Position numbers and translations under genes: made by a program. Of a stretch of 53,696 nt of DNA, positions 1 through 53,696 are shown one piece after another. Numbering within the stretch: position 1 is the first letter of the stretch; each line of letters opens with the position of its first letter. This DNA comes from Candidatus Micrarchaeia archaeon. Its GTDB lineage: Archaea; Micrarchaeota; Micrarchaeia; Norongarragalinales; UBA8480. The stretch spans positions 6,404 to 60,099 of the forward strand of contig JBAMLY010000015.1 of NCBI GenBank assembly GCA_039794045.1, in the 5' to 3' direction. Below the pieces are notes generated by a model. The model ran no database searches, was not told where the DNA came from, and saw only the letters and a program-made list of their open reading frames with translations.

Positions 1-72
1 GTGAGCATGTCTTCGCCGAACGCGTACAACTGGGGAATGTACTTGAGGGCTACTGGAGTAAATGTTCCCTAG
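1..72 (+). CDS. Possible 3' end of an upstream gene (partial, ...SPNAYNWGMYLRATGVNVP*)
   Basis: Frame 1 is open from the window edge to TAG at 70-72, followed by a promoter-like AT-rich stretch. Too short to identify. Confidence 0.3.
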   Translation: MSMSSPNAYNWGMYLRATGVNVP

Positions 73-87
73 CGCGGGACGGGTTTG

Positions 88-105
88 GAAAGAAGCGTTT
101 TTAAG
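88..105 (+). promoter_or_regulatory. Putative BRE + TATA box for giant protein 1
   Basis: Purine-rich GAAAGAAG followed by TTTTTAAG (98-105). GGGAGGGG Shine-Dalgarno-like tract at 130-138 before ATG 145. Confidence 0.5.
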
Positions 106-144
106 TTGCTTTAAGCACTATTTTTTCGTGGGGAGGGGTTTTTG

Positions 145-3100
145 ATGTTCGATGACTTGAAGGAGAAGTACGCTGAATTCGTTGAGTCTTTGGAAGAAAA
201 AGGGGTTCCGCGTCCCCAGCTTCTCGTGCCCCTCGCGTTAATTGTTTTAGTGGTGGCAGTCGTTTTCTTGGTTAATCCGTTCGTCCAGCAAGCGATTTCG
301 TCGGCGAAGACTGGTTCTGTGGTGGTGAGCGTGAGAGACCAAGCTGGTTCTCCGCTTGCTAACGCGTTCGTGGAACTCGTTTACTCGGCGAACGGTTCTT
401 CTTTTGCTCAGGCAGTGGCTGGAGGGGACGGGAGGGCGTCGTTTTCTGGCGTGCCGTTGGATGGCTCGGTGGAAGTGCGGGCGAGCGCTTCAGGCTTTCA
501 AAGCAAGAGCGTTGCGCTGTCGCCCGAGGGAGAAACTGTGGTCAACCTCGCAGTAGTCTCTCCTGAAAAGAAGGAGAGAGAGTTTAGGGTTAAAGTTAAG
601 AGCAGCGAGGGTGCTCCAGTCGAGTTTGCTTACGTTACGCTTTCTTTCGATGACGGTTCTTCTACTGGCGTTTTCACTGACGCGAGCGGCTACGCGCAAT
701 TTTCTTTGGACAAGAATTACTCGCACGCCACCGTGAAAGTAGAGGCTCCAGGGTTTGTTTCGTTGGAGAAGAGCGTGGGGGCAGCTGACTTGTCTTCTGG
801 CGTCGCTGAATTCGCGGCAGAACCGGTAGCGCAAGCTACTTCTTCTCCGGAGGCAGTCAAGAAGGGAACGTTTAAAGTCGTGGTCTTCAGCGCGGGAGTT
901 CCAGTAAAGGGCGCGAGAGTGAAGCTGGTTGACTTGGCTGCGAACGAGTTCGGCGCGGGAATTACTGGCGACGATGGAGTAGCCGCTTTTCCGGGAGTTG
1001 TTTTCGGGAAGCAGTTCGTCGTAAGCGTTTCAGCAGATGGTTTCCTGGACAAGCAGTCGCAGGACTACGTTACTTTTTCTTTTGACGGGCAGTCCGAGCA
1101 AGTTTTCTTGGAGCGCAAGATGAGTGGCTCGACTTCAATGGTTTCCTTGGTGGTTGAAGACGAGCAAGGCAACGCAGTGGCTGGCGCGGAGGCAAGCTTT
1201 TTCTTCAAGGACTCAAACAAGCTTGCGCGTAAAGAGGTTTCCGGGGAGGACGGGCGAGTTGCGTTCGAGGCAGTAAAGGGAGTCCAGTTTTACGTTACTG
1301 TTTACAAGCAGGGCTTCCTGCCTGGTTTTCTTGAGGCAGTCAAGGCAGGGGACTCTAAGAAAATGGTTTTGAGAGAGGAAGTGGCTGGCAGCGTTGCAAC
1401 GCTTTCAGTGAAAGTGTTGGCTGACGGCTTGCCTGCGGCGAACGCTGAAGTGGCGCTTTACCGTGAAGGCGGGTTTTTCTTGGGCGTTCCAGTGTTTTAC
1501 GCTGACGCGAGCGGTTTTGCGAGCGTTGTCGTGCCCAACCAATTCAATTCAGCGCCTTACAAGGTTTACGCGAAAGCGGTTTCCGGGACTGCGAGGGGGC
1601 AAAGTGATTTGCTTGAATTGAGTCCTCAGACTAGTGAAGCTAACTTGAGTTTGGTGCTGCGTTCTCCGCCTGCCGCGCTGAACTTGAAAGTCGTTGACTT
1701 GGCTACCGGCAAGCCAGTGCCTGGGGCGAGCACGCAGTTGCTCGTGCAAGGAAACCCTGTTGATTCGTGTACTACCACGCAAGAGGGAGTATGCGTTTTT
1801 TCTGTCGCTGCAAATATTCCGTTTTCTTACGCGGTCAAGGCGTCAGGTTACTTGCCGTTCGCTTCAAGCGAGTTATCTCTCGAGAGCGCTTCCAGTCGCA
1901 ACGAGACTGCTTCTCTTTATCCTCTGGCGAGCGGGTTGCGCGCTCAGTTTCTTGGGTTGTTTAACGCGCGCGGCTTGGTGAGGGAGGCAGCCAATGGCGA
2001 GACTTATTCCGCGAAGTTCGTGGTAAGCGTTCCCAGTGGCTCGGAGCAGGCTGGCTTGTACGTGCGGTTGGGTGACAAGGCTTCGGCGGCAGACGAGATA
2101 GCTTTTATTTCTGATTACGACAAGAGCGCGGCGAGCGTGGTTTACGCTGGCTCTTCCTTTGACTCTTCAGCGCAGTGTCCAAGCGAGACGGCTGGAAGCG
2201 GCGACGAACTCAAATGGGTTTTATTGGTGCTTCCCAAGGGGTTCGTGGGAACCAAGGAAGTTTCTTTTACGGTGGTCGTGCGAAAGCAAGCCGGGGCAAA
2301 CGATTCAATTAACTTTGCTTTCCGTGCCTTCTCGGTGCGCAACAACACGGTTTTCCTTTTCCCGAGTGATGCAGTGGCAGCGCAAGAGCTTCTCGCGAAG
2401 TCGCAGTCTAATGCTTCTCTTTCAACGCAAGACTTTTGCAGGGCAGGCACGGCGAACGCGAGTGTGCCGCTGACTTCCCAGCCCCTTGTTTGCAGCGAGG
2501 GTGGCGAGTTGTGCTACAAGTTTTTCTTTGAGTCAGATGGCGTGGCGAGTTCGAGTGGTTTTCAAGCCACGCTCGGCAAGGAATTTGTTTTGCGTTACGA
2601 GTTGTTGTCTGACTACGTGATTGACTCGTTGTCTCTTTCAAGTGATTATTTGAGGGTTGCAGGTTATTCTTCTCAGGCGGCGAGGTTCGCTGACGACGAA
2701 GCGCCAGTCGTTGCCGCGCAGCCGCAGAAGGTTGCTGTCAACTCAAGGCCTGGAGTGAAGAGCGTGGGCAGTATTACTTTGAAGCCGTTGCGGGCGACGC
2801 AGTCTGGCGTGCTCTTGATTTCTTTCTCTAGCCCGTCGAGCGTTGTCTTGCCCGAGGTTAGGCTGTCTTTCTCAGTGGTTGGTTCTAACTACTTCCGCGT
2901 AAGCGTTTCGCCGCAGTCGCTTCGTGTTGGAGAGAAGCGCAAGGTGACTGTGAGCGTGTTGGACAAGCTTGGACAGCCTGCTTCTGACGCGGTCGTGTCT
3001 TTGTTTGAGTGCGAGGGCGAGCCGTTTGGTGGAAACGAGCCTTCCGCGGTAGTCGGAGATGGTTCTTCGGGTGCTGGCGAGGACGGCAAATACGTTTTCA

Positions 3101-6100
3101 GGGCGAGCCCGGTTGGCGTTGGCGTGGTGGGCGTGCGCGTGAGCCGGGACGACAGCAAGACTTTCGAGGAGTGCCTCGTGCCGGTCACCGCGCAAAACTT
3201 TTTGGTTGCTTCTCCTGAGTCTTTGTCGTTTGAAGGTGATTCGTCTAAGGCGGAAAAGCAAGTGGTTTCCTTGTCTTCTTCTTTGCCTGCGAGCGTGCGC
3301 GTGAGCGCTGCAGTGGACTGTTTTGGGGAAGCCAAGCCAGTAAAGGTTTTCCCGAAGACTTTCACTTTAAGGGAAGGCGTTGACTCTACGGTGACAGTTC
3401 AAGTGATTGAAAACGCTTCCTCTAACGCTCAGTGCGTGGTGCGCTTTGTTGGGAGAGTGAACCCGGAAGTAGTCGCTGAAGTGGAAGTGCCTGTAGACGT
3501 GCGCGTGAGTTGTCCTTCTTGTCCTGTGGTGGCGGAAGGGAAAGTAGTTGGTCCTTCTTCCCTGCCTTCCGCGATATCGCTTGTGGTGGACCCGTACTAC
3601 CGCCGCGATTCGAAGACTTTCGCGGTGAGCTTGGAAAAGGACCCAGTGAGTTGCCAGGTGACTGGCTTCCGCGTGGATCCTTATTCTCAGTACAACGCGC
3701 AGTCCGCTGCCTTTGTTGGAAGTGGGTTGAATGGATTGTGGGGCTGTCAAGCGTGCGGCTTGGGTGCCGGCGTGGGCGCCTTCAACTGCTTTAACTGTGC
3801 GTTGAACGCGCAAATGCCTATGTTGTGCGCTCAATGCAGTTCAGCTGCTTATCCTGCTGGCTCGTTTTACTGCACTGGATGTAATTCGTACGCTGGAGGG
3901 CTTGCCGCGAGTGCGTGGTATTACGGTTCGTCTCCCTTGGTTCAGTGGGGCGCGAGCGGGTACTTTTCAATGCCTTTGAGTCAAGGGGGCGCGGTTGGAG
4001 TTGGCGGTTTTTATGGAACGCCTTTCGCGCAGTCTTTCGCGTCCAATCCCGCGTGGGGCTATCCCTACAACTATAATTATCCTACCTCGCTTTCGCAGTT
4101 GGACACGGCGGCTTACGAGGACGCGGTAGTGGTTGAAGAGTGCACGAAGGACGCGATTACTGTGACTGCGGACTACCGTGGGAGGCAGCCTTTGCCTGGG
4201 GTTGGCTCGTTGGTGGTGTCGCTTGGCGGCGGCCAGAAGCGCACGATTCCGGTCACCGTGTCGGCTGCTTCAGTGGCGGTTACTGGTTTGGGGCCGTTCT
4301 TTACTGGAATGCCTGTTCCCGCGAGCGTGCCGTCTTACTATCAAAACAATTACGCGTGCAACATTGATTCTAGCTACGAGTTCGGTCCCTTCGAGGTCAG
4401 CGAGAGCGAGGACTTTGTTTTCTCCAAGGAAATACAGTACTCGTGTCCGTACTCGTTTGACTTGACTAAGTTTAGTCCGGCGCTTGGCTCTACTGTTTTC
4501 GCTGACGCTTGCAGGATTTCGGGGAGAGTGGCAGGCAATACTGGAAGGCTTTCATTAAACTGCGTTTTCCCGCGCTCTGCTCTTGCCAGGCTTTCTGAGG
4601 GCAAGAATGAAGTGGAACTCGCGTTTGACTTGTCCAGCGCTAAAGCGCCTGGCGCTACTCTCAGCGGCACTGTAAAATTCGTTTTCGTGAAAAAGCACGA
4701 CGCAGACAAGGACCAGCGCTTGAAAGTCAAGAAGCTCTCCGACGAAGTGGCGGTGTGCGACATCGTTAACGGCGAAGAAAAACAAGAGCACGACAAGACG
4801 CCGTTAATAGAAATTGGTTCTGCCGCCGAAATTTCTTATCACTTCCCGTCGGGAAGCACTGACAAGAAGCTTTTCTTGTTCGACGAGGCAGGCAACCTGG
4901 TTTACGGAAGCGCTCCCGAGAGCGGAATATTTCAAGTCACGCCAGAAAAATTCAAGCCGGGTAGGACTTATGCGTGGAGAATGTATTACAAGCTTGACGG
5001 CGCAGAGAAAACGGTTGACTGCAAGTTCAAGACGCCGCCAGGGGAAGCAGCTGAAATGCCGTCCGACTTCGAGGTTCCCGGCGGCGCTGAAAAGTTTTGC
5101 GACACGCCGAGCATGCACCCAATACGCAACATAGTGGTCTTCAACGAAGCGCAGGGGCACAAGGTTGTGCGCCAGAGCCAGCCTCAAACGCATTTTTCGA
5201 CTCCAAGCACTCCAGCCAGCGTTGCAGTATGCATTCGCACGGACTCGCCCGAGGCAGGCAAGCCTAAAGTTGTGTTCGCGCCTGAAAGCGACGATGTTGC
5301 AGGCAAGCTCGGCGACTCAACGGCCAAGTATTCCAGCGTGAAATTTAATTGCACGTCTCTCTCGTTGGACGGCAAGAAATACGCTTTCTGCGTTAGCGAA
5401 ATTGCTCCTGCAAGCGATTTCGGGGCATTGCAGCCAGGCACTTTCGTTGCAGTCGTGGACGCGAGCGAGCTCGTCAAGTCGTTCCCTGATGGTTCACCGA
5501 AGAACGTGGGCCAGTACGCGCGCCGCTTTTACTGCAATGCTTGGCCGCTTGACAAGCGCGCTAGAACGACAACTGAATTTTATGGGTTGGGCGCTGGAAC
5601 GCTGCTTGACTCGGTGGTTTATGCTTCCTCGCGCGGCGTTGACGTTGGCTTTGCTTGCCAGAACCAATCGCAGGGAAACACTGCAAGCGACAGAGTAAAG
5701 TTTTTAGTGGGAGTTCCGCCCTCGAAAACTTCGGCGGCTTCTGGGGCGAAGTCTAAGCCAAGCGACTCGAGCGAGCCGGGCTTTACGGTGGTTTCCCAGG
5801 AGGGGGCAGCCGAAGTTTTTTTTGCGGGTGAAGAGCCTGGAACTGCGTCTAATCCATTCGAGTTGAGGTTGCTTCAAGTGCGGTTCGAGAAAGACGCTAG
5901 TGCGCGGGTTTCGCTCGTTGATTCAAGTGGTTCTTCTGTCGTGCTCGCGACTTTCAGTGGCGTGGTGGCGAACACTGTTCCTTTCTCTAACGCTTTGAAT
6001 AAGGTAGGCAAACTAAAAATGGAGGTAACTTACAACGGCAAGAACTTCGTTTACTGGGCTAACGGCGCGCCCAAGTCAGTGGCCTTCGAGAAATACGAGG

Positions 6101-7257
6101 GAAAAGCGAGTTACTATAAGTTAGTGGGTTCGAGCGCTCAAGAAGGAAGGCCAGCGTCAAAGACTTCTTTTGAGGCGAACTGCGCGCCCGTTGACGCAGC
6201 CAAGTATGGTTATACTAAGGTTAAGTGCAGTTTCAAGGCGAGCGCTGACGGCCACGACGTGGAAGGCAATGAGGTTGAATTGCCTGGTGGTTTCAAGGTG
6301 AGGGTTTACGAGGTGAGCAACTCGCCTTGGTACAAGGACCCCTATAATTGGGGGACTGGCCAGTACGGAAAGGCTTACTTCGTCGTGGAAAAGAATGGCG
6401 AGAGGCTGGACTGCGATGATGCGTGGTCGCTTTTGGGCGGTGGCTTGAAGTGGAAGAGAGGCGACTTGAGGTTGAACAAGAAAGACGTTCAAGAGTGCTT
6501 CTGGGGAGGGTGGAGTTCGTTTAACGAGTACACTCCATTCGTGATGCTGCAGTACGACGGCCCCGGCAACTCTAAAGTGATAGACCAAGCAGAGGGAGTC
6601 ACGCAAATAAATTTGACGATTACCACGTTCTTTTCAGACGACGAGGCTTGGCTTTCGAGCCAGTACAAGTACCAAGCTCCTTCGGCGGGGGGAAGGCAGG
6701 CTTCTTTTCTTTCAACGCGCTCTGACGCTGTGTACAAGATGAGCCAAGGAGACTTGGTGAGGGTTTGGCCTGGCGGTTACTTTGTTTCTTATGCTGGGAG
6801 GAAGGGCTCGACGTACTATTTTATAGTGCGCGACTCGAAAGGAGTAATTGAAGACTGTGACACTAGCATAGCCAGCATTGCGGGCGGCGCGTTAGTGGTG
6901 GGCGGCTTGGTTTTCGTTACTGGAGCGACTGCCGGGCTCGCAGGCGCTCCGATTGCTGGCGTTCTAGTCACTGCCGGTGGCACGGTAAGCGAAATGGGGA
7001 CAGTTCCGTTTGCTTTGGCTTTGGCAACTGGTGGCACTGAGTGGGTTGCGGCTGGCGCTGCCATAAACGGCTTGTTCGACAACGTGGCAGAAGACGCGGA
7101 GCTCAAGCAAGGACAGCACTGCGGGGTGGGCTCAACGACTGGCGTGCAAATAATGCCTTTGAAGGAATACGGCGATGGCTCAATTTGTGTTGCCGTGAAG
7201 AAGGCGAACACTAACCTGCCTTTCCAGGCAAGCGACTTCATTGACAAGTGTCCTTGA
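145..7257 (+). CDS. Giant membrane-anchored surface protein 1 (about 2370 aa; carboxypeptidase regulatory-like and Ig/FN3-like repeats)
   Basis: 7.1-kb ORF (TTG 142 or ATG 145). N-terminal TM helix after LEEKGVP, then six VxDxxGxPhxxAxV...TDxxG...A(x)G[FY] repeats. Four CxxC motifs and a Y/G/P-rich segment near aa 1200-1320, an FN3-like PGRTYAWR motif, and a C-terminal Gly/Ala hydrophobic segment. Confidence 0.85.
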   Translation: MFDDLKEKYAEFVESLEEKGVPRPQLLVPLALIVLVVAVVFLVNPFVQQAISSAKTGSVVVSVRDQAGSPLANAFVELVYSANGSSFAQAVAGGDGRASFSGVPLDGSVEVRASASGFQSKSVALSPEGETVVNLAVVSPEKKEREFRVKVKSSEGAPVEFAYVTLSFDDGSSTGVFTDASGYAQFSLDKNYSHATVKVEAPGFVSLEKSVGAADLSSGVAEFAAEPVAQATSSPEAVKKGTFKVVVFSAGVPVKGARVKLVDLAANEFGAGITGDDGVAAFPGVVFGKQFVVSVSADGFLDKQSQDYVTFSFDGQSEQVFLERKMSGSTSMVSLVVEDEQGNAVAGAEASFFFKDSNKLARKEVSGEDGRVAFEAVKGVQFYVTVYKQGFLPGFLEAVKAGDSKKMVLREEVAGSVATLSVKVLADGLPAANAEVALYREGGFFLGVPVFYADASGFASVVVPNQFNSAPYKVYAKAVSGTARGQSDLLELSPQTSEANLSLVLRSPPAALNLKVVDLATGKPVPGASTQLLVQGNPVDSCTTTQEGVCVFSVAANIPFSYAVKASGYLPFASSELSLESASSRNETASLYPLASGLRAQFLGLFNARGLVREAANGETYSAKFVVSVPSGSEQAGLYVRLGDKASAADEIAFISDYDKSAASVVYAGSSFDSSAQCPSETAGSGDELKWVLLVLPKGFVGTKEVSFTVVVRKQAGANDSINFAFRAFSVRNNTVFLFPSDAVAAQELLAKSQSNASLSTQDFCRAGTANASVPLTSQPLVCSEGGELCYKFFFESDGVASSSGFQATLGKEFVLRYELLSDYVIDSLSLSSDYLRVAGYSSQAARFADDEAPVVAAQPQKVAVNSRPGVKSVGSITLKPLRATQSGVLLISFSSPSSVVLPEVRLSFSVVGSNYFRVSVSPQSLRVGEKRKVTVSVLDKLGQPASDAVVSLFECEGEPFGGNEPSAVVGDGSSGAGEDGKYVFRASPVGVGVVGVRVSRDDSKTFEECLVPVTAQNFLVASPESLSFEGDSSKAEKQVVSLSSSLPASVRVSAAVDCFGEAKPVKVFPKTFTLREGVDSTVTVQVIENASSNAQCVVRFVGRVNPEVVAEVEVPVDVRVSCPSCPVVAEGKVVGPSSLPSAISLVVDPYYRRDSKTFAVSLEKDPVSCQVTGFRVDPYSQYNAQSAAFVGSGLNGLWGCQACGLGAGVGAFNCFNCALNAQMPMLCAQCSSAAYPAGSFYCTGCNSYAGGLAASAWYYGSSPLVQWGASGYFSMPLSQGGAVGVGGFYGTPFAQSFASNPAWGYPYNYNYPTSLSQLDTAAYEDAVVVEECTKDAITVTADYRGRQPLPGVGSLVVSLGGGQKRTIPVTVSAASVAVTGLGPFFTGMPVPASVPSYYQNNYACNIDSSYEFGPFEVSESEDFVFSKEIQYSCPYSFDLTKFSPALGSTVFADACRISGRVAGNTGRLSLNCVFPRSALARLSEGKNEVELAFDLSSAKAPGATLSGTVKFVFVKKHDADKDQRLKVKKLSDEVAVCDIVNGEEKQEHDKTPLIEIGSAAEISYHFPSGSTDKKLFLFDEAGNLVYGSAPESGIFQVTPEKFKPGRTYAWRMYYKLDGAEKTVDCKFKTPPGEAAEMPSDFEVPGGAEKFCDTPSMHPIRNIVVFNEAQGHKVVRQSQPQTHFSTPSTPASVAVCIRTDSPEAGKPKVVFAPESDDVAGKLGDSTAKYSSVKFNCTSLSLDGKKYAFCVSEIAPASDFGALQPGTFVAVVDASELVKSFPDGSPKNVGQYARRFYCNAWPLDKRARTTTEFYGLGAGTLLDSVVYASSRGVDVGFACQNQSQGNTASDRVKFLVGVPPSKTSAASGAKSKPSDSSEPGFTVVSQEGAAEVFFAGEEPGTASNPFELRLLQVRFEKDASARVSLVDSSGSSVVLATFSGVVANTVPFSNALNKVGKLKMEVTYNGKNFVYWANGAPKSVAFEKYEGKASYYKLVGSSAQEGRPASKTSFEANCAPVDAAKYGYTKVKCSFKASADGHDVEGNEVELPGGFKVRVYEVSNSPWYKDPYNWGTGQYGKAYFVVEKNGERLDCDDAWSLLGGGLKWKRGDLRLNKKDVQECFWGGWSSFNEYTPFVMLQYDGPGNSKVIDQAEGVTQINLTITTFFSDDEAWLSSQYKYQAPSAGGRQASFLSTRSDAVYKMSQGDLVRVWPGGYFVSYAGRKGSTYYFIVRDSKGVIEDCDTSIASIAGGALVVGGLVFVTGATAGLAGAPIAGVLVTAGGTVSEMGTVPFALALATGGTEWVAAGAAINGLFDNVAEDAELKQGQHCGVGSTTGVQIMPLKEYGDGSICVAVKKANTNLPFQASDFIDKCP

Positions 7258-7280
7258 AGCGCGGTTCTCTTTTGCGCGCT
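7258..7280. terminator. Small hairpin between convergent genes (possible terminator)
   Basis: AGCGCG (7258-7263) and CGCGCT (7275-7280) form a 6-bp stem with a T-rich loop between two stop codons. Confidence 0.3.
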
Positions 7281-7702
7281 TAAAGCTTGTCGGCAATCAA
7301 GTGGCTGGCGTAAGCGGCGAGCCCGCAGAACGCCATGCTTTTGTCCAGCGTTGCAGCGAATACAAGCGCGAAGAACGCTAGCGCGGCAGGCCACTTGTGC
7401 GTGATGCCTCTGTGTTGTGGCTTCAGCAAATAGAATGCCAGCGCAGCAATTGCTCCGCCCGCGATTCCGTGTGCTAACCCGAAATAGTTGTTTAACAGGA
7501 AAACTACGGCGATGAAGACGACTAAGAGTGCGGCCTTAAATGTTTTCGTCTTGCGGTGGTCGACGTCCGGCAAGAGCGCGCCGAGTACTACAACGGCTAA
7601 AAGTTGTGGAGTCCAAGCGCTTGAAAGTCCCGTGAAGGAGAGCGCGAGGTTGGCGGCGAAAGCGCAAGAGAAAGCGAAGACGATGTGCGCGAAAGAATTC
7701 AT
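7280..7702 (-). CDS. YdjM-family membrane-bound metal-dependent hydrolase
   Basis: Motifs H(IVFAF), GALLPDVDH, HRGITH and ASHLIAD on a multi-TM scaffold. Confidence 0.85.
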   Translation of the reverse strand: MNSFAHIVFAFSCAFAANLALSFTGLSSAWTPQLLAVVVLGALLPDVDHRKTKTFKAALLVVFIAVVFLLNNYFGLAHGIAGGAIAALAFYLLKPQHRGITHKWPAALAFFALVFAATLDKSMAFCGLAAYASHLIADKL

Positions 7703-8232
7703 AGGAAGTCACGTAGTCTGCCTTTCAAATCAACGTGGTTTTCTAGCACTTCGTCAATGAAATGGTTTTTTTCTGCTGCGAGTTCCCGCAACCGTTGTGG
7801 AGAGACTATTTTGAAGTCACAGCGCAGTCTCATGCTTTGCTCTAAGCGCTTCAGTAGACGCTGGCAGTACTCTGCCCTCATGTTGGTTACTACGAGAAAG
7901 TTTGCTTGCCTGCGTGAAAGCGAGTCTGTCGCGTAAATAGCTATTGCTTCCAGGCGCGCGTCTGAAGGGAGCGCTTGAAATGCTTTGCCTGCGAATAAGG
8001 CGGTGCGCATGCAGCGAGCGAATGGGTTTTCCTCGTTCAAGGAATAGTACGCTCCATTTCCCTTCATTTCTTTTTTCAGCACGCTTTCGGCAAGCATTTT
8101 CCTGCATATTACGCTCGCAGAAGCAGGGCTTATCTTGAGTTGCCGCGCGAGTCCTTGCACGTGCGCCTCCCTGCCTTCCTCCAAGAAAAAGCGCAGAATC
8201 CGCCAGGCGACAGACGATTCCAAAGCCTTCAT
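7699..8232 (-). CDS. Winged-HTH regulator fused to a degenerate nucleotidyltransferase-like domain
   Basis: N-terminal HVQGLARQLKISPASASVICRKM...YYSLN wHTH. The C-terminal part follows the MNT pattern, but hhYGS..G..DhD reads IAIYATDSLSRRQANFLVV. Start placed at ATG 8232 (the track starts at 8274, inside the promoter region). Confidence 0.7.
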   Translation of the reverse strand: MKALESSVAWRILRFFLEEGREAHVQGLARQLKISPASASVICRKMLAESVLKKEMKGNGAYYSLNEENPFARCMRTALFAGKAFQALPSDARLEAIAIYATDSLSRRQANFLVVTNMRAEYCQRLLKRLEQSMRLRCDFKIVSPQRLRELAAEKNHFIDEVLENHVDLKGRLRDFL

Positions 8233-8261
8233 AATTGTTCTATTAAATGAATTATTGTTTG

Positions 8262-8313
8262 AATTAAAAAACATTTCGAGGACTTTTTCTGCGCGTTTAC
8301 GAATGTTTTTATA
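8262..8313. promoter_or_regulatory. Divergent promoter pair with a 9-bp inverted repeat
   Basis: AAAAACATT (8267-8275) and AATGTTTTT (8302-8310). Each arm runs into a TATA-like box: TTTTTTAA on the minus strand, TTTTTATA (8306-8313) on the plus strand. Confidence 0.55.
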
Positions 8314-8374
8314 GGCTTGAATTCCTCTATTTCTTTGGTTTGAGCGCGTTCGCGCTTGCGGGGGCTTGGAGTTA

Positions 8375-11300
8375 ATGGCAGAAGAAAAGGGGCTTTACTA
8401 TGCTTTGGAGGACAAGTATTATTCTTTGATGGAGTGGATTGAAGGCAAGCTCCACATTCCTGTCGTCAGGTATTTCGTTGACCCGATTGAAAGCCGTGGA
8501 ATTCCTTCCATGCCTGTTTTCTTGCTTGCCGTATTGCTTTTCGCTGGCGTAATCGCTTTTATCGCTTTTCCTTTCCTTTCTACTGCTGGCCTTCAAACCA
8601 CTATTTTGGATGTTCAAGTAATGGCCAACGGCGCGCCTTTGGATGGAGCCCAGGTTACTCTTTTGTACAACGGCGAGCCGTTCGCTTCAGCGGTTTCTTC
8701 TGATGGTGTTGCTTCTTTTGAAAACGTGCCGGTTCGCGGGGGCTACTCGGTTCGCGTGAGCGCGCCTGGTTACGCGAAATTTGAGAAGCCAGTGACGCTT
8801 TCAAGCGAGCCGGTCTCATTTACTGCTTCTCTTCAGTCAGAGGGCGGCGCCGTGATCGCTACTCCAACGCCTTCGGGGCGCGAGTACAACTTTGTCGTCG
8901 TCGTAACCGACACGGCAGGCAAGCCGGTAACGAATGCAGTGGTCGACTTTTCGAGTCCTTCGCCTGGCGGAGACAGTGGGAGCTCAACTACCAATGCGCA
9001 GGGCGAGGCGGTGTTGAAGCTTTCCACTCAAGAACAAATATTGTTGATTGACGCGCACGCTGACGGTTACTTGGACGAGCGCAAGGCCGCGCGCGCTAAA
9101 GACGGCGGAGTAAAAATAGAGTTGACTTCTTCTGGCAATGCCTTCTTTGACTCTAATGGCGACAACTCTGGTGGCGCGAGCGAGGGAGGGCAAGCTTCCT
9201 TTGAAGGCGTTGACGTGCTCGCCACCATCCGCGATGACGCGGGCAATGGCGTGGCAGTAAAATGCGTTCTCTACGACGAGCAAACTTCCACGCCTTTGGA
9301 CTCTGCAGCCAGTGATGTGGGAATTTGTTCTTTCAAGAAAGCCGCTCAACCAGGTGAAAGCGTTTACGTTGAAGTAACTCCTAAAGATTCTTCTTTCCTC
9401 TCGAAAACGTCGGACTCCGGCATAGCGCAAGAAGGGAGGCTCTTAGAGTTTAAAATTACTTTAGAGCGCGCTACCCCGCCTTCCACTCAAGAAATAAGGG
9501 TTTCGTTCAAGGACGAGGAAGGAAAACCTGTTTCGAGCGCGAGCGTGAACTTGTACTTGCTTGAATCAAACAAGTTGCTTGGCTCTTCTTCTACTGACGA
9601 GAATGGCTTGGCTTCGTTCGAGGTTTCTTCAGCGATTCCTTTGACGAGTGTTTACGTGACCGCTTACGCTGAGGGATTCCTGCCTTTGAGCCGCGAGCTC
9701 TCTGGCAAAGACTCTTCCTTTGTGCTTCAAGCTGCGGTGACTGGCAACAACGCTGACTTGGCGGTGCGCGTTAAAGACGACGACGGCGTGCTGGTTTCTG
9801 GTGCTACTGTAGTGCTTTTGGATGGCGAGGGAAAAATTCTGGGCATGCCTGCGGGAACGACTGACTCGGCTGGAATCGCTGACTTTCACGGCGTTCCAGT
9901 GGGAGTTGAGTTGCGTGCTCGTGCTGCGAGCGCACCCCGCTTTGGTGAAAGCGATGTTTTCTCGTTGTCGTTGGGAGAAGAGGAGAGGACAGTGGATGTT
10001 TTCCTTGCTCCAGCGCGTGGCTCGATAAGAGTTTTCGCGGAAGACCTGGCTTCGGGAAAGCCTGTCGCAGCGTTGAAGGCTACTGCCAAGCTAGCGCGGG
10101 ACGGAACGCTTGAAGGAAGTTGTGTTACTGACGACAACGGCTCTTGCATTATTCAGGACGTCGTGGCTGGAAAGGAAGTAATCCTGGTCGTTAGCGGGCC
10201 GGGCTACGTTGAATTTACTTCCTCGCCTTTTGCGGTTCCCGCCAACGAGATAATGGAAAAGAAGTTGAAGTTGTTGCCTTCCTCGCTCTCGAATCAAACG
10301 CAAGTGTTCTTGGCTGAGGTGAGGGACGAGCAAGGAGTGGATGTTACTGGAGCTGGCGTGCTTTCCAAGGCGGGCTATTATTGGGTGCGCGTCGTCGCCA
10401 ACTTTCCTAAAGGAGTGGAAGAGCAGGGAATAATGCTTCGCGTGGGAGACAAGCCAACGCCAGCAGAAGAACCGGCTTACATTGTTTCGTTTGACTACGC
10501 TCCAGTCGGCGTTGCTGCTCCCGTTGGGTTTGCGGGGGCTTCTTATTCTCCTTCCGGCGACTCTTCTTCTGACTTGATGAACAGCGACGTTTCTGGTGGC
10601 GCGAAGTTCGTTGGAGTGCGGTTTTCTGGTCTTGCTGGAAGCGCGGAATTGAAGGCACGAATTTTCGTGAAGCCAACGGCGCGGCCTGGAATAGACAAGG
10701 TTAAGTTATACTACCGCGCTTGGTCGCGTTCTGGGGAAGTGTTTTCTTACGAGCCCGCAGACGCCGTGTTGGGGAATTCGCGTAAGGCGGCGGACCGCGA
10801 CTCGCTCTACGCTGAATCAAGGCTGGCTTCTTATGACGTCGTGGACGGCGTTCTAGTGTGCAATGACGCTGGAACGGCGTGCGCTGCGTTGTCGTTTTCT
10901 TCTCCTGAAAACACTGTTCCTTCTCCTTCGCCGTTTCAAGCGGTTCTCGGCAGGGACTTTACCGTGAAATACGATTTACGCGTTTTCGGCGCGTTCGAGG
11001 CGTCAACTGCTTACGCGCGCTTGTGGAACCCTGACGAGACTTTGAAGCTCAAAGACTTTTCAGGCGATGGCACGAGTCAAAAAATTTCAGACTTCGAGGA
11101 ACGCGTTATTCTTTCAAGTGCCAAGCAAAACTATTCTGGTTCGTTTGCCGTAACCCCGATTCTGCCCAACCAGAACGCCAGGCTCGCCTTCGAGTTCGGC
11201 GATGGCAGGGGAAGAATTTTGTTGAGTGACGCTAACACCGTAATAGTGCAAGGCAAGGGCAAGCTATTCATAACTGGCTTGTCTCCAGCGTCCTTGACTG

Positions 11301-14300
11301 CAGGCAAGCGCAAGGACTTGTCGTTGCGCGTCGTATCTGATTTGGGGGTGTCAATCGAAGACGCTAAAGTCGCGTTGCAGGAAATGGATGAAGCAGAGGC
11401 AGGCTCGCCTTTCGCTGGCTCGCCGCCTTCTCCGTTGCTCGGTGACGCGAGCGAGGACAACGGAAGAGACGGCTTCTACCGCTTTTCCAAGCTCAAGCCA
11501 GTCGCTCCAGGAAAGTTCTTGGTAGTCGTTTCGCGGGAGGGCTTCAAGGAAGCGACGGCGGAAGTGCAAGTAAAGACAACTGACTTCTTTTCGTTCGACC
11601 CAGAAGATGGAATAGAGTTGGACTGCAGGGGAGGAACGCTTAAAGTAAAGAATTTGCTTGACGCCAACGCGCCCCTTGACATAGTGGTTGGGCCTGGCGT
11701 GGACGCCCTTCCTTGCGTGAACGTTACTGGGCCGGGAGTGGTGAAAAAGCTAGAGCGTTCTCCTGGCGCGGCGGCCGGCTCTAATAAAGGACACCAATAC
11801 ATTCCAAGCGGTTCTTCTGCTGGTTCTTTCGTGGAAGCAGTTTATCACGTGGAGAACGTCAAGCCTGGCGCGACGAAGACGCTTAAGCTCACGCCGACCT
11901 CTAATGGCGATTGCACCATCGCTTTCTCTTCAAGTGACGCCCGCAGTGGCTCTAACTACTACTCTGAGTACGAGGTTTCGAACTTGTGCAACGCCTTTAA
12001 TACTTCCAGCGTGTCCCAAGTTCTCAACGTAACAGGCTATGTGTTGCGCGTTCAAGGCAACTTGTGGGTAGGCCCAGACGGCAAGAGCGGGCCCGCGCGC
12101 CTCCTGATTCCTGCTCCGAATGACACGCGCAGTGGAGACAATGTTTCTGCGACTGTGTGGTTCACTAACTTGGATGCTTCCGCGCACTCTTTCTACTGCC
12201 AGAACCGAGCGAAAGTCAGGGTGCTCAGCGTTTCCGCTCAACAGTTTCCGGCGAGCAGCGTAGTGAACTACACGTTCACGAGGCCGGGAATGTATTATTG
12301 TTACTTGGACAACGGAGACCTCGCGAAAATCAAGGTCAAGAGCGCGTGCCCCCACCACGGCGTCAACTACTACGCAGGCTTCATGGCCGCCTGCCTCTTC
12401 AAGGAAAACTTGTTGAAGGGCACCGCCCTCGGCGACATCGTCAACTTCGGTGCAAGCGCGTGGGAAGTCGCGGCAAGCATTCCAATTCACTACGACCTCG
12501 TGACTGGAACGCAGACTGGTGTGCCTAACTATCCCAACCCTTACTTGTCTACGGCGACAGTGGCCCAGTACGGCTTGCCGGTGTGCGGCATTCAAGGCTA
12601 TCCTTACGCGAACTTGCCTCCAAACTATGCTTACAACCAGCAAAACAATTACTTTTCTCCAAACGGCCAGCCAGTAACCATGCCGCAGGGAATGCCTTTG
12701 AGCCCACTTTCAACGCAGTGTTATGGCACGGGCTTTTACGAGAACATTAATTACGCGCCTCCTTCCACGACGACTGGCGCGGACTGCAAGACAGTAGGAA
12801 ACAAGATGACTTGCACGGTGCGCATCAGTCCAATGATGCGGTCTGGCGGCGTGCCGTTCGTGTTAGACAACGTTATACTAGACCAAATGCCTTTCCTGCG
12901 CGTTTCAAAGAAAATTGCGGGGAGCGGCAGCAACGACTGCTTCCAGTTGTGGGACTTGGACAACTACTACGGCACAAAGATAGGCGAGGCGCTCGGCAAA
13001 GGCTTTTTCCAAGTCACTGGCTTTGGCGCTTACCCGCTCGCGCGTTCTTTCGCGGTCGTCTTTAACCCCGACGACAAAGATAGCTGCATTAACTACGTCT
13101 ACAAAGACGGAAAACTTGTTGTTGAACCAGCGGGCGCCAGCGAGCAAGAAATGAAGATAAGCACTGGCATTGGCAGGGAACTCCGCATCGTCCTTAAAGT
13201 GTTGCCCCTCGAAAACGACGCGATGGCGCCGTACTACCTCACTGCAGTGCCCGCGGGTGGAAAGGTTGTGGCTCGCTCTTACGCAGACAAGGACTATTCA
13301 GTCGAGCCTTACTTGTTCGTCAACAACATTCCTGACCGCTCGGTTACGTTTTATTACGTTGACCAGAACGGCAACACCGTGGCTGAAACTGCTGGCGCGC
13401 CCACAAAGGCGACCGAGCAAAGCATTGTCTTGTTCGCGCCAAAAATTGTTGACAAGCAAAAAACGGTTGTCACGAAGCTCAAGATAGGAAGCGCTCCAGA
13501 AATAAGGTTCGACGACAAAAACAATTTTGTTGCATCTGACTCGCCCGCGTCTTTCGCCGTCAAAGCAATGGACGCCTTAAAGGGAACGGCGGTGCAGAAC
13601 GTAACGCTCTTGGACGTCGTTGGAAGCGTGGGCGCGGAAGACGGCCTTGCTCCAGCCCTCAAGTGTAGTGGCACCAAGTTCTGCACTCAAGAAGAAACAG
13701 AGAAGGCAGTGAAGGCAATCACTGAAGCAATTCAAAGCGCAGTCAAGCAGTCTTACTCTACCATGCCCTTCGTTTTAAAGCGCAGCTTCCTTGACGCGCA
13801 AGACCTCGGCTTCCAAAACTGTTTGGACGCGCTAGCCCGCGAGCTGATTGCGGACCGCGCGAGCGAAGCGGTTTGCAAGAACTTCTTCAACTTGTGCAAC
13901 AAAGACGAGTTCGACGCGGAAGAAGAAGAGATAGAGGAAGGAGAAGCAGAGGGAGTAAGTTATTCGTCGGTATCTGCTGCCGCAGGAGGAGCAATAAAGC
14001 AAGTAATCTGTCAAGGCACTCAAATGGGCCAGCAAGTGCAAGGAATAGAAAGCATTTTCGGCAACGCGCAGGCGCGCAACCTCATACGCCAAGCGTTCGG
14101 CCGCGCGCTGGGTTCAGGAACGTTCACGACCCCTGCGCCGACGCAGTTGCTTGAAAAAATCAGCTTGCCCGAGTTCTACTTCATGCTCAAGAAGGCCGAC
14201 CCGCTCGGCGGTGGAGTGGAAGGCACTGGCTTGAAGTTGTTCCACTTGAAAGTGAAAAGCATTGATGACTTGCTTGCGGCCGCGAGCCAGCAAACCGGCT

Positions 14301-16432
14301 GGGAAACTGTTTACGAGGAAACGGGCTTCGTGCCAGGCAAGCCCACCGAAATTCAGAGGATTGGAAGCATTCCCTACCGCGCCGCCAAATCAATTATTGG
14401 AGGCTTGTACGACTGGGCACGCGACGCAGTTGCAACGAGCGGCAAGAACCGCGGATTTCCGTACGTAGTCTACGACGAGAAAGCGAGCGCTTACACTATT
14501 GGCTTCAGCGAGTACCCGACTCTCGCGACGCTCAACAAGTTCGTCGTGCTTCCCTTCCTGGAGCCGCTCGAGGCAAGTGGTTCGCCGCAACTCTTGGACC
14601 ACGACCCACTTAAAATCGCGGAAGCCTTCAACAAGCAACGCCGAACTGCTCCCTCGACTTCGGCTGCGGCAACCGCAGTCTACGTTTCAAGTTGTTTTGA
14701 CTCGAACGTCATCACCGACAAGTCGTGCTTGGACTCCAGTGGAAGGCTGGCGAGCGCGGCCCCTGAAGTCGCTGAAGCGCTTGGCAAGAAGCCCGACGAA
14801 ATACTAGGCGTTGACGGCTACTTCGTGGTTCGCGTGACTGGAAGCGACTCGTGGACTAGCGTGCCCGAACTAAAAGTAGTGGTGAGAGAGCCGGCTGCTC
14901 CGTTAGACGGCAAGACGGCTTCAGTGGCTGAAGAAGTGCAGGAGATAGTAAAGTACTTCGCCGACGAGGCGTACGAACTCAAGCTGCCTGCAGGAAAAGA
15001 AAAATGGCCTTGCAACGCCACCGTGGTGAGCGCCTCGGAAATAGTTGGCTTCTGCCCAGGCAAGGTTGCAGTGCTTCAACCGCAGTCAATCACTCTCTCC
15101 GTCGTAGACGAAAAAGGCGTGCCAGTCAAGGCAAGCAAGCAAGGCAACTGCGATTACACTGTTGACTTGAGTGATGGATTGTACAAGTTCGTTTACTTCA
15201 GCGTCGCGCTTGGCTCCCAGCAGGCGACTAATCAGCCAGTCTCCTTGTCTTTCGGCAAGAGCACTGGGCCCGGAACCTTCGTTGAAGTAGTAGATAATTT
15301 CAAGCTCTTGCAACCAAACCTCGCATTCCCAGGAATTTCTTTCGGGCCGGCTTCAAGCGAGCCAAACGGCAGGTTCCGCGTGCTCGTAACCCAGAAAAAC
15401 CCAGTTCAAGGAAAGAACTATTTCACGGTTCAAGCATTTCACAAGACGAGCGAAGGCAAGCAAATAAATTCAGGCAAGGTAACCGTGTGCGTTACTCCAG
15501 CGACGCCGGCGGCTGCAGCGCCAGAACAACAAGCGAGAGGGATTGCTAGAGAAGGCACGCTTGGCTTCGTTGCAGTAAACACTGACCAGCAAGACAACCC
15601 TAACCTCAAAGGCTTGCCGGTTCCCTCTACTGCAGTAGTCAAATTCAACAAGGCCGGCGACCCCTCGTCAGGCGGCAAGATATCTATTGAGTTGGGCGCG
15701 TGCAGCGTGGACTGCGGCTGGACTGCAACGCTCGTGCAAGTCCCCAACGCCAACGTTTACGCCGGCAACTACAAGTGGTGGTGGAACAACGCTGCAGCGA
15801 GCTTCGCACACAAAGGCACTAAGACAACTATTGTTTACGAGTTCCCGCCATTCAACGAGTTGGAAGGCGTTCCACCAAAGCAAGGCAAAGGCATTCCGGC
15901 AGCCGACGGCGTTTTCTTCGAGTTATTCGTTTGCAGGGACGGCTTTGTGCCAATGCTGAAGAAACACAACGGCCAACTGTCCGAGGACTGGAACCGTGAC
16001 TTGTGGCAAAACTGTCGCATTGCGGCGCTCCCCCAGATTCCAAGAGAAGAATTGTGGAAGCCAAGCACGCCAAGCGCTCAGCCTTCAGCGCCCAAGCCAA
16101 CTCCTGCGGCAACCCAGGCGGCTGCGACTCCAACCATATCACCCGCAACTCAAGCAAAGAAGCTGCGCGGCGAAACCTGCGCGCAAGACTCTGACTGCGT
16201 GCCAGGCTCGTATTGTCGCGTTGCGGGCGCAAACCAAGACTTCACTTCATTTCTCTACCCGGACGAGATAATGCCAGTCAGGGATGGCATGAAATACTGC
16301 GTTGAGTTGGGCGTCGCAGAGAAAGGAGAGGAATGCATTCTCGTGAATGGAAGCGAGTCCGAGTGCGTCCAAGGACTAACCTGCAAGCGCGACGCCAGCG
16401 AAACGACGCGCGTCAAGTATTCTTGCCAGTAA
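8375..16432 (+). CDS. Giant membrane-anchored surface protein 2 (about 2685 aa)
   Basis: ATG 8375 (TTG 8366 is an alternative). IESRGIP plus TM helix, six carboxypeptidase-regulatory-like repeats, a Y/N/Q/P-rich segment, an acidic tract, a P/T/A linker and a terminal Cys-rich module (GETCxxDxDCxxGxYC; GEEC...CVQGLTC). Confidence 0.85.
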   Translation: MAEEKGLYYALEDKYYSLMEWIEGKLHIPVVRYFVDPIESRGIPSMPVFLLAVLLFAGVIAFIAFPFLSTAGLQTTILDVQVMANGAPLDGAQVTLLYNGEPFASAVSSDGVASFENVPVRGGYSVRVSAPGYAKFEKPVTLSSEPVSFTASLQSEGGAVIATPTPSGREYNFVVVVTDTAGKPVTNAVVDFSSPSPGGDSGSSTTNAQGEAVLKLSTQEQILLIDAHADGYLDERKAARAKDGGVKIELTSSGNAFFDSNGDNSGGASEGGQASFEGVDVLATIRDDAGNGVAVKCVLYDEQTSTPLDSAASDVGICSFKKAAQPGESVYVEVTPKDSSFLSKTSDSGIAQEGRLLEFKITLERATPPSTQEIRVSFKDEEGKPVSSASVNLYLLESNKLLGSSSTDENGLASFEVSSAIPLTSVYVTAYAEGFLPLSRELSGKDSSFVLQAAVTGNNADLAVRVKDDDGVLVSGATVVLLDGEGKILGMPAGTTDSAGIADFHGVPVGVELRARAASAPRFGESDVFSLSLGEEERTVDVFLAPARGSIRVFAEDLASGKPVAALKATAKLARDGTLEGSCVTDDNGSCIIQDVVAGKEVILVVSGPGYVEFTSSPFAVPANEIMEKKLKLLPSSLSNQTQVFLAEVRDEQGVDVTGAGVLSKAGYYWVRVVANFPKGVEEQGIMLRVGDKPTPAEEPAYIVSFDYAPVGVAAPVGFAGASYSPSGDSSSDLMNSDVSGGAKFVGVRFSGLAGSAELKARIFVKPTARPGIDKVKLYYRAWSRSGEVFSYEPADAVLGNSRKAADRDSLYAESRLASYDVVDGVLVCNDAGTACAALSFSSPENTVPSPSPFQAVLGRDFTVKYDLRVFGAFEASTAYARLWNPDETLKLKDFSGDGTSQKISDFEERVILSSAKQNYSGSFAVTPILPNQNARLAFEFGDGRGRILLSDANTVIVQGKGKLFITGLSPASLTAGKRKDLSLRVVSDLGVSIEDAKVALQEMDEAEAGSPFAGSPPSPLLGDASEDNGRDGFYRFSKLKPVAPGKFLVVVSREGFKEATAEVQVKTTDFFSFDPEDGIELDCRGGTLKVKNLLDANAPLDIVVGPGVDALPCVNVTGPGVVKKLERSPGAAAGSNKGHQYIPSGSSAGSFVEAVYHVENVKPGATKTLKLTPTSNGDCTIAFSSSDARSGSNYYSEYEVSNLCNAFNTSSVSQVLNVTGYVLRVQGNLWVGPDGKSGPARLLIPAPNDTRSGDNVSATVWFTNLDASAHSFYCQNRAKVRVLSVSAQQFPASSVVNYTFTRPGMYYCYLDNGDLAKIKVKSACPHHGVNYYAGFMAACLFKENLLKGTALGDIVNFGASAWEVAASIPIHYDLVTGTQTGVPNYPNPYLSTATVAQYGLPVCGIQGYPYANLPPNYAYNQQNNYFSPNGQPVTMPQGMPLSPLSTQCYGTGFYENINYAPPSTTTGADCKTVGNKMTCTVRISPMMRSGGVPFVLDNVILDQMPFLRVSKKIAGSGSNDCFQLWDLDNYYGTKIGEALGKGFFQVTGFGAYPLARSFAVVFNPDDKDSCINYVYKDGKLVVEPAGASEQEMKISTGIGRELRIVLKVLPLENDAMAPYYLTAVPAGGKVVARSYADKDYSVEPYLFVNNIPDRSVTFYYVDQNGNTVAETAGAPTKATEQSIVLFAPKIVDKQKTVVTKLKIGSAPEIRFDDKNNFVASDSPASFAVKAMDALKGTAVQNVTLLDVVGSVGAEDGLAPALKCSGTKFCTQEETEKAVKAITEAIQSAVKQSYSTMPFVLKRSFLDAQDLGFQNCLDALARELIADRASEAVCKNFFNLCNKDEFDAEEEEIEEGEAEGVSYSSVSAAAGGAIKQVICQGTQMGQQVQGIESIFGNAQARNLIRQAFGRALGSGTFTTPAPTQLLEKISLPEFYFMLKKADPLGGGVEGTGLKLFHLKVKSIDDLLAAASQQTGWETVYEETGFVPGKPTEIQRIGSIPYRAAKSIIGGLYDWARDAVATSGKNRGFPYVVYDEKASAYTIGFSEYPTLATLNKFVVLPFLEPLEASGSPQLLDHDPLKIAEAFNKQRRTAPSTSAAATAVYVSSCFDSNVITDKSCLDSSGRLASAAPEVAEALGKKPDEILGVDGYFVVRVTGSDSWTSVPELKVVVREPAAPLDGKTASVAEEVQEIVKYFADEAYELKLPAGKEKWPCNATVVSASEIVGFCPGKVAVLQPQSITLSVVDEKGVPVKASKQGNCDYTVDLSDGLYKFVYFSVALGSQQATNQPVSLSFGKSTGPGTFVEVVDNFKLLQPNLAFPGISFGPASSEPNGRFRVLVTQKNPVQGKNYFTVQAFHKTSEGKQINSGKVTVCVTPATPAAAAPEQQARGIAREGTLGFVAVNTDQQDNPNLKGLPVPSTAVVKFNKAGDPSSGGKISIELGACSVDCGWTATLVQVPNANVYAGNYKWWWNNAAASFAHKGTKTTIVYEFPPFNELEGVPPKQGKGIPAADGVFFELFVCRDGFVPMLKKHNGQLSEDWNRDLWQNCRIAALPQIPREELWKPSTPSAQPSAPKPTPAATQAAATPTISPATQAKKLRGETCAQDSDCVPGSYCRVAGANQDFTSFLYPDEIMPVRDGMKYCVELGVAEKGEECILVNGSESECVQGLTCKRDASETTRVKYSCQ

Positions 16433-16448
16433 TTGGAAGTGGTGGGCA

Positions 16449-19400
16449 ATGTCTTTACAAGATTTTTTTGTGGGTTTGCAGGAAAAGTGGGAGGAGTTCC
16501 TTGAGTGGAGCGACGAGAATGGCTTGCCGTTCCGCGAATGGAATGACGCCCTGGAGGCCCGCGGCATTCCCGCAATGCCGGTGTTCGCGCTCGCCGTTGC
16601 AGTCGTCTTTTTTGTGGCGTTCTTTCTCGTGGCCGGCTTTCCACAAATTCCTGGGGTTACCGTACAGCCTACTGCCACCGTAAAGCTCACCGTGTTGTCC
16701 GAGGAAGGAATAGGAGTTCCTAACGCGTTGGTTCAATTGAAGGCGAACGGCAAAATAATTGCCGCCAAGAACACTGACAGCAGGGGAATCGTTACTTTCT
16801 CTGACGTGCCAGCCGGCGAGCTTACTGCCGTGGCTTCGGCGGCTGACTTCAAGCAAGACTATGTGAGCGTGACAACTAAAGGCGGCGAAGCTTCAGCCCA
16901 GAAACTCGTTTTAGTGCGCGTTTCAAGCTTTAAAGTAGTAGTTTCCTTCGAAGTTCAAGGCCCCCAGTCCGCGAACTTCAGCGTTTGGGATGAAAACAAA
17001 ACGGTTTTAATTGACTCTGCTTCTGGCGCGACTGCTTCCTTCGAGTTAGAGCCCAGCAAGAATTACTTGGTGCGCGTTGAAGCCCCACAGTACACTCCAG
17101 AGGAGAGGCTGGTGCCAGTGGGAACAACTAATGCCGCGCCAATTTACGTGCGCTTGTTCAAGACGAGCGAGCCACGTACTGCTTCGTTGCACGTACTAGT
17201 TTACGACGACAAAGGACTCACGGGAGCGCCGATAGCCAATGCCTCAGTTCAAGTGCGCGCCAACAACTCCGAGGCAGTGATTGCGACCGGCGTCACGGAC
17301 GAAGAAGGCGCGATAGACGCTGTGGAAGCTCCAGTTGGTTCGCTGGTAACAGTTTACGCGAGCGCGCCAGGCTACTTGTCCACTGAAACAGAGGCTTTCC
17401 AAGTGCCAGAGGGAAGCGTTTACAAGAGAGTGCGGCTGGCCAGGAAAACCGAGGAAAACTCTAAAGCGATCGCGGTGAGCGTGACTACCGCCAGCGGCGA
17501 ATACGTTTCCTCGCCCACTGTGCGCTTGTACTGCGGCGGCCGCAAGAGAGACGAGAAAACTCCTGCAAGCGGGACGACTTCGTTTGACGCCGCGCTAGGA
17601 GAAAAGTGTTTGGTTACCGCTTTCAAGGAAGGCTTTCTGCCTGCCTCAAAGCAAGTGACCGCGAAAGGCGAAGCGACTCTCGTGCTCAAGGAAGCGACTT
17701 ACCTTAACTCTGCGTCGCTGGAAGTGAGCGTGGTGGACTCTGCAGGCAATCCAGTTCCCATGGCTTCCACTACAGTATTCAATTACTCGGGCGAACCACT
17801 TGGAATCCCAGAAAAGACTACTGGACTCAGCGGAACAACTTCTTACTACTTGCCTGAAGGCGATTACGTGGTGAGAGCTTCTTCGGGCAACAGCGAGGGA
17901 AGTGCGAAAACAAGAGTTTCGTTTAACGCCAACAACTCAGTGCAAGTCAAGCTGGCGCCCCTCAAAGCGGTGGCGGCAGTAACAGTTCAAGACTATTATT
18001 CTAATGCTTCAATTGCTGGCGCGAAAGTAACCTTGAAAGACGCGTCCGGCGCGACTGCTTCCTGTCTTACTTCGCTGCAAGGCTGTTCGCTTGAAGCTCA
18101 AGAAGGCCCTGCAGTCGTCTCAGTCGCTGCGCAGGGCTACGAAGACTATTCCGGCACGCTGGAATTAAGGGGAGGCACTACCACCAACTACTCGGTTGTT
18201 CTCGTGAACTCAAGAGTTTCAGCCGACGTCAAACTCGCGTTCCTCGGAGTTTTCGACTCCAAGGGAAGGCAAGTAAACAAGTTGTCGCCGGCAACTGTTT
18301 ATACTGCGCGCTACCTACTCAAAAACCCGGGAATCCCGTTCTACTCTGCCGAAGCATTCGTTTTGCTTGGCAGCGCGAGCAGCTCCCTCGAATCCGAAGA
18401 CGCGGAAATAATCGAGTACTCTGCAGACGGCGCGTCAATCACGGCGGGCGCTGATTTCTCGTCTGCCGCTGACTTCAGCGTGGAAGCGACTGCTACTGCA
18501 ACGCCTCAAAACTATTCACAGTCGAACTCGTCGGGCGGCGTTGCAGTGCTGCCATCCACAAAAGGAACCTCGCTCGCCTCCAACGCGGAAGGCTGGAAGT
18601 GGGTTAAATTTGTTTTCCCGCAGTTCAATGGCACAAAAGAACTCCGCGTGAAAATCCGCACCAAGCCAGTAGCGAGTGGCGCGCTGTCTTTAAGCCACCG
18701 CTCCGCGTTTGCCACGGCACGGGGAGTGTTACGCGACCCAGAAGACGCGGCTGCCGGCACTTCAAAGTCGCCTCTCCTCGCCAACTTGAAGCCCTCCGCA
18801 ACCTACGAAGTATTTTTCGCGGGAGAGTGCCAGAACGGGTTGTGCGTGCAAGCCTTCCTGGAAGGACAACAGGGAAGGTCGGCTGACTCGCTTGAAGCCC
18901 TCATTCCCGAGCAGTTCAAAGTGCGCTTTAGCGTCGCGTCAGCTTCAGGGCAAGCCACTCTCACTCTTTCAACTGAAAGCAATGCCTTGCAGTTGGTTGA
19001 CGCGTCAGCCGGCGCCACTAAAGTCGCCGCGAAAAGCCCTGCAGGAGAAACCCAGGAACTATCAATAAAATCAGGAGGCGATGGCGCGTTCAACGTAAAA
19101 GCAAAAGCGTTCGCGAAAGACGCCCGCCTCGTCTTGAACGCGGAAAGCGGCGACGCAAAGTACGAGAAAATTTTCTCGGTTCGCGTAGTCAGCCCAAAGA
19201 ACTCGCTTAAAGTTTCTTTGAAGCCAGAGCGCTTGATAGCACTGCAAGAGAATACAATAGTTTTCAAGGTGACAGACACTTTAAACAATCCAGTAACAAA
19301 CGCGCGCGTTGTGATAGGCTCGCAGGAAGACGCGCTCGGCTCCACCGTCGAAGCAGGGCCTGCAACAGGCAAGAACGCCGAGCCAGGAACTTACGTCGCG

Positions 19401-22400
19401 AGCCACGTTTCGCCGAGAGCGCACGGCAGCGTGCAGTGGAAAGTTGAAGCAGAAGGCTACAAAGCGAAAAGCGGGGAGGTAGACGCGATAGCCCGCAAAA
19501 TAATTGAGTTGAGCACGCGCTCTCTCTCGCTAAACGCCGACGGCCAGCCCGCGTCGTTCACAGTCTCTAACTTGCTGGAAAACGAGGTAACCGTTTCCGC
19601 GAGCGTCGCAGCCGACGAGAACCCTCAATACACTGAATTCGTGGTAACTCCAGCCACAGCCAAGCTCAAGCCACGCGAAGAAAAACAATTTCAGTTGACC
19701 GCTCGCCCCAAGCCAGGAGTGCTGACGGTAGCCGAGAAAGACTCGACTCTAACCGAAAAAACAAGCGGACGCGTTCACGTCACCGCCAGAGTAGCTGAAG
19801 CAGCGCAGGACGAGGACGCGAGGTTTTCGTGCACGAACGCCTTGCAGCGCTCCGCTCTTTCAAGCCTCCTCGAATACTCTGACGACGCCCTAGACTTTTC
19901 CTTGAACCCCCCTCGTGCCTCAAAGCAGTCAAAGAAAATAACGATTACCAACAACGCGCCTTACCCCGTGCTCGTCAACCAACAGTCTCTGGCGCCAAAC
20001 GTGCGAGTCACGCCACTCTCGCTCACCATTCCAGCGAACGGAAAAGCAGAGTTCACTGTGACCGCTGGCTTGCCGCCCGAGTCCGCGAACGACAAATGCA
20101 TAGTAGACGATTCAACTACGGAAAGCGACATTGAATTCTATGCTTCCTTCCAAGGCATTAGCGCCACCAAAGTAGTCAAAGCAAAAATTGCTTTGACGGC
20201 GAGCACGCGCTGCTACCTCGCCGACGGCCTAGTGTACAACTTGCCCGTGCCCGTGGTCTTCAAGTTCCCGGCTGGAACGAAAGTGCGCGGAGCACCCGCC
20301 GACGACGGCTCCATTCCAGTGCTTTTGCCTGACGGAAACAAAATGGTTTTCTTTGAAGGAACATCTATTTATGGGCCGTACGCAGTAGAGCGAAGCCAAC
20401 CTTACTACGATTCAAGTTATTCTTTCGACTCTTACCCCCAGTACGGAGAGTACGGCAGCATGGTTTACTTGCAGACTCAAACTGGATTGACGCCCCTCCA
20501 GTTCGCTCAAAGCCCGTACGGAAGCATTCCCTTCTATCCAGCAAGCGCTGCTGCGCCCTACTACCAGAACCCGCAAGCTTACTTCGGCGGCTCGACGCAA
20601 ACCCAGACGCAGACGACGAGCGTCACCCTCCAACAAGCAGTAGTACCCGCGGGCGTGGGCTTCGTCATGTCGTCAAAGTTCGCGCGCCAGCTCGCCATAG
20701 ACCCCGTAACGCTAGCAAGCAACGCCGTGGCAGTAACCTTCCCAGTAGTCGCCTTCCTCGAACTCCCAGTGGACGCGCGGCCCGTTCCAGACGCGGCTGG
20801 AGTGCGCTACAACCTACGCAACGCCTACGTCGTCCTACCGGCAGGCTTGCCGACCATGCGCGCGCCATCTTACGGCAACATCGTGCAAGTCCCGCCAGGC
20901 ACTCCACTATTGTTCGGCCGCACTGGCTCGAATTACGGCAGCATGGAATTGTCTTACGACGAAGACACTTACATTGACTTTCCACGCGACGCAGTAGTCC
21001 AACAACTCCCGAGCGGAGTGCAAGCCACTCTCTCGGAGTGCGCGCAAGTGAAAGTAAAGAGCTTGGACGACAAAATGACTGACTCAACGCCAGCCGCGAA
21101 AACGGTTTTCGTGGAAGGCGGCACTCTCTTTGGAGCCAACAAGAACCGCGTCATCGTGCCAGCTCAGGCGAGAATAAAAGTTTCCACTTGCTTGGACGTG
21201 ACAGAAGAACAACAAAAGCTTTTCTGCAGCTCTCGCAGGCAACCAATGACGCTCGTGCTCCCGCCAGGCTACCGCGGCCCGCCCTCGCGCTTCACGATAG
21301 CATTCGACTCCTGCGTTCCAATGGACGTGAAAGGCGCTCGCGGCTCCCAAGTTTCTGCGGTGAGAAAAATTTACTTCGAGCCCACCGCTAAAGGACAACA
21401 ACTTTCTTCGGGAGGACAACAACTCTACCAAGTAAGCGTGCCCGAAGGAAGCCAGTTATGCGTGCTTCCCTGCGACGCGTCGGGAACCGTTTCAGTAACC
21501 GCTTACGGCGACTACTTAGACTTCTCGCCGAAGACAATCAATTTTACTCTCTCGGATTCAAGGCAGTCCGCCCAAGCCGAGTTGTGCTTGTACAACACTG
21601 GCAGCGAACTCCTCCAGCCATTCAACCCAGAATCATACGTTGAACTCATTTCCTCGCCCACGGACGACGAGGCATTCAAGTCCGCCGTCAAAAAAGAAGG
21701 AATTTACTTTGCCGGCCAAGTTGGAAAACCCGCAAACCTCCCTCTCTCGTTCGAGAACAAGGCGTGCAACAAGCTCGTAGTGGAAGCCAGCCTCCCTTCT
21801 TCAGGCGACTGGACTGACGCTTACGGCTGCGTCAAAAAAGAAGGAACGATAACCGGCTCCATCAAGTTCCACGCAAAATCCACTAAGTGGCAGGGGTCAG
21901 TCAGCGTTCCAGTCACCATCAAAATAGTAAGGCAAGCAAAAAACTGCAACTCGCCTGCAGCCTTAGACAAAGCGAACTCGCTGCACTCCTTCTTCGTCAA
22001 CTACGCTGACTCAGTGCTTTCATTCAAAGCCCCCGGCCACTACCGGTTCGTCATCCTCGCAAACAACTTACTGGAACCAGCCACTATTTCCTCCAACCTC
22101 GACTCGTCGTCGCCAATAAAATGCGATTTCCCGCAACAACTAGCGCCAGGCGAAGCCAAGCTAGCAAAATGCATTTCGTTGAAGCCCGCCGAAAACTTTC
22201 AGTTGAAAATTACTGCAAAGCCAGCGCGCGCTGCCAGCCTCGACTTCCTCGTGAAAGTCAACGTTTTCAACGCGCAAGACAGCGTCTACGATTCAACGCC
22301 GCTCGGCGAGCTCGCCCCCCAAACCACGCAGCAAACGAACCAGACGGCCGCGCAGAGCCCCCCACAAGCTTATTACGTCGTCTGCGAGAAGTACTTCTGC

Positions 22401-24686
22401 AACGCCGCCCAAGCGAGCACCGCTTATTCTTCCTTCCTCGCGGCAATGAAGTCCTTCCTTGACTCCGTGACCGCGGACGCGGCAACGCACCAGCGCTTCT
22501 GCCAGTCTACTGTGGGCAGCAGCGAGGAAAACGCGTTGAAAGTAGTAGAAAAAACAATAGTAATACAAAAAACGGCTGCAACTCAGTCCATCGCAGAGTT
22601 CAACGAGCAATTCCTCAAAACAGCGAGGGAAATCCTGCCCGACTACGCTTCAGGCGAGAACTTCTTCCAAGGAATTCCAAGCGAAAGCATTGCTGGCTGC
22701 GGCTGGTACAAAGTCAGCGTCGCGCTCGATGCCTGCAAGGAAATGGGTTCGCACGCCAGCCAGGACTGGAAGAAGCGCGTGGGACTACGCGTGCGCATAG
22801 AAAGAATGAGCGAGAGCGACGAATGCAAGCCCACGCTCGCCAACGCCTTGCTGTTCTTGAAGGCAAGCTCTCCAGACTCTCTCGGAGTAACAGTGGGAAA
22901 CCGCGTGGCAGTATGGCCAGACGAAGTAAGCGGCAAGCGCCTGCTCTCAGTAGTTGACAAGACAAAAGAAAACTGGGACAAAGTCAAGGCAAGCCAGCCT
23001 TCAACGTGGCTTTACTTGTTCGACGTAGGCGTCCTCGCCCTTGGCCCCTACGCAGACCAAGCCGACGAAGCAGACGTGAAGACCGCGCAAACGCTTTACC
23101 AAATGATTTACGGACAGCAAGCAAAGTCAGCCGCAAAGTCAACTTACTACGACGACGCAACATTCTGCAGCGCAAACGCGCCACAGCAACTCAAGTGGAT
23201 TGCGGTAGGCGGTTCTTCTCTCGCCGCCGCAGGCACGCTACTCGCCTTCCTGCCGGCAGGCGCGTCCCAAGTAGTTTCGGCGTTCCTCGTCCCACTCGGC
23301 TTGAAGCTCGCGGCAGGCACGGCAACCACGGCAGCACTCTGCGTGGGAAGCGCGGCCGCTTACGGAGAGAAAGGAACGTGCGCTCGCTACAACGACTGCA
23401 TTCGCAGCGCGATTTTCGGCGCAGCAACTGCAGCCATTCCCACGGCTGGCGAGCTCGCGGCATTCAAGACTGCTTCTGCAGCGTTGAAGACTACTGCGGC
23501 GCTCACTGCCTCGACTGCGGGCGTGGTGAGCGCCGTCAACTTGCTTGCGCCAGACGGCCCCGAAACCACTGACGCCACGATTCCATTAGTTGCAACGGGC
23601 TACGCGGCAGCCACTACTGTTTCTTTCTCGCGAGCGCAAGCTCGCGCGGCTTCGCCGGTCGCCAAACTCGAACAACAAGGCGCGCTATTGCCTGGCTCGC
23701 CGTTCGGAAGAGAAGTTGAATCCCTCATTGCTCAGGGAACAAGTTGGGAGGACGCAGTCGCGTCAGCGAGAGAAAAACTCGTGGCAGAAAAGGCGCAGGA
23801 ACTCGCGAGAATGAAGCCTTCCGCGCTTGGAGAAATTGCTTACGCGCACAGCATAGACCCAGCACTCGCTGCTTCCGACGCCGCCGTCCAGAAAAGCCTT
23901 GCCACTGCCATCGTATTAGAGGAAACCAGGCCTGCCTCCGTGCTGCAGCAAATGGAGAACGTGAAGCTCTTCAACGGAAAAATTCAGTTCGCTGAACCAG
24001 CGTTCGCCGCTGGCGCTGGTATCTTGCCGCAACAGCAAGCCAAGCTAACGCAGTTGCTTGACCCCAAGTCGTTCGCCCAACAAACGCCTTCGCAGGCGTT
24101 CCTTGGACTGACTGACGCCGAGAAAACAGTTTTCAAGGCCGCGGCAGAGAAGACGAGCAAGGCGAGAAACGCTTTAGTGAAGAGCTCGAACGCTTTCAAG
24201 GCAGGCGCGCAAATAGGCGCTACGCTATTGTTCCAGGTTGACGCGCGCCCCGTCATGGCCAAGCTTGACCCCGCCCTGCCAACTCATTTCGTTGCCTACC
24301 ACTTGACGAGGAAAGGCGATTCCTTCGTTCCAACTGCCTTCAAGCTCTGCGTCACTGAAAAACGCGTTGGAGTAGAGCCGGACGAGGACGGCTGCGTTAA
24401 AGGGCAATCGTTTTACTTAGCTGACTTGTGCAACTCGGATTACTCGGCTTGCTTGTACGAAACGCCGGTCTACACTTCCTCGCCTTCCGCGCCAGCCTAC
24501 AACTTGGTTGTTGCGGTGAACGACGAGAGAATCGACGCCAAGGCATTGCTTGAGTCTGTGTTCTTGCCTGACGCCAAGCCGTTGACGGCAAACATTGGCG
24601 GAGGAACGCTTTCGCCGCAGAAAATCGCTGAACTCGCGCAAACGAGGAACGAGAAGGGAAGCGGCAAGGCGTTCGCCGGAAAGTGA
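16449..24686 (+). CDS. Giant membrane-anchored surface protein 3 (2745 aa)
   Basis: LEARGIP plus TM helix, six repeats collinear with proteins 1 and 2, a Y/Q/P-rich segment, and a long Ala/Gly-rich hydrophobic region near the C-terminus. Starts 16 nt after protein 2. Confidence 0.85.
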   Translation: MSLQDFFVGLQEKWEEFLEWSDENGLPFREWNDALEARGIPAMPVFALAVAVVFFVAFFLVAGFPQIPGVTVQPTATVKLTVLSEEGIGVPNALVQLKANGKIIAAKNTDSRGIVTFSDVPAGELTAVASAADFKQDYVSVTTKGGEASAQKLVLVRVSSFKVVVSFEVQGPQSANFSVWDENKTVLIDSASGATASFELEPSKNYLVRVEAPQYTPEERLVPVGTTNAAPIYVRLFKTSEPRTASLHVLVYDDKGLTGAPIANASVQVRANNSEAVIATGVTDEEGAIDAVEAPVGSLVTVYASAPGYLSTETEAFQVPEGSVYKRVRLARKTEENSKAIAVSVTTASGEYVSSPTVRLYCGGRKRDEKTPASGTTSFDAALGEKCLVTAFKEGFLPASKQVTAKGEATLVLKEATYLNSASLEVSVVDSAGNPVPMASTTVFNYSGEPLGIPEKTTGLSGTTSYYLPEGDYVVRASSGNSEGSAKTRVSFNANNSVQVKLAPLKAVAAVTVQDYYSNASIAGAKVTLKDASGATASCLTSLQGCSLEAQEGPAVVSVAAQGYEDYSGTLELRGGTTTNYSVVLVNSRVSADVKLAFLGVFDSKGRQVNKLSPATVYTARYLLKNPGIPFYSAEAFVLLGSASSSLESEDAEIIEYSADGASITAGADFSSAADFSVEATATATPQNYSQSNSSGGVAVLPSTKGTSLASNAEGWKWVKFVFPQFNGTKELRVKIRTKPVASGALSLSHRSAFATARGVLRDPEDAAAGTSKSPLLANLKPSATYEVFFAGECQNGLCVQAFLEGQQGRSADSLEALIPEQFKVRFSVASASGQATLTLSTESNALQLVDASAGATKVAAKSPAGETQELSIKSGGDGAFNVKAKAFAKDARLVLNAESGDAKYEKIFSVRVVSPKNSLKVSLKPERLIALQENTIVFKVTDTLNNPVTNARVVIGSQEDALGSTVEAGPATGKNAEPGTYVASHVSPRAHGSVQWKVEAEGYKAKSGEVDAIARKIIELSTRSLSLNADGQPASFTVSNLLENEVTVSASVAADENPQYTEFVVTPATAKLKPREEKQFQLTARPKPGVLTVAEKDSTLTEKTSGRVHVTARVAEAAQDEDARFSCTNALQRSALSSLLEYSDDALDFSLNPPRASKQSKKITITNNAPYPVLVNQQSLAPNVRVTPLSLTIPANGKAEFTVTAGLPPESANDKCIVDDSTTESDIEFYASFQGISATKVVKAKIALTASTRCYLADGLVYNLPVPVVFKFPAGTKVRGAPADDGSIPVLLPDGNKMVFFEGTSIYGPYAVERSQPYYDSSYSFDSYPQYGEYGSMVYLQTQTGLTPLQFAQSPYGSIPFYPASAAAPYYQNPQAYFGGSTQTQTQTTSVTLQQAVVPAGVGFVMSSKFARQLAIDPVTLASNAVAVTFPVVAFLELPVDARPVPDAAGVRYNLRNAYVVLPAGLPTMRAPSYGNIVQVPPGTPLLFGRTGSNYGSMELSYDEDTYIDFPRDAVVQQLPSGVQATLSECAQVKVKSLDDKMTDSTPAAKTVFVEGGTLFGANKNRVIVPAQARIKVSTCLDVTEEQQKLFCSSRRQPMTLVLPPGYRGPPSRFTIAFDSCVPMDVKGARGSQVSAVRKIYFEPTAKGQQLSSGGQQLYQVSVPEGSQLCVLPCDASGTVSVTAYGDYLDFSPKTINFTLSDSRQSAQAELCLYNTGSELLQPFNPESYVELISSPTDDEAFKSAVKKEGIYFAGQVGKPANLPLSFENKACNKLVVEASLPSSGDWTDAYGCVKKEGTITGSIKFHAKSTKWQGSVSVPVTIKIVRQAKNCNSPAALDKANSLHSFFVNYADSVLSFKAPGHYRFVILANNLLEPATISSNLDSSSPIKCDFPQQLAPGEAKLAKCISLKPAENFQLKITAKPARAASLDFLVKVNVFNAQDSVYDSTPLGELAPQTTQQTNQTAAQSPPQAYYVVCEKYFCNAAQASTAYSSFLAAMKSFLDSVTADAATHQRFCQSTVGSSEENALKVVEKTIVIQKTAATQSIAEFNEQFLKTAREILPDYASGENFFQGIPSESIAGCGWYKVSVALDACKEMGSHASQDWKKRVGLRVRIERMSESDECKPTLANALLFLKASSPDSLGVTVGNRVAVWPDEVSGKRLLSVVDKTKENWDKVKASQPSTWLYLFDVGVLALGPYADQADEADVKTAQTLYQMIYGQQAKSAAKSTYYDDATFCSANAPQQLKWIAVGGSSLAAAGTLLAFLPAGASQVVSAFLVPLGLKLAAGTATTAALCVGSAAAYGEKGTCARYNDCIRSAIFGAATAAIPTAGELAAFKTASAALKTTAALTASTAGVVSAVNLLAPDGPETTDATIPLVATGYAAATTVSFSRAQARAASPVAKLEQQGALLPGSPFGREVESLIAQGTSWEDAVASAREKLVAEKAQELARMKPSALGEIAYAHSIDPALAASDAAVQKSLATAIVLEETRPASVLQQMENVKLFNGKIQFAEPAFAAGAGILPQQQAKLTQLLDPKSFAQQTPSQAFLGLTDAEKTVFKAAAEKTSKARNALVKSSNAFKAGAQIGATLLFQVDARPVMAKLDPALPTHFVAYHLTRKGDSFVPTAFKLCVTEKRVGVEPDEDGCVKGQSFYLADLCNSDYSACLYETPVYTSSPSAPAYNLVVAVNDERIDAKALLESVFLPDAKPLTANIGGGTLSPQKIAELAQTRNEKGSGKAFAGK

Positions 24687-24692
24687 TGAAGA

Positions 24693-25370
24693 ATGCCAGC
24701 ACAAAAAAAGAACGTGGAAGAACTCGCCCGCAAGGGAAGCCGAAACCTTTTGCTTGTCATAGTAGTGGTCGCGTTTTCTGTCGCCGCGCTTTATTATTAC
24801 TCGCAAGAACAAGCAAAGCAAATTGCTTTCCAGCAACAAGCTCCAGCGACTCTGGCTGCGCAGGGACGCGAGCTCTCGCTCTCGCCAACGCAGGTGAAGT
24901 CCCTCACTTTTTCTTTCACTGACGAAGAGTACGGCTTCAAAATTTTTTACCCGAAAACCTACAAGGCAGAAGAAAACCCTGACGCGGCAACGCGGTTGCG
25001 CTTCACCACGCAAAACCCTGCCAGCACCCTCCAAGAACCGCGTTCAGCTGAAGTGGTTGACTTAAGGGTCTTTGACTCGCAGGACGCCCTTGAACACGTT
25101 TCCGCGCAAGAAGCAGCGCAAAAAATCGCTGGCGAGGCCGGAACGCAGTACGAGAAAATGGTTTCGGCGAACGGCAAACCGTTTTTCTTCGTGAAAGGCA
25201 CAGTGGCAAGCGACGTCACGGGAGAGCAGTTGTTGTTGCGTGCCGCGTTCTACGACTGCAAGACGAGAGAGGAAAGGGCTTACACTGCCGCGTTGATCGC
25301 TGTTATTCCCTTCGAGTTAGAGTTTGATGCGTTGTACTGGCAGCAAATAATGAAGTCGTTCGAGTGCTGA
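24693..25370 (+). CDS. Membrane-anchored PsbP/Mog1-like domain protein
   Basis: N-terminal TM helix and the FTDEEYGFKIFYPKTY motif typical of the start of PsbP-related folds. Starts 6 nt after giant protein 3. Confidence 0.6.
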   Translation: MPAQKKNVEELARKGSRNLLLVIVVVAFSVAALYYYSQEQAKQIAFQQQAPATLAAQGRELSLSPTQVKSLTFSFTDEEYGFKIFYPKTYKAEENPDAATRLRFTTQNPASTLQEPRSAEVVDLRVFDSQDALEHVSAQEAAQKIAGEAGTQYEKMVSANGKPFFFVKGTVASDVTGEQLLLRAAFYDCKTREERAYTAALIAVIPFELEFDALYWQQIMKSFEC

Positions 25371-25374
25371 AGAA

Positions 25375-25698
25375 ATGTATGCTAGAATGCATTCAAGGGA
25401 AGGCGCTGACGGGCGCGCTTACTGCGTGCTTGCGTTGTGCGACGCCGACTTGCTTGGCGAGAGCTTACAGGAGAGAGACTTCGTGCTCGACTTGAAGGCT
25501 AACGCGGCGTTCTACAAGGGAAGAAAAGTTTCAGCGGCAGAGGCAGTGCGCCTCGTAAGAAAAGCGGTGGCGGACGAGAACGCTTCCTTGAACGTAGTTG
25601 GACGCAAGTCCGTCAACGCCCTCGCCGCGGCAGGCGTTAAAGGCTTTAAAGCGAAAATGATTGCGGGCGTGCCTCACGTTCAAGTCTTTCACTTGTGA
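25375..25698 (+). CDS. DUF424 family protein
   Basis: VLALCDADLLG...FYKG...LNVVG...IAGVPHVQV matches the archaeal DUF424 pattern; 107 aa. Confidence 0.8.
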   Translation: MYARMHSREGADGRAYCVLALCDADLLGESLQERDFVLDLKANAAFYKGRKVSAAEAVRLVRKAVADENASLNVVGRKSVNALAAAGVKGFKAKMIAGVPHVQVFHL

Positions 25699-25739
25699 AG
25701 GTGGCAACGCAAGATAAATAATTTTGTTGAAGCAAAACT

Positions 25740-26606
25740 TTGGAAAAGGTGAACGCAGTGGCTACGAAGAAAGAATTGCTGCAAGCTGGTTTTAACGACA
25801 TCAAGGAATACGGGGAATTCAAGAAAAAGTTTGGGGCCGACGCTGCTGTTCTCGCGTTGCAGCACGGCAGCAAGGCACGGGAAGTGATAGAGTACTACGG
25901 CGAGGAAGCAGTCGAGGCTTTGAAGAAGCACGGCAAGCCTGCGCTGGAAATGATTAACGCTCACGGCGTAGAAGCACTTAACTTAATCAAGTTGTACAAG
26001 GACTCTGTAGTGGATGCTTTCGAGGTAGGAGGCGATGACGCCTTTCAAGTAGTGAACAACTACGGCAGGACTGCCTTGAACGCCATCAACGCGTACGGCG
26101 CGCGCGTAGTGCCCATCCTCAAAAAAGGAGGGGACGACGCTGCAATGGCTTTGCTGAAGCACGGCGCAAACGCTTTTGGGGCGCTTGATTTACTGGAGCG
26201 CGTCGACGCAGACCCTGAATTTAAGGGCGTGTTGAAAGAGGGAGCGAAAGTGATTCTCAAGCACGGAATTGACGCGGCCAACGTGATACGTTCGAGCGGC
26301 GCGTGGGCCGCGAAAGCGATAGCAAAGCACGGAAAGGAGGCACTCGATGAACTCAAGAAGCCGAATTTGTACGATCGCGAGTTAAGCAAACTTATTTACG
26401 AGCACGGCCCCCTCGCCTTGAATGCGTTGAAGCGCGTTGGCAGTGATAGGGTCATAAACGCGGTCTACAAGAGCCAAGCTGTAGGCGTGAGCACTAAAAG
26501 CGTTTTGAGGGCGTTGTCCAAGAAAGCGACTCCCGAGCCTTACCGCGGCCCCGGCGTGCCGATAGAAGAACTCAAGGCAATGTTTAAAAAGAAGAGGAAG
26601 CGCTAG
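25740..26606 (+). CDS. Hypothetical protein with about 16 tandem 11-residue [HY]GxxA helical repeats and a basic C-terminus
   Basis: Repeats such as KKHGKPALEMI, NAHGVEALNLI, NNYGRTALNAI and AKHGKEALDEL. Ends MFKKKRKR. The start codon is uncertain (TTG 25740 or GTG 25749). Confidence 0.75.
   Translation: MEKVNAVATKKELLQAGFNDIKEYGEFKKKFGADAAVLALQHGSKAREVIEYYGEEAVEALKKHGKPALEMINAHGVEALNLIKLYKDSVVDAFEVGGDDAFQVVNNYGRTALNAINAYGARVVPILKKGGDDAAMALLKHGANAFGALDLLERVDADPEFKGVLKEGAKVILKHGIDAANVIRSSGAWAAKAIAKHGKEALDELKKPNLYDRELSKLIYEHGPLALNALKRVGSDRVINAVYKSQAVGVSTKSVLRALSKKATPEPYRGPGVPIEELKAMFKKKRKR
25824..26460 (+). repeat. Intragenic 33-nt (11-codon) periodic repeat array
   Basis: Protein-level consensus xx[HY]GxxAhxxh with two short insertions; degenerate at the DNA level. 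Confidence 0.75.
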
Positions 26607-26675
26607 CAGGCTGGTCCTCGTTTTTCTTGCAAACCTTTTTTAGTGGAGAAAAGCTAAGGGTTTGAGTGCATTTGG

Positions 26676-27149
26676 ATGCTTGGCGCGCCAGTCTTGTTCG
26701 GTGAATTCGTTTTCGACTTGTGGTTCGTAGTAAAAGTCATTGTTTTCTCTTACTTGTTGTTCCAGCTTTACTTGATGTTTCGCGACACGCAATTAATTTT
26801 TGGGCTTGCCTCGCTGGTGGCAGCGTACTTTATTTTCGTTCACGGGGTTTCCACAGTTGTCTTGGTGGCCGTGTTCTTCTTGTTCGTCGTGTTCGGAAGC
26901 CAGTTGCAGATGCTCGTAATGTTTGGCTTGGAACCCATTCTTGGCTTGTTCGGCATAGGCAGCCACGCCGCGCAACTGGAGGCAAACGAGTTGGCGCGCT
27001 TGCAGGACAAGATAGCGAAGGGCGAGGCGTTGAGCGCAGAAGAAGAAGAGTGGTTTCAGAGCCACATGCAACACAACGAGGCAATGCAGCAAAACCTCGA
27101 GAACTACCAACAAAACGCGGCGAGGGCGCGCGGGCTCAGAATGCATTGA
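26676..27149 (+). CDS. Small integral membrane protein with a Q/E-rich helical tail
   Basis: Three to four hydrophobic segments followed by a charged helical C-terminus. First gene of a six-gene cluster. Confidence 0.75.
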   Translation: MLGAPVLFGEFVFDLWFVVKVIVFSYLLFQLYLMFRDTQLIFGLASLVAAYFIFVHGVSTVVLVAVFFLFVVFGSQLQMLVMFGLEPILGLFGIGSHAAQLEANELARLQDKIAKGEALSAEEEEWFQSHMQHNEAMQQNLENYQQNAARARGLRMH

Positions 27150-27161
27150 AGGGATTGCTTG

Positions 27162-27431
27162 ATGTTTTTCCTTGAAGAACTGCAGTGGGTTTGGTGGATC
27201 GTCTTGTTCTTGATGGCGTACTATTACTATAACTGGGCTCAAGAGCACTTGGCTTTTTCTCCCTTGCTGACCATCGTAGTGGCAGCGATACTCATTTACT
27301 TTCTCGTCATAGTCTATCCGTTGGCTGGACTGGCTTTCTGGCTTGTTTCAATATTCTTGTTTTCCGGAATTCTTTACATGGGCTCGGTTTTCGCTCCGTT
27401 CTTGTTCAGGTTCTTCAGGAAACCAAAGTAG
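27162..27431 (+). CDS. Small integral membrane protein (paralog of 27860-28129)
   Basis: About 89 aa and highly hydrophobic, with YNWAQEHLAFSPLLTIVVAAILIYFLVI. Confidence 0.75.
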   Translation: MFFLEELQWVWWIVLFLMAYYYYNWAQEHLAFSPLLTIVVAAILIYFLVIVYPLAGLAFWLVSIFLFSGILYMGSVFAPFLFRFFRKPK

Positions 27432-27444
27432 CGTTTAGAGGTGC

Positions 27445-27813
27445 ATGCAATTGACTGGAAAAAAAGGCGAACACGATTTCTTTGAGTTGTACAACTTTGC
27501 TTCTCTTCAGAGAATGAAGTGGCACAATCCAAAGTGGCGCTTTTTCGTTATCTTGCTTGCCCTTGCCTTGTGTTGGCTGGCGTGGCAGCACTTGACGACG
27601 GAATACTCTTTTTACGCCGGCGAGCTCGCCGTCAACCTCAAGCCAGGCGTTTCGATGGGCGAACGCATTTTCAGTTGGTTCGTGGGCGGGCTCATGGCTG
27701 GCGCGTTGTTGTTCGCGTTGCTTGTTGAAGGAGAATTCTTTTTCTCGTTGCGCCGCGCCGCGCGGTTGTTCGAGAAGGAAGCCGAAATTATTTCGAGGCG
27801 GCGCAGGAAGTGA
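27445..27813 (+). CDS. Small membrane protein (two TM helices)
   Basis: Two hydrophobic helices, basic tail SRRRRK, tight operon spacing. Confidence 0.7.
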   Translation: MQLTGKKGEHDFFELYNFASLQRMKWHNPKWRFFVILLALALCWLAWQHLTTEYSFYAGELAVNLKPGVSMGERIFSWFVGGLMAGALLFALLVEGEFFFSLRRAARLFEKEAEIISRRRRK

Positions 27814-27859
27814 TTGGCTGGCAGCAGTCTTTAAATGCGGTGACCCCCATTATTTTTTC

Positions 27860-28129
27860 ATGGACGCAGTTGTTTTCGGCTTTCTGCCTTTAATGCAAGC
27901 TGATTTCTGGGAGAGCTTCGGCCTCGTCGTCCTAATACTTGTGTTCTTCGTGCTCTACAACATTTTAAGCAACAACTTCATTCGCCACCCTTTGCTCGCG
28001 CTGCTCGTAACCGCAATAATAGTTTTCACGCTCGTGATTCCCTTCGAGTGGTTTAAGTACCTTCTCTTCGTGGTGCTCGTGTTGTACGGCTTTTTCGTCA
28101 CGGCAAAGCCAGGAGAATGGTTTAAGTGA
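27860..28129 (+). CDS. Small integral membrane protein (paralog of 27162-27431)
   Basis: ATG 27860 is in frame with track ORF 27722-28129 and avoids overlap with the upstream gene. Contains YNILSNNFIRHPLLALLVTAIIVFTLVI. Confidence 0.75.
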   Translation: MDAVVFGFLPLMQADFWESFGLVVLILVFFVLYNILSNNFIRHPLLALLVTAIIVFTLVIPFEWFKYLLFVVLVLYGFFVTAKPGEWFK

Positions 28130-28422
28130 TTCTGCGCGGCGCAGTGGACTTTTCTTTCTTGTTCATCGTGATACTAATGGTTATAGCCGTGCAGAGCGGG
28201 TTGTGGTGGATTGCTGCGGCGTTGTTCGTCTTGCTCTTGTTTTCTGCGAAAAACAAGTGGTTGCTGGCCGCGGCAGGGCTGGGGGGCGCGCTCGTGGCAG
28301 GGCTTTACTTTACTGGTGGCAGCCTCTCGCCACTCGTTATAATAGGTGGCTTGTTCGCCATACTCGCGATTCTAGCCAAGGCAGGCGAAGGCGGCGCTCA
28401 AGGCTACGGTCCAAGCTATTGA
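28126..28422 (+). CDS. Small Gly-rich integral membrane protein
   Basis: GTGA overlap with the previous stop; about four short hydrophobic segments. Confidence 0.7.
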   Translation: MILRGAVDFSFLFIVILMVIAVQSGLWWIAAALFVLLLFSAKNKWLLAAAGLGGALVAGLYFTGGSLSPLVIIGGLFAILAILAKAGEGGAQGYGPSY

Positions 28423-28432
28423 AGGTGAAAAA

Positions 28433-28729
28433 ATGAGTCCGTTCATTGCCCTGGTTTTGTTAACTGCCGCGATTTTCTTCGTGGTAAGCGGCGAGGTTTT
28501 TTTCGCCTTTGTTTTCGTCTTGCTTTTCGCGGCAGGCTTGCTTTTCGAGTTTAGTTCTTCACGCAAGCCTTCTCCTGCTCCGCAACCGCCTGGAATGCTG
28601 GGTCAAACCGCTCCCAAGGCTTTCGGCGGCGAAGAAGAAATTGGGAAGCGCTTCGGTTACTTCTTCAACTTTTTTGGCGCGTTGTTTAACGCTTTCTGGA
28701 ACTCGTTTGGCAGAGAACAAAAAAAGTGA
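28433..28729 (+). CDS. Small membrane protein
   Basis: Two N-terminal hydrophobic segments, a Pro-rich linker and an aromatic amphipathic C-terminal helix. AGGTG SD upstream. Confidence 0.7.
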   Translation: MSPFIALVLLTAAIFFVVSGEVFFAFVFVLLFAAGLLFEFSSSRKPSPAPQPPGMLGQTAPKAFGGEEEIGKRFGYFFNFFGALFNAFWNSFGREQKK

Positions 28730-28772
28730 GTTCAAAGCGTTTCCTGCTGTTTTTCGTGCTCGAGCGTTTCGC

Positions 28773-29204
28773 TTACTTCGCCATTTTAGTGCGGAGCAAG
28801 AGTTCCCTGTTAGTTTCAAGGATTTTACGGTTTACTTCTTGGAGGGCTTTAAGCATTGCAGTTATTTCTTCCAGCTTGCGTTCTACTGCTTCGATGTCTC
28901 CTGTCGTGGTCGAGGTAATGCGTGACACGAGTTGCTCGCCAGCTGCTGCCGCGCTCTGAACTGGTTTTCCTTTGCCGACTTCAATGGTTTTTTCTTCTTC
29001 GCCGGAGAGGGTGGTGAACTCGAATTTAGGTGCTTCTTCTACTGGCTCGGGGGCTTCTTTTGGTGTTGTTACTTCTTGCAGGGCAGAAACCTGCGAGAGG
29101 ACTTCGTCCGGGTTTGCGACGCCGAGGGCTTCAAGGTTGCTTCGTATTTCTTGTTCACTCATTCCTTTCGCGCGCATTTGTTGCACGATCAGCTTCAAGT
29201 CCAT
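28773..29204 (-). CDS. Hypothetical protein with an N-terminal helical domain and C-terminal coiled coil
   Basis: ATG 29204 preceded by GGAG. MDLKLIVQQMRAKGMSEQEIRSNLEALG, then a heptad-rich C-terminus IEAVERKLEEITAMLKALQEVNRKIL. Confidence 0.7.
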   Translation of the reverse strand: MDLKLIVQQMRAKGMSEQEIRSNLEALGVANPDEVLSQVSALQEVTTPKEAPEPVEEAPKFEFTTLSGEEEKTIEVGKGKPVQSAAAAGEQLVSRITSTTTGDIEAVERKLEEITAMLKALQEVNRKILETNRELLLRTKMAK

Positions 29205-29219
29205 GAACTCATTAACTCC

Positions 29220-29236
29220 AAAAGTATTTATAAAAG
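29220..29236. promoter_or_regulatory. Bidirectional TATA element
   Basis: AAAAGTATTTATAAAAG reads as a TATA box on both strands, between divergent starts at 29204 and 29263. Confidence 0.55.
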
Positions 29237-29262
29237 CCTCCATTACTATTTTCGGTTTTTGC

Positions 29263-30897
29263 ATGGAGCTTGACTTGCCTTACGGGCCGTGGGTTCGCTT
29301 GGTTTACGGGCAGTGGGGAAAGTATCCCGTGGCATTGTTTCAAAACCCGGACAAGTTGTTGATGCTTGTTTTGTTCGAGAAGAAAGGCGACCAAGTTACC
29401 GGCATGGTGATGATGCTTAAACGCGTTTTCGTGGTGGACGGCGAGCTTGGAAAATTCATGCAAGCGCAAAAGCGCGAGGTCACGCTCGTGGAAAAGTTTT
29501 CCAAGGACTACTCTGGCAGGTACTTAGTGATTTCTTCCACTCCAGTGTACGCGCGCTACACTCAAGACGAGCTAATTGAAAACGTGAAAAAGCATTACTT
29601 GGAGTTAGAGGGGCTCGCAAAAATAACTCTGGAAATGGCGGCGGGCTACGGCTTTAAAATACGCGACCTCAGCAAGGCCAGCGAGGAAGAAGCGCAATTG
29701 TTTTTGGGGGACCCGCTATCGTTGTTTTCTTACTCGGTGGCCGGCGGCGCGCCAGGCGCTGCAGGAGAAGCGGCTTTAAAGATTCCGCGTTTTCAGCTCG
29801 GCGTAAACAAGGAAGGCGAGGAATACGAGTTGAAAATGGATTCCTTGTTCGCAGTTTGCGTGGTGGGCGGGGCGAGAAGCAATCGCTTGCACGTAGTCCA
29901 CGTATTATGCGAGGCAGCGCTCTACAACGGAGTTCCGGTAATGGTGTTCGACTCCAGCGGCGCTTTCAAGGGACTTGCTTTGCCGAACAATGACTCCTCC
30001 AAGTACGCGCAATTCAAGTTGGCTGGCAGTCCTGCCGGTTTTCCCTTCAAGGGCTTCGTTTTAGGAGAGAACTTGTTCATCGACTTAGGGAACACTGACT
30101 CGAACTTGTTCCTGAAAACTTTTGGGTTGGAGAAGACGGAGTTCGCTTCAATAATCAAGGCCGTTCACTCTCAAATCAAGGGCAGCGCGTCCTCTCTCGG
30201 CGACTTGGCTTCCGCGTTAAACAACTTGAAGGAGTCCAAAGACATGCTGTTATTCAACATAAAGCGCGCGTCTCGCTGCATTCAAGTAATCCAGAAGGTT
30301 TACCCGTCACTCTTCAACAAAGTCATTTCGCAGGACTTGACGCAGCCGTGGCACGACGCGACAGGACGCGCTTGCCACGTCGACTTGTCGCGTTACCCCA
30401 TCGAAGTTCAAAAACTAGCAATAAACACTTTACTACAAGGAATAGTCATTCCCCCGACTGCGTCCCTGCAGTTGCTGCTCGCATTCGAGCCAGACGCTAG
30501 CGCGTTAGCCGAAGAAATCGCTTTCGCGTTAGACAAGTTCAAGAAGCAAGGAGTGGGGATCGCCGTCAACGTCGAGCACGAGCTTGACTTCAAGCAATTA
30601 GGCGACATGGAGGCAGTCATTGAAGTAATCAACGACGAAGCCGTCGCGAAAGAAAAAGGCGAAAAGCAAGCCAGGTTTTCAGTGCGGCCAACTTACTCGC
30701 TTTGCACTGAGAACGCGCCGCCAGCGCCAAAAGAAAAACCAGTTGAAGTCGTGGAAGCACGCAAGGCGCCACTCGAAGTGCTTCACCTGCCGTTCGCGAA
30801 ACCTGAAGTTGAAGCCAAAACAAGCCAACAGCAGCCCGCACCAGAAAAGCCTGCCCCCCAAGAGGCCCTGCGCGGGCGGTGGCGAATGCGCTCCTAA
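29263..30897 (+). CDS. HerA/VirB4 (DUF87-like) ATPase-fold protein with degenerate Walker motifs
   Basis: The pattern FQLGVN...VCVVG...VLCEAALYNGVPVMVFDSSG and later KKQGVGIAV follow the HerA/FtsK scaffold. Walker A reads VVGGARSNRL and Walker B reads LLLAFEPD. Start placed at ATG 29263. Confidence 0.65.
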   Translation: MELDLPYGPWVRLVYGQWGKYPVALFQNPDKLLMLVLFEKKGDQVTGMVMMLKRVFVVDGELGKFMQAQKREVTLVEKFSKDYSGRYLVISSTPVYARYTQDELIENVKKHYLELEGLAKITLEMAAGYGFKIRDLSKASEEEAQLFLGDPLSLFSYSVAGGAPGAAGEAALKIPRFQLGVNKEGEEYELKMDSLFAVCVVGGARSNRLHVVHVLCEAALYNGVPVMVFDSSGAFKGLALPNNDSSKYAQFKLAGSPAGFPFKGFVLGENLFIDLGNTDSNLFLKTFGLEKTEFASIIKAVHSQIKGSASSLGDLASALNNLKESKDMLLFNIKRASRCIQVIQKVYPSLFNKVISQDLTQPWHDATGRACHVDLSRYPIEVQKLAINTLLQGIVIPPTASLQLLLAFEPDASALAEEIAFALDKFKKQGVGIAVNVEHELDFKQLGDMEAVIEVINDEAVAKEKGEKQARFSVRPTYSLCTENAPPAPKEKPVEVVEARKAPLEVLHLPFAKPEVEAKTSQQQPAPEKPAPQEALRGRWRMRS

Positions 30898-30967
30898 CCC
30901 ACCAACAATGTTCGGCGCTCGTCGAAATCCGATTCGTTTAAATTTGTTTTGTTCTTTAATTTGTTGC

Positions 30968-31507
30968 ATGCTTTTGCAGGTAGTGTTTCACGGGCGCGCA
31001 GGACAAGGCATAGTTACTGCCGCAGAACTTCTCGCAGTAGCGGCTGGAAGCGAGGGCAAGCACTCGCAAGCGTTTCCAGTTTTCGGCAGCGAAAAAAGGG
31101 GGCCGCCAGTACAAAGCTTTTGCCGCATAAGCGACGCGCCAATAACCGTTCACGAGCAAATCTACGAGCCTGACGTCACCGTCGTATGCGACAAGACAGT
31201 AATGCCGTCCGTGAACGTTTGCAGTGGAATGGACTCCAAGAAAGCAATAGCGATAGTCAACTCTTCCACTCCAGTCAAGCTTCCTTGCAAGACAGTGGTT
31301 TGCGTGGACGCAACCCAAATCGCGGTAAAAAACTTTGGCAAGCCGGTCGTGAACACGGTCATGCTCGGCGCTTTCGCGGCGGCAACCAACGCAGTGAAAG
31401 TCGAGTCACTCGAGAAAGCCGCGCGAGAACGCTTTCCAGGAAGCCTCGGCGAAGCCAACGCGAAAGCCATCAAGGAGTGTTTCGAGCAAGTGAAGGCGGT
31501 CAAATGA
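30968..31507 (+). CDS. porC: Pyruvate/2-oxoacid:ferredoxin oxidoreductase gamma subunit
   Basis: HGRAGQGIVTAAELLA, AFPVFGSEKRGPPV and VNTVMLGA. ATG 30968. Confidence 0.93.
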   Translation: MLLQVVFHGRAGQGIVTAAELLAVAAGSEGKHSQAFPVFGSEKRGPPVQSFCRISDAPITVHEQIYEPDVTVVCDKTVMPSVNVCSGMDSKKAIAIVNSSTPVKLPCKTVVCVDATQIAVKNFGKPVVNTVMLGAFAAATNAVKVESLEKAARERFPGSLGEANAKAIKECFEQVKAVK

Positions 31508-31752
31508 AGATTCCTTTGTCCAAACCAGGAACTACTGTGGCAGTCAAGACTGGAGAGTGGCGGTCGCAGCACCCCGTAATCGACTCTTCCAAGTGCATTC
31601 GCTGTGGAATCTGCCAGAACTTCTGCCCGGAAGGAATAATGGGCAAGCCAGGAACCTTTCCTTCCCCTGACTTGGACTACTGCAAGGGCTGCGGCTTGTG
31701 CGCCGCCGAGTGCCCAGTAAAATGCATTTCAATGGTTAAAGACGAAAAGTAA
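31504..31752 (+). CDS. porD: Pyruvate/2-oxoacid:ferredoxin oxidoreductase delta subunit (2x[4Fe-4S])
   Basis: KTGEWRS..PVID..KCIRCGICQNFCP and YCKGCGLCAAECP. ATGA overlap with porC. Confidence 0.93.
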   Translation: MKIPLSKPGTTVAVKTGEWRSQHPVIDSSKCIRCGICQNFCPEGIMGKPGTFPSPDLDYCKGCGLCAAECPVKCISMVKDEK

Positions 31753-31762
31753 AAAGCAGGCG

Positions 31763-32890
31763 GTGTTTTTGGTAACGCAAACAATTCAGGGAAGCATTGC
31801 AGTAGCGCGCGCGGCAATCAACTCGCGAGTGGAAGTGGCTGCCTGCTACCCCATAACTCCTTCCACTCACGTGGCAGAAGAACTCGCGCGAGCGCACGCA
31901 AACGGCGAAATTCCTTGCTTTATTTCAGTGGAAAGCGAGTTCTCGGCCTTGTCTGCTCTCGTTGGCGCGAGCGCTGCTGGAGCGCGTTCCTTTACGGCGA
32001 CTTCCTCGCAGGGACTCTTGCTCATGCACGAAGTGCTCTTCAACGCAAGCGGCATGCGCTTGCCCATCGTTGTAGCCAACGCAAACCGCGCCGTGAGCGC
32101 GCCACTCAACATTTGGAACGACGAACAAGACTCGATTTCCCAGCGCGACTCTGGGTGGATTCAATTCTACTGCGAGTCCAACCAAGAAGCCACTGACTCG
32201 ATTCCAATAGCGTTCAAGGCCGCGGAAAAAACAATGCTTCCAGCCATGGTAAACGTTGACGGCTTCAATTTAACGCACGCGGTAGAACAAATAAACGTGC
32301 CAGAAAAAGAAAGAATTTCCGAGTTCCTGCCAGACTACAACCCCCCAGTAAAGCTAGACACTCAAAACCCGTTGTCGCTCGGCGTCTACGCCACGCCGCC
32401 CCATTATCAGTCCTTCAGGCAAGACTTGGAAAAAGACTTGAACGCGGCAGCAGCCGAAGTCGCGTCAACACAAAAACAATTCAGTGAGTTGTTCGGCAGG
32501 AACTACGAGCTCGTCGAGTCCTATAAAGCCGAGGACGCTGAAGCAGTAATCGTGGGAATGGGCAGCGTGATGGCCAACGCTAAAATTGCTGCAGACGAAA
32601 TGAGGGCGAAAGGAGTAAAAGCAGGCGTGCTCCGCATTCGCTTGTACCGCCCCTTTCCCGCAAAGCAAGTCGCGGAAGCGCTGCACGGAAAAAAAGCTGG
32701 CGTGTTTGAGAAGTGCATTAGCCCCGGCGGAATGCCTCCTTTGTTCGCTGAAGTTGCTGCCGCGCTGGGCTCCAACGAAGTTCACTCCTTCACTGGCGGG
32801 CTGGGTGGCAGGGACGTGCGCGTGGCGCACTTCAAGAAAATGTTTGAAAAAATAGCTTCGCAAACACCTTCACGCCATTGGGTGGAATGA
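31763..32890 (+). CDS. porA: Pyruvate/2-oxoacid:ferredoxin oxidoreductase alpha subunit
   Basis: YPITPST, VESEFSA, TATSSQGLLLMHE, NRAVSAPLNIWND and RLYRPFP. Confidence 0.95.
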   Translation: MFLVTQTIQGSIAVARAAINSRVEVAACYPITPSTHVAEELARAHANGEIPCFISVESEFSALSALVGASAAGARSFTATSSQGLLLMHEVLFNASGMRLPIVVANANRAVSAPLNIWNDEQDSISQRDSGWIQFYCESNQEATDSIPIAFKAAEKTMLPAMVNVDGFNLTHAVEQINVPEKERISEFLPDYNPPVKLDTQNPLSLGVYATPPHYQSFRQDLEKDLNAAAAEVASTQKQFSELFGRNYELVESYKAEDAEAVIVGMGSVMANAKIAADEMRAKGVKAGVLRIRLYRPFPAKQVAEALHGKKAGVFEKCISPGGMPPLFAEVAAALGSNEVHSFTGGLGGRDVRVAHFKKMFEKIASQTPSRHWVE

Positions 32891-32900
32891 GTTGTTTACT

Positions 32901-33830
32901 ATGAGCGAGAACGCTGAAATGCATTTGTACGCGCCCGGCCACGCTGGCTGTCCAGGCTGCGGCCCAAGCATTGCCTTGATCAACTTGGTTGACGCGCTCG
33001 GAAAAGACACTATAATAGTCAACCCCACGGGCTGCATGGAAATAACTTCTTCGCAGTATCCATTGAGCGCGTGGAGAGTGCCCTACATTCACTCATTGTT
33101 CGAGAACGCCGCGGCAGTGGCTTCCGGGATTTCGAATGCGTTGAAAGCCAAGGGAAACAATCACTCACGCGTCGCAGTAATCGGTGGCGACGGAAGCGCT
33201 TACGACATAGGCTTTGGCGCGCTCAGCGGAATGCTGGACCGCCGCGAAGACGTGATATTCATTTGTTACGACAACGAGCAGTACGCGAACACTGGAGTGC
33301 AAAAAAGTTCTGCAACGCCTTTCAAGGCAGCCACAACCACCACGCCCGTGGGCAGCGTGGAACGCGGCAAGCTCACCCCCAAAAAAGAGCTCGCCGAAAT
33401 CGCTGCCGCGCACGGAATCGCTTACGCGGCTAACGCTTCAATCGCTTTCCTGCCTGACTTGCGCAAGAAAATAGAGAAGTGCAAGGCAGTCCGCGGCCCA
33501 AGCGTCCTCGTAGTAAACGCGCCCTGCGTGCTCGGCGCAGGCTTTGACGGGGCGCTCACCATCAAAGTAGCGCGGCTGGCAGTACAAACTCGTTCCTGGC
33601 ACTTAATGGAAATAGAGGACGGCAAAATGAAGTTGAACTTCAAGCCAAAAGAGTTCGTGCCCGTCTCAGAGTACTTGTCCCTACAAAAGCGCTTCAAGTA
33701 CTTAACCCCCCAAGAAGTCTCTGAAATACAAGAAATAATTGAAAGAAATTGGGCGCGCCGTCTTGCGTTAAGCGGTGAACAACCCTACCCCCTCGCTCCA
33801 GCCAACCAGCAAAGCAAAGCAAGCAATTAA
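32901..33830 (+). CDS. porB: Pyruvate/2-oxoacid:ferredoxin oxidoreductase beta subunit
   Basis: GCPGCG, TGCMEI, FENAAAVASG and the TPP motif GGDG...YDNEQYANTG. Confidence 0.95.
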   Translation: MSENAEMHLYAPGHAGCPGCGPSIALINLVDALGKDTIIVNPTGCMEITSSQYPLSAWRVPYIHSLFENAAAVASGISNALKAKGNNHSRVAVIGGDGSAYDIGFGALSGMLDRREDVIFICYDNEQYANTGVQKSSATPFKAATTTTPVGSVERGKLTPKKELAEIAAAHGIAYAANASIAFLPDLRKKIEKCKAVRGPSVLVVNAPCVLGAGFDGALTIKVARLAVQTRSWHLMEIEDGKMKLNFKPKEFVPVSEYLSLQKRFKYLTPQEVSEIQEIIERNWARRLALSGEQPYPLAPANQQSKASN

Positions 33831-33866
33831 ATTTTGGTTGCTTCCCAATTATTGCTAGTGCAAAAA

Positions 33867-35918
33867 ATGTTTTCCCGTGCAATGCTCGCAGTTTTTATTG
33901 CCGTCACGTTATTCGCGGCTTTGCCGGCAACCGCTTCAACCCAACCTTCCCCTCCATTTCTTGAAGACAACCAAAAGTGCGCTCTACCCACAGTAAAGTG
34001 CAGCGTTTGCTCTGCAAACCCAACCCCGCCAGCCGAGTGCGCTGCAGTGGGCGCGTCACTCCAAAGCGAGGACTGCAACACCACCTTCTTCCAACTCGTC
34101 ACTTCAAGCAATAAAGTACCCCTCAAAAATTGCTTTAACGACTCAAGCGAGTGCGCGGTCATCTGGGTTCCCCTCGTGCGCGCAGTGAAAACCACTTCCC
34201 CTGGAAAGAGGTACTGGTGCGACTTGCAACCACGAGTGTTCGGCGCCAGCTTTTCCGCTTACCCGCAAACAAGTTACGTTTGGGGCTCGTGGAACACCAC
34301 CACGAAAGCAAACTACTCTCTTTCAGTCTACAACCCAGACGTTGACCCAAAGCCTTTCTTTAAAGAAGACTCTTCGGACTCGCTCGCCTACCAGCAAAAA
34401 GGAGGCGTTAAAGTGCCCCAGCCAGACGTGTACAACGTTTCGCTGACTGCCTGCAACTCGTTGGGCTTCTGCGATTACTTCACTGAATTCGTTTCCTTCT
34501 TTCCGTTCACCCCCAAAATTCTTCCTCCCGTCGCTTACAACATTGACGGCAAGTCCTTCGCTTACGAAGAACAACCAATAAGCTTTCAAGTAAAGCTTTC
34601 CGGCACTTACTCTTACTACCACTACTTTTACGCCGTGGACGACTTGCCCGTCTCGGAAGGAGGGTTTTACGCCAACGACACGGTCTTCAACAACGGCTTG
34701 AAGCTCTTGCCGCCAGGACAACACTCTGTCACGCTCATTTCAAGGCACTACCCTTACTCGGCCAATACCACCGTTCACTTCACGATAAACCCAACGCAGA
34801 ACCCCGCCTACGTGAACCCCCCACAAATAATCGCGCCTGCAAGCGAGCAGTCCTTCGACTACCTCTCCCAGCAACCAATTCAAGTCACAGTAAAACCAAG
34901 CGGCTCGTTTGACTTGTACGACTTAGAAATTCAAGTAGACGACAAAACTGTTTCCACTTTCTCCTGCAAGAAAAACGATGAGTGCACTACAGCGCTTCCA
35001 ATCCAAGACGCTGGAAAGCACTCCCTGAAAGCAATCGCTTACGCTCAAGCCTTCAAGAACTCTTCCACCACCAACTTCACCGTAACACCAGTCCAACCAG
35101 TGCTCGCCATAAACATTTACCCGTCCACTCAAGTCCAGGCCGGCACGCAGACGACCGCCAAGTGCTTGTCAAACCCAAGCAGCACCCCCAAAATACTGTA
35201 CCGCGACAACACCCCAGCAAGCAACCCAGACACGCAAACGCTTCCCCGCGGAACCCACTACTACTCGTGCGTCGTGGAAGCAAACCAGAACTATGCTCCA
35301 GCCAGCGCCTCGCAAGAACTACTAGTTTACTCGGAATTAAATCCAGTGACGCTCACCCTCAACGGCGTGGACTCAGACTTGACGATAAACTACAAGAACT
35401 CGGTTAGCGTGCAAGCCACTGCAAAATACGGCTCGCCCAAGCTATTCATAAACGGCACAGAAGTAAGCAACCCCTTTACTGCAGTGCTTGCCGCAGGCTA
35501 CTACAACTTCACTGCCTTCGTGGAAGGAAACGACTCAGTAGAGCCAGGCACTGCCACGCACTTCCTCACCGTCAAAAAAATTCCTGCCGTCCTAAGAATC
35601 TTCTTGTCCCCCTCCGACTCAGTCACTCAAGGAACCGAGACCACAGCATCCTGCAACTCTTACGGCGTTCCAGGCGCGGTGTTCACGCGCAACAGCACGC
35701 AAGTACAAAACCCCGACACCGCCGTCCTACCAGCCGGCTCTTACTACTACGAGTGCTTCCTCCCAGAAAGCCAGAACTACACTGCCTCGACGGCCACGCC
35801 GAAAACCCTTTCAGTCATTGCCCCCGTTCCCTTCTGGACTCCAGTAAAACAAGCAACGAGCGCCTTAAGCGACGCCACAACGAAAATAATAGAGTGGGTT
35901 TCAAGCCTGCTTAGCTGA
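33867..35918 (+). CDS. Secreted Ig-like repeat surface protein
   Basis: Signal peptide from ATG 33867 and a Cys-rich N-terminal part. Three related repeats xxxNP..xLxxGxY.YxxxxxxxQNY, many N-x-S/T sequons, and an amphipathic C-terminal helix. Confidence 0.75.
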   Translation: MFSRAMLAVFIAVTLFAALPATASTQPSPPFLEDNQKCALPTVKCSVCSANPTPPAECAAVGASLQSEDCNTTFFQLVTSSNKVPLKNCFNDSSECAVIWVPLVRAVKTTSPGKRYWCDLQPRVFGASFSAYPQTSYVWGSWNTTTKANYSLSVYNPDVDPKPFFKEDSSDSLAYQQKGGVKVPQPDVYNVSLTACNSLGFCDYFTEFVSFFPFTPKILPPVAYNIDGKSFAYEEQPISFQVKLSGTYSYYHYFYAVDDLPVSEGGFYANDTVFNNGLKLLPPGQHSVTLISRHYPYSANTTVHFTINPTQNPAYVNPPQIIAPASEQSFDYLSQQPIQVTVKPSGSFDLYDLEIQVDDKTVSTFSCKKNDECTTALPIQDAGKHSLKAIAYAQAFKNSSTTNFTVTPVQPVLAINIYPSTQVQAGTQTTAKCLSNPSSTPKILYRDNTPASNPDTQTLPRGTHYYSCVVEANQNYAPASASQELLVYSELNPVTLTLNGVDSDLTINYKNSVSVQATAKYGSPKLFINGTEVSNPFTAVLAAGYYNFTAFVEGNDSVEPGTATHFLTVKKIPAVLRIFLSPSDSVTQGTETTASCNSYGVPGAVFTRNSTQVQNPDTAVLPAGSYYYECFLPESQNYTASTATPKTLSVIAPVPFWTPVKQATSALSDATTKIIEWVSSLLS

Positions 35919-36320
35919 ACCGCTTTTAAGGGAAGCAATTTTTTCTTCAACTACTTCTTTTACTTGGTCCAGCGTAGCGTACTCCAAAGGATTAATAGTG
36001 TCAACGACGTACCTTACCTCCATTAGTTCCTCGCGGGTAGCGCACGCCGCCACCTTGTCTTCGAGTGCCTTCAACTCTTCCTTCAAAGAAGCTACTTCAC
36101 CCGCCGCAGCCGCTCCAGCCGCCGAAGGTGCCCCCCCACTCAAGCCCCCAACCTTTTCTTCCAGCTTGCGAAGCTTGTCATTCAAAGCCACGAGCGTGCG
36201 GCCAATTACTTCCTGGTTTCGCTCCATCGTGCCAATCTTTTGAGCTATCAAGCCAATCTTGGAGTCAATAGTTCTAACGTCTGCCTGCAGTTGCGGCAAA
36301 CTCTTCACCGGCTCTACCAT
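35901..36320 (-). CDS. Conserved-looking coiled-coil hypothetical protein
   Basis: Two heptad-rich helices joined by a Gly/Ala linker, with C-terminal EELMEVRYVVDTINPLEYATLDQV. Divergent from polB. Confidence 0.7.
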   Translation of the reverse strand: MVEPVKSLPQLQADVRTIDSKIGLIAQKIGTMERNQEVIGRTLVALNDKLRKLEEKVGGLSGGAPSAAGAAAAGEVASLKEELKALEDKVAACATREELMEVRYVVDTINPLEYATLDQVKEVVEEKIASLKSGSAKQA

Positions 36321-36379
36321 GCAAATCCTCTTCGAATCACGGTTCCAGATTTAATAACCCTTTCCCCAAAATACTCTTC

Positions 36380-38806
36380 ATGCAGACCACGCGCGCCTTC
36401 CTATTAGGCGTGGACTACCACTCGCGCTCGGGAAAGTCGGCAATACGCTTGTACTTAAAAAACGCGGAAACAAACGAGGCACTCCGCTTGTATGACTTTA
36501 ACTTTGAGCCCTACTACTATCACTTGCCGCGCGAGCCCCTCTCCCTCGACGAAGCAGCCGAAAAAATTTCTCGGCTCACTGCCTCAGACCGCCGCACTGC
36601 CTTCAAAGCCAAGCGCGTTGAAACCACGACTAAGATCGTCCAAGGCAAGCAAATCAAGCTCCTCAAAATCTTTGCAGAGCACCCAACGCAAGTTCCTGCT
36701 CTCCACCAGCTTACCAAGAAGCTCGGCACTGACTTCGAGCACAGAATCGCTTGGGTCAAACGCTACCTCATAGACAAAAGCCTTTCCCCCTGCGGCTTAG
36801 TAGAATGCGTTCACGAAGGCGAACAACTGCACTCTATAAAGCCCCTCACAAGCGACGAGCAACCACAATTGAATGCCCTCGCCTTCGACATCGAAACATA
36901 CAACCCGTCCGGCGTACCCAACCCCGCCAAAGACCCAATGATAATGCTTTCGTGGGCCACGCGAGACCACGAACTGCAAGCGAGAGTGCTGACGTTCAAG
37001 CCAATAAGCAAGCCCTTCATAGTCTGCTTGGACAACGAGAAAAGCGTCATCGAAAACTTTTGCTCGCTCTTGCGCAGGAAACGCGTTGACTTGCTTTGCG
37101 GCTACAACAGCGACGTCTTCGACTTGCCTTACTTGGCGGAACGCGCCAAGAAACTCAAGGCAAGGTTTTGGCCTGGCCGCACGCGCAACCCCCCGCGCAC
37201 GCGCCAGCACGGCCTCCGCGCCGCGACGAGCGTGGACGGCCGCATTCACTTCGACGTCTTCTCAGCCGTAAGCTTCCTTGACGCCGTCGGCGCAGTAAAA
37301 CTACCGCGCTTGAACCTCGAAACCGCTTACGCTGAAATACTCGGCAAGAAAAAGCCTTCAGTGAAAAAATTCGAGATCCACAAAGCATGGGACGCTGGCG
37401 GCGAGGAACTGGAATACCTTGCAGAGTACAGCCTCGGCGACGCCATCGCGTGCCTCGAACTCGCCGAATACGTTTTGCCCCTCGAAATACAGTTGTCTCG
37501 TTTGAGCGGCGAAACCTTGTTTGACGCCTCGCGCAGCAGCGCCAGCCAGCTCGTGGAAAGCCTGTTGATGCGGCAAGCCTTCCAGCGCGGCGAAATAATT
37601 CCCAACAAGCCAACAGAAACAGAGGCCACTGCAAGAGCTTCAAATCCAGTGGAAGGAGCTTTCGTGAAAACCCCGGAGCCGGGAATCTACGAGAACATCG
37701 CCGTGCTTGACTACAAGTCATTGTATCCCTCAATAATCATTTCCCACAACATAGATCCTTCCACGCTAGACTGCGACTGCTGCGCTCCAAGCGAACAAAG
37801 AGTTTCCCCGCAAGGACACAAGTTTTGCGCGAAAAAACGCGGCTTAATTCCGTCCATGCTCGTCACGCTATTGGACGCCCGCGCTCGCGTCAAAAAAGAA
37901 ATGAAGAATCACTCGCCAGACTCCCCGGAATACAAGGCTTTGAACGCGCGCCAGACCGCCCTCAAAATATTGGCGAACGCGACTTACGGCTACCTTGGCT
38001 ACGCCCGCTCTCGATGGTACTCACGCGAGTGCGCGGAAAGCACTACTGCGTGGGCGCGCCACTACATTCACGAGACGATAAGCGAAGCAGAAAAAAATGG
38101 ATTCAAAGTCATTTACGCGGACACCGACAGCTGCTTCCTGCAATACGAAAAAGGAAGAGAAGAACGCGTCGAGGAATTCAGGCGGCACGTGAACTCTCTC
38201 TTGCCCGAGCACATGGAACTAGAACTTGAAGACTACTACCCGCGAGGAATATTCGTTGCAAAAAAGCAAGGAGAAAAAGGCGCGAAGAAAAAGTACGCGC
38301 TCATAAGCCGCGAGGGACGCATCAAAATAAGAGGCTTCGAACTCGTGCGCAGAGACTGGAGCAGGATTGCCAGACACACGCAAAGACAAGTCCTGGAAAT
38401 ACTGTTACGCGAAGGAGACGTCGCGAAAGCCAAGCAAGTGGTTAGAAAGGCAATCCAGGAACTCCGGGAAGGAAAAACGCCTTTAGAGGACTGCGTAATG
38501 CTCGCGCAATTGCGCAAGAAAGTCAAGGCATACGAGGTAATGAGCCCCGAAATCGCGGCGTTCCTGAAAGCAAAGCGCGCTGGACTGCACTACGACGAGT
38601 ACTCAGTCATTCCCTTCATTATCACCAAGAACGGAAAAAGCATTTCAGACAAAGCCCAGCCAGTAGAACTCGCCAAAGACTACGACGCGGACTACTACGT
38701 GAACAACCAAGTCCTTCCAGCCGTATTAAAAATACTTGGCGCGCTCAACATTGACGCTGACGAGCTCGCCACCGGCGGAAAACAAAAAAGCTTGGGCGAG
38801 TGGTAG
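36380..38806 (+). CDS. polB: Family B DNA polymerase (archaeal PolB3-like)
   Basis: ExoI FDIETY, ExoII GYNSDVFDLPYL, ExoIII YSLGD; Pol motifs DYKSLYPSII, KILANATYGY and YADTDS; C-terminal PIP box QKSLGEW. No intein. Confidence 0.97.
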   Translation: MQTTRAFLLGVDYHSRSGKSAIRLYLKNAETNEALRLYDFNFEPYYYHLPREPLSLDEAAEKISRLTASDRRTAFKAKRVETTTKIVQGKQIKLLKIFAEHPTQVPALHQLTKKLGTDFEHRIAWVKRYLIDKSLSPCGLVECVHEGEQLHSIKPLTSDEQPQLNALAFDIETYNPSGVPNPAKDPMIMLSWATRDHELQARVLTFKPISKPFIVCLDNEKSVIENFCSLLRRKRVDLLCGYNSDVFDLPYLAERAKKLKARFWPGRTRNPPRTRQHGLRAATSVDGRIHFDVFSAVSFLDAVGAVKLPRLNLETAYAEILGKKKPSVKKFEIHKAWDAGGEELEYLAEYSLGDAIACLELAEYVLPLEIQLSRLSGETLFDASRSSASQLVESLLMRQAFQRGEIIPNKPTETEATARASNPVEGAFVKTPEPGIYENIAVLDYKSLYPSIIISHNIDPSTLDCDCCAPSEQRVSPQGHKFCAKKRGLIPSMLVTLLDARARVKKEMKNHSPDSPEYKALNARQTALKILANATYGYLGYARSRWYSRECAESTTAWARHYIHETISEAEKNGFKVIYADTDSCFLQYEKGREERVEEFRRHVNSLLPEHMELELEDYYPRGIFVAKKQGEKGAKKKYALISREGRIKIRGFELVRRDWSRIARHTQRQVLEILLREGDVAKAKQVVRKAIQELREGKTPLEDCVMLAQLRKKVKAYEVMSPEIAAFLKAKRAGLHYDEYSVIPFIITKNGKSISDKAQPVELAKDYDADYYVNNQVLPAVLKILGALNIDADELATGGKQKSLGEW

Positions 38807-38813
38807 TGATGAA

Positions 38814-39719
38814 ATGGAAAAAGAAGTGTTAGACAATTACTTGAAATCGGCAAAAATAATGAAGCAGGTGCTGGAGTTCGCGCGCTCCCAAGCAAAGCCA
38901 GGCGCTTCATTCCTTCAACTCGCCGAAAAAATAGAGGCCAAGATAGTAGAGTTAGGAGGGCAACCCGCGTTTCCAGTCAACTTGTCCAGGAACGCTGAAG
39001 CCGCGCACTACACTCCCTTCGTGGGAGACGTTTCCTTCGCAGGAGAAAAAGACGTCCTCAAAATAGACGTGGGCGTTCACGTGGACGGCTACATCGTTGA
39101 CGCTGCCTTCACTGTCGACTTCAGCGGCGAAAACGCGGACTTAGTGGAAGCCACGCAAGCCGCCTTGAACGCCGCCATTGAAAGAGTACACGCTGGAGCA
39201 AGCGTTCGCGAAATAGGAAGAGAAATAGCGCTTGAAATACGCCGCCGCGGATTCGAGCCAATACAAAACCTTGCCGGGCACTCGCTAGAACAATATGTTT
39301 TGCACGCTGGAGAAGAAATTCCGAACGTGGAACAAGGAGACTACGTCCTCCGCGAAGGCGACGTTTTCGCCATAGAACCCTTTGCCACCACAGGCAAAGG
39401 CCGCGTTATCGACACTGAGTTCCTCGAAATATATTCAATAGAAGAACCAAAGAAAGTTCGCTTGCCTGCCAGCCGCGCGCTACTCGAAGCAGCAAGCAAA
39501 TACGAATTGCTTCCCTTTGCTACGAGGTGGTTCGCCAAAGAATTTGATGTGCAAAGCCCCTCCTTCAAGCTCGCCCTCGCCGACTTAACGCGCCAGAAAG
39601 TGTTCCACCCCTACCACGGCCTCCGCGAGGCAAGCGGCGGCCTCGTCTCTCAAGCAGAAACCACAGTGATAGTCCAAGAAAACGACTGCAAGCCACTCAC
39701 CCCACCCTTATCTTTGTAA
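38814..39719 (+). CDS. map: Methionine aminopeptidase type II
   Basis: AAHYTP, KIDVGVHVDGYIVD, GHSL, AIEPFAT and SQAE, plus the type II helical insert. ATG 38814. Confidence 0.95.
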   Translation: MEKEVLDNYLKSAKIMKQVLEFARSQAKPGASFLQLAEKIEAKIVELGGQPAFPVNLSRNAEAAHYTPFVGDVSFAGEKDVLKIDVGVHVDGYIVDAAFTVDFSGENADLVEATQAALNAAIERVHAGASVREIGREIALEIRRRGFEPIQNLAGHSLEQYVLHAGEEIPNVEQGDYVLREGDVFAIEPFATTGKGRVIDTEFLEIYSIEEPKKVRLPASRALLEAASKYELLPFATRWFAKEFDVQSPSFKLALADLTRQKVFHPYHGLREASGGLVSQAETTVIVQENDCKPLTPPLSL

Positions 39720-39790
39720 CTACTCACTAGTGCATACTTTTAAATAGTGGTTTTTTCTTAATTATTGAGTGGCGCAACGGCGCAAGGTGG

Positions 39791-42121
39791 ATGGAATTGA
39801 GTAGCTTCAAAAAATCTTCATTCGTAGTGCTCGCAACAGCGCTTTTCCTCTTCTTAGCTTTAAGTGCCTCTGCGGCTTCTTTTTCTAACGCTTTAAGCGG
39901 CAAAGGCTTGACTTCAATAAAGCTCTACTACTCAATTTCCCCAAGCAACTACTCTGCTGAAGTTGGGGAAACAGTAGAGTACAAGGTTTTCTTGAACGAC
40001 GAAGAAATCACTGACCAATTCTATTGGAGCGTTTCCGCACCTTCCGGCGCAGCCGCACTGCAAGCGCCAGCCAAAGTGCAAGCAAAAACCCCTGGCCAAG
40101 CAATAGTGCGCGCTTTCAACGACTCTTTGAATGTGTCACTCGAAGCAAACCTCTCGGTTTCCTACGGCAACGTCTCTCGCGTTGAAGTCTCGCCGGCAAC
40201 CCTTTCAGTGAAAGGCTGCACTAACACCCAACTTAACGCTTCTGCATTCAACTCGCACGGCGCCCTAATACCAGCGCCAATAAATTGGAGCACCTCAAAC
40301 TCCTCGATCGCTGAAATAATTTCTTCAAACGATTCGGCGGCGACTGTGCGCGGCAAGCTCGCCGGCTCTGCAACGGTGCGCGCCGCCAACCCAGCTTCTG
40401 GTGCTTTTGCTGAAGCGCAAGTAAAAGTAGTGCCCGGAGACTATGCTGCCCTCGAAGTAGTCGCCCCCCAAGAAGCAAGAGCAGGAACTCAAGTCAAGTT
40501 GAGTGCCTTCCTGCGCGACGCCTGCGGCAATCCCGCATTGATCTTGCCAGGCAGCATCGTAAACTGGAGTTCCACTCCAAACGCTAACATTTCAAGCGAC
40601 GGAAACTTTTCCGCGCAAGCCACCAAAAACTATTCCTTGAAGGGAGAGTACAAGGGATTTACTGGAAGCAAGTCAATCAAAATCGTGCTCGGCCAACTCA
40701 AAACAATAACGGTTACCGACTCCGAGGGAGAGTCTTACTTCAACGCTTCAGTGGACTCACCCAAACAACTTGTCGTTGAAGCACAAGACGTTTACGGCAA
40801 CAAGCAAACCCCGTTCGACGACTTCTGGGGAACCGAGTTGTCCGAAAACGCGGTCATCTCAACGCAGAGCGCGGGCGGAAGCGGACGCATCGACGACTCC
40901 CTCAACTTCTACGGACAAAAAAACGGCTTAGTGAAGATCGTCGTTGAAGCAGAAGGACTTTCAGCGCAGGCGACCGCCAACGTCGTGGGGCACGGCGCCG
41001 CTGCAGCCATCGAGTTAAGCGCGCCCAAAACAGTCGTGACGACCGGAGAAGGAATCCAAATAAACGCGTCAGTGAAAGACGCTTACGGCAACTCAGTTCC
41101 CGCAGAGAACAGCGTCGAGTGGAGCGTTTACAGCGGAAGCGGCTCAATAAACTCGACTGGCTACTTTGTTTCCACCGTGCCAGGCGACTGCCAAGTGCGC
41201 GCCGCCGTAGGCAATACTTACTCGCTCATAACCATTCGCGTTGGCGTCGGGCCAGCCCACCACTTGATTCCCTCTATCGACTCGCTTGAAGCGTCCGCCG
41301 GAGTCTACTACAAAATAAGAGTTAAAGTCGTTGACGCTTACGACAACGAAATTTCTTTGCCCAACACTCAATACAATTACTTTGTGCAAAACATTACTGG
41401 CACGGGCGAGACAATAAACGACTACTTCATCGGCTACCAAGCCGGAACCGTTAAAATCGTGGTTCAAGACAAGACGAACGCCAACCTTTCAGGCGAAGCC
41501 CAAGTAACCGTAGTGCCTGGACTCCCCCAATTAATTGAAATCCGCTCCGATAACGGCTTGTACAAGCTACGCGAAGGAGAAACCCTTCAATTACTCGTTT
41601 ACGTCGAAGACGCTTACGGCAACGAAATACCGCAAAACAGGTTGCTCAACCCCTCCTGGCAAGTGTCAAGCGAGGGCGGACAAGCAAGAATTGACTCCAA
41701 CGGGTTACTTGAAGCAATCGCGCCAGGAAGAGTGCGCGTCACTTTCTCATTGCCTTACGCTTCAAAGAACGCTTCCCAGCAATTCAACGTAATCGCTCGA
41801 CAACAAACTTTTTCGCAGTCTTTCCCCGCAGGCAACTACGGAGCCAAACCCTACTCTAACTCTTCAACCGCGTTAATCACGACAGGCGGAGAAAAACACC
41901 AACCGCAAGCCACCAGCGCCGCGTCCGCTGCAGCCTCCACCGCAAGCGGCTTCTTCACCCTCGCTGCCTCCAATCCAGCTTCACTCGTTTGGCTCGCCTT
42001 GCTCGCAATCTTCCTCGCCGCAGTATTCGTTTTCGTGCGCAGCAGGGTTTACGCGAAAGCAGGAGAAGAACGAGAACCACTAGACAGCCAGCAAGACTTG
42101 CGGCGCTACCTCTTAAGCTGA
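39791..42121 (+). CDS. Invasin/intimin-like (Big_1/Big_2) Ig-repeat surface protein with a C-terminal TM anchor
   Basis: Signal peptide; VEVSPATLSV...INWSTSNSSIA (Big_2-like); repeated VxDAYGN/DN motifs; S/T/A linker, ASGFF and a C-terminal TM helix. Confidence 0.8.
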   Translation: MELSSFKKSSFVVLATALFLFLALSASAASFSNALSGKGLTSIKLYYSISPSNYSAEVGETVEYKVFLNDEEITDQFYWSVSAPSGAAALQAPAKVQAKTPGQAIVRAFNDSLNVSLEANLSVSYGNVSRVEVSPATLSVKGCTNTQLNASAFNSHGALIPAPINWSTSNSSIAEIISSNDSAATVRGKLAGSATVRAANPASGAFAEAQVKVVPGDYAALEVVAPQEARAGTQVKLSAFLRDACGNPALILPGSIVNWSSTPNANISSDGNFSAQATKNYSLKGEYKGFTGSKSIKIVLGQLKTITVTDSEGESYFNASVDSPKQLVVEAQDVYGNKQTPFDDFWGTELSENAVISTQSAGGSGRIDDSLNFYGQKNGLVKIVVEAEGLSAQATANVVGHGAAAAIELSAPKTVVTTGEGIQINASVKDAYGNSVPAENSVEWSVYSGSGSINSTGYFVSTVPGDCQVRAAVGNTYSLITIRVGVGPAHHLIPSIDSLEASAGVYYKIRVKVVDAYDNEISLPNTQYNYFVQNITGTGETINDYFIGYQAGTVKIVVQDKTNANLSGEAQVTVVPGLPQLIEIRSDNGLYKLREGETLQLLVYVEDAYGNEIPQNRLLNPSWQVSSEGGQARIDSNGLLEAIAPGRVRVTFSLPYASKNASQQFNVIARQQTFSQSFPAGNYGAKPYSNSSTALITTGGEKHQPQATSAASAAASTASGFFTLAASNPASLVWLALLAIFLAAVFVFVRSRVYAKAGEEREPLDSQQDLRRYLLS

Positions 42122-42155
42122 AACTTTTAAAAGCAGAGCCCCACTAAAACAACGC

Positions 42156-43301
42156 ATGCAAAACAAGAATGCCTTGCCTAATTACTTGCAGTCCCAGCCC
42201 CGCCCAATAGGCGGCGGCAAGAAAGTGCGGTTGGACTTCAGCGTCGACTTGGAACTAGACGAACTCTTCAAGAGCCGCTTGCTCTTCCTCGTCGTCGCCC
42301 TCGTCCTCCTCGCCCTCTCGGCACTCATGTTCGCGCGCACCGGCTTCAGCTTCAACGACTTGTTTGACTTCAGCCGAGTTCAGTACTCCCTAGAAAAAAT
42401 AGCTAGCATTTCAGTAATGCTTTACGTCTTGTTGTTTGCGTTGTCGCTCGCTTGCGCGGCTTACTATGGCTTCGGAATAAAAAAGTGGCAGTCACTCTTA
42501 ATGCTTCCAGTTTCCCTCCTCGTTGCAGGAGTTTTTTCGCTGCTCTTCCCACCATTCTGGCCCGCTTTCACTGCAATGGCTCTCGCGACAGCGGCAGCCT
42601 CTTTCTTTGGTTCCTTCGCTCGCGAGCCCACCTACACTTACGCTTCTGCCGCAGTAAGCCGCGCCCTCTTCGTCTTCCTAATAGCCGCAGCGCTCTTTAC
42701 TTTCTCGATCGTCAGCGCCCAAAAAGAAGAGCGCTTCAACCAATTCGTGGACGGCGCCATAGCTCTAGTGCCGCAAGCCACGCAAGAGTTGAGTTCAACG
42801 CTTTCAAGCACGTTCCTTCAAGCCGTGAACTTAGACGAAGAAACAGTCAAAAAAATATTCACGAAAGAACAACTAAAGCCAATCGTTGCAGAACAATACG
42901 ATTTATCTCGCAACACCACTATTGGCTTGCTTAAAGGCTTCATAGCAGAAGACACGTTAAACTCGAGCCTCCCAGTTTTTTCTGCTCTGCCGGCAAGCAA
43001 GCAAGACGAAATACTCCAACAATACTATGACTCGCTCGCAAAACAAATTACTGCAAGCTCCCAGCAACTAAAACAGCAACTCGCAGCCCAACTAAGCGCG
43101 AACACCAACCAGACTTCCACTGCCTTGTCAGCCTCGCTAGTGAAACAACAACTACTGCAAACAGAGCAAGGCAAGCTCGCCTACATATTTTTCTCCTTCA
43201 TTGTCACGCTCGCGGTAATAGCTGTGGTATCCTTCTTGAACTTCTTCGTGCGCGTCATCGCGTCCTTCTTCGCGTGGGCGCTCTACAAACTACAACCCTG
43301 A
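42156..43301 (+). CDS. Polytopic membrane protein of unknown function
   Basis: About six TM helices, then a Q/K-rich helical domain and a final TM helix. Confidence 0.75.
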   Translation: MQNKNALPNYLQSQPRPIGGGKKVRLDFSVDLELDELFKSRLLFLVVALVLLALSALMFARTGFSFNDLFDFSRVQYSLEKIASISVMLYVLLFALSLACAAYYGFGIKKWQSLLMLPVSLLVAGVFSLLFPPFWPAFTAMALATAAASFFGSFAREPTYTYASAAVSRALFVFLIAAALFTFSIVSAQKEERFNQFVDGAIALVPQATQELSSTLSSTFLQAVNLDEETVKKIFTKEQLKPIVAEQYDLSRNTTIGLLKGFIAEDTLNSSLPVFSALPASKQDEILQQYYDSLAKQITASSQQLKQQLAAQLSANTNQTSTALSASLVKQQLLQTEQGKLAYIFFSFIVTLAVIAVVSFLNFFVRVIASFFAWALYKLQP

Positions 43302-43375
43302 CGTTCACCGCACGCCTTCCTCTAACGCTCGCTGGAAAGAAAACCGTTTTATTGCAGTAACCATTTTATTATTTC

Positions 43376-43611
43376 GGGTCTTTAGCTCAGCCTGGCAACT
43401 CTTTTGCTGCGGCGCTCCTTGCGCGTTGGGAGGCCTCGCCTCCTCGCGAGAGCGTTAACGGAAAAAGGGTTGGGTAAATAGAGCAGCGGGCTTCGGACGC
43501 GCGCAATTCAACGAGAAACGCGAGCGGAAGAAACCCGAAGGCCGGGGGTTCGAAGACAGCCTCTTTTTTTCTCTTTTTGAGAAAAAGCTGTGGAAAGTCC
43601 CCCAAGACCCG
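43376..43611 (+). tRNA. trnR-TCG: tRNA-Arg(TCG) with three introns: 43396-43477 (19/20), 43497-43532 (37/38), 43555-43597 (59/60)
   Basis: Acceptor GGGTCTT/AAGACCC, D stem GCTC/GAGC, loop CT-TCG-G|A, T arm GGGGG-TTCGAA|T-CCCCC, discriminator G. BHB central helices are GCCT/GGGT, CTTC/GAAG and a relaxed TTCG/GGAA. Confidence 0.9.
43542..43604 (+). repeat. 63-nt direct repeat, copy 1 (T arm plus 59/60 intron), identical to 44432-44494
   Basis: Base-by-base comparison of the two copies. Confidence 0.95.
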
Positions 43612-43634
43612 CTTTTTAATTTGTTGGCGCCCTA

Positions 43635-44270
43635 ATGTTGTTCGTGATTGAACGCGCGCGAGAACTAGAGAAAGCGCTCAAGAAGTCTGGCGGGCGCGCC
43701 GTAATACTAGTGCACCCATTGTTCCATGAATACCACGCGACTTACTACTTGAAGAAAGGAAAGCTCGCCAACCCCGTTCTGACAGAAAAGGGGCGAGACT
43801 ACCTCGAAAAACAAGCCCTCGTCTACGAAAAAACTCGTTTGCCAGTCATAATCTTTGAAGAGGAAGCAAACGCGGCCGAAACCAAGAAAAAGTTTTCCAA
43901 GGCGTTCGTCGTTCCAACCAAGCCCGCAAGCCCCCAGCCAACAAAGGGATGGAAAGTAATTGATTACTTGAAGCGAAAAGGCTTGAAGACTGCCTTGCTT
44001 GGCGGACAAAAAATGGTTTCAGGAAACCAACAAGAACTCATCCGCAAGTGGTATAGGTGGACTTGGAAGTTCGAGGAAACAATGTTTCTCGCGAAAAACT
44101 TGCCTGGCTGGAATCGCGCCAAAGAATTCGCTTACGACGGGTGCGTCTCGCAAGCTGCTTACAACTTGATGCGCAAAAAAATACGCGTGGGCTTAATGAC
44201 TCGCGTGGTCTATCCAAACGCCCCCGTCCTAAAAAAAGCCAGACCGCAAGCAAGAAACGCGCGCATTTAA
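43635..44270 (+). CDS. Isochorismatase/cysteine-hydrolase-like fold protein, paralog A
   Basis: RAVILVHPLF, PVIIFEE, LKRKGLKTALLGG and GCVSQAAYNL...VGLM follow the cysteine-hydrolase topology. The usual catalytic Asp position appears to be His. Confidence 0.6.
   Translation: MLFVIERARELEKALKKSGGRAVILVHPLFHEYHATYYLKKGKLANPVLTEKGRDYLEKQALVYEKTRLPVIIFEEEANAAETKKKFSKAFVVPTKPASPQPTKGWKVIDYLKRKGLKTALLGGQKMVSGNQQELIRKWYRWTWKFEETMFLAKNLPGWNRAKEFAYDGCVSQAAYNLMRKKIRVGLMTRVVYPNAPVLKKARPQARNARI
43683..43717 (+). repeat. 35-nt direct repeat, copy 1, identical to 44591-44625
   Basis: AAGTCTGGCGGGCGCGCCGTAATACTAGTGCACCC occurs in both paralogous ORFs. Confidence 0.95.
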
Positions 44271-44296
44271 TTACTCGAAAAACCAATTTCCTTTGC

Positions 44297-44501
44297 GGAC
44301 CCTTAGCTCAGTCTGGATAGAGCAGCGGGTTCCGAATACCTGCGCTCTTTTTGCTCCGCGCTCGCGCTTGGCGTGCTCGCCGCGAAAAGCGCTGGCGGAA
44401 GAGCGAGAGTCGAGTGGGAGACACCCGAAGACCGGGGGTTCGAAGACAGCCTCTTTTTTTCTCTTTTTGAGAAAAAGCTGTGGAAAGTCCCCCAGGGTCC
44501 G
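44297..44501 (+). tRNA. trnR-CCG: tRNA-Arg(CCG) with two introns: 44336-44422 (37/38) and 44445-44487 (59/60)
   Basis: Acceptor GGACCCT/AGGGTCC, intact D loop AGTCTGGATA, loop TT-CCG-A|A, BHB central helix TTCC/GGAG. The T-loop intron is identical to that of tRNA-Arg(TCG). Confidence 0.9.
44432..44494 (+). repeat. 63-nt direct repeat, copy 2
   Basis: Identical to 43542-43604. Confidence 0.95.
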
Positions 44502-44551
44502 CTCTTTTTTTTTCGCTTGGTTTTAAAACCGTTTAACGCCATAATTTTTTC

Positions 44552-45154
44552 GTGGTCGAGATAAGAAAGAAACTCGAGGAAGCCCTGCGAAAGTCTGGCG
44601 GGCGCGCCGTAATACTAGTGCACCCCTTGTTCCACGAATTCAATAAAACCAGTTACCCACAAGAAGTTTTTCCTGAGCGGACGCCGCAGGGAAGAAAGTT
44701 CTTGCAAACCGTTAACAAAGTCATATCCAAGTCAAGGGTTCCAGTAATAGTTTTCGAGGAACACCACCACTTCAAGCAAGCGCAGGAAATGCTGCCCAAA
44801 AAAGTTTTTTTCGTGAAAACTTTTCGCGGCCATCCAATTCCGTTAGAGGGGTGGGCGCCCGCGCTCTCTTACTTGAAGGAAGCTGGTTTAAAGCAAGCAA
44901 TTGTTGGAGGACAGTTGTTGGTTGACGTTGACGAGTCACTCATCCCGAAAACGCAGTCAGACGTCAGAGACGAGTTCGACGAGAGAAAAGAAGTCTTTAA
45001 GTCAATGCTTTCTTCATCCAAGCAATTAAAGTCAATGCCTCTCGGCGGCTGCGTCGCGATGACTGCCGCCCAGCTTTTAAAAGCAGGCGTCAAGGTAGCA
45101 GTAATGCGCAACGCCGTCCACCCGTCAAAGCCAGAACTAAAGAAAGGGAATTAG
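44552..45154 (+). CDS. Isochorismatase/cysteine-hydrolase-like fold protein, paralog B
   Basis: KSGGRAVILVHPLFHE, PVIVFEE, AGLKQAIVGG and GGCVAMTAAQL. GTG start about 24 nt after TTTTAAAA. Confidence 0.6.
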   Translation: MVEIRKKLEEALRKSGGRAVILVHPLFHEFNKTSYPQEVFPERTPQGRKFLQTVNKVISKSRVPVIVFEEHHHFKQAQEMLPKKVFFVKTFRGHPIPLEGWAPALSYLKEAGLKQAIVGGQLLVDVDESLIPKTQSDVRDEFDERKEVFKSMLSSSKQLKSMPLGGCVAMTAAQLLKAGVKVAVMRNAVHPSKPELKKGN

Positions 45155-45155
45155 G

Positions 45156-47090
45156 TTGGCTTTCCCGGCGCGCCAGCAATTAATTGTTTTCTCTTGCCTT
45201 TCGTTTCTTGCGGCAGCCTCGGTTTTCTCGGACGCGGCGGGGCTGGCGTGCGGCGCTCTCTTCTTGTTTCTCGTGCCAGGCTACTTCGTGGCGCGCGCGC
45301 TGCGCCTGCAACTAAACGGCGTGGAACTCGCAGTTGTTTCCGTGGTTGCGAGCGTCTTGCTTTCAACACAGCTTGCTTACTGGCTGTCTCTCGCCTTCGG
45401 CTACTCTCGCGGTACTCTTGCCCTATCTTTTTTTTCGTGGTCTCTTCTAGCCTTCTGCGTTGACTTCAAGAAACTCTATCCCTCAAGCGAAGTAAAACGC
45501 GTTCTCGGCGAGCACAAGCACGCGATTGCTGGCGCTGCCGCTACTTTCGCGGTCGTGTTCGCCGTCCTCTCGCAGACTCTCTGGGTCGAGACCGCAAACG
45601 GCGTGGTAGTTGGAGGCTATAACTGGGCTGACTTCTTCGTCCACCTCTCAATCGGGCAGAGCGTGAACGCAGGCAACTTCCCGCCCCAAACTCCTTTTTT
45701 TGCTGGCGCGCCCCTAGCCTACCACTGGTTCGTTGACTTTCACACCGCAATACTTTCAAAGCTGTCGTCAGTGTTTTTTGCCTTCGTGGCCCGCTTCGAG
45801 AACGCTTTTTATTCGGCTTTGCTTTTCCTCTCGACTTTTTGTTTGGCGCGCTTTCTCGCCGCAGACTCGAAGCAGAAAAACTCGGTTGCGTTGCTCGCGG
45901 CAGTGCTAATGGTTTTCGGGGGCGGCATGGGATTCATTCAACTCGCCGGCGACGTGGGTTCTGCTCCGCTCAACCAATTAATCGCGCAAAAAAACTATGA
46001 CGCGCACTCACAGCAATTTCAAGTTATTTCAGTGATGGAGTACTTGCTCGTGCAACGCCCGCAAATAATCGCCTTGCCGGCGCTGGCGGTGTTCTTGTTG
46101 CTGGCGTTGCAGGGCTTCGGCGAGAACAGCAAACGCAAGGTGTTTCTCGCTGGCCTGTTGTTGGGCGCGCTCGCGCCATTCCAGTACGCGGCGTTCGCGG
46201 CAGGCGCTGTTGCCGCAGTGTTGCTGGCGGCTTTCAAGGCAGCGCCGCGCAACGCATTCAGGGAACGCGCTTCCCTGCCTGCCTTGTTTGCTCCCTTGCT
46301 GTTCGTCCTACCATTTTTCTTTTCTGCCGCGCCTTCGGCGCGCCCCAAGCTTTCCCTTGGCTGGGTGTCAGGTGCTAGCGACCCGTTTTCCTTCACAGCC
46401 TTTTACGCCTTGAACTTGGGCGTTCCATTTCTGCTCGCTGTGGCCGCGGCTTTCCTGGTGGGCGAGCGCGAGCTACGCGAAAAAAAGTTTTTGGTTGCCT
46501 TGCTTGCGGCGTTGTTTGCGGTGCCGAACACCGCGTCATTCAGCGCGTTCGAGTGGGACATGGGAAAGTTTTTTGCTTGCATGTGGCTGCCTGCAAGCAT
46601 TCTCGCGGCCGCGTTACTGGCGCGCGCAGCAAAGTGGTTGCGCGCTTTACTGGTCGCCGCTTCAGTGTTGAGTCCCCTGCTTTTCATTGCTTGGTTCGCT
46701 CAATCTAGTTGGGTTGCCTTGTCACCGCAAGAAAAAGAAGTTGCAGATTGGATGGCGGCAAACCTTCCAGAGCGAGCAGTAGTCGTGAGCTTTCAAACGC
46801 AGAACTCGCCAATCGACGCGGCCGGCCGGCTGCGGCTCTCGACCGCGGAATGGATTGTGTTCAGTTACTCTCTTCCCTACAAGGAGAGGTTCGACGACAT
46901 CAAAAAATTTTATTGTAGTTCAGCAGACGAAGCAGTTAAGGTAATGAAGAAGTACGGCGCTTCATTTGCTTTCTTGGGGAAAGACGAGCGCTTGAACTTC
47001 GCTGGCTGCGCCTTCAACTTCGCTTTTGACTCGCGCTTCAAAAAAGTTTACGACGCTGGCGGCATTCAAGTTTTCCGTTTAGGTGAGTGA
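45156..47090 (+). CDS. GT-C fold membrane glycosyltransferase-like protein
   Basis: Multi-TM protein with WADFFVH...PPQTPFFAGAPLAYHW in the first external loop and a C-terminal soluble domain W.AANLP...KKYGASF...FKKVY. Confidence 0.7.
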   Translation: MAFPARQQLIVFSCLSFLAAASVFSDAAGLACGALFLFLVPGYFVARALRLQLNGVELAVVSVVASVLLSTQLAYWLSLAFGYSRGTLALSFFSWSLLAFCVDFKKLYPSSEVKRVLGEHKHAIAGAAATFAVVFAVLSQTLWVETANGVVVGGYNWADFFVHLSIGQSVNAGNFPPQTPFFAGAPLAYHWFVDFHTAILSKLSSVFFAFVARFENAFYSALLFLSTFCLARFLAADSKQKNSVALLAAVLMVFGGGMGFIQLAGDVGSAPLNQLIAQKNYDAHSQQFQVISVMEYLLVQRPQIIALPALAVFLLLALQGFGENSKRKVFLAGLLLGALAPFQYAAFAAGAVAAVLLAAFKAAPRNAFRERASLPALFAPLLFVLPFFFSAAPSARPKLSLGWVSGASDPFSFTAFYALNLGVPFLLAVAAAFLVGERELREKKFLVALLAALFAVPNTASFSAFEWDMGKFFACMWLPASILAAALLARAAKWLRALLVAASVLSPLLFIAWFAQSSWVALSPQEKEVADWMAANLPERAVVVSFQTQNSPIDAAGRLRLSTAEWIVFSYSLPYKERFDDIKKFYCSSADEAVKVMKKYGASFAFLGKDERLNFAGCAFNFAFDSRFKKVYDAGGIQVFRLGE

Positions 47091-47803
47091 AAGTGGTTGA
47101 AGTAATAAAGACGGGCAGGAAAGGCGGCAAGGCGCTCGCTAGAGCAGTTCAAGTAATGCGGCGCGGGGGCTTGGTCGCCTACCCAACTGAAACGAGTTAC
47201 GGGCTCGGCTGCGACGCCACCAACGAGGAAGCGGTGCGCAGAGTCTTCAAAGCAAAGGCGAGGAACGCCGAGAAAAGCCTACCAATAATAGTTGCGAGCA
47301 CTTCAATGGCGGCAAAATACTTGTGGTTGGACGACCGCGCGCTTGCCCTCGCAAAGAAATTCATGCCTGGACCCCTCTCGCTCGTGGTTCCACGCAAGAA
47401 GGGGCTGGCGCGCTCGCTTTCAAGCACTGGAACCATTTCATTCCGCGTTTCCTCTCACGAGTTCGCGCGGGCTCTCGCCAGCCGCCTCGGAAAACCAGTT
47501 GTTGCCACGAGCGCCAACATCTCCGGCGAGCCGCCAGCTTACTCGCCGCAAGAAATAGTTTCCCGCTTTGGAGACGAGGTTGACTTGGTGGTGGACGCCG
47601 GCAAGCTCGCGGAAAGACCGCCTTCCACGGTTTTGAACCTCGCGTCTCCAAAACCAGAGTTGCTCAGGAAAGGAGTGCTTGCAGTTGAAGTCACGCGATT
47701 CCTGCAACGCTTTTCCTCCAACCGCCACCGGCCAGAAAAGAAAAAACTCGTTCGGCGCCGAACGCAGCGACCAAAACCATTGCCTCATCCAAGTAAACAA
47801 TGA
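47087..47803 (+). CDS. sua5: L-threonylcarbamoyladenylate synthase (YrdC/TsaC domain only)
   Basis: YPTETSYGLGCDA, KAKAR, PGPLS, ATSANISG and PSTV. No Sua5 C-terminal domain. Confidence 0.93.
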   Translation: MKVVEVIKTGRKGGKALARAVQVMRRGGLVAYPTETSYGLGCDATNEEAVRRVFKAKARNAEKSLPIIVASTSMAAKYLWLDDRALALAKKFMPGPLSLVVPRKKGLARSLSSTGTISFRVSSHEFARALASRLGKPVVATSANISGEPPAYSPQEIVSRFGDEVDLVVDAGKLAERPPSTVLNLASPKPELLRKGVLAVEVTRFLQRFSSNRHRPEKKKLVRRRTQRPKPLPHPSKQ

Positions 47804-48800
47804 AGCGCTGCATCAAAACCCGCAAGCCAAGCCAATCGTTTTTAACGAGTGCCACTCCAGCTAAGACGAGCGCGAGCGCCAGAAGTTCCGACTCGCCAAA
47901 CAATTGCTTTTCGCCGCGCTTCCAACGCATTAAAACCCTTCCAGCTAAAAAGGCAACGCCGCAAAAGAACAAGGCAAGCAACACGACGCCAGACTGGGAA
48001 GCGACTTCTCCGAAGCCAACCGGCACGCCCTCATGTTGCGCGAACTGGTTAGTCGCGAAAACGTTTAAGTGCCCAACCACAGCAAACTGCCAAGCAAAAT
48101 AGCTTAGCACTAGCACGCCCCAGCAACACAACGCAAGCAGCCCGCCCTCGCGAGCGCTCCTCTTTGCCTCGCGCTTCTCTCCCAGCTCGCCCTTCAACCC
48201 AAGAGAGGAAGCAAGCGCGAAAACCCCGTACAAGAAAAGCCCGCCAGCCAAGAACAACGCAGTCTCTTGGTGAGTTAAAGCTACTACGGCAGCCAACAAC
48301 AACGAAGCCACCCACTTTCTTTCGAGCACGGCAAGCAAAGCAAGGGGAACAAGAAGCATTCCCACCGCCTGCGGCAACGGACGCACAGTGTAAATCAAGA
48401 GCTCTGCCGGCAACAACGAAAGAAAAGCCGCGAACAAGCCAGCGCGCTCGCCAAACATTTTTCTCGCAAGCGCGAAGAAAGCAAGAGGCGACAACGCGCC
48501 CACCACCATCACGCCGAGCCTGCTCGCTGCCTCAACCGACACCCCAGCCAGAATCACTGACGCGCCCACGAGAACTCGGTACAACGGCACGTACAAGAAC
48601 GGAATTCCTCCCCCGTAAGAATAATAGTCAACGCGAGGATAGAAGCCGGTTTCAGCGAACTCGCGCGCGGGCGCGGCATGCATTCCCGTGTTGCCGAACG
48701 TGGGCATGTAAAACTCTTGCAGCACCAGCGAGTGGCTCCAACAACTTAACGCCACCGCGACTGCGAGCACGACTAACGAAAATATTTTCCAGCGCTCCAC
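47691..48800 (-). CDS. GT-C glycosyltransferase-like membrane protein, N-terminal (TM) half only
   Basis: GNTGMH...GFYP...GGGIPFLYVPLY, YTVRPLPQ and LTHQ on about 10 TM helices. Lacks the soluble C-terminal domain. Confidence 0.7.
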   Translation of the reverse strand: MERWKIFSLVVLAVAVALSCWSHSLVLQEFYMPTFGNTGMHAAPAREFAETGFYPRVDYYSYGGGIPFLYVPLYRVLVGASVILAGVSVEAASRLGVMVVGALSPLAFFALARKMFGERAGLFAAFLSLLPAELLIYTVRPLPQAVGMLLVPLALLAVLERKWVASLLLAAVVALTHQETALFLAGGLFLYGVFALASSLGLKGELGEKREAKRSAREGGLLALCCWGVLVLSYFAWQFAVVGHLNVFATNQFAQHEGVPVGFGEVASQSGVVLLALFFCGVAFLAGRVLMRWKRGEKQLFGESELLALALVLAGVALVKNDWLGLRVLMQRFIVYLDEAMVLVAAFGAERVFSFLAGGGWRKSVAGIA

Positions 48801-48806
48801 CCAAAA

Positions 48807-49301
48807 TCACTTTACCTTGTAAACCACTGCACCCTCGTTGCCGAAGACTTTCTCGAAGTAGTTCGCGTCGCTGAACTTCTGCGCTTGCACGCTTTCCCAG
48901 CCGAAGCCGCAGTGCACTTGGCGCGAGGGAACAACCGCGTACGACGCGCCGTACTTGACTGCTATCTCATGAGCCTCTGCAGCAGAAGAAGAAACATAAA
49001 AACGCGTGACGTCACTCATTCTCTGCACGGCGTCAGGCGAGGTAGTCCAGTCTCCTCCCACGGGCGGCGCGCGCAACACGAGCGCCATCAACGTTTCGCC
49101 GCCGAAAATGTCGTACATTATGGTGGCGCGCGCCGGCGTGTTCGCGCCCAACCACTTTATCGCTTCCACTTCGCCTGGAACAACTACTGGAATAACCCAC
49201 GGCTTCGCTGAATCCACTGCACTAACAAAGTCAGTCCAACCAAGCCAGCCGACGACCAACAAGAACACCGCCGCGGCAGCCCACCCAATTTTATCATTCA
49301 T
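48807..49301 (-). CDS. Stand-alone GT-C C-terminal domain (one TM plus soluble domain)
   Basis: EVEAIKWLGANTPARA...RMSDVTRFY.SSSAAEA...KYGASY...FEKVFGNEGAVVY aligns by eye with the C-terminus of the 644-aa GT-C protein. Confidence 0.7.
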   Translation of the reverse strand: MNDKIGWAAAAVFLLVVGWLGWTDFVSAVDSAKPWVIPVVVPGEVEAIKWLGANTPARATIMYDIFGGETLMALVLRAPPVGGDWTTSPDAVQRMSDVTRFYVSSSAAEAHEIAVKYGASYAVVPSRQVHCGFGWESVQAQKFSDANYFEKVFGNEGAVVYKVK

Positions 49302-49338
49302 CGCATACCTTTAATTTTCAGCCAATTAAATAGTTTTC

Positions 49339-50010
49339 ATGCCAGCGCACGCAATACAGCGAAACGCCTTCAACGAAATAGCCGTTGAATGGGATAAGAA
49401 CCGCCGCACGCCGTCACCGTGCCTTTCTCTCTTCCTCTCCCTACCCGCCCCAAACCGCTTCACCGCCTTAGACGAGGGATGCGGCAACGCGCGAAACGCC
49501 GTGGAAATAGCGAGGCACTACTGCAAAGTCGTCGCCTGCGACTCTTCCCCCCAAATGCTTGAAAAAGCGCGAGAGCGAGTCAAGCACGCTCGCGCCCTAA
49601 ACGTTGCCGTAAAACACGCGGACGCCGCCGACTTGCCTTTCGAGAGCAATTCTTTTGACGCCGTCTTTTCCCTTGCAGTACTGCACCTAATTTTCCCGGC
49701 CTCCAAGCGCTTCAAAGCATTCAAAGAAATCAGTAGAGTGCTCAAACCAGGCGGCCTCGCTTTCGTGAGTGTTTGGAACAAACAACAACCACGCTTCGCG
49801 AAAACGCGCGGCTCCACTACAGTGATTGCGAGCTTTGCAGGAAAGCAAGCACCACGCAAGTACTACTTTTTTTCTCCAGCCGAGTTCAAGAAAACCGCAG
49901 CCAAAGCAGGCCTGCAAACAATCAAAGTCTTTTTCGAGCGCGGCGGAGAAGCCACTCTAAAGAGAAGCGGCGCCGCAAACTTGTGCTTCGTCCTAAGAAA
50001 AAAAGTTTAG
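49339..50010 (+). CDS. Class I SAM-dependent methyltransferase (Trm9/ALKBH8-like N-terminus)
   Basis: Motif I LDEGCGNA, CDSSPQML, DAADLPF..NSFDAVFS.AVLH and RVLKPGG. The N-terminal FNEIA..WDKNR..P resembles tRNA U34 methyltransferases. Confidence 0.75.
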   Translation: MPAHAIQRNAFNEIAVEWDKNRRTPSPCLSLFLSLPAPNRFTALDEGCGNARNAVEIARHYCKVVACDSSPQMLEKARERVKHARALNVAVKHADAADLPFESNSFDAVFSLAVLHLIFPASKRFKAFKEISRVLKPGGLAFVSVWNKQQPRFAKTRGSTTVIASFAGKQAPRKYYFFSPAEFKKTAAKAGLQTIKVFFERGGEATLKRSGAANLCFVLRKKV

Positions 50011-50666
50011 CCTTGGTACTTGCCTGCAATGAAGCAATGGTCTGCCTCGAAAGGATCCAGCACCACGAAGTCCGTCACTTCAACCCATTGCTTGAGTGCC
50101 TCGCGTTGCTCTGCGTAAACCTGTTTGGGAGGCTTCAACGAATTAATCGAGCGCGCCTTAACAGCGTACATTACCCACTTTGGCTTGAACACTGCAGCGT
50201 TACGCAAAAGAATTTGAGTCTGGTCTGGCGCTGCAACGTCTTCGTACAACACGTCCACTCCCCTCGGCACTGCGTCAACGTACTCTTCAGGCAATCGCGC
50301 GTCAGCCAAAATAGGGTACATGTTCTCGCGCTTCTCGCAAACGAAAATCAAGTCACGCATAGCGCGAGCGCTTTTTTCAACACAGTACAAGGCGCCGCCC
50401 ACACCAACAACATCGCTCGCGAAGCTCGCAGTGTAGCCATTCGCTGCACCCAAGTAAAGCACTCTAGCGCCCGGCGCTATGGGGCAGTTGCGCAAGCCTT
50501 TGACGATGGCGGCAGCGAGCTTGCTGCGCTTCGGGTCCCACAAACGGTATTCCACGCCACCCTCTTTCTTTACTGCCTCGCCAAACAAAGAACCGCGCGC
50601 CAGCGCGCGAGTGGCGAGCTTGCCGTTCAACGAAAAAATTCCTGGAAAACGTTCTTTGAAACGCAT
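50007..50666 (-). CDS. flpA: Fibrillarin-like rRNA/tRNA 2'-O-methyltransferase
   Basis: YRLWDPKRSKLAAAI, VLYLGAANGYTAS, ILADARLP and DVAAPDQ. Confidence 0.96.
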   Translation of the reverse strand: MRFKERFPGIFSLNGKLATRALARGSLFGEAVKKEGGVEYRLWDPKRSKLAAAIVKGLRNCPIAPGARVLYLGAANGYTASFASDVVGVGGALYCVEKSARAMRDLIFVCEKRENMYPILADARLPEEYVDAVPRGVDVLYEDVAAPDQTQILLRNAAVFKPKWVMYAVKARSINSLKPPKQVYAEQREALKQWVEVTDFVVLDPFEADHCFIAGKYQG

Positions 50667-50667
50667 T

Positions 50668-51465
50668 TCAGCCAGCCCTTATCTTCTTCAACCGCTCTTC
50701 AAGTTCTTGCTTGAGCTTGGGGGCAATGAAAGAGTGAGAGTAAAAATCGGCTTTCGCGGCTATCGCCAGCTTTCCCGCCAGCGCTCGCGCCACCCTCCCC
50801 CTCTCTGCCGCTGGAGCACTGCGCACGATGCCGCAATTGAATATGACTCCGTGCTTTGGAGGGCGCGCCTTCAACCGCAAGTGCTTGAACAACGCTTTCT
50901 CGGCGCCAATTACTTGAATCGTGCTGGCAGGCATTTTCGCGAGCCGCTCCAACCCCCCCGCGGTTGTGACGAGGCGCGCCGCAAACAACGCATCAGTCAA
51001 GAAAGACAAGTTCTTCAGCTTCTCTCCAGCCAAGCGCTCGATGTAGGCTTCCACTTCCCTTCTTGCCTCGCAAAGTTCTTTCACTCGCTTTGCTAGACTC
51101 ATTACCGCCTTCCTGTCGTTCAAGTCAAAGCGCGCCCCAAAACTCTGTCCAGCGCGCTCCATCAACTCGACTGCCTTGTCTGCGCCAACTATTTCGCTCA
51201 AGCGATTGAACTCCAAGTCCTCCTTGTCTCCGAACTCGGCAATCAACGCGGCAGTAGCTTCCTCGTTGTCTAAAACAAGTTCAGGAAAGTTCAAGCGCGC
51301 CCACTCCTGCAAGCGCTGAAAAAGAAGAGACTTCGCCTCGTCTAAGTCGTCCAGCGCGCGCGTCGCCTGAATGAGAAGCAAGTCCTTCTCCGAGAAAGCC
51401 TTTTGCACGCCCGCCCTAGCTTGCGCCAGCAACTCGCTCCTAGACTTCAAAGCCAAACCAACCAC
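50668..51465 (-). CDS. nop5: C/D box RNP protein Nop5 (Nop56/58), N-terminally short
   Basis: RLQEWARLNFPEL, LAKMPASTIQVIGAEKALFKHL, PPKHGVIF and RGRVARALAGKLAIAAKADF. Adjacent to flpA. Confidence 0.93.
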   Translation of the reverse strand: MVGLALKSRSELLAQARAGVQKAFSEKDLLLIQATRALDDLDEAKSLLFQRLQEWARLNFPELVLDNEEATAALIAEFGDKEDLEFNRLSEIVGADKAVELMERAGQSFGARFDLNDRKAVMSLAKRVKELCEARREVEAYIERLAGEKLKNLSFLTDALFAARLVTTAGGLERLAKMPASTIQVIGAEKALFKHLRLKARPPKHGVIFNCGIVRSAPAAERGRVARALAGKLAIAAKADFYSHSFIAPKLKQELEERLKKIRAG

Positions 51466-51672
51466 TACCCAAATTATTTCAACGCAACACTATTAAAAAC
51501 AAGTACAGCCCCTCAAGTGCTCTCATGCAAAACCATAATGACTCAAAAAATTCAAGGCAACAAACTGGATTGCAGGCATTAAAGCAATCAACGCCTACAA
51601 GCTGCCCAGAATAAGAGTTTACTCGTGAGCGGCAAGACGCGGGATTAAATACCTTTTTTTCTTTCTTTTTTC

Positions 51673-53223
51673 ATGGCCGCCAATCCAAAGAAGGGAAAGC
51701 CAGAGGAAGAGCAGAAGGACGACGTAGTCGCGAAAGTCGTCAACTTGTGCCAGCGCCGCGGAATAATTTTTCCGACGAGCGAAATCTACGGCGCCCCAGC
51801 CGGTTTTTTCGATTACGGGCCGTACGGCGCTCAATTGAAACGCAACCTTGAAAACTATTGGTGGGACTACTTCGTGCGCTTGCGAGAGGACGTGGTTGGA
51901 ATGGATGGCGCCATAATAACTAGTCCCGCCGTGTGGCAGGCGAGCGGCCACGTTGACTCCTTCAACGACCCACTCGTTGACTGCGCCAAATGCGGGTTGC
52001 GCGCTCGCGCCGACCACCTCGTAGAAGACGAATTGAAGATAAGCGTGGACGGCTTGTCGCTAGAGCACTTGCAGGAATTGATTGACGAGCACAAGATAAA
52101 GTGCCCAAAGTGCGGCGGCCCGCTTTCGCCTGTCCGATCTTTTTCGTTGATGTTCAAGACGAGCGTGGGCGCCGCCGGCGACGAGAAAAGCACGGCCTAC
52201 CTTCGCCCAGAAACAGCGCAACTCATCTTCGTTGACTTCAAGCAAGTGCAGTTCGTTTCGCGCAAGCAACTCCCATTCGGAATCGCGCAAATCGGGAAAG
52301 CATTCCGCAACGAGATAGCGCCACGCAACTTCGTTTTTCGGTGCCGCGAGTTCACGCAAATGGAGATAGAATACTTCGTGCACCCACAAAAAATGAATGA
52401 CTGCCCCCTCCTCTCGCCAGAACTCCTTGACGCAAGGCTGCCGCTTTACACGCAGAAAAACCAAGAAGAGAAAACTGCTGCCAGCCAAGAAACAGTGCGC
52501 GCCGCGCTCGACGCCGGAATAATTGGTTCACGGTGGCACGCTTACTGGCTCGCCGAATGCTTCACGTTCCTGCGCTTGCTTGGGCTGAAGAAAGAAAAGC
52601 TTCGCGCGCGCCAGCACTTGAAAGACGAGTTATCGCACTACTCGAGCGAGACGTGGGACTTGGAGTACGAGTACCCGTGGGGCTGGAAGGAACTGCACGG
52701 CATTGCGAACCGCGGCGACTTCGACTTGTCCCAGCACGCCAAGCACAGCGGAAAAGACTTGTCGTTCTTCGACCAAGCCGCCAACGAGAAAGTAGTGCCG
52801 CGCGTGATAGAGCCCTCGTGGGGCGTTGACCGCTTGTTGTTCACTCTGTTAATCGACGCTTTCACGGAAAAACCTCCGGCAAAGCAAGGAGGCGAGCCCC
52901 GCGTCGTGCTCTCGCTGTCGCCTCGCGTCGCGCCAGTTCAAGTTGCTGTCTTTCCTCTCGTCAGCAAAGACGAGCTCCCAGCCAAAGCGCGAAGCGTCTT
53001 CGAAGACTTGCGCTCGTGTTACTCGTGCGAGTTCGACGAGAGCGGAAGCATTGGCAGGCGCTACGCGCGCCAGGACGAGGTCGGCACGCCGCTCTGCGTC
53101 ACCATAGACTACCAGACCCTCGAAGACGACACGGTCACCGTCCGCGACCGCGACTCGGGCGCGCAAGAACGCGTCAAGGCAAGCGACTTGCGCGCCGTAG
53201 TTTGGAGGAAGCTTGGACTATAA
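51673..53223 (+). CDS. glyS: Glycine--tRNA ligase (archaeal/eukaryotic alpha2 type)
   Basis: ASGHVDSFND, LRPETAQ, GIAQIGKAFRNEI, REFTQMEIEYF, VIEPSWG and SIGRRYARQDEVGTP. Confidence 0.97.
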   Translation: MAANPKKGKPEEEQKDDVVAKVVNLCQRRGIIFPTSEIYGAPAGFFDYGPYGAQLKRNLENYWWDYFVRLREDVVGMDGAIITSPAVWQASGHVDSFNDPLVDCAKCGLRARADHLVEDELKISVDGLSLEHLQELIDEHKIKCPKCGGPLSPVRSFSLMFKTSVGAAGDEKSTAYLRPETAQLIFVDFKQVQFVSRKQLPFGIAQIGKAFRNEIAPRNFVFRCREFTQMEIEYFVHPQKMNDCPLLSPELLDARLPLYTQKNQEEKTAASQETVRAALDAGIIGSRWHAYWLAECFTFLRLLGLKKEKLRARQHLKDELSHYSSETWDLEYEYPWGWKELHGIANRGDFDLSQHAKHSGKDLSFFDQAANEKVVPRVIEPSWGVDRLLFTLLIDAFTEKPPAKQGGEPRVVLSLSPRVAPVQVAVFPLVSKDELPAKARSVFEDLRSCYSCEFDESGSIGRRYARQDEVGTPLCVTIDYQTLEDDTVTVRDRDSGAQERVKASDLRAVVWRKLGL

Positions 53224-53260
53224 ACTAGTGAAAGCAATTGTTTGAAAGAGGTGCATTGCA

Positions 53261-53434
53261 GTGAGTGGATTGATAGTCAAGTCCGCGGCAGCCGCTTTCA
53301 TGAAGAAAAACGGCTTGCGAACTTCAACGAGTTTCTACGACTCACTCGACAAAGCAGTAGAGGCACTGCTTGAAGCGGCAGTAAAGCGCGCCAAAGCAAA
53401 CAAGCGGCAAACCGTGATGGCGCAAGACGTGTAA
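53261..53434 (+). CDS. Small archaeal histone-fold protein (57 aa, short alpha3), missed by the ORF track
   Basis: Own translation: MSGLIVKSAAAAFMKKNGLRTSTSFYDSLDKAVEALLEAAVKRAKANKRQTVMAQDV. GAGGTG SD at 53248-53253, R-x-S loop 1 and RxTxxxxD loop 2 motif. Confidence 0.88.
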   Translation: MSGLIVKSAAAAFMKKNGLRTSTSFYDSLDKAVEALLEAAVKRAKANKRQTVMAQDV

Positions 53435-53493
53435 GCAAGCCCCCTTGCCTTGCTTCCGATAGTTTTTTATTCAACTAAGGAGCTTCTTTATTT

Positions 53494-53696
53494 GTGTACA
53501 AGAAAATCGCAGCAATAATCCTCGTGCTCGCCGTGGCCTCTATTCTAGCCGCGTTCTCGCTCCCCCAAAACAATTTTCATTCTCAGTCAAGCGCTTCCCG
53601 CGCTTACCACGCCGAGTTCAAGAAACGCCCCGGCTACTTCACAGACTACTGCATGTTGGCGAAGGAAGCAAGCTTTGCTCGTCCCAACTTTGCACT
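53494..53696 (+). CDS. Secreted or membrane-anchored protein (partial, runs off the window)
   Basis: GTG 53494 after AAGGAG. MYKKIAAIILVLAVASILAAFSLP signal or anchor; frame open to the window end. Confidence 0.6.
   Translation, partial: MYKKIAAIILVLAVASILAAFSLPQNNFHSQSSASRAYHAEFKKRPGYFTDYCMLAKEASFARPNFA

What the first reader, a model, noticed from the sequence alone, without database searches (positions are those of the whole stretch)
145..24686. Three giant paralogous surface proteins with a register-matched N-terminal stalk (possible hetero-oligomeric attachment filament)
Seen: all three proteins have the same order of parts: amphipathic helix, xExxG[VI]P, TM helix, then exactly six carboxypeptidase-regulatory-like repeats with repeat-specific signatures. 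Repeat 4 ends GFLP in all three, repeat 5 carries LGxP (FLGVP/ILGMP/PLGIP), and repeat 6 has a Cys pair (CTTTQEGVC/CVTDDNGSC/CLTSLQGC). Then come a shared large beta domain (QFLGLFN/VFLAEVRD/AFLGVFD...KWV/KFV/KWV...), a Cys-linked domain, an SPxSL/PERL Ig-like domain and a Y/Q-rich segment, after which the C-terminal halves diverge. Inference: conserved repeat number and order across such diverged paralogs suggests they must stay the same length, for example co-assembling as one stalk with three different tips. Established background: DPANN symbionts contact host cells, and very large surface proteins are candidate mediators.
Basis: partly seen in the sequence, partly recalled or inferred. Interest (0 to 1): 0.85.

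Follow-up and report, generated by a model that had tools for sequence, protein, structure and literature searches.

The report
Giant fixed-stalk surface proteins of Micrarchaeota
Three neighbouring genes of a tiny symbiotic-type archaeon encode huge membrane-anchored surface proteins from an undescribed family whose stalk has the same number of domains in hundreds of relatives, which makes them good candidates for cell-to-cell contact, but there is no evidence yet that the three join into one filament.

Summary
ORFs 145-7257, 8375-16432 and 16449-24686 encode three paralogs of 2370, 2685 and 2745 aa. They are 24-29% identical over the first ~1100-1200 aa and unrelated beyond. Each has a conserved cytoplasmic helix, an ExxG[IV]P motif, one TM helix, six position-specific CarboxypepD_reg-like repeats, and about five further beta-sandwich domains, one of which is a seventh repeat. 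An aromatic-rich low-complexity segment follows, then a type-specific distal half.

The organism is a Micrarchaeota (Norongarragalinales) MAG. The genes belong to an undescribed family found in Micrarchaeota and Iainarchaeota, with at least 297 representatives at 50% identity. In 124 representatives with intact N-termini, the distance from the TM helix to the mid domain is 504-580 aa, while total length runs up to 5147 aa. So the six-repeat count is invariant across the whole family, not only in this trio.

Three ancient types (A, B, C) are about equally common and usually lie in tandem arrays of 2-3. A pilin-like ~430-650 aa protein sits upstream of type A and a ~240 aa membrane protein sits after type C.

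The best reading is fixed-length surface fibres carrying three different heads, probably for envelope-spanning host or cell contact. Hetero-oligomeric assembly remains possible but untested. Array composition varies (B,B,C; A alone; C alone), and the window's three stalks match no more closely than unrelated family members do.

The parts
1..72 (+). 3' end of the upstream gene, probably the pilin-like accessory protein ('acc460' family) that precedes type A giants in other genomes
   Evidence: The 102-aa partial ORF on the slightly longer JGI contig (L018 2-310) best matches the C-terminal ends of the acc460 proteins of L005 (E 0.013) and L001 (E 0.11), co-linearly. The support is weak but consistent. 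The acc460 family is defined.
145..7257 (+). Type A giant surface protein (2370 aa). Cytoplasmic helix and LEEKGVP motif at aa 1-25. TM helix at aa 26-44. Six repeats at aa ~57-592 (nt 313-1920). Mid region of about five beta-sandwich domains at aa 590-1189 (nt 1912-3711). CxxC x4 cluster and aromatic/Gly-rich hinge at aa ~1190-1340. Fast-evolving distal half. Gly/Ala-rich hydrophobic stretch at aa 2242-2275 (nt 6868-6969).
   Evidence: It has its own TATA-like box and SD-like element upstream.
7280..7702 (-). YdjM-like (PF04307) membrane hydrolase gene, syntenic with the array; also found between acc460 and the first giant in L001
   Evidence: Gene calls on identical contigs L017 and L018 and on L001.
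7699..8274 (-). Small winged-helix (MarR-like, below Pfam threshold) ORF, divergent from type B; a possible local regulator
   Evidence: MarR_2 E 9e-5, 22.9 bits against a cut-off of 27. Called as a gene on L018 and L019.
8375..16432 (+). Type B giant surface protein (2685 aa). Double N-terminal motif (YYALEDKYY...IPVVRYFVDPIESRGIP). TM helix at aa 47-65. Six repeats at aa ~78-630, the third degenerate and carrying a low-complexity insert. Mid region at aa 632-1254 (nt 10268-12136). Pro/Tyr/Asn-rich hinge at ~aa 1400-1520. Distal half conserved in about 15 representatives, ending in a Cys-rich tail.
16449..24686 (+). Type C giant surface protein (2745 aa), starting 16 nt after type B. Double N-terminal motif (WEEFLEWSDENGLP...ALEARGIP). 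TM helix at aa 45-63. Six repeats at aa ~77-583. Mid region at aa 584-1182 (nt 18198-19994). Tyr/Gln/Pro-rich hinge at ~aa 1290-1400. Distal half conserved in at least 28 representatives. The terminal module at aa 1975-2745 (nt 22371-24683) holds a Cys-rich alpha/beta domain, Gly/Ala-rich hydrophobic helices (aa ~2236-2404, nt 23154-23660) and a conserved C-terminal beta domain.
24693..25370 (+). 'acc240': a 225-aa single-TM protein with a C-terminal Cys, starting 6 nt after type C; conserved immediately downstream of type C in L001 and L004
   Evidence: (30-34% identity, E 1e-21 to 1e-23). No significant Pfam or NCBIfam hit.

Best explanation
The three genes encode the three ancient paralog types (A, B, C) of a previously undescribed family of giant cell-surface fibre proteins. 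The family is specific to Micrarchaeota and Iainarchaeota.

Shown:
- Each protein has a conserved acidic/aromatic N-terminal segment that ends in ExxG[IV]P, followed by one hydrophobic helix. I read this as a signal anchor with the N-terminus in the cytoplasm.
- An invariant ~1150-aa chain of about 11 beta-sandwich domains follows: six non-interchangeable transthyretin-like repeats, a larger sandwich, two disulfide-bearing domains, a seventh repeat and an Ig-like domain.
- An aromatic low-complexity hinge and a 1100-1550-aa distal half complete the protein. The distal half differs by type. It is conserved in C, moderately conserved in B and fast-evolving in A.

Inferred:
- The invariant chain is a fixed-length, fixed-identity stalk. 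It carries the distal heads a set distance from the symbiont's membrane, most simply across the pseudoperiplasm and S-layer.
- The heads make contact with other cells or surfaces.
- Type A supplies variable specificity.
- Type C supplies a conserved function, possibly membrane-active through its Gly/Ala-rich helices.

B, C and acc240 form one operon. The pilin-like acc460 gene and A form a second unit. The constant repeat number is an ancestral, family-wide constraint, not a property tuned among these three proteins.
For: Architecture.

Stalk fold: AF2 model of aa 590-1189, mean pLDDT 79.6, all-beta. Foldseek finds only multi-Ig/MG-domain chains.

Positional orthology of the repeats.

Family size and invariance: 818, 590 and 297 representatives at E <= 1e-3, 1e-10 and 1e-30. 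TM-to-mid-domain distance is 504-580 aa in 124 representatives, whose lengths reach 5147 aa. The N-terminal motif is present in about all of them.

Taxonomy: every named member is Micrarchaeota or Diapherotrites/Iainarchaeum.

Rates of the distal halves: C is conserved in at least 28 representatives, B in about 15, A in essentially one.

Operon structure: the B-C gap is 16 nt with GGTGG before the ATG, and the C-acc240 gap is 6 nt. A has its own TATA-like and SD-like elements.

Extracellular character: 35-44 Cys per protein with conserved pairs.

Cost: 23.4 kb in a lineage with a genome of about 0.93 Mb (PMC8561730). The genes are intact and nearly identical in at least three assemblies, which implies strong purifying selection.
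Against: No direct evidence exists for surface exposure, adhesion or a host. Some Micrarchaeota and Iainarchaeota lineages are argued to be less host-dependent or free-living (PMC12892359 abstract; PMC10936187).

A stalk that is only a spacer usually tolerates gain and loss of repeats. The absolute invariance and repeat-specific signatures suggest that each domain has a fixed partner, so it is more than a simple spacer. The partner could be another chain, the S-layer, or intramolecular packing.

The distal halves have no recognisable ligand-binding, enzymatic or toxin domain.

Topology rests on hydropathy only.
Confidence: 0.55

Rival explanations
1. A, B and C, possibly with acc460 and acc240, co-assemble in register through their matched N-terminal stalks into one filament with three different tips. 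The six-repeat count is then conserved because chains of unequal length could not pair.
For: - Tandem arrays of 2-3 paralogs occur in 11 of 15 loci across two phyla.
- The gene order acc460-A-B-C-acc240 recurs: window, L006 (A-B), L008 (B-C), L001.
- B and C are translationally coupled.
- Types A:B:C are about 1:1.2:1 among representatives.
- Repeat-specific conserved residues are shared across types.
- The invariance is unusually strict for a mere spacer.
Against: - The invariance holds equally for singletons and for arrays of other composition: L003 single, L004 C only, L005 A only, L001 B,B,C.
- The window's three stalks differ by 21-46 aa, as much as unrelated members do.
- A is transcribed separately.
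- No coiled coil or other oligomerisation module was seen.
- No interface prediction was possible.
- Residues conserved across types are mostly Gly, Pro and Cys, which are fold determinants.
Confidence: 0.2
2. This is the pilus-related reading. The conserved [KR]G-[IV]P junction followed by a hydrophobic helix would be a class III (prepilin-like) signal. After cleavage, the giants would be incorporated through their N-terminal helices, together with the pilin-like acc460 protein, as giant minor subunits or tip adhesins of a type IV pilus-like fibre.
For: - acc460 proteins carry canonical prepilin-like N-termini (MRKA/FVAAPLIGTILF, RKG/FISTPLLG, HRG/FNLFTALL) and are adjacent to type A in L005, L006, L011, L012 and L016, and probably in the window.
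- The giants have [KR]G at the exact cytoplasm/TM boundary in most representatives.
- Type IV pilus genes are reported in Norongarragalinales and other Micrarchaeota (PMC8561730; PMC5498576).
- Thin filaments are seen on ARM-1 cells (PMC11329633).
Against: - The leader is long (25-100 aa), acidic and itself highly conserved, unlike short basic prepilin leaders.
- An invariant Pro at +2 does not fit the usual archaeal class III pattern (from my own knowledge of the FlaFind-type motif).
- The G is replaced by N, S or K in some members.
- There are no Pfam or NCBIfam pilin hits.
- No pilus ATPase, platform protein or peptidase is recognisable in the window.
Confidence: 0.1
3. This is the envelope-structural or compact reading. 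The N-terminal modules would not be free fibres. They would be fixed parts of the cell envelope, either struts tying the S-layer to the membrane or a compact MG-ring-like body as in alpha-2-macroglobulins. The domain number would be fixed by tertiary or quaternary packing, and the proteins would serve envelope architecture or defence rather than host contact.
For: - Strict domain-number invariance is typical of compact multi-domain bodies (from my own knowledge of the MG1-MG6 ring of C3/alpha-2-macroglobulin).
- Sub-threshold to marginal Pfam hits to bMG3 and MG4, and Foldseek hits to bacterial alpha-2-macroglobulins and to the Haloferax S-layer protein 7ptp.
- ARM-1 envelopes show discrete densities running from the S-layer towards the membrane (PMC11329633).
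Against: - No thioester CxEQ motif and no A2M, TED or bait-region domains.
- Foldseek TM-scores are <= 0.22, so only single domains match, not an arrangement.
- The identified Micrarchaeum S-layer protein is an unrelated 101-kDa protein (bioRxiv 10.1101/2021.04.28.441871).
- Hypervariable type A heads and protein lengths up to 5147 aa fit exposed interaction modules better.
Confidence: 0.1

Closest known systems
Giant repetitive bacterial adhesins (RTX adhesins such as LapA, MpIBP and SiiE; Bap/SasG type)
   Same: They are very large. They have a cell-proximal anchor, a long stalk of tandem beta-sandwich domains and a distal region that differs between proteins. They often take up a large share of a small genome.
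   Different: Their stalk repeats are near-identical and vary in number. Here six divergent, position-specific repeats are invariant in 124 representatives. There are no RTX nonapeptides, no T1SS signal and no LPxTG. The host is an archaeon, and the anchor is an N-terminal TM helix with a unique cytoplasmic motif.
MSCRAMM / Cna-B (SpaA-fold) Gram-positive adhesins (the NCBI name given to the type B protein)
   Same: Prealbumin-like beta-sandwich repeats. There are weak PF17802 SpaA hits.
   Different: No LPxTG sortase signal and no C-terminal wall anchor. SpaA hits are at or below threshold with no independent stretch. The organism has no peptidoglycan wall.
Nanohaloarchaeal giant 'SPEARE' surface proteins (PMC10266531; Hamm et al. 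2019 as cited there)
   Same: They are giant membrane-anchored extracellular DPANN proteins with Ig-like domains, proposed to mediate host interaction.
   Different: SPEARE proteins are 6000-9400 aa, with beta-propellers, a VirB4/TraG-like ATPase domain and an adjacent VirB4-like ATPase. None of these is detected here, and there is no sequence relationship.
NOMO (nodal modulator) of eukaryotes
   Same: It is a membrane-anchored chain of CarboxypepD_reg/transthyretin-like domains with a fixed domain number, thought to act as a rod-like spacer (from my own knowledge). Precomputed faint hits to PF22904 NOMO1-like occur in homologs.
   Different: It is an ER-luminal eukaryotic protein with a C-terminal TM helix, no variable distal head and no N-terminal motif. 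The similarity is at domain level only.
Alpha-2-macroglobulin / thioester-containing proteins
   Same: MG-like beta-sandwich domains, with bMG3 and MG4 Pfam hits and Foldseek hits 5a42, 4rtd and 4u4j. The bacterial forms are membrane-anchored at the N-terminus.
   Different: No thioester motif and no TED, CUB or bait region. TM-scores are <= 0.16 for these hits.

Membership tests
CarboxypepD_reg (PF13620) domain-containing proteins | Significant match to the PF13620 profile above the gathering score | tested here: met
   106, 107 and 97 bits against a cut-off of 32.3, with five stretches in each protein.
New Micrarchaeota/Iainarchaeota giant-protein family (defined here) | N-terminal ExxG[IV]P motif and a single TM helix; six repeats; the family-specific mid region starting ~505-580 aa after the TM helix | tested here: met
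   All three window proteins match. The same layout occurs in 124 representatives.
MSCRAMM / sortase-anchored Cna-B adhesins | C-terminal LPxTG sorting signal with a hydrophobic tail; Cna-B/SpaA repeats above threshold | tested here: not met
   No LPxTG anywhere. SpaA hits are 24-28 bits with no independently significant stretch.
RTX / T1SS giant adhesins | GGxGxD nonapeptide repeats and a C-terminal T1SS signal; near-identical tandem repeats | tested here: not met
   Zero GGxGxD motifs. The repeats are divergent and position-specific.
Alpha-2-macroglobulin / TEP | Thioester CxEQ motif within a TED domain; A2M and bait-region domains | tested here: not met
   No C.EQ motif. No A2M or TED Pfam hits, only MG-type sandwich hits.
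Archaeal type IV pilin-like proteins (class III signal) | Short basic leader, [KR][GA] cleavage site directly followed by a ~20-aa hydrophobic helix; processing by a FlaK/PibD-type peptidase | tested here: inconclusive
   [KR]G followed by a hydrophobic helix is present in most members, but the leader is long, acidic and conserved, and Pro is invariant at +2. No pilin profile hit. Cleavage cannot be tested here.
Archaeal S-layer proteins | Similarity to known S-layer domains; very high abundance; lattice formation | not testable with these tools
   No S-layer Pfam domain. The published Micrarchaeum S-layer protein is a different 101-kDa protein. Abundance and lattice formation need experiments.
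Nanohaloarchaeal SPEARE giant proteins | VirB4/TraG-like ATPase domain, beta-propellers, and an adjacent VirB4-like ATPase gene | tested here: not met
   None of these domains is found in the three proteins or their neighbours. The features are as described in PMC10266531.

The most novel reading that the evidence does not exclude
The conserved cluster acc460-A-B-C-acc240 would encode one hetero-oligomeric host-contact organelle. The ExxG[IV]P-plus-helix N-termini would be prepilin-like and would bundle with the pilin-like acc460 protein. The invariant 11-domain stalks would run in register. The conserved type C head would insert its Gly/Ala-rich helices into the partner cell's membrane to form the intercellular bridge seen between Micrarchaeota (ARMAN) and their hosts, while type A would supply host specificity.
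Probability: 0.1. Interest if true: 0.9.

Novelty: new variant of a known kind. Interest (0 to 1): 0.62.

Why it matters
How DPANN archaea recognise and hold on to partner cells is an open question, and no attachment molecule is known for Micrarchaeota. This family gives a concrete, widely conserved candidate.

- It is restricted to Micrarchaeota and Iainarchaeota, and it takes about 2.5% of a ~1-Mb genome.
- It comes in three ancient types: one conserved head, one moderately conserved head and one hypervariable head.
- It is linked to a pilin-like gene.

The strict invariance of a six-plus-five-domain stalk over hundreds of diverged members is unusual for repeat-containing surface proteins. 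It points to a molecular-ruler or fixed-partner constraint, and that can be tested directly in the existing co-cultures.

The conserved N-terminal ExxG[IV]P anchor motif may mark a dedicated targeting or processing route for giant archaeal surface proteins.

Tried and rejected
(1) Two of the three word-indexed protein searches returned nothing useful. The type C distal half gave no hits, not even itself. The mid-region profile returned only two unrelated repeat proteins. Candidate selection was probably swamped by low-complexity or repeat words.

With the 3-sequence alignment it found 8 genome loci and only 2 metagenome loci, so the context sample is small (15 loci).

(3) The distal halves gave no significant hit against PDB sequences. 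The type C terminal-module profile gave only Hbl-L1 at E 0.14. I treat that as noise, not as evidence for a pore-forming toxin fold.

(4) The AF2 model of the type C terminal module had low confidence (pLDDT 53.9). Its Foldseek hits (GPCR-like helical bundles, E >= 0.14) are not meaningful.

(5) The thioester/alpha-2-macroglobulin idea was rejected: there is no CxEQ motif.

(6) Sortase/MSCRAMM, PGF-CTERM and RTX features were rejected.

(7) Strain-level hypervariation of the heads was not seen. The variants in public assemblies differ by only 0-2 residues, so they carry no information.

(8) A first attempt to measure stalk length from the G[IV]P motif mis-anchored on later VP motifs. It was replaced by the TM-based measure.

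(9) Pfam and NCBIfam found nothing for acc240 or acc460. The weak PsbP and ComGF hits (E 0.03-0.12) were not used.

(10) Literature searches found no description of this family.
Full report
**What is in the window**

The window carries three very long + strand ORFs: 145-7257 (A, 2370 aa), 8375-16432 (B, 2685 aa) and 16449-24686 (C, 2745 aa). The remaining genes are ordinary archaeal housekeeping genes. They include a DUF424 protein, pyruvate:ferredoxin oxidoreductase subunits, a family B DNA polymerase, fibrillarin/Nop5, Sua5 and a class II tRNA synthetase.

Exact-sequence look-up places the three proteins in MAGs named Candidatus Micrarchaeia or Candidatus Norongarragalinales. NCBI calls them only 'carboxypeptidase regulatory-like domain-containing protein', 'MSCRAMM family protein' or 'hypothetical protein'. 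The trio is intact in at least three independent assemblies, with 0-2 amino-acid differences per protein, so these are real, selected genes.

Together the genes span 23.4 kb. The described Norongarragalina genome is about 0.93 Mb (PMC8561730).

**Checking the observation**

The three proteins are clearly paralogous over their first ~1100-1200 residues and unrelated beyond. BLASTP gives A/B 28.5% over 1122 aa (E 2e-67), A/C 24.9% over 1203 aa (E 1e-31) and B/C E 1e-23.

Each protein has one strongly hydrophobic N-terminal helix: A aa 26-44, B aa 47-65, C aa 45-63. The helix is preceded by a conserved acidic/aromatic segment ending in LEEKGVP, IESRGIP or LEARGIP.

Pfam detects CarboxypepD_reg with E 1e-27 to 6e-31. 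A repeat HMM built from the family finds six N-terminal repeats, plus a seventh at about aa 940-1070. In B the third repeat is degenerate but detectable.

They correspond to invariant columns in an 11-sequence alignment that includes other genomes.

Repeats of the same index score 48-90 against each other across proteins. Repeats of different index score 28-41. The array therefore predates the paralog split and has never been reshuffled.

**What the conserved N-terminal half is**

An AlphaFold2 model of A residues 590-1189, built with nine homologs, has mean pLDDT 79.6. It is all-beta, with about five beta-sandwich domains and one short helical hairpin.

Foldseek against the PDB returns only chains of Ig/MG-type domains: HYDIN-like ciliary proteins, bacterial alpha-2-macroglobulins, titin, integrin legs and the Haloferax S-layer protein. 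Query-normalised TM-scores are <= 0.22, so the resemblance is at the level of single domains, with no enzymatic or lectin fold.

There is no thioester motif. There is no LPxTG, PGF-CTERM or RTX motif.

The first ~1150 residues are therefore a chain of about eleven beta-sandwich domains attached to a single N-terminal membrane helix.

**The family**

The first homology search found relatives only in Micrarchaeota. A profile of the mid region was then searched against 1.84 billion representatives. It finds 818 proteins at E <= 1e-3, 590 at <= 1e-10 and 297 at <= 1e-30.

In the 124 best representatives with an intact N-terminus, the distance from the end of the TM helix to the start of the mid region has a median of 539 aa. 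The 5-95% range is 513-554 and the extremes are 504-580. Total length ranges up to 5147 aa, and the part after the mid region ranges from nothing to 3900 aa.

The N-terminal motif is present in essentially all of them. Every member that carries an organism name is from Micrarchaeota or Diapherotrites/Iainarchaeum.

The N-terminal motifs define three types:
- Type A has a single motif, KEKY..F..SLEEKG[VI]P.P..LVP.
- Type B has Y[FY].[LV]ED.YY...D....[IL]PVY..FV.PIE..G[IV]PSFP.
- Type C has W..FL.W.DEKGLP.......LEEKGIP.LP.F.

Their frequencies are similar: 36, 43 and 26, plus 14 unclassified that are mostly C-like. Their stalk lengths are nearly the same: 540+/-13, 545+/-8 and 526+/-14 aa.

I found no description of this family in the literature. 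The published Micrarchaeum S-layer protein is a different 101-kDa protein. The nanohaloarchaeal giant SPEARE proteins have a different domain content.

**The distal halves**

The distal halves evolve at very different rates.
- The type C half (about 1550 aa) is recognisable in at least 28 representatives.
- The type B half is recognisable in about 15.
- The type A half is recognisable in only one close relative, plus a few partial matches. Type A proteins of L005 and L006 share nothing with the window's A beyond the stalk.

The type C terminal module has four parts: a Cys-rich alpha/beta domain, a Gly/Ala-rich moderately hydrophobic region, a variable linker and a conserved C-terminal beta domain. 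Its AF2 model has low confidence (pLDDT 53.9) and predicts long helices over the hydrophobic part. Neither sequence nor fold searches give a significant match.

A Gly/Ala-rich hydrophobic stretch lies about 100-200 aa before the C-terminus in the window's type A protein and in several of the highest-ranked representatives (P0018-P0021, P0026, P0027). Overall, 37 of 110 full-length representatives have such a distal stretch. That these stretches insert into a membrane is speculation.

An aromatic, Gly/Pro/Gln/Asn-rich low-complexity segment follows the mid region in all three window proteins. It is also present in 82 of 131 representatives, against 16 of 131 for a control region.

**Genomic context**

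B and C are 16 nt apart, with GGTGG before the ATG of C. C is followed after 6 nt by a 225-aa single-TM protein (acc240) and then by DUF424. A has its own TATA-like and SD-like elements. It is separated from B by two minus-strand genes, a YdjM-like hydrolase and a small winged-helix protein.

acc240 homologs lie directly after type C in L001 and L004.

A second accessory family (acc460) consists of Cys-rich proteins of 430-650 aa with prepilin-like N-termini. It lies directly upstream of type A in L005, L006, L012 and L016, and between two giants in L011. In L001 it lies upstream of YdjM. The truncated ORF at the start of the window best matches acc460 C-termini (E 0.013).

The most common order in Micrarchaeota is thus acc460-A-B-C-acc240. 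It is seen in the window, in L006 (acc460-A-B, cut at the contig end) and in L008 (B-C).

Of the 15 distinct loci, 11 hold two or three family members in tandem. Five hold three: the window, L001, L013, L014 and L015.

Composition varies, however.
- L001 is B,B,C, with no A between acc460 and YdjM.
- L004 has C, split into two ORFs, with toxin-antitoxin genes upstream rather than B.
- L005 has acc460-A flanked by unrelated genes.
- L003 has a single divergent member with 10 kb of housekeeping genes on each side.

**Interpretation**

Repeat number is fixed, and paralogs do occur together. The step from 'equal length' to 'they must pair' is not supported specifically.

The length is equally fixed in family members that stand alone or sit in arrays of different composition. 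The three window stalks (546, 567 and 521 aa) differ from each other as much as unrelated members do.

The more economical reading is that the ~1150-aa module is an ancestral, indivisible unit whose domain number is fixed by a constraint common to all members. The simplest candidate is the geometry of the symbiont's own envelope: a ruler that places the head beyond the S-layer. A set of domain-specific partners is the alternative.

I note that a pure spacer would normally tolerate gain and loss of repeats. The strictness of the invariance therefore leaves real room for lateral association, homo- or hetero-oligomeric, or for docking to the S-layer. I give the hetero-oligomer reading 0.2. I give 0.1 to the pilus-linked variant, prompted by the pilin-like neighbour and the [KR]G-[IV]P junction. 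I give 0.1 to a purely structural or compact reading.

Function as a contact or attachment fibre is inferred from several features together. These are the architecture, the taxonomic restriction to DPANN lineages, the genomic cost, the conserved-versus-hypervariable pattern of the heads, and extracellular hallmarks (35-44 Cys with conserved pairs). It is not shown.

**Novelty and verdict**

Giant beta-sandwich-repeat surface proteins are a known kind. This is a new, large archaeal family with unusual features: a unique conserved N-terminal anchor motif, an invariant 6+5-domain stalk, three ancient head types, and linkage to a pilin-like gene.

I rate it a new variant of a known kind, with interest about 0.6. 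It would rise sharply if co-assembly or membrane insertion into a partner cell were demonstrated.

Noticed in passing
window 145-276, 8375-8569, 16449-16637 (N-termini of the three giants): The cytoplasm-side segment before the TM helix is one of the most conserved parts of the family across about 130 representatives. Glu at -4 and Pro at +2 around ExxG[IV]P are invariant in the 11-sequence alignment. Types B and C carry the helix-'G[IL]P' element twice in tandem, and type A carries it once. No known sorting signal matches it.
   Followed up: partly
window 26676-28729 (+): A run of five or six small multi-TM proteins (90-157 aa, no Pfam hit) is conserved near family members in L004 (13362-15260) and L003 (19732-20490 and 24885-26106, minus strand), at 30-55% identity. 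It could be an unrecognised membrane complex linked to the giants, or simply lineage synteny.
   Followed up: partly
window 29263-30894 (+) and 28773-29264 (-): A ~544-aa ORF has no Pfam hit. Its 'VCVVGGARSNRLHVVHVL' segment looks like a degenerate P-loop context (HerA/VirB4-like?). It overlaps the end of a 163-aa minus-strand ORF. The function is unknown.
   Followed up: no
window 3745-3882 (type A aa ~1201-1246): Four CxxC motifs lie within 46 residues (CQAC, CFNC, CAQC, CTGC), embedded in a Gly/Ala/aromatic-rich segment. This may be a metal-binding or disulfide knot at the stalk-head junction. Cys-rich clusters occur at the equivalent place in P0002 and L005.
   Followed up: no
window 39791-43301 (+): A further predicted surface protein (776 aa, Big_2 domain E 2e-8) is followed by a 381-aa protein with only weak hits. 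They are unrelated to the giant family but add to the surface-protein load of this small genome.
   Followed up: no
L004 1994-10916: The type C ortholog is split into two overlapping ORFs (1974 + 1015 aa, 50-nt overlap). This is either a frameshift or sequencing error, or a genuine split at the junction before the conserved terminal module.
   Followed up: no
L013 16917-18443: An AAA-ATPase-like ORF (P-loop GVRRSGKST, of the DUF4143-like type often seen in mobile or defence contexts) is inserted between the second and third giant of that array.
   Followed up: no
window 1 / L017 1 / L018 1: Three independent assemblies all break within ~240 nt upstream of gene A, inside the presumed acc460 gene. 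This suggests a repeat, strain-variable or hard-to-assemble region there.
   Followed up: no

Follow-up and report, generated by a model that had tools for sequence, protein, structure and literature searches.

A cysteine-bounded apolar insert at the distal tip of a giant N-anchored surface protein from a DPANN archaeon

Does a nearly uncharged, cysteine-bounded segment at the far end of a giant archaeal surface protein enter a membrane and, if so, whose? Suspicion as to how DPANN archaea attach to their hosts and exchange material with them usually falls on giant surface proteins, in which no membrane-active element is known. Cultured Micrarchaeota are attached to hosts (PMC8975820, PMC5498576), and breaching of the host membrane has been proposed for giant DPANN surface proteins (PMC6642349). 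The window analyzed here, a stretch of 53,696 nucleotides, encodes several such giants, one of which, g1, poses the question in a concrete form.

The g1 protein and its family

The g1 gene (145..7257, plus strand) is an uninterrupted open reading frame (142/145-7257) from a DPANN, Micrarchaeota-like lineage. Amino acid positions are counted here from the TTG at nt 142, which yields 2371 aa; the probable true start is the ATG at 145, located 3′ of a GGAGG, and the resulting length of 2370 aa is also the one given by the gene callers in other assemblies. In its N-terminal part, g1 contains five CarboxypepD_reg domains together with MG/Big_1-like domains (Pfam), and the protein has 42 cysteines in total. 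A membrane anchor at aa 27-48 (LLVPLALIVLVVAVVFLVNPFV; 220..285, plus strand), with KD19 values up to 3.05 and a predicted dGapp of -2.4, follows a conserved leader whose last residues are K-G-V-P. The N-terminal anchoring postulated by the sequence-only reading of this DNA is borne out by this segment, which is conserved across the family, and the separation between the anchor and the distal apolar stretch, about 2,195 aa, agrees with the roughly 2200 aa estimated there.

The family in question, the giant N-anchored proteins of Micrarchaeota and Iainarchaeota, was defined in this analysis (examples are NCBI HY991_04905 and P0002); 14 members share a conserved leader and the motif [KR]G[IVL]P. 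In addition to these two features, g1, a clear member, possesses the transmembrane (TM) anchor, the CarboxypepD_reg array and the stalk of ~1,100 aa. A single N-terminal anchor is the topology of the family, and in g2, P0003, P0004 and L001b this anchor is the sole hydrophobic segment. The only orthologue of g1 that was found, P0002, is 36% identical to it over aa 1-1181, its sequence being cut at 1,489 aa, and none of the relatives retrieved with a profile of the first 1,100 aa carries the g1 tip. The N-terminal ~1,100 aa are common to the family, but from one member to the next the distal half is unrelated: Cys-rich knots are found distally in g2, P0003 and P0004, whereas long apolar Gly/Ala stretches are confined to g1 and g3. 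The orphan portion of g1 comprises its C-terminal 1,170 aa.

Searches with this portion were uniformly negative. Neither aa 2001-2371 nor aa 1201-2371 has a homologue in a word index of 5.8 billion proteins, and an exhaustive phmmer search detected no homologue of the insert among 1.84 billion HMMER representatives; its sole match, a marginal one (E=4.4e-4), pairs aa 2012-2086, a region outside the insert, with SH3b repeats in a lysozyme of clostridial origin and is not supported by the Pfam SH3_3 model. Neither the tip nor the whole of g1 retrieved a relative from the contigs of GTDB genomes or JGI metagenomes; tblastn against the window and against six related loci yielded no paralogue of the tip, and no PDB sequence matched at E-values up to 10. 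At the same cut-off, Pfam and NCBIfam returned only non-significant matches to the tip (E about 1.7), one to a 2-TM domain of cyanobacteria and one to a family of T6SS effectors. A search for a DGR target or cassette revealed no direct or inverted repeat of at least 28 nt involving 6373-7257 except for one 35-nt match of 71% complementarity, which is attributable to chance. As the tip has no homologue, conservation and covariation provide no evidence on the insert. The tip is identical, without a single substitution, in four other assemblies that represent a near-clonal population, so that no selection signal is available either; across the assemblies, 8 of the 10 SNPs in g2 and g3 and 6 of the 9 in g1 are synonymous.

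The apolar insert and its surroundings

The insert (aa 2241-2312; 6862..7077, plus strand) is a stretch of 72 mostly uncharged residues dominated by Ala (22%), Gly (21%), Val (12.5%), Thr (11%) and Leu (10%). The earlier description of the second Cys loop as near-uncharged and Gly/Ala/Val-rich holds, the sole charges being E2284 and E2300; Lys and Arg are absent between R2230/K2233 and K2322, and both flanks are acidic. Within the insert, the 43-aa run 2241-2283 lacks D, E, K, R, H, N and Q altogether. This run is the second-longest of its kind among the 26,711 aa of the 14 family proteins, surpassed only by a Gly/Tyr linker, and exceeds every N-terminal anchor of these proteins (23-38 aa). 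The sequence is real and read in the correct frame: the codon-usage log-odds is +0.45 bits/codon in the g1 frame, compared with at most +0.1 in the other five frames, and the identical sequence is present in four other assemblies. The insert is not a simple repeat. Further low-complexity uncharged linkers are present in g1, g2, g3 and P0002.

Glycine-zipper membrane segments belong to the GxxxGxxxG class exemplified by VacA and other channel formers, and the label of glycine zipper that had been attached to the insert does not survive an analysis of its glycine spacing. The GxxxG motif occurs once compared with 2.73 occurrences expected from shuffles, GxxxGxxxG does not occur, the relaxed pattern [GAS]xxx[GAS]xxx[GAS] is found 3 times (6.35 expected), and a Gly lag of 4 is seen once (2.8 expected). 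Instead, lags of 2-4 between glycines are under-represented, and the maxima lie at 6-7, 12-13 and 18-19; the lags 6, 12 and 18 together account for 15 cases versus 7.4 expected (p=0.0045 in a post hoc test). The insert thus shares with glycine zippers an uncharged Gly/Ala/Val/Thr composition but not the i,i+4 spacing, which is absent or depleted and gives way to a spacing of 6-7. The GG doublets are not enriched (4 versus 2.9 expected), and three of them are each flanked by 4-6 beta-branched or aliphatic residues.

The four cysteines around this region were placed correctly by the sequence-only reading: C2091 (nt 6412) and C2119 (6496) are 28 aa apart, C2239 (6856) and C2327 (7120) 88 aa. The first pair belongs to module 1 (YFVVEKNGERLDCD … QEC; 6373..6498, plus strand). 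Module 2 begins with a beta-like part (…VRVWPGGYFVSYAGRKGSTYYFIVRDSKGVIEDCD; 6754..6861, plus strand) that ends at C2239, the opening of the long loop; the insert is followed by an acidic segment (DNVAEDAELKQGQH; 7078..7122, plus strand) and by C2327, which closes the 88-aa loop. Disulfides across the Cys pairs are putative; the genome codes for a pyruvate:ferredoxin oxidoreductase, a hint of anoxia that bears on the disulfide predicted in g1. The C-terminal tail of 44 aa (7123..7254, plus strand) contains C2349 and C2370, is not hydrophobic and lacks a basic cluster.

The proposal that modules 1 and 2 arose by duplication is not sustained, given that an unbiased scan for internal repeats performed no better on g1 than on shuffled sequences. 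The hand-picked pair of modules aligns by BLASTP with E=0.016 over 24 aa, a score reached by 4 of 500 shuffles; in an all-against-all comparison of 50-aa windows of g1, the pair scores 35 and ranks 5 of 3,828, compared with maxima of 35-49 for ten shuffled versions of g1 in the same scan, and tblastn did not recover it at E<10. The pattern [YFW][FYW]x[VLI]x4-9[DNE]C, derived post hoc from the two modules, occurs 3 times in g1, the expectation being 0.06. The additional copy, at aa 1615 (…YAWRMYYKLDGAEKTVDC…; 4909..5100, plus strand), bears weak sequence similarity to the other two and precedes a 26-aa loop, C1627-C1653. These observations weakly suggest that a short motif followed by a Cys loop of 26-28 residues recurs in g1. 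Compared with the two similar loops of this size, the C2239-C2327 loop is about 60 aa longer.

Structure prediction was uninformative. In two single-sequence AlphaFold runs (pLDDT 33.6 and 37.1; 21-37 in the region of the insert), short strands were placed both times at ALVV/LVFV and VLVTA, with pLDDT <35; the only part above 50 is a beta-hairpin in the C-terminal 44-aa tail (54-66). The sequence around the insert is beta-rich.

A comparable feature is present in the paralogue g3, where an Ala/Gly/Leu-rich apolar stretch between C2240 and C2298 (23166..23342, plus strand) lies as far from the N-terminus as the insert does in g1. The predicted dGapp values of this stretch are +0.9, +1.2 and +1.9, and it is followed by basic residues and by a 400-aa Ala-rich region without sequons. 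The likeness to the g1 insert is limited to composition, the alignment score being reached by 160 of 300 shuffles; the two Cys-bounded stretches are independent, non-homologous and analogous.

Membrane propensity and competing interpretations

For the three sub-segments of the insert, aa 2241-2267, 2256-2282 and 2290-2312 (segments 1-3), the predicted dGapp is -0.19, +1.16 and +2.59 kcal/mol, respectively, as obtained with a re-implemented predictor that was checked on the internal controls of this window only. Among these controls, single anchors range from -2.4 to -3.8, single-span anchors and signal peptides overall from -1.1 to -3.8, and accepted multi-pass helices of the same window (YdjM, DUF2298) from -1.7 to +1.1; a value of -0.2, as in segment 1, corresponds to roughly 50% insertion. 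Apart from the N-terminal anchor, the insert is the sole segment of g1 with KD19 > 1.6 (its maximum is 2.0) or a predicted dGapp < 2.3. Other scales are less favorable. The simple Hessa sum is +1.5 compared with -1.9 to -4.0 for the anchors; on the Wimley-White octanol scale, 19-mers of the insert score -1.0 to +1.0, anchors -8 to -14 kcal/mol, and single-span anchors and signal peptides of the window -5.7 to -14; and the interfacial total for all 72 residues is -0.26, a value bettered by several ordinary beta-strand segments of g1. Of the hydrophobic hairpin that had been envisaged, the apolar loop bounded by cysteines stands, its hydrophobicity being marginal rather than strong. The positive-inside rule finds no expression here, with no Lys or Arg between aa 2233 and 2322 and E2284 alone in the candidate turns; this lack of basic residues within and between the sub-segments, along with the acidic flanks, is atypical of a Sec-inserted hairpin with a cytoplasmic turn. 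The density of N-glycosylation sequons, about 5 per 1,000 in the giants, equals that in cytoplasmic proteins and so carries no information on topology.

We tentatively lean toward the interpretation that the insert is a membrane-partitioning loop that grips the membrane of a host or partner cell. Under this scenario, g1 would be a giant surface protein of stalk-like shape that the conserved N-terminal segment fixes in the membrane of the producing cell, and in which the C2239-C2327 loop that follows the last beta-rich module would be expanded by the 72-residue insert of small and aliphatic side chains. Because the insert is only marginally hydrophobic, most chains would be expected to pass through the Sec channel without being retained. 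Outside the cell, ~40-70 consecutive residues without polar side chains other than those of Ser and Thr could hardly stay exposed to the solvent, so that the loop would partition into a bilayer, most probably the one surrounding the cell, partner or host, that the stalk reaches. There it might act as a hydrophobic grapple, with the acidic flanks and the two cysteines keeping the hairpin ends at the outer surface. This interpretation draws on the single-anchor topology of the family, on the polar-free run, on insertion energies near the threshold that g1 shows nowhere else outside its anchor, on the lack of Lys and Arg between acidic flanks, on the length of the loop relative to the two similar ones, and on the analogous stretch of g3. 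Speaking against it are the lack of homologues, the weak Wimley-White partitioning, the scarcity of the GxxxG helix-packing motif, the hints of beta structure in the Gly spacing and the low-confidence AlphaFold strands, and the dGapp near zero. Pore formation or fusion by the insert, as steps beyond partitioning into the bilayer, is not supported. The more ambitious version, in which the loops of g1 and g3 at residue ~2240 would both insert into the host membrane in the manner of a fusion peptide or a pore seed, borne on stalks of ~2,200 residues, and would constitute a device unrelated to any known fusogen or toxin, seems to us distinctly unlikely.

The membrane entered might instead be that of the producer, a possibility that we consider only slightly less likely. 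Here, the lateral gate of Sec would catch segment 1, alone or as part of a hairpin, and g1, tethered at both ends, would form an arch of ~2,200 residues on the cell surface. The dGapp of segment 1 falls within the range of the multi-pass helices and, being near zero, implies that a sizeable fraction of the chains could lodge in the producer's membrane; the KD19 values, up to 2.0, point in the same direction, and the unfavorable Hessa sum was not counted against this interpretation because the fuller, length- and position-dependent model yielded -0.19. An N-out/C-out hairpin, moreover, is self-consistent in that it leaves all four nearby cysteines and both acidic flanks outside, and in g3 the 400-aa Ala-rich region beyond the basic residues could be cytoplasmic. 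Nevertheless, the single-span anchors and signal peptides of the window are far more hydrophobic, segments 2 and 3 are unfavorable, the turn that would be cytoplasmic contains a Glu and neither Lys nor Arg, a distal segment of this kind is missing from most other members of the family, and the 59 non-hydrophobic residues after the insert leave no room for a terminal sorting signal.

Two further readings dispense with a membrane. The insert could fold into beta-hairpins or into a core of the solenoid-like or cross-beta type, buried by oligomerization (homotypic or with g3) or packed on neighboring modules, thereby capping or bundling the ends of the stalks. Such an arrangement, which we regard as somewhat less likely still, is compatible with the Gly spacing, with the three GG doublets and their beta-branched or aliphatic flanks, with the low-confidence AlphaFold strands, and with the weak Wimley-White partitioning of a segment in beta-rich surroundings; the periodicity statistic, however, is modest and post hoc, the doublets are not enriched, and no solenoid or hexapeptide family matches the insert. 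In addition, 43 residues without polar side chains except for Ser and Thr would be unusual in a soluble beta domain, and no comparable run exists among the remaining ~24,000 residues that the family exposes outside the cell. Alternatively, the insert might reflect lineage-specific low-complexity drift, that is, a tolerated Gly/Ala-rich expansion devoid of a specific role in a fast-evolving, strain-specific tip, as the orphan status of the C-terminal 1,170 aa, in a family united by its N-terminal part, and the uncharged linkers of g1, g2, g3 and P0002 could suggest. This explanation appears improbable: the insert is not a simple repeat and has normal codon usage, Cys brackets occur at the same position in g1 and g3, the SNPs of the giant genes are mostly synonymous, and an exposed apolar stretch of 72 aa would be costly, through aggregation, if it were functionless.

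Comparison with known membrane-active systems

The resemblance to fusogens, colicins, pore-formers and contact-dependent toxins on which the sequence-only reading relied found no counterpart in Pfam, NCBIfam or PDB sequences. Internal fusion loops span about 10-20 residues and are displayed on a class II fold, whereas terminal fusion peptides follow a cleavage site. The g1 insert is similar to fusion peptides and loops, including those of the archaeal fusexins, in its marginal hydrophobicity, small residues, extracellular location and nearby cysteines; it differs from class II fusogens and fusexins (HAP2/Fsx1) in having 72 residues, and no fusogen family in Pfam matches either the tip or the whole of g1. 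In the pore-forming colicins and the T domain of diphtheria toxin, the hydrophobic hairpin is buried in a bundle made up entirely of amphipathic helices. These hairpins and the insert have in common about 40 uncharged residues, rich in Ala, Gly and Val and able to form a hairpin, with acidic residues at or near the turn and flanks, but the flanks of the insert are beta-rich; Pfam gives no colicin match, and the NCBIfam T6SS effector model BTH_I2691 scores 7 bits, its cut-off being 150 (E=1.7). A contact-dependent or polymorphic toxin was also considered and rejected, as no toxin family matches and no co-oriented immunity gene follows: the next genes, for a YdjM-family membrane protein (7280-7702, minus strand) and a MarR-like protein, are convergent with g1.

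Two systems come closer in overall design. The SPEARE proteins of Nanohaloarchaeota are giant and mostly extracytoplasmic, with one transmembrane segment and variable adhesion-type outer parts, and their action on the host membrane is a proposal (PMC6642349). Like SPEARE, g1 appears to be a giant, mostly extracytoplasmic, singly anchored protein of a DPANN symbiont; unlike SPEARE, to which it shows no sequence similarity, it has no laminin-G, serine-protease, toxin-BC-like or (type III) restriction-endonuclease domains among its Pfam matches, and the part proposed to be membrane-active would be a short apolar loop rather than a toxin-like domain. The C-terminal fragment of a Pseudomonas aeruginosa Rhs effector, Tse5-CT, partitions spontaneously into lipid from aqueous solution (PMC9637101). 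As in g1, a short hydrophobic region lies toward the C-terminus of a very large carrier protein; in g1, however, no homology to Tse5-CT, no Rhs or other delivery shell and no demarcation motif were found.

Should the g1 loop and its g3 analogue enter the host bilayer, they would provide a short, testable element of 72 residues for this step and a molecular handle on the cytoplasmic contact of DPANN archaea with their hosts, although the strain-specific nature of the g1 insert limits generalization. Should the insert prove to be a second self-anchor or an oligomerization core, the architecture would be that of an ordinary surface protein. The labels of glycine zipper and pore-former are removed either way.

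An archaeosortase/exosortase C-terminal sorting signal of the PGF-CTERM type was rejected as an explanation for the insert, which ends 59 residues before the stop codon; the CTERM models in NCBIfam do not match the g1 tip, and the tail is acidic and Cys-containing. A gene of the archaeosortase family is located three genes upstream of g1.

An exceptional apolar insert in the tip of g1

The giant gene g1 (142/145-7257, plus strand; 2,371 aa, with residues numbered from TTG 142, the likely start being ATG 145) encodes near its distal end an apolar insert, aa 2241-2312 (6862-7077), enclosed by C2239 and C2327. The coordinates and cysteines (C2091, C2119, C2239 and C2327) assigned to this tip by the sequence-only reading are exact, and the Gly/Ala/Val stretch described there as nearly uncharged carries charge only at E2284 and E2300. 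The insert consists of 22% Ala, 21% Gly, 12.5% Val, 11% Thr and 10% Leu, and begins with a 43-residue run (aa 2241-2283) free of D, E, K, R, H, N and Q, which among the 26,711 residues of 14 family proteins is exceeded only by a Gly/Tyr linker of the related protein P0002 and is longer than every membrane anchor. Codon usage in the g1 frame scores +0.45 bits per codon over the insert (control region, +0.41), while none of the five alternative frames exceeds about +0.1, and the insert sequence is the same in four further assemblies of a near-clonal population. Given its composition, polar-free run, codon usage and identity in these four assemblies, the insert is a real and exceptional stretch. 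It is not the glycine zipper initially perceived: one GxxxG is present, against 2.7 in shuffles, GxxxGxxxG is absent, and Gly-Gly distances are depleted at 2-4, with peaks at 6-7, 12-13 and 18-19.

The substitution S771N separates g1 of the window from all four other assemblies. In one public assembly (GCA_049969435.1, JBMFOV010000004.1), a run of N within g1 at about 3060-3360 splits the gene call into a 971-aa and a 1,298-aa protein.

Homologues of the tip were absent from an indexed 5.8 billion proteins (queries aa 2001-2371 and aa 1201-2371), and those of the insert from 1.84 billion representatives searched exhaustively with phmmer, from GTDB genome contigs and from JGI metagenome contigs; the tip DNA has no repeat or template copy within the window. 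The sole marginal match, of aa 2012-2086 to SH3b repeats, was unconfirmed by Pfam, and Pfam, NCBIfam and PDB sequence searches returned only noise at E up to 10. The best of these matches, one to a 2-TM domain of cyanobacteria and one to a family of T6SS effectors (E about 1.7), are composition-driven and not significant.

The proposed duplicated module of the tip lacks statistical support as a duplication. The chosen pair, the C2091-C2119 and C2239-C2327 regions, aligns across 24 residues with E=0.016. When every 50-residue window of the C-terminal 970 residues is scanned without bias, the pair scores 35, no better than the maxima of 35-49 reached by shuffled sequence. What recurs is a pattern, defined post hoc, of two aromatics, an aliphatic residue and then Asp/Asn/Glu-Cys (3 occurrences vs 0.06 expected). 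The third copy, at aa 1615, precedes a Cys-Cys loop of 26 residues, and the loop of the first module has 28; this would fit, without proving, the suggested expansion of a Cys-bounded loop, by some 60 residues. To the eye, the motif looks like the two final strands of an Ig/FN3-like sandwich, an assignment confirmed by none of the family models. Two single-sequence AlphaFold runs gave pLDDT values of 21-37 over the insert, at which the short strands at ALVV/LVFV and VLVTA carry no weight. Values of 54-66 are reached solely by the final ~35 residues of g1, predicted as a beta-hairpin.

N-anchored giant proteins with variable distal halves

The window comes from the chromosome of a DPANN archaeon and holds genes for a family B DNA polymerase, pyruvate:ferredoxin oxidoreductase subunits, Sua5, aNOP56, prolyl-tRNA synthetase and DUF424. 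It includes two further giant genes, g2 (8366-16432; 2,688 aa) and g3 (16449-24686; 2,745 aa). The first ~1,100 residues of the three proteins are paralogous and comprise a leader and a strongly hydrophobic anchor, together with five CarboxypepD_reg domains and with macroglobulin/Big_1-like domains; the remainders are unrelated. All relatives recovered with a profile of the common part come from assemblies of Candidatus Micrarchaeota and Iainarchaeota, the nearest to g1 being P0002 (NCBI HY991_04905; 36% identity over aa 1-1181, in a sequence truncated at 1,489 aa). g1 belongs to this unnamed family of giant, N-anchored Micrarchaeota/Iainarchaeota proteins.

In all family members the N-terminal leader is conserved and ends in [KR]-G-[IVL]-P immediately ahead of the anchor. 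In g1, g2, g3, the related loci L001-L006 and the related proteins P0002-P0004, it spans 20-80 aa with the pattern …LE[DE]K[YW]…GIP.Y…LE and the ending [KR]-G-[IVL]-P-x-x-P (g1, 145-285; g2, 8375-8600; g3, 16449-16660). Its K/R-G position is reminiscent of the point at which class III (prepilin-like) signal peptides of archaea are cleaved, but the leader is unusually long.

An uncharged linker sits where the conserved stalk gives way to the variable distal half. That of g1 (aa 1180-1320; 3679-4101) has 141 residues, zero of them charged, is rich in Tyr/Gly/Ala/Ser/Asn/Gln and contains four CxxC pairs (3745-3882) at a regular 13-15-residue spacing, none followed by His. Both g2 (aa 1378-1458) and g3 (aa 1335-1409) have comparable uncharged Tyr/Pro/Gln/Asn linkers in this position, where P0002 carries an 80-aa Gly/Tyr run. 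Since the C-termini of g2 (16200-16429), P0003 and P0004 are formed by Cys-rich, knot-like modules and not by apolar stretches, the distal tips of the family are modular and diverse. A moderately hydrophobic Cys motif, G-x-Y-F-G-x-C … D-C-L-P-x-T-A-x-G-L-L, was seen by eye in Iainarchaeota and related giants ~2,070-2,200 residues from the N-terminus (L003, aa ~2075-2115; L006, ~2060-2105; L005, ~2187-2215).

Among all family proteins examined, long Gly/Ala-rich apolar stretches occur only in g1 and g3. In g3 the stretch lies between C2240 and C2298, so that its start is one residue off the position of C2239 in g1, and has predicted dGapp values of +0.9, +1.2 and +1.9. The two do not align beyond composition (160 of 300 shuffles reach the alignment score) and are accordingly analogous, not demonstrably homologous. 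Past this stretch, g3 continues for ~400 Ala-rich, helical-looking residues (aa 2345-2745; 23481-24683) with zero N-glycosylation sequons and only four Cys, a region that could lie on the opposite side of a membrane from the rest of g3.

Hydrophobicity and possible roles of the insert

The hydrophobicity of the insert depends on the scale and is marginal overall. On the Kyte-Doolittle scale (19-residue window) it reaches up to 2.0, compared with 2.8-3.05 for the true anchors of the window; a simple Hessa sum gives +1.5 (anchors, -1.9 to -4.0), and the best Wimley-White octanol 19-mer about -1.0 (anchors, -8 to -14). A fuller, length- and position-dependent Hessa model, re-implemented and checked on internal controls only, yields -0.19 for aa 2241-2267, +1.16 for 2256-2282 and +2.59 for 2290-2312 (anchors, -2.4 to -3.8; signal peptides, -1.1 to -1.4; helices of multi-pass proteins, -1.7 to +1.1). 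The Wimley-White interfacial sum over all 72 residues is -0.26 kcal/mol. No other segment of the g1 ectodomain comes close to the insertion threshold, and every dedicated anchor of the organism is far stronger than the insert. K/R are absent within and between its apolar sub-segments, and both flanks are acidic.

A robust conclusion is that such a long stretch without polar side chains cannot stay exposed to water and is buried in either lipid or protein. A functional view of it derives mainly from the recurrence in g1 and g3; non-functional drift appears improbable. The single-anchor topology of the family, the marginal hydrophobicity, the lack of K/R and the DPANN lifestyle (PMC8975820, PMC5498576, PMC6642349) fit a loop that would leave the producer and partition into another membrane, most plausibly that of the host, as a grapple, the tentatively preferred of three readings. 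A dGapp near zero would permit the insert to anchor g1 a second time in the membrane of the producer itself, a reading only slightly less probable, and the Gly periodicity of 6-7 together with the weak Wimley-White partitioning hints at a beta-rich core or oligomerisation element, which is a little less probable again. The insert could work, by analogy only, like a fusion peptide or like Tse5-CT, the C-terminal membrane-inserting region of a large toxin (PMC9637101). Nothing specific speaks for pore formation or fusion, and the fusion-loop or pore-former function envisaged in the sequence-only reading is neither supported nor refuted by the analysis. On their defining tests, assignments of the insert as a glycine zipper, archaeosortase-type C-terminal signal, colicin-type domain (by sequence match), class II fusogen or polymorphic-toxin module with an immunity gene failed, and g1 was rejected as a SPEARE protein. 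The insert is a strain-specific variation on a known theme, that of giant surface proteins in DPANN archaea; its interest is moderate and would be high only if insertion into a host membrane proved true.

Genes beside the giants

Just upstream of window position 1, on the same strand as g1, another assembly of this population (L011, 17631-20423) carries three genes ahead of g1, encoding an exosortase/archaeosortase-family protein (175 aa; TIGR04178, 36 bits vs a cut-off of 23), a highly charged protein (167 aa) and a Cys-rich protein with a prepilin-like N-terminus (512 aa; MRKA/FIAAPLIG…), the end of whose gene forms the first 71 nt of the window. Beyond this trio lies a divergent T2SSE-type ATPase with an intein. 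The giant genes therefore adjoin a cluster of pilus-like and sortase-like character.

Between g1 and g2, convergent with g1, a minus-strand gene (7280-7702) for a small multi-pass membrane hydrolase of the YdjM family (PF04307) forms one operon with a MarR-like gene (7699-8274). A YdjM-family homologue in Micrarchaeota MAG_54 (L001, 4690-5169) lies directly upstream of a giant-family gene with a 4-nt overlap, and the YdjM-family gene may be functionally linked to the giant proteins. Farther along, two neighbouring uncharacterised genes, at 43635-44270 and 44552-45154, have upstream regions and 5' ends that are 87-90% identical (43521-43731 and 44411-44639), which points to a recent tandem duplication.

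Follow-up and report, generated by a model that had tools for sequence, protein, structure and literature searches.

Giant surface proteins are numerous in DPANN archaea and are routinely noted, with no mechanism assigned to them. The third giant of a tandem array in a Micrarchaeota locus, termed G3 here, raises the question of what such a protein presents at its C-terminus, where a hydrophobic Gly/Ala-rich helical block, a helical insert and a Cys-containing domain follow one another; a first-pass annotation had read this arrangement as a polymorphic-toxin-like translocation unit delivering the insert across a host membrane. The window analyzed is a stretch of 53,696 nucleotides originating from a hot-spring metagenome, and all nucleotide positions refer to it.

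The G3 locus

The window is placed in Micrarchaeota by PolB and also carries the cellular genes for pyruvate:ferredoxin oxidoreductase (POR), Sua5, an aminoacyl-tRNA synthetase and DUF424. Three paralogous giants form the tandem array: G1 (142-7257), G2 (8366-16432) and G3 (16449..24686, forward strand), the last a giant surface protein of 2745 aa defined by its open reading frame and translation. The paralogy of G3 with G1 and G2 is confined to the N-terminal ~1100 aa, and the C-terminal halves differ: G2 lacks any C-terminal hydrophobic block, yet has a strong N-terminal anchor, and G1 carries, independently of G3, a similar Cys and Gly/Ala hairpin near its own C-terminus. The exact G3 protein is also present on a JGI metagenome contig and in the NCBI MAG GCA_049972335.1.

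G3 opens with a conserved cytoplasmic peptide of ~40 aa, followed by a signal-anchor at ~aa 43-66 (16575..16646, forward strand) with a Kyte-Doolittle (KD) 19-mer maximum of 2.92 and a dG sum of -3.3 kcal/mol, where dG is a simple position-independent sum over 19-mers using the scale values of Hessa et al. (2005). This N-terminal segment is TM-grade in all family members (dG -4.4 to +0.2), and the strongly hydrophobic signal-anchor tethers G3 to the archaeon's own membrane. About 2100 aa of Ig-like domains precede the C-terminal module, with repeats assigned by Pfam scan to CarboxypepD_reg, Big_1, PEGA and bMG3. Combining an anchor, tandem Ig-like/CarboxypepD_reg domains, a length of several thousand residues and a non-viral cellular context, G3 is a giant Ig-like-repeat (adhesin-like) surface protein of the DPANN type.

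Directly downstream lies a partner gene (24693..25370, forward strand) encoding 225 aa: an N-terminal TM anchor is followed by a domain of ~150 aa that carries the motif YxDEEYGFxxxYPxGYxAEENPD, and two Cys lie at the C-terminus. Neither Pfam nor NCBIfam gave an acceptable match to it. The gene comes immediately after G3-type giants at five distinct loci, namely in the window and in L083 (the same locus as L090), L085, L086 and L089, with 24-36% identity. It does not look like a co-varying cognate immunity gene, the product being TM-anchored and conserved at this level in all five.

Architecture of the C-terminal module

The peptides singled out by the first-pass annotation all lie in frame 1 of the 2745-aa reading frame (16449-24686). 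FCSAN begins at aa 2239, which places its Cys at nt 23166; WIAVGG begins at aa 2250, LCVG at 2297, TCARYNDC at 2310 and IPTAG at 2330, and AFKAGAQIGATLLF spans aa 2582-2595 (nt 24192-24233). The proposed Ala/Gly/Leu/Thr-rich stretch of about 150 aa is borne out by aa 2240-2391, with 58.6% AGLT and 8.6% charged residues, compared with 35.4 +/- 6.2% AGLT over G3-wide 150-aa windows and a global maximum of 60% at aa 2252.

Based on homologue alignments, composition and AlphaFold2 (AF2) models, the region was divided into seven segments on the forward strand. Segment A (aa 2122-2241; 22812..23171) is a conserved α/β pre-domain, modeled at pLDDT 80-91 over most of its length and 41% identical to its nearest homologue, with the motifs CPxN(L/V)ANAxL, GPY and YxDxxFC and the invariant Cys2240 at its end. 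Segment B (aa 2242-2335; 23172..23453), hereafter block B, is a Gly/Ala-rich, charge-poor helical block (52% AGST, 9% charged) with three predicted helices (2237-2265, 2273-2304 and 2310-2329), the invariant Cys 2298, 2311 and 2317, and the motif CxxxNDC(I/V)xxAxFGA. AF2 confidence in block B is low (pLDDT 42-59) and no confident bundle was produced, so that the stapled hairpin discussed below is a model. Segment C (aa 2336-2391; 23454..23621), recognized by alignment and composition, is Ala/Thr-rich and amphipathic, contains no Cys and ends in a conserved xIP(L/P) motif; its structure is not defined, given a pLDDT below 40.

Segment D (aa 2392-2579; 23622..24185) is the variable helical insert. 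Its 188 aa, 21% charged (21 K+R, 19 D+E), 20% Ala and mostly helical by prediction, correspond well to the ~180-aa charged helical region noted initially, and the overall order of a membrane-type hydrophobic Gly/Ala-rich helical block followed by a helical insert likewise agrees with sequence and prediction. The insert starts with a small helical subdomain (~aa 2403-2493, helices at pLDDT 68-84) carrying the family-wide motif [LIVMF][LIVMFA]xxGx[ST]xxxA(V)xxA; a linker modeled at low confidence follows, and then a basic helix that precedes segment E.

Segment E (aa 2580-2603; 24186..24257), supported by alignments and a pLDDT of ~66, consists of a basic cluster and a short hydrophobic helix (aa 2581-2594) followed by F-x-V-D-(V/A)-R-P-V, in which the Pro is invariant. 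Segment F (aa 2604-2712; 24258..24584) is a conserved β-rich domain with the motifs FYLA(D/N)xCNSDxxACL and S(V/I)FxPDxxP; the Cys-containing terminal domain described by the annotation is recovered here as two Cys pairs (2634, 2649, 2661 and 2668). Segment F has no match in the PDB, and an MCE/MlaD-like lipid-transport domain was rejected, as fold similarity to the MCE β-barrel was not found. Segment G (aa 2713-2745; 24585..24683) is a C-terminal tail with the conserved motif GGxLSxxxIxxL...D(T/K)G(S)GK(A/G); P0022, unrelated in other respects, ends in this tail too. Segments A and F are predicted as confident globular folds.

A lineage-specific family with a fast-diverging insert

An exhaustive HMMER search returned 22 homologue clusters with the same module order, mostly giants of 2.5-3.5 k aa encoded in Micrarchaeota loci that are syntenic, further giants lying upstream of them and the partner gene downstream. 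The element order and the four invariant Cys (2240, 2298, 2311 and 2317 in G3) recur in 15 aligned homologues, so the flagged pattern is not a chance one. The parts of the module gave no Pfam, NCBIfam, PDB-sequence or PDB-fold match; library searches linked the A-G module to no named family, and the top Foldseek matches, TM bundles with helical inserts, were insignificant. Judged from sequence comparison, aa 2122-2745 of G3 are a conserved, lineage-specific C-terminal "tip module" of a giant Micrarchaeota surface-protein family, and the module is previously undescribed.

Hypervariability of the insert between conserved flanks, as the first-pass annotation would expect of a cargo, was confirmed in part. 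Segment D is the least conserved segment, much more variable in sequence and length than the rest: it ranges from 34 to 271 aa among homologues with a mean identity to G3 of 10.6%, and none of 120 insert pairs is detectable by blastp, compared with 52/120 and 76/120 for the flanks. Segment F is the best conserved (28% mean identity, 76/120 pairs significant). In close relatives, however, the insert remains homologous and collinear, pointing to divergence by substitution and indels rather than cassette swapping; the inserts of L089 and P0001, for example, share an identical TSLARARVLETQ island.

One homologue, L084, is split. Its E+F gene opens with a Sec-type signal peptide and has 400 helical residues between this peptide and segment E, and its block B is followed, at the insert position, by an AAA+ ATPase, which likewise lacks Cys and sequons; one contig of 5.5 kb is the only source of this arrangement. 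An AAA+ ATPase normally implies a cytoplasmic location, which counts against the distal-tip reading favored below.

Cysteine and sequon distribution

Cys residues reach 3.8 per 100 aa in block B and 3.7 in segment F, whereas segments C and D have none in 4067 residues, the window's cytoplasmic proteins averaging 1.46 per 100. The Cys of segment F are lost as a pair among homologues, consistent with disulfides; cytoplasmic disulfides can nonetheless occur in thermophiles, which, for a hot-spring sample, weakens the argument from Cys pairs.

N-x-S/T sequons follow a gradient along the protein, from enrichment near the N-terminus (82 observed vs 61 expected in the ectodomain at aa 80-800), through 13/56 and 14/53 further out, to ~30-fold depletion at the C-terminus (1/39 in the module; 0 vs 18.8 in segment D), with cytoplasmic controls close to expectation (8 vs 9.7). 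The Cys-free insert and the 1 vs 39 module sequons are signatures of exported sequence, and the gradient is what proximal-to-distal polarity predicts, not what two membrane-proximal ends would give. This reasoning presumes that the organism N-glycosylates its proteins, the sole sign of which is the 1.34-fold enrichment seen for the proximal stalk.

Hydrophobicity of block B and segment E

Block B is only marginally hydrophobic. Its best 19-mer has a dG of +1.8 in G3 and of +1.2 to above +3 in full-length homologues, with no segment at or below +3 in 5 of the 12 homologues scanned; by the same crude sum, one homologue (P0021) reaches +0.2, and helix H1 of block B in L084 is TM-grade (+0.2). KD maxima are 1.65-1.73 for block B, compared with 2.9 for the N-terminal anchor. 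The helices of block B do not look like usual stop-transfer anchors, and an ordinary multi-pass anchor is poorly supported, although genuine multi-pass proteins often contain marginal helices too. As for the "second hydrophobic segment" of the first-pass annotation, a short helix does exist in segment E, but its best 19-mers, at +6 to +15 kcal/mol family-wide, fall well short of a transmembrane segment. Its apolar runs extend over 3-16 aa (median ~7; the longest uninterrupted run in G3 is 7).

Comparison with known systems

The label "polymorphic-toxin-like" does not hold, given the lack of any toxin family match, the conserved C-terminus, the unswapped insert and the conserved downstream gene. 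When Pfam was run on full-length G3 (E<=0.1), aa 2101-2745 (E<=1) and the 16 module homologues (E<=0.1), the only matches were to Ig-like families, with no pre-toxin, RHS, CdiA or toxin family; the pre-toxin marks sought were PT-VENN, PT-TG, PT-HINT, DUF637 and the RHS core with its PxxxxDPxGL motif. Nor did Pfam detect in G3 a secretion or trafficking domain (TPS, PAAR, LXG and similar), the N-terminus being the signal-anchor. G3 does resemble CdiA, Rhs/YD and MafB-type toxins: it is giant and exported, has a long conserved stalk and a fast-diverging segment in the C-terminal region, and belongs to tandem paralogues that differ in their C-terminal halves. It differs from them, however, in lacking PT-VENN, PT-TG, PT-HINT, RHS, FHA and toxin domains, in having no immunity gene or orphan cassettes, and in being archaeal and anchored by a Sec-type N-terminal TM. 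A polymorphic toxin with a replaceable extreme C-terminal domain is not supported, since the variable part of G3 is internal and helical and its extreme C-terminal domain, segment F, is the most conserved.

In MARTX toxins, a variable effector region lies between conserved flanking regions that mediate translocation. G3 shares with them a variable central or penultimate region bracketed by conserved ones in a very large exported protein and, in one homologue, an enzyme domain (AAA+) at the insert position; unlike MARTX toxins, it has no RTX/glycine-rich nonapeptide repeats, cysteine protease domain or T1SS signal in Pfam scans, and its insert is not an effector-like fold. Pore-forming helical bundles that bury a hydrophobic hairpin (colicin pore domains, the diphtheria toxin T domain and the Bcl-2 family) and the Gly/Ala-rich viral fusion peptides share with G3 an uncharged, Ala/Gly-rich helical hairpin of marginal hydrophobicity that adjoins amphipathic helices in an exported protein, a functional analogy only. 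No sequence or fold match links G3 to them, its block B model is of low confidence, and staples like its four invariant Cys are not known from those families.

SPEARE of Nanohaloarchaeum is reportedly a giant surface protein of an episymbiont. Giant1-5 of Apilactobacillus kunkeei are giant surface proteins (PMC12863079), and giant genes also occur in Omnitrophota (bioRxiv 10.1101/2023.11.21.568195). In general features, these systems resemble G3 in their tandem multi-kilobase genes for Ig-like-rich surface proteins, in their small-genome or symbiotic organisms and in a presumed role in cell-cell contact.

Possible roles of the tip module

We tentatively favor, as the leading candidate, an extracytoplasmic, glycan-free distal tip with a latent membrane-inserting hairpin stapled by disulfides. 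After Sec export the whole module would be extracytoplasmic and sit at the glycan-free far end of a stalk that would be glycosylated over its membrane-proximal third; block B would stay soluble as a stapled hydrophobic hairpin until, as a latent membrane-inserting element, it engages a foreign (host) membrane, thereby tethering the symbiont or opening a contact site. Rather than toxin cargo exchanged by swapping, insert D would be a fast-evolving spacer or hinge arm that separates the hairpin from domain F, which is conserved and of a binding type. Rather less probable is a second self-anchor, with block B as a helical hairpin (even crossings) in the archaeon's own membrane, the giant ectodomain forming a loop tethered at both ends, and D, E and F displayed on its own outer surface beside the partner protein. 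The ~95-aa charge-poor block, in which a Gly/Pro turn and a K/R near the start of helix 2 are conserved, a partner product TM-anchored in the same cell and the TM-grade H1 of L084 speak for it, and since D and F would stay outside, it also fits the Cys and sequon data. Those 5 of 12 homologues without a block B segment at or below +3, the Asp or Glu inside H1 in some homologues, the strong N-terminal anchor already present in every family member and in G2, and the polarity of the sequon gradient speak against it. We consider it unlikely, somewhat more so than a second self-anchor, that block B has no membrane role and is the buried, disulfide-stapled Ala/Gly-rich core of a soluble or oligomeric extracellular bundle, the module being a structural or ligand-binding adhesin cap with D as a disordered or helical linker. 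Such a core would suit the hydrophobicity below TM grade, the four invariant Cys at helix ends, the confident folds of A and F and the extracytoplasmic composition, but a block of ~95 residues that is 8-9% charged in every one of the 16 homologues, with stretches of 20-30 residues lacking charge, is unusual for a soluble domain, AF2 gave no confident bundle, and G1 independently carries a similar hairpin.

The remaining readings are improbable to differing degrees. Host-directed delivery, in which the membrane of the host archaeon would receive the stapled Gly/Ala hairpin and the Cys- and glycan-free region behind it would be threaded into the host cytoplasm, is already a long way from being expected. 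The polymorphic-toxin- or MARTX-like translocation unit of the first-pass annotation, with conserved flanks carrying a variable insert as cargo, is a shade less probable again: it accounts for the hypervariable insert, which is Cys- and sequon-free as translocated polypeptides tend to be, and for the Cys- and sequon-free AAA+ ATPase of L084, a case resting on one 5.5-kb contig. It is at odds with the missing pre-toxin, toxin, RHS, CdiA and RTX domains in G3 and the 16 modules, the Ala/Gln/Lys/Glu-rich helical insert of G3 devoid of an enzyme-like fold, the collinearity of the insert in close relatives, the conserved C-terminal domain, the lack of a variable immunity gene and a second "flank" too weakly hydrophobic for part of a pore. 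Least probable of all is an ordinary multi-pass anchor with an odd number of crossings in block B, D as a cytoplasmic loop, E as the return TM and F outside. In its favor, E is preceded by a basic cluster (+4 to +6) and followed by the acidic DVDV, as the positive-inside rule predicts, the AAA+ ATPase behind block B in L084 agrees with a cytoplasmic location, and the insignificant Foldseek matches are TM bundles with helical inserts; yet E is far below TM grade in every homologue, cytoplasmic proteins do not share the avoidance seen in D (0 Cys, 0 vs 18.8 sequons), and the E+F gene of the split homologue needs a signal peptide, 400 helical residues before E.

The favored distal tip bears on the question of how DPANN archaea make physical contact with their hosts and possibly breach them. 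It is marked by a signature of polarity, the proximal stalk being putatively glycosylated and the tip naked and Cys-patterned, together with a conserved partner gene. The novel β domain, the CxxxNDC and DVRPV motifs and the four invariant Cys serve as landmarks by which the module can be aligned, and with these features a vaguely defined "giant adhesin" becomes a set of specific constructs for work on Micrarchaeota. Were host-directed delivery true, the threaded region would be a helical arm in most lineages and an AAA+ ATPase in at least one, and a DPANN symbiont would possess an archaeal, Sec-anchored counterpart of MARTX- or CDI-type cargo translocation. A tip that does insert into host membranes would constitute a new class of archaeal cell-cell contact effector.

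Organization of the G3 C-terminal module

The C-terminus of G3 (16449-24686, + strand, 2745 aa) is a real, conserved and hitherto unannotated feature, its last 645 aa having no match in Pfam, NCBIfam or PDB sequences. The peptides quoted from this region by the first-pass annotation were all recovered in G3 where it had placed them, and its description of the composition holds. The Ala/Gly/Leu/Thr-rich block (aa 2240-2391) is 58.6% AGLT and 8.6% charged and represents the compositional extreme of the protein (150-aa windows protein-wide average 35.4 ± 6.2% AGLT), while the charged region that follows, here called the insert, comprises 188 aa, 21% of them charged, and is predicted to be helical. 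A short hydrophobic helix and then a four-Cys domain come after the insert.

Reading and alignment of the homologous tails revealed a single conserved order of segments, A to G. Segment A (aa 2122-2241) is a pre-domain with the motifs CPxNLANAxL, GPY and YxDxxFC; B (aa 2242-2335) is the Gly/Ala block, carrying CxxxNDC(I/V); C (aa 2336-2391) is Ala/Thr-rich with a C-terminal xIP(L/P) motif; and D (aa 2392-2579) is the insert. Segment E (aa 2580-2603) contains a basic cluster, a short helix and FxVDVRPV, F (aa 2604-2712) is a beta domain with FYLADxCNSDxxACL and SVFxPDxxP, and G (aa 2713-2745) is a tail ending in DxGSGKA. Invariant Cys residues are found at 2240 (the end of A), 2298, 2311 and 2317. 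A signal-peptidase site between VDA and RP was rejected, since most homologues have V, L, F or T at position -1. The 244-aa protein fragment P0022 closes with a G3-type tail in its last 41 aa (...GGxL..I..LA...KG(S/T)GKAFAGK, 63% identity) and is otherwise unrelated; the tail may be a portable C-terminal motif, or the contig may be chimeric.

The AlphaFold2 (AF2) model built on a 16-sequence alignment reached a mean pLDDT of 63.6, with A and E-F confident (pLDDT 80-95), C undefined, and a small helical subdomain at aa 2403-2493 (pLDDT 68-84). Block B was modeled at low confidence (pLDDT 42-59) as three long helices, H1 to H3 (aa 2237-2265, 2273-2304 and 2310-2329). In this model, the H1/H2 hairpin has Cys2240 and Cys2298 at its open end, and Cys2311 and Cys2317 fall where H3 begins; these positions are compatible with disulfide stapling. 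Foldseek returned nothing significant for the whole module; matches to GPCR-BRIL fusions (E>=0.09, TM-scores ~0.1) were dismissed as noise.

Distribution and genomic context

With G3 aa 1546-2745 as the query, HMMER was run exhaustively against 1.84 billion representatives and yielded 22 clusters, mostly giants of 2487-3453 aa. Word-index protein searches with aa 2101-2745, a 16-sequence module profile and a 20-sequence E+F profile gave no homologue, though G3 itself is indexed; probably, low-complexity words overload the index or giants of this kind escape it. The family data are therefore those of this single HMMER run. A genome-contig scan with the G3 C-terminal region found no relative, a metagenome scan with a 5-sequence profile found only two loci, one identical to P0001, and PDB sequence searches, whether started from one sequence or from profiles, gave nothing beyond a flagellin match (E=0.084) that was dismissed as compositional. 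The nearest homologue, P0001, comes from a Micrarchaeota MAG (GCA_001871495.1) and is 44% identical to G3 in the first ~2000 aa and 34% in the remainder.

The window is a cellular archaeal contig, encoding a family-B DNA polymerase, pyruvate:ferredoxin oxidoreductase subunits, Sua5, a class II aminoacyl-tRNA synthetase, MetAP and DUF424; a second genome-contig scan, with the polymerase as query, placed its closest relatives in Micrarchaeota MAGs, at up to 62% identity. An identical G3 protein is encoded by a JGI metagenome contig and by the NCBI MAG GCA_049972335.1, and the sole public run with the window DNA, present there as assembled contigs, is a hot-spring metagenome.

The homologue loci are syntenic, with other giants upstream, which at L083 means the orthologue of G2. 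Directly downstream of the G3-type giants, a homologous TM-anchored protein of ~210-245 aa is encoded at five distinct loci (the window, L083 (= L090), L085, L086 and L089), and DUF424 lies nearby in the four of them with Pfam-annotated gene calls (the window, L083, L085 and L086). In the window, this protein (24693-25370, 225 aa) carries the motif YxDEEYGFxxxYPxGYxAEENPD and two C-terminal Cys residues, has no accepted match in Pfam or NCBIfam, and is a candidate partner of domain F. At the P0001 locus, toxin-antitoxin-type modules (AbiEii; NTP_transf_2 with HepT or HEPN) sit between and after the giant genes (L083 8464-9790 and 18651-24101); the window has none at the same places.

G3 is the last of three tandem + strand giant ORFs that occupy the first 24.7 kb of the window, after G1 (142-7257, 2371 aa) and G2 (8366-16432, 2688 aa). 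Each has a strongly hydrophobic anchor at its N-terminus and Ig-like repeats of the CarboxypepD_reg, Big_1 and bMG3 families; their paralogy is limited to the first ~1100 residues (24-28% identity), and their C-terminal halves differ. Near its C-terminus, G1 (~aa 2239-2310, nt 6856-7071) has Cys followed by a Gly/Ala-rich hairpin, CDTSIASIAGGALVVGGLVFVTGATAGLAGAPIAGVLVTAGG..., with a best 19-mer insertion free energy (dG) of +1.5, and then a Cys-containing tail of ~60-90 aa without an insert; the paralogue may thus have its own tip device of analogous kind. G2 has Cys-rich knots at its C-terminus and no hydrophobic block there. The last ~300-600 aa of G2 and its orthologue at L083 (1119-8366, 40% identity over ~2100 aa) fail to align, so truly replaceable C-termini may be a trait of G2-type giants. 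In the mid-ectodomain of G3, a Tyr/Gln/Ser/Pro-rich, almost charge-free low-complexity stretch (aa ~1335-1485, window ~20451-20903; SQPYYDSSYSFDSYPQYGEYG...QTQTQTT) marks the charge minimum of the protein, 6.7%. Further surface proteins may be encoded by large ORFs at 28972-30897 (641 aa) and 33834-35918 (694 aa), both without a Pfam match, and at 39791-42121 (776 aa), which has Big_2 and Big_1 Ig-like domains.

Divergence of the insert

The insert is clearly the fastest-evolving part of the module between conserved flanks, as shown by the comparison for hypervariability that the first-pass annotation had called for. Over 15 homologues, mean identity to G3 is 23% for A, 22% for B, 22% for C, 28% for E and 28% for F, against 10.6% for D, and the insert is 34 to 271 aa long. 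Blastp detected significant similarity in 0/120 pairs of inserts alone, compared with 52/120 for A+B and 76/120 for E+F. Even against the nearest homologue, identity is 45% in the ectodomain and 45% in F but 25% in D; the inserts of G3 and P0001 are mutually undetectable by blastp, whereas their E+F segments match at 5e-35.

Sequence comparison shows that the insert diverges rapidly and expands and contracts, rather than being swapped for unrelated cassettes. Between L089 and P0001, which share ~58% identity in E+F, the proximal insert is collinear and homologous, including the identical stretch TSLARARVLETQ, and the distal half differs by ~130 aa of indels. A motif discerned by eye at the insert start, [LIVMF][LIVMFA]xxGx[ST]xxxA(V)xxA, recurs in at least nine homologues.

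Sidedness of the module

Three independent signals, namely Cys distribution, sequon avoidance and a signal peptide in a split homologue, point to the whole module lying outside the cytoplasm. Cys density is 3.8 per 100 aa in B and 3.7 in F, and the first Cys pair of F is lost together in the homologues P0009 and P0012, as disulfides would give. Not one Cys occurs among the 4067 aligned residues of C+D; the cytoplasmic proteins of the window have 1.46 per 100 aa. N-x-S/T sequons were compared with shuffle expectation in G3 and 10 full-length homologues (n=11). They are enriched in ectodomain aa 80-800 (82 observed, 61 expected, ratio 1.34), depleted ~4-fold in the distal ectodomain (aa 801-1500, 13 against 56, ratio 0.23; aa 1501 to the module, 14 against 53, ratio 0.26) and depleted ~30-fold in module A-G (1 against 39, ratio 0.03). 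The insert alone has none in 16 sequences (18.8 expected, ratio 0), and cytoplasmic controls have 8 (9.7 expected, ratio 0.8). Avoiding sequons is meaningful only for sequence exposed to the oligosaccharyltransferase. Judging by the gradient, the stalk would be coated with glycans near the membrane of the producer, with the distal tip bare; in G1 and G2, most sequons likewise lie in the N-terminal half.

In the split homologue L084 (JGI 3300014204 Ga0172381_10024260, 1-5471), a 5.5-kb contig whose homologue ORF is open to the contig edge, gene 1 runs on beyond B and C through a ~450-residue helical region and ends in a classical AAA+ ATPase (Walker A GPPGTGKT, Walker B VFMDEID; Pfam AAA, 6.6e-11) before a TAA stop. 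After 15 nt and in frame with gene 1, gene 2 opens with a Sec-type signal peptide of canonical form; a Cys-free helical stretch of 400 residues, E and F come next. Read-through of the TAA stop was rejected, recoding finding no support.

Membrane propensity and alternative readings

Membrane propensity was estimated as Hessa-type dG (lower values more membrane-like), a crude, position-independent sum over 19-residue windows using the Hessa 2005 values. Throughout the family, the N-terminal anchor lies between -4.4 and +0.2. For block B, the best 19-mer reaches +1.8 in G3 and between +1.2 and +2.9 in five other homologues, and 5/12 homologues scanned have no block B segment at or below +3; Kyte-Doolittle values agree (anchor 2.9, block B 1.7). 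The module is probably not a plain self-anchor, and a hairpin in the producer's own membrane acting as a second anchor is a doubtful alternative, although H1 of block B is TM-grade in L084 (dG +0.2). A helical bundle without a membrane role we consider unlikely. Segment E, taken by the first-pass annotation for a second hydrophobic flank, cannot be a transmembrane helix, with a dG of +6 to +15 and only 7 uninterrupted apolar residues in G3; if E does not cross a membrane, D and F lie on the same side. A classical multi-pass anchor with a cytoplasmic insert, which a cytoplasmic ATPase in L084 would suit and the sequon-free insert would not, is very unlikely.

The proposed likeness to polymorphic toxins is one of general layout, in which the stalk is conserved and the distal region diverges. 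No pre-toxin, RHS, CdiA, RTX or toxin family matched G3 or 16 module sequences, conservation is highest in the domain at the very C-terminus, and the downstream gene is conserved rather than variable; the module is therefore not a polymorphic toxin. The L084 homologue is unexplained by any of these readings. An ATPase is expected in the cytoplasm, and with the AAA+ inside and a signal peptide on gene 2, no topology meets all constraints: in this lineage, either the block was rewired into a true anchor or the ATPase is exported. Its AAA+ part has 0 Cys (~5.9 expected) and 0 sequons (3.3 expected). Were the ATPase exported, delivery of the insert as cargo across a host membrane would stay alive as a reading of low probability; the cargo model itself is very unlikely.

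Proposed role of the module

As a computational hypothesis of function, we tentatively favor an exported tip module with a membrane-inserting hairpin and the insert as its arm, insertion into a host membrane being the inferred step. The strong N-terminal anchor would keep G3 in the symbiont's membrane, with a long Ig-like stalk glycosylated close to the cell. The glycan-free C-terminal end would bear a disulfide-stapled Gly/Ala hairpin of marginal hydrophobicity, a type of segment that can clear the translocon of the producer and afterwards enter a different membrane. The insert would be a fast-evolving helical arm linking this hairpin to the conserved beta domain F, which is probably ligand- or partner-binding. 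Among the giant surface proteins of DPANN archaea, the G3 C-terminus represents a new type of C-terminal module.
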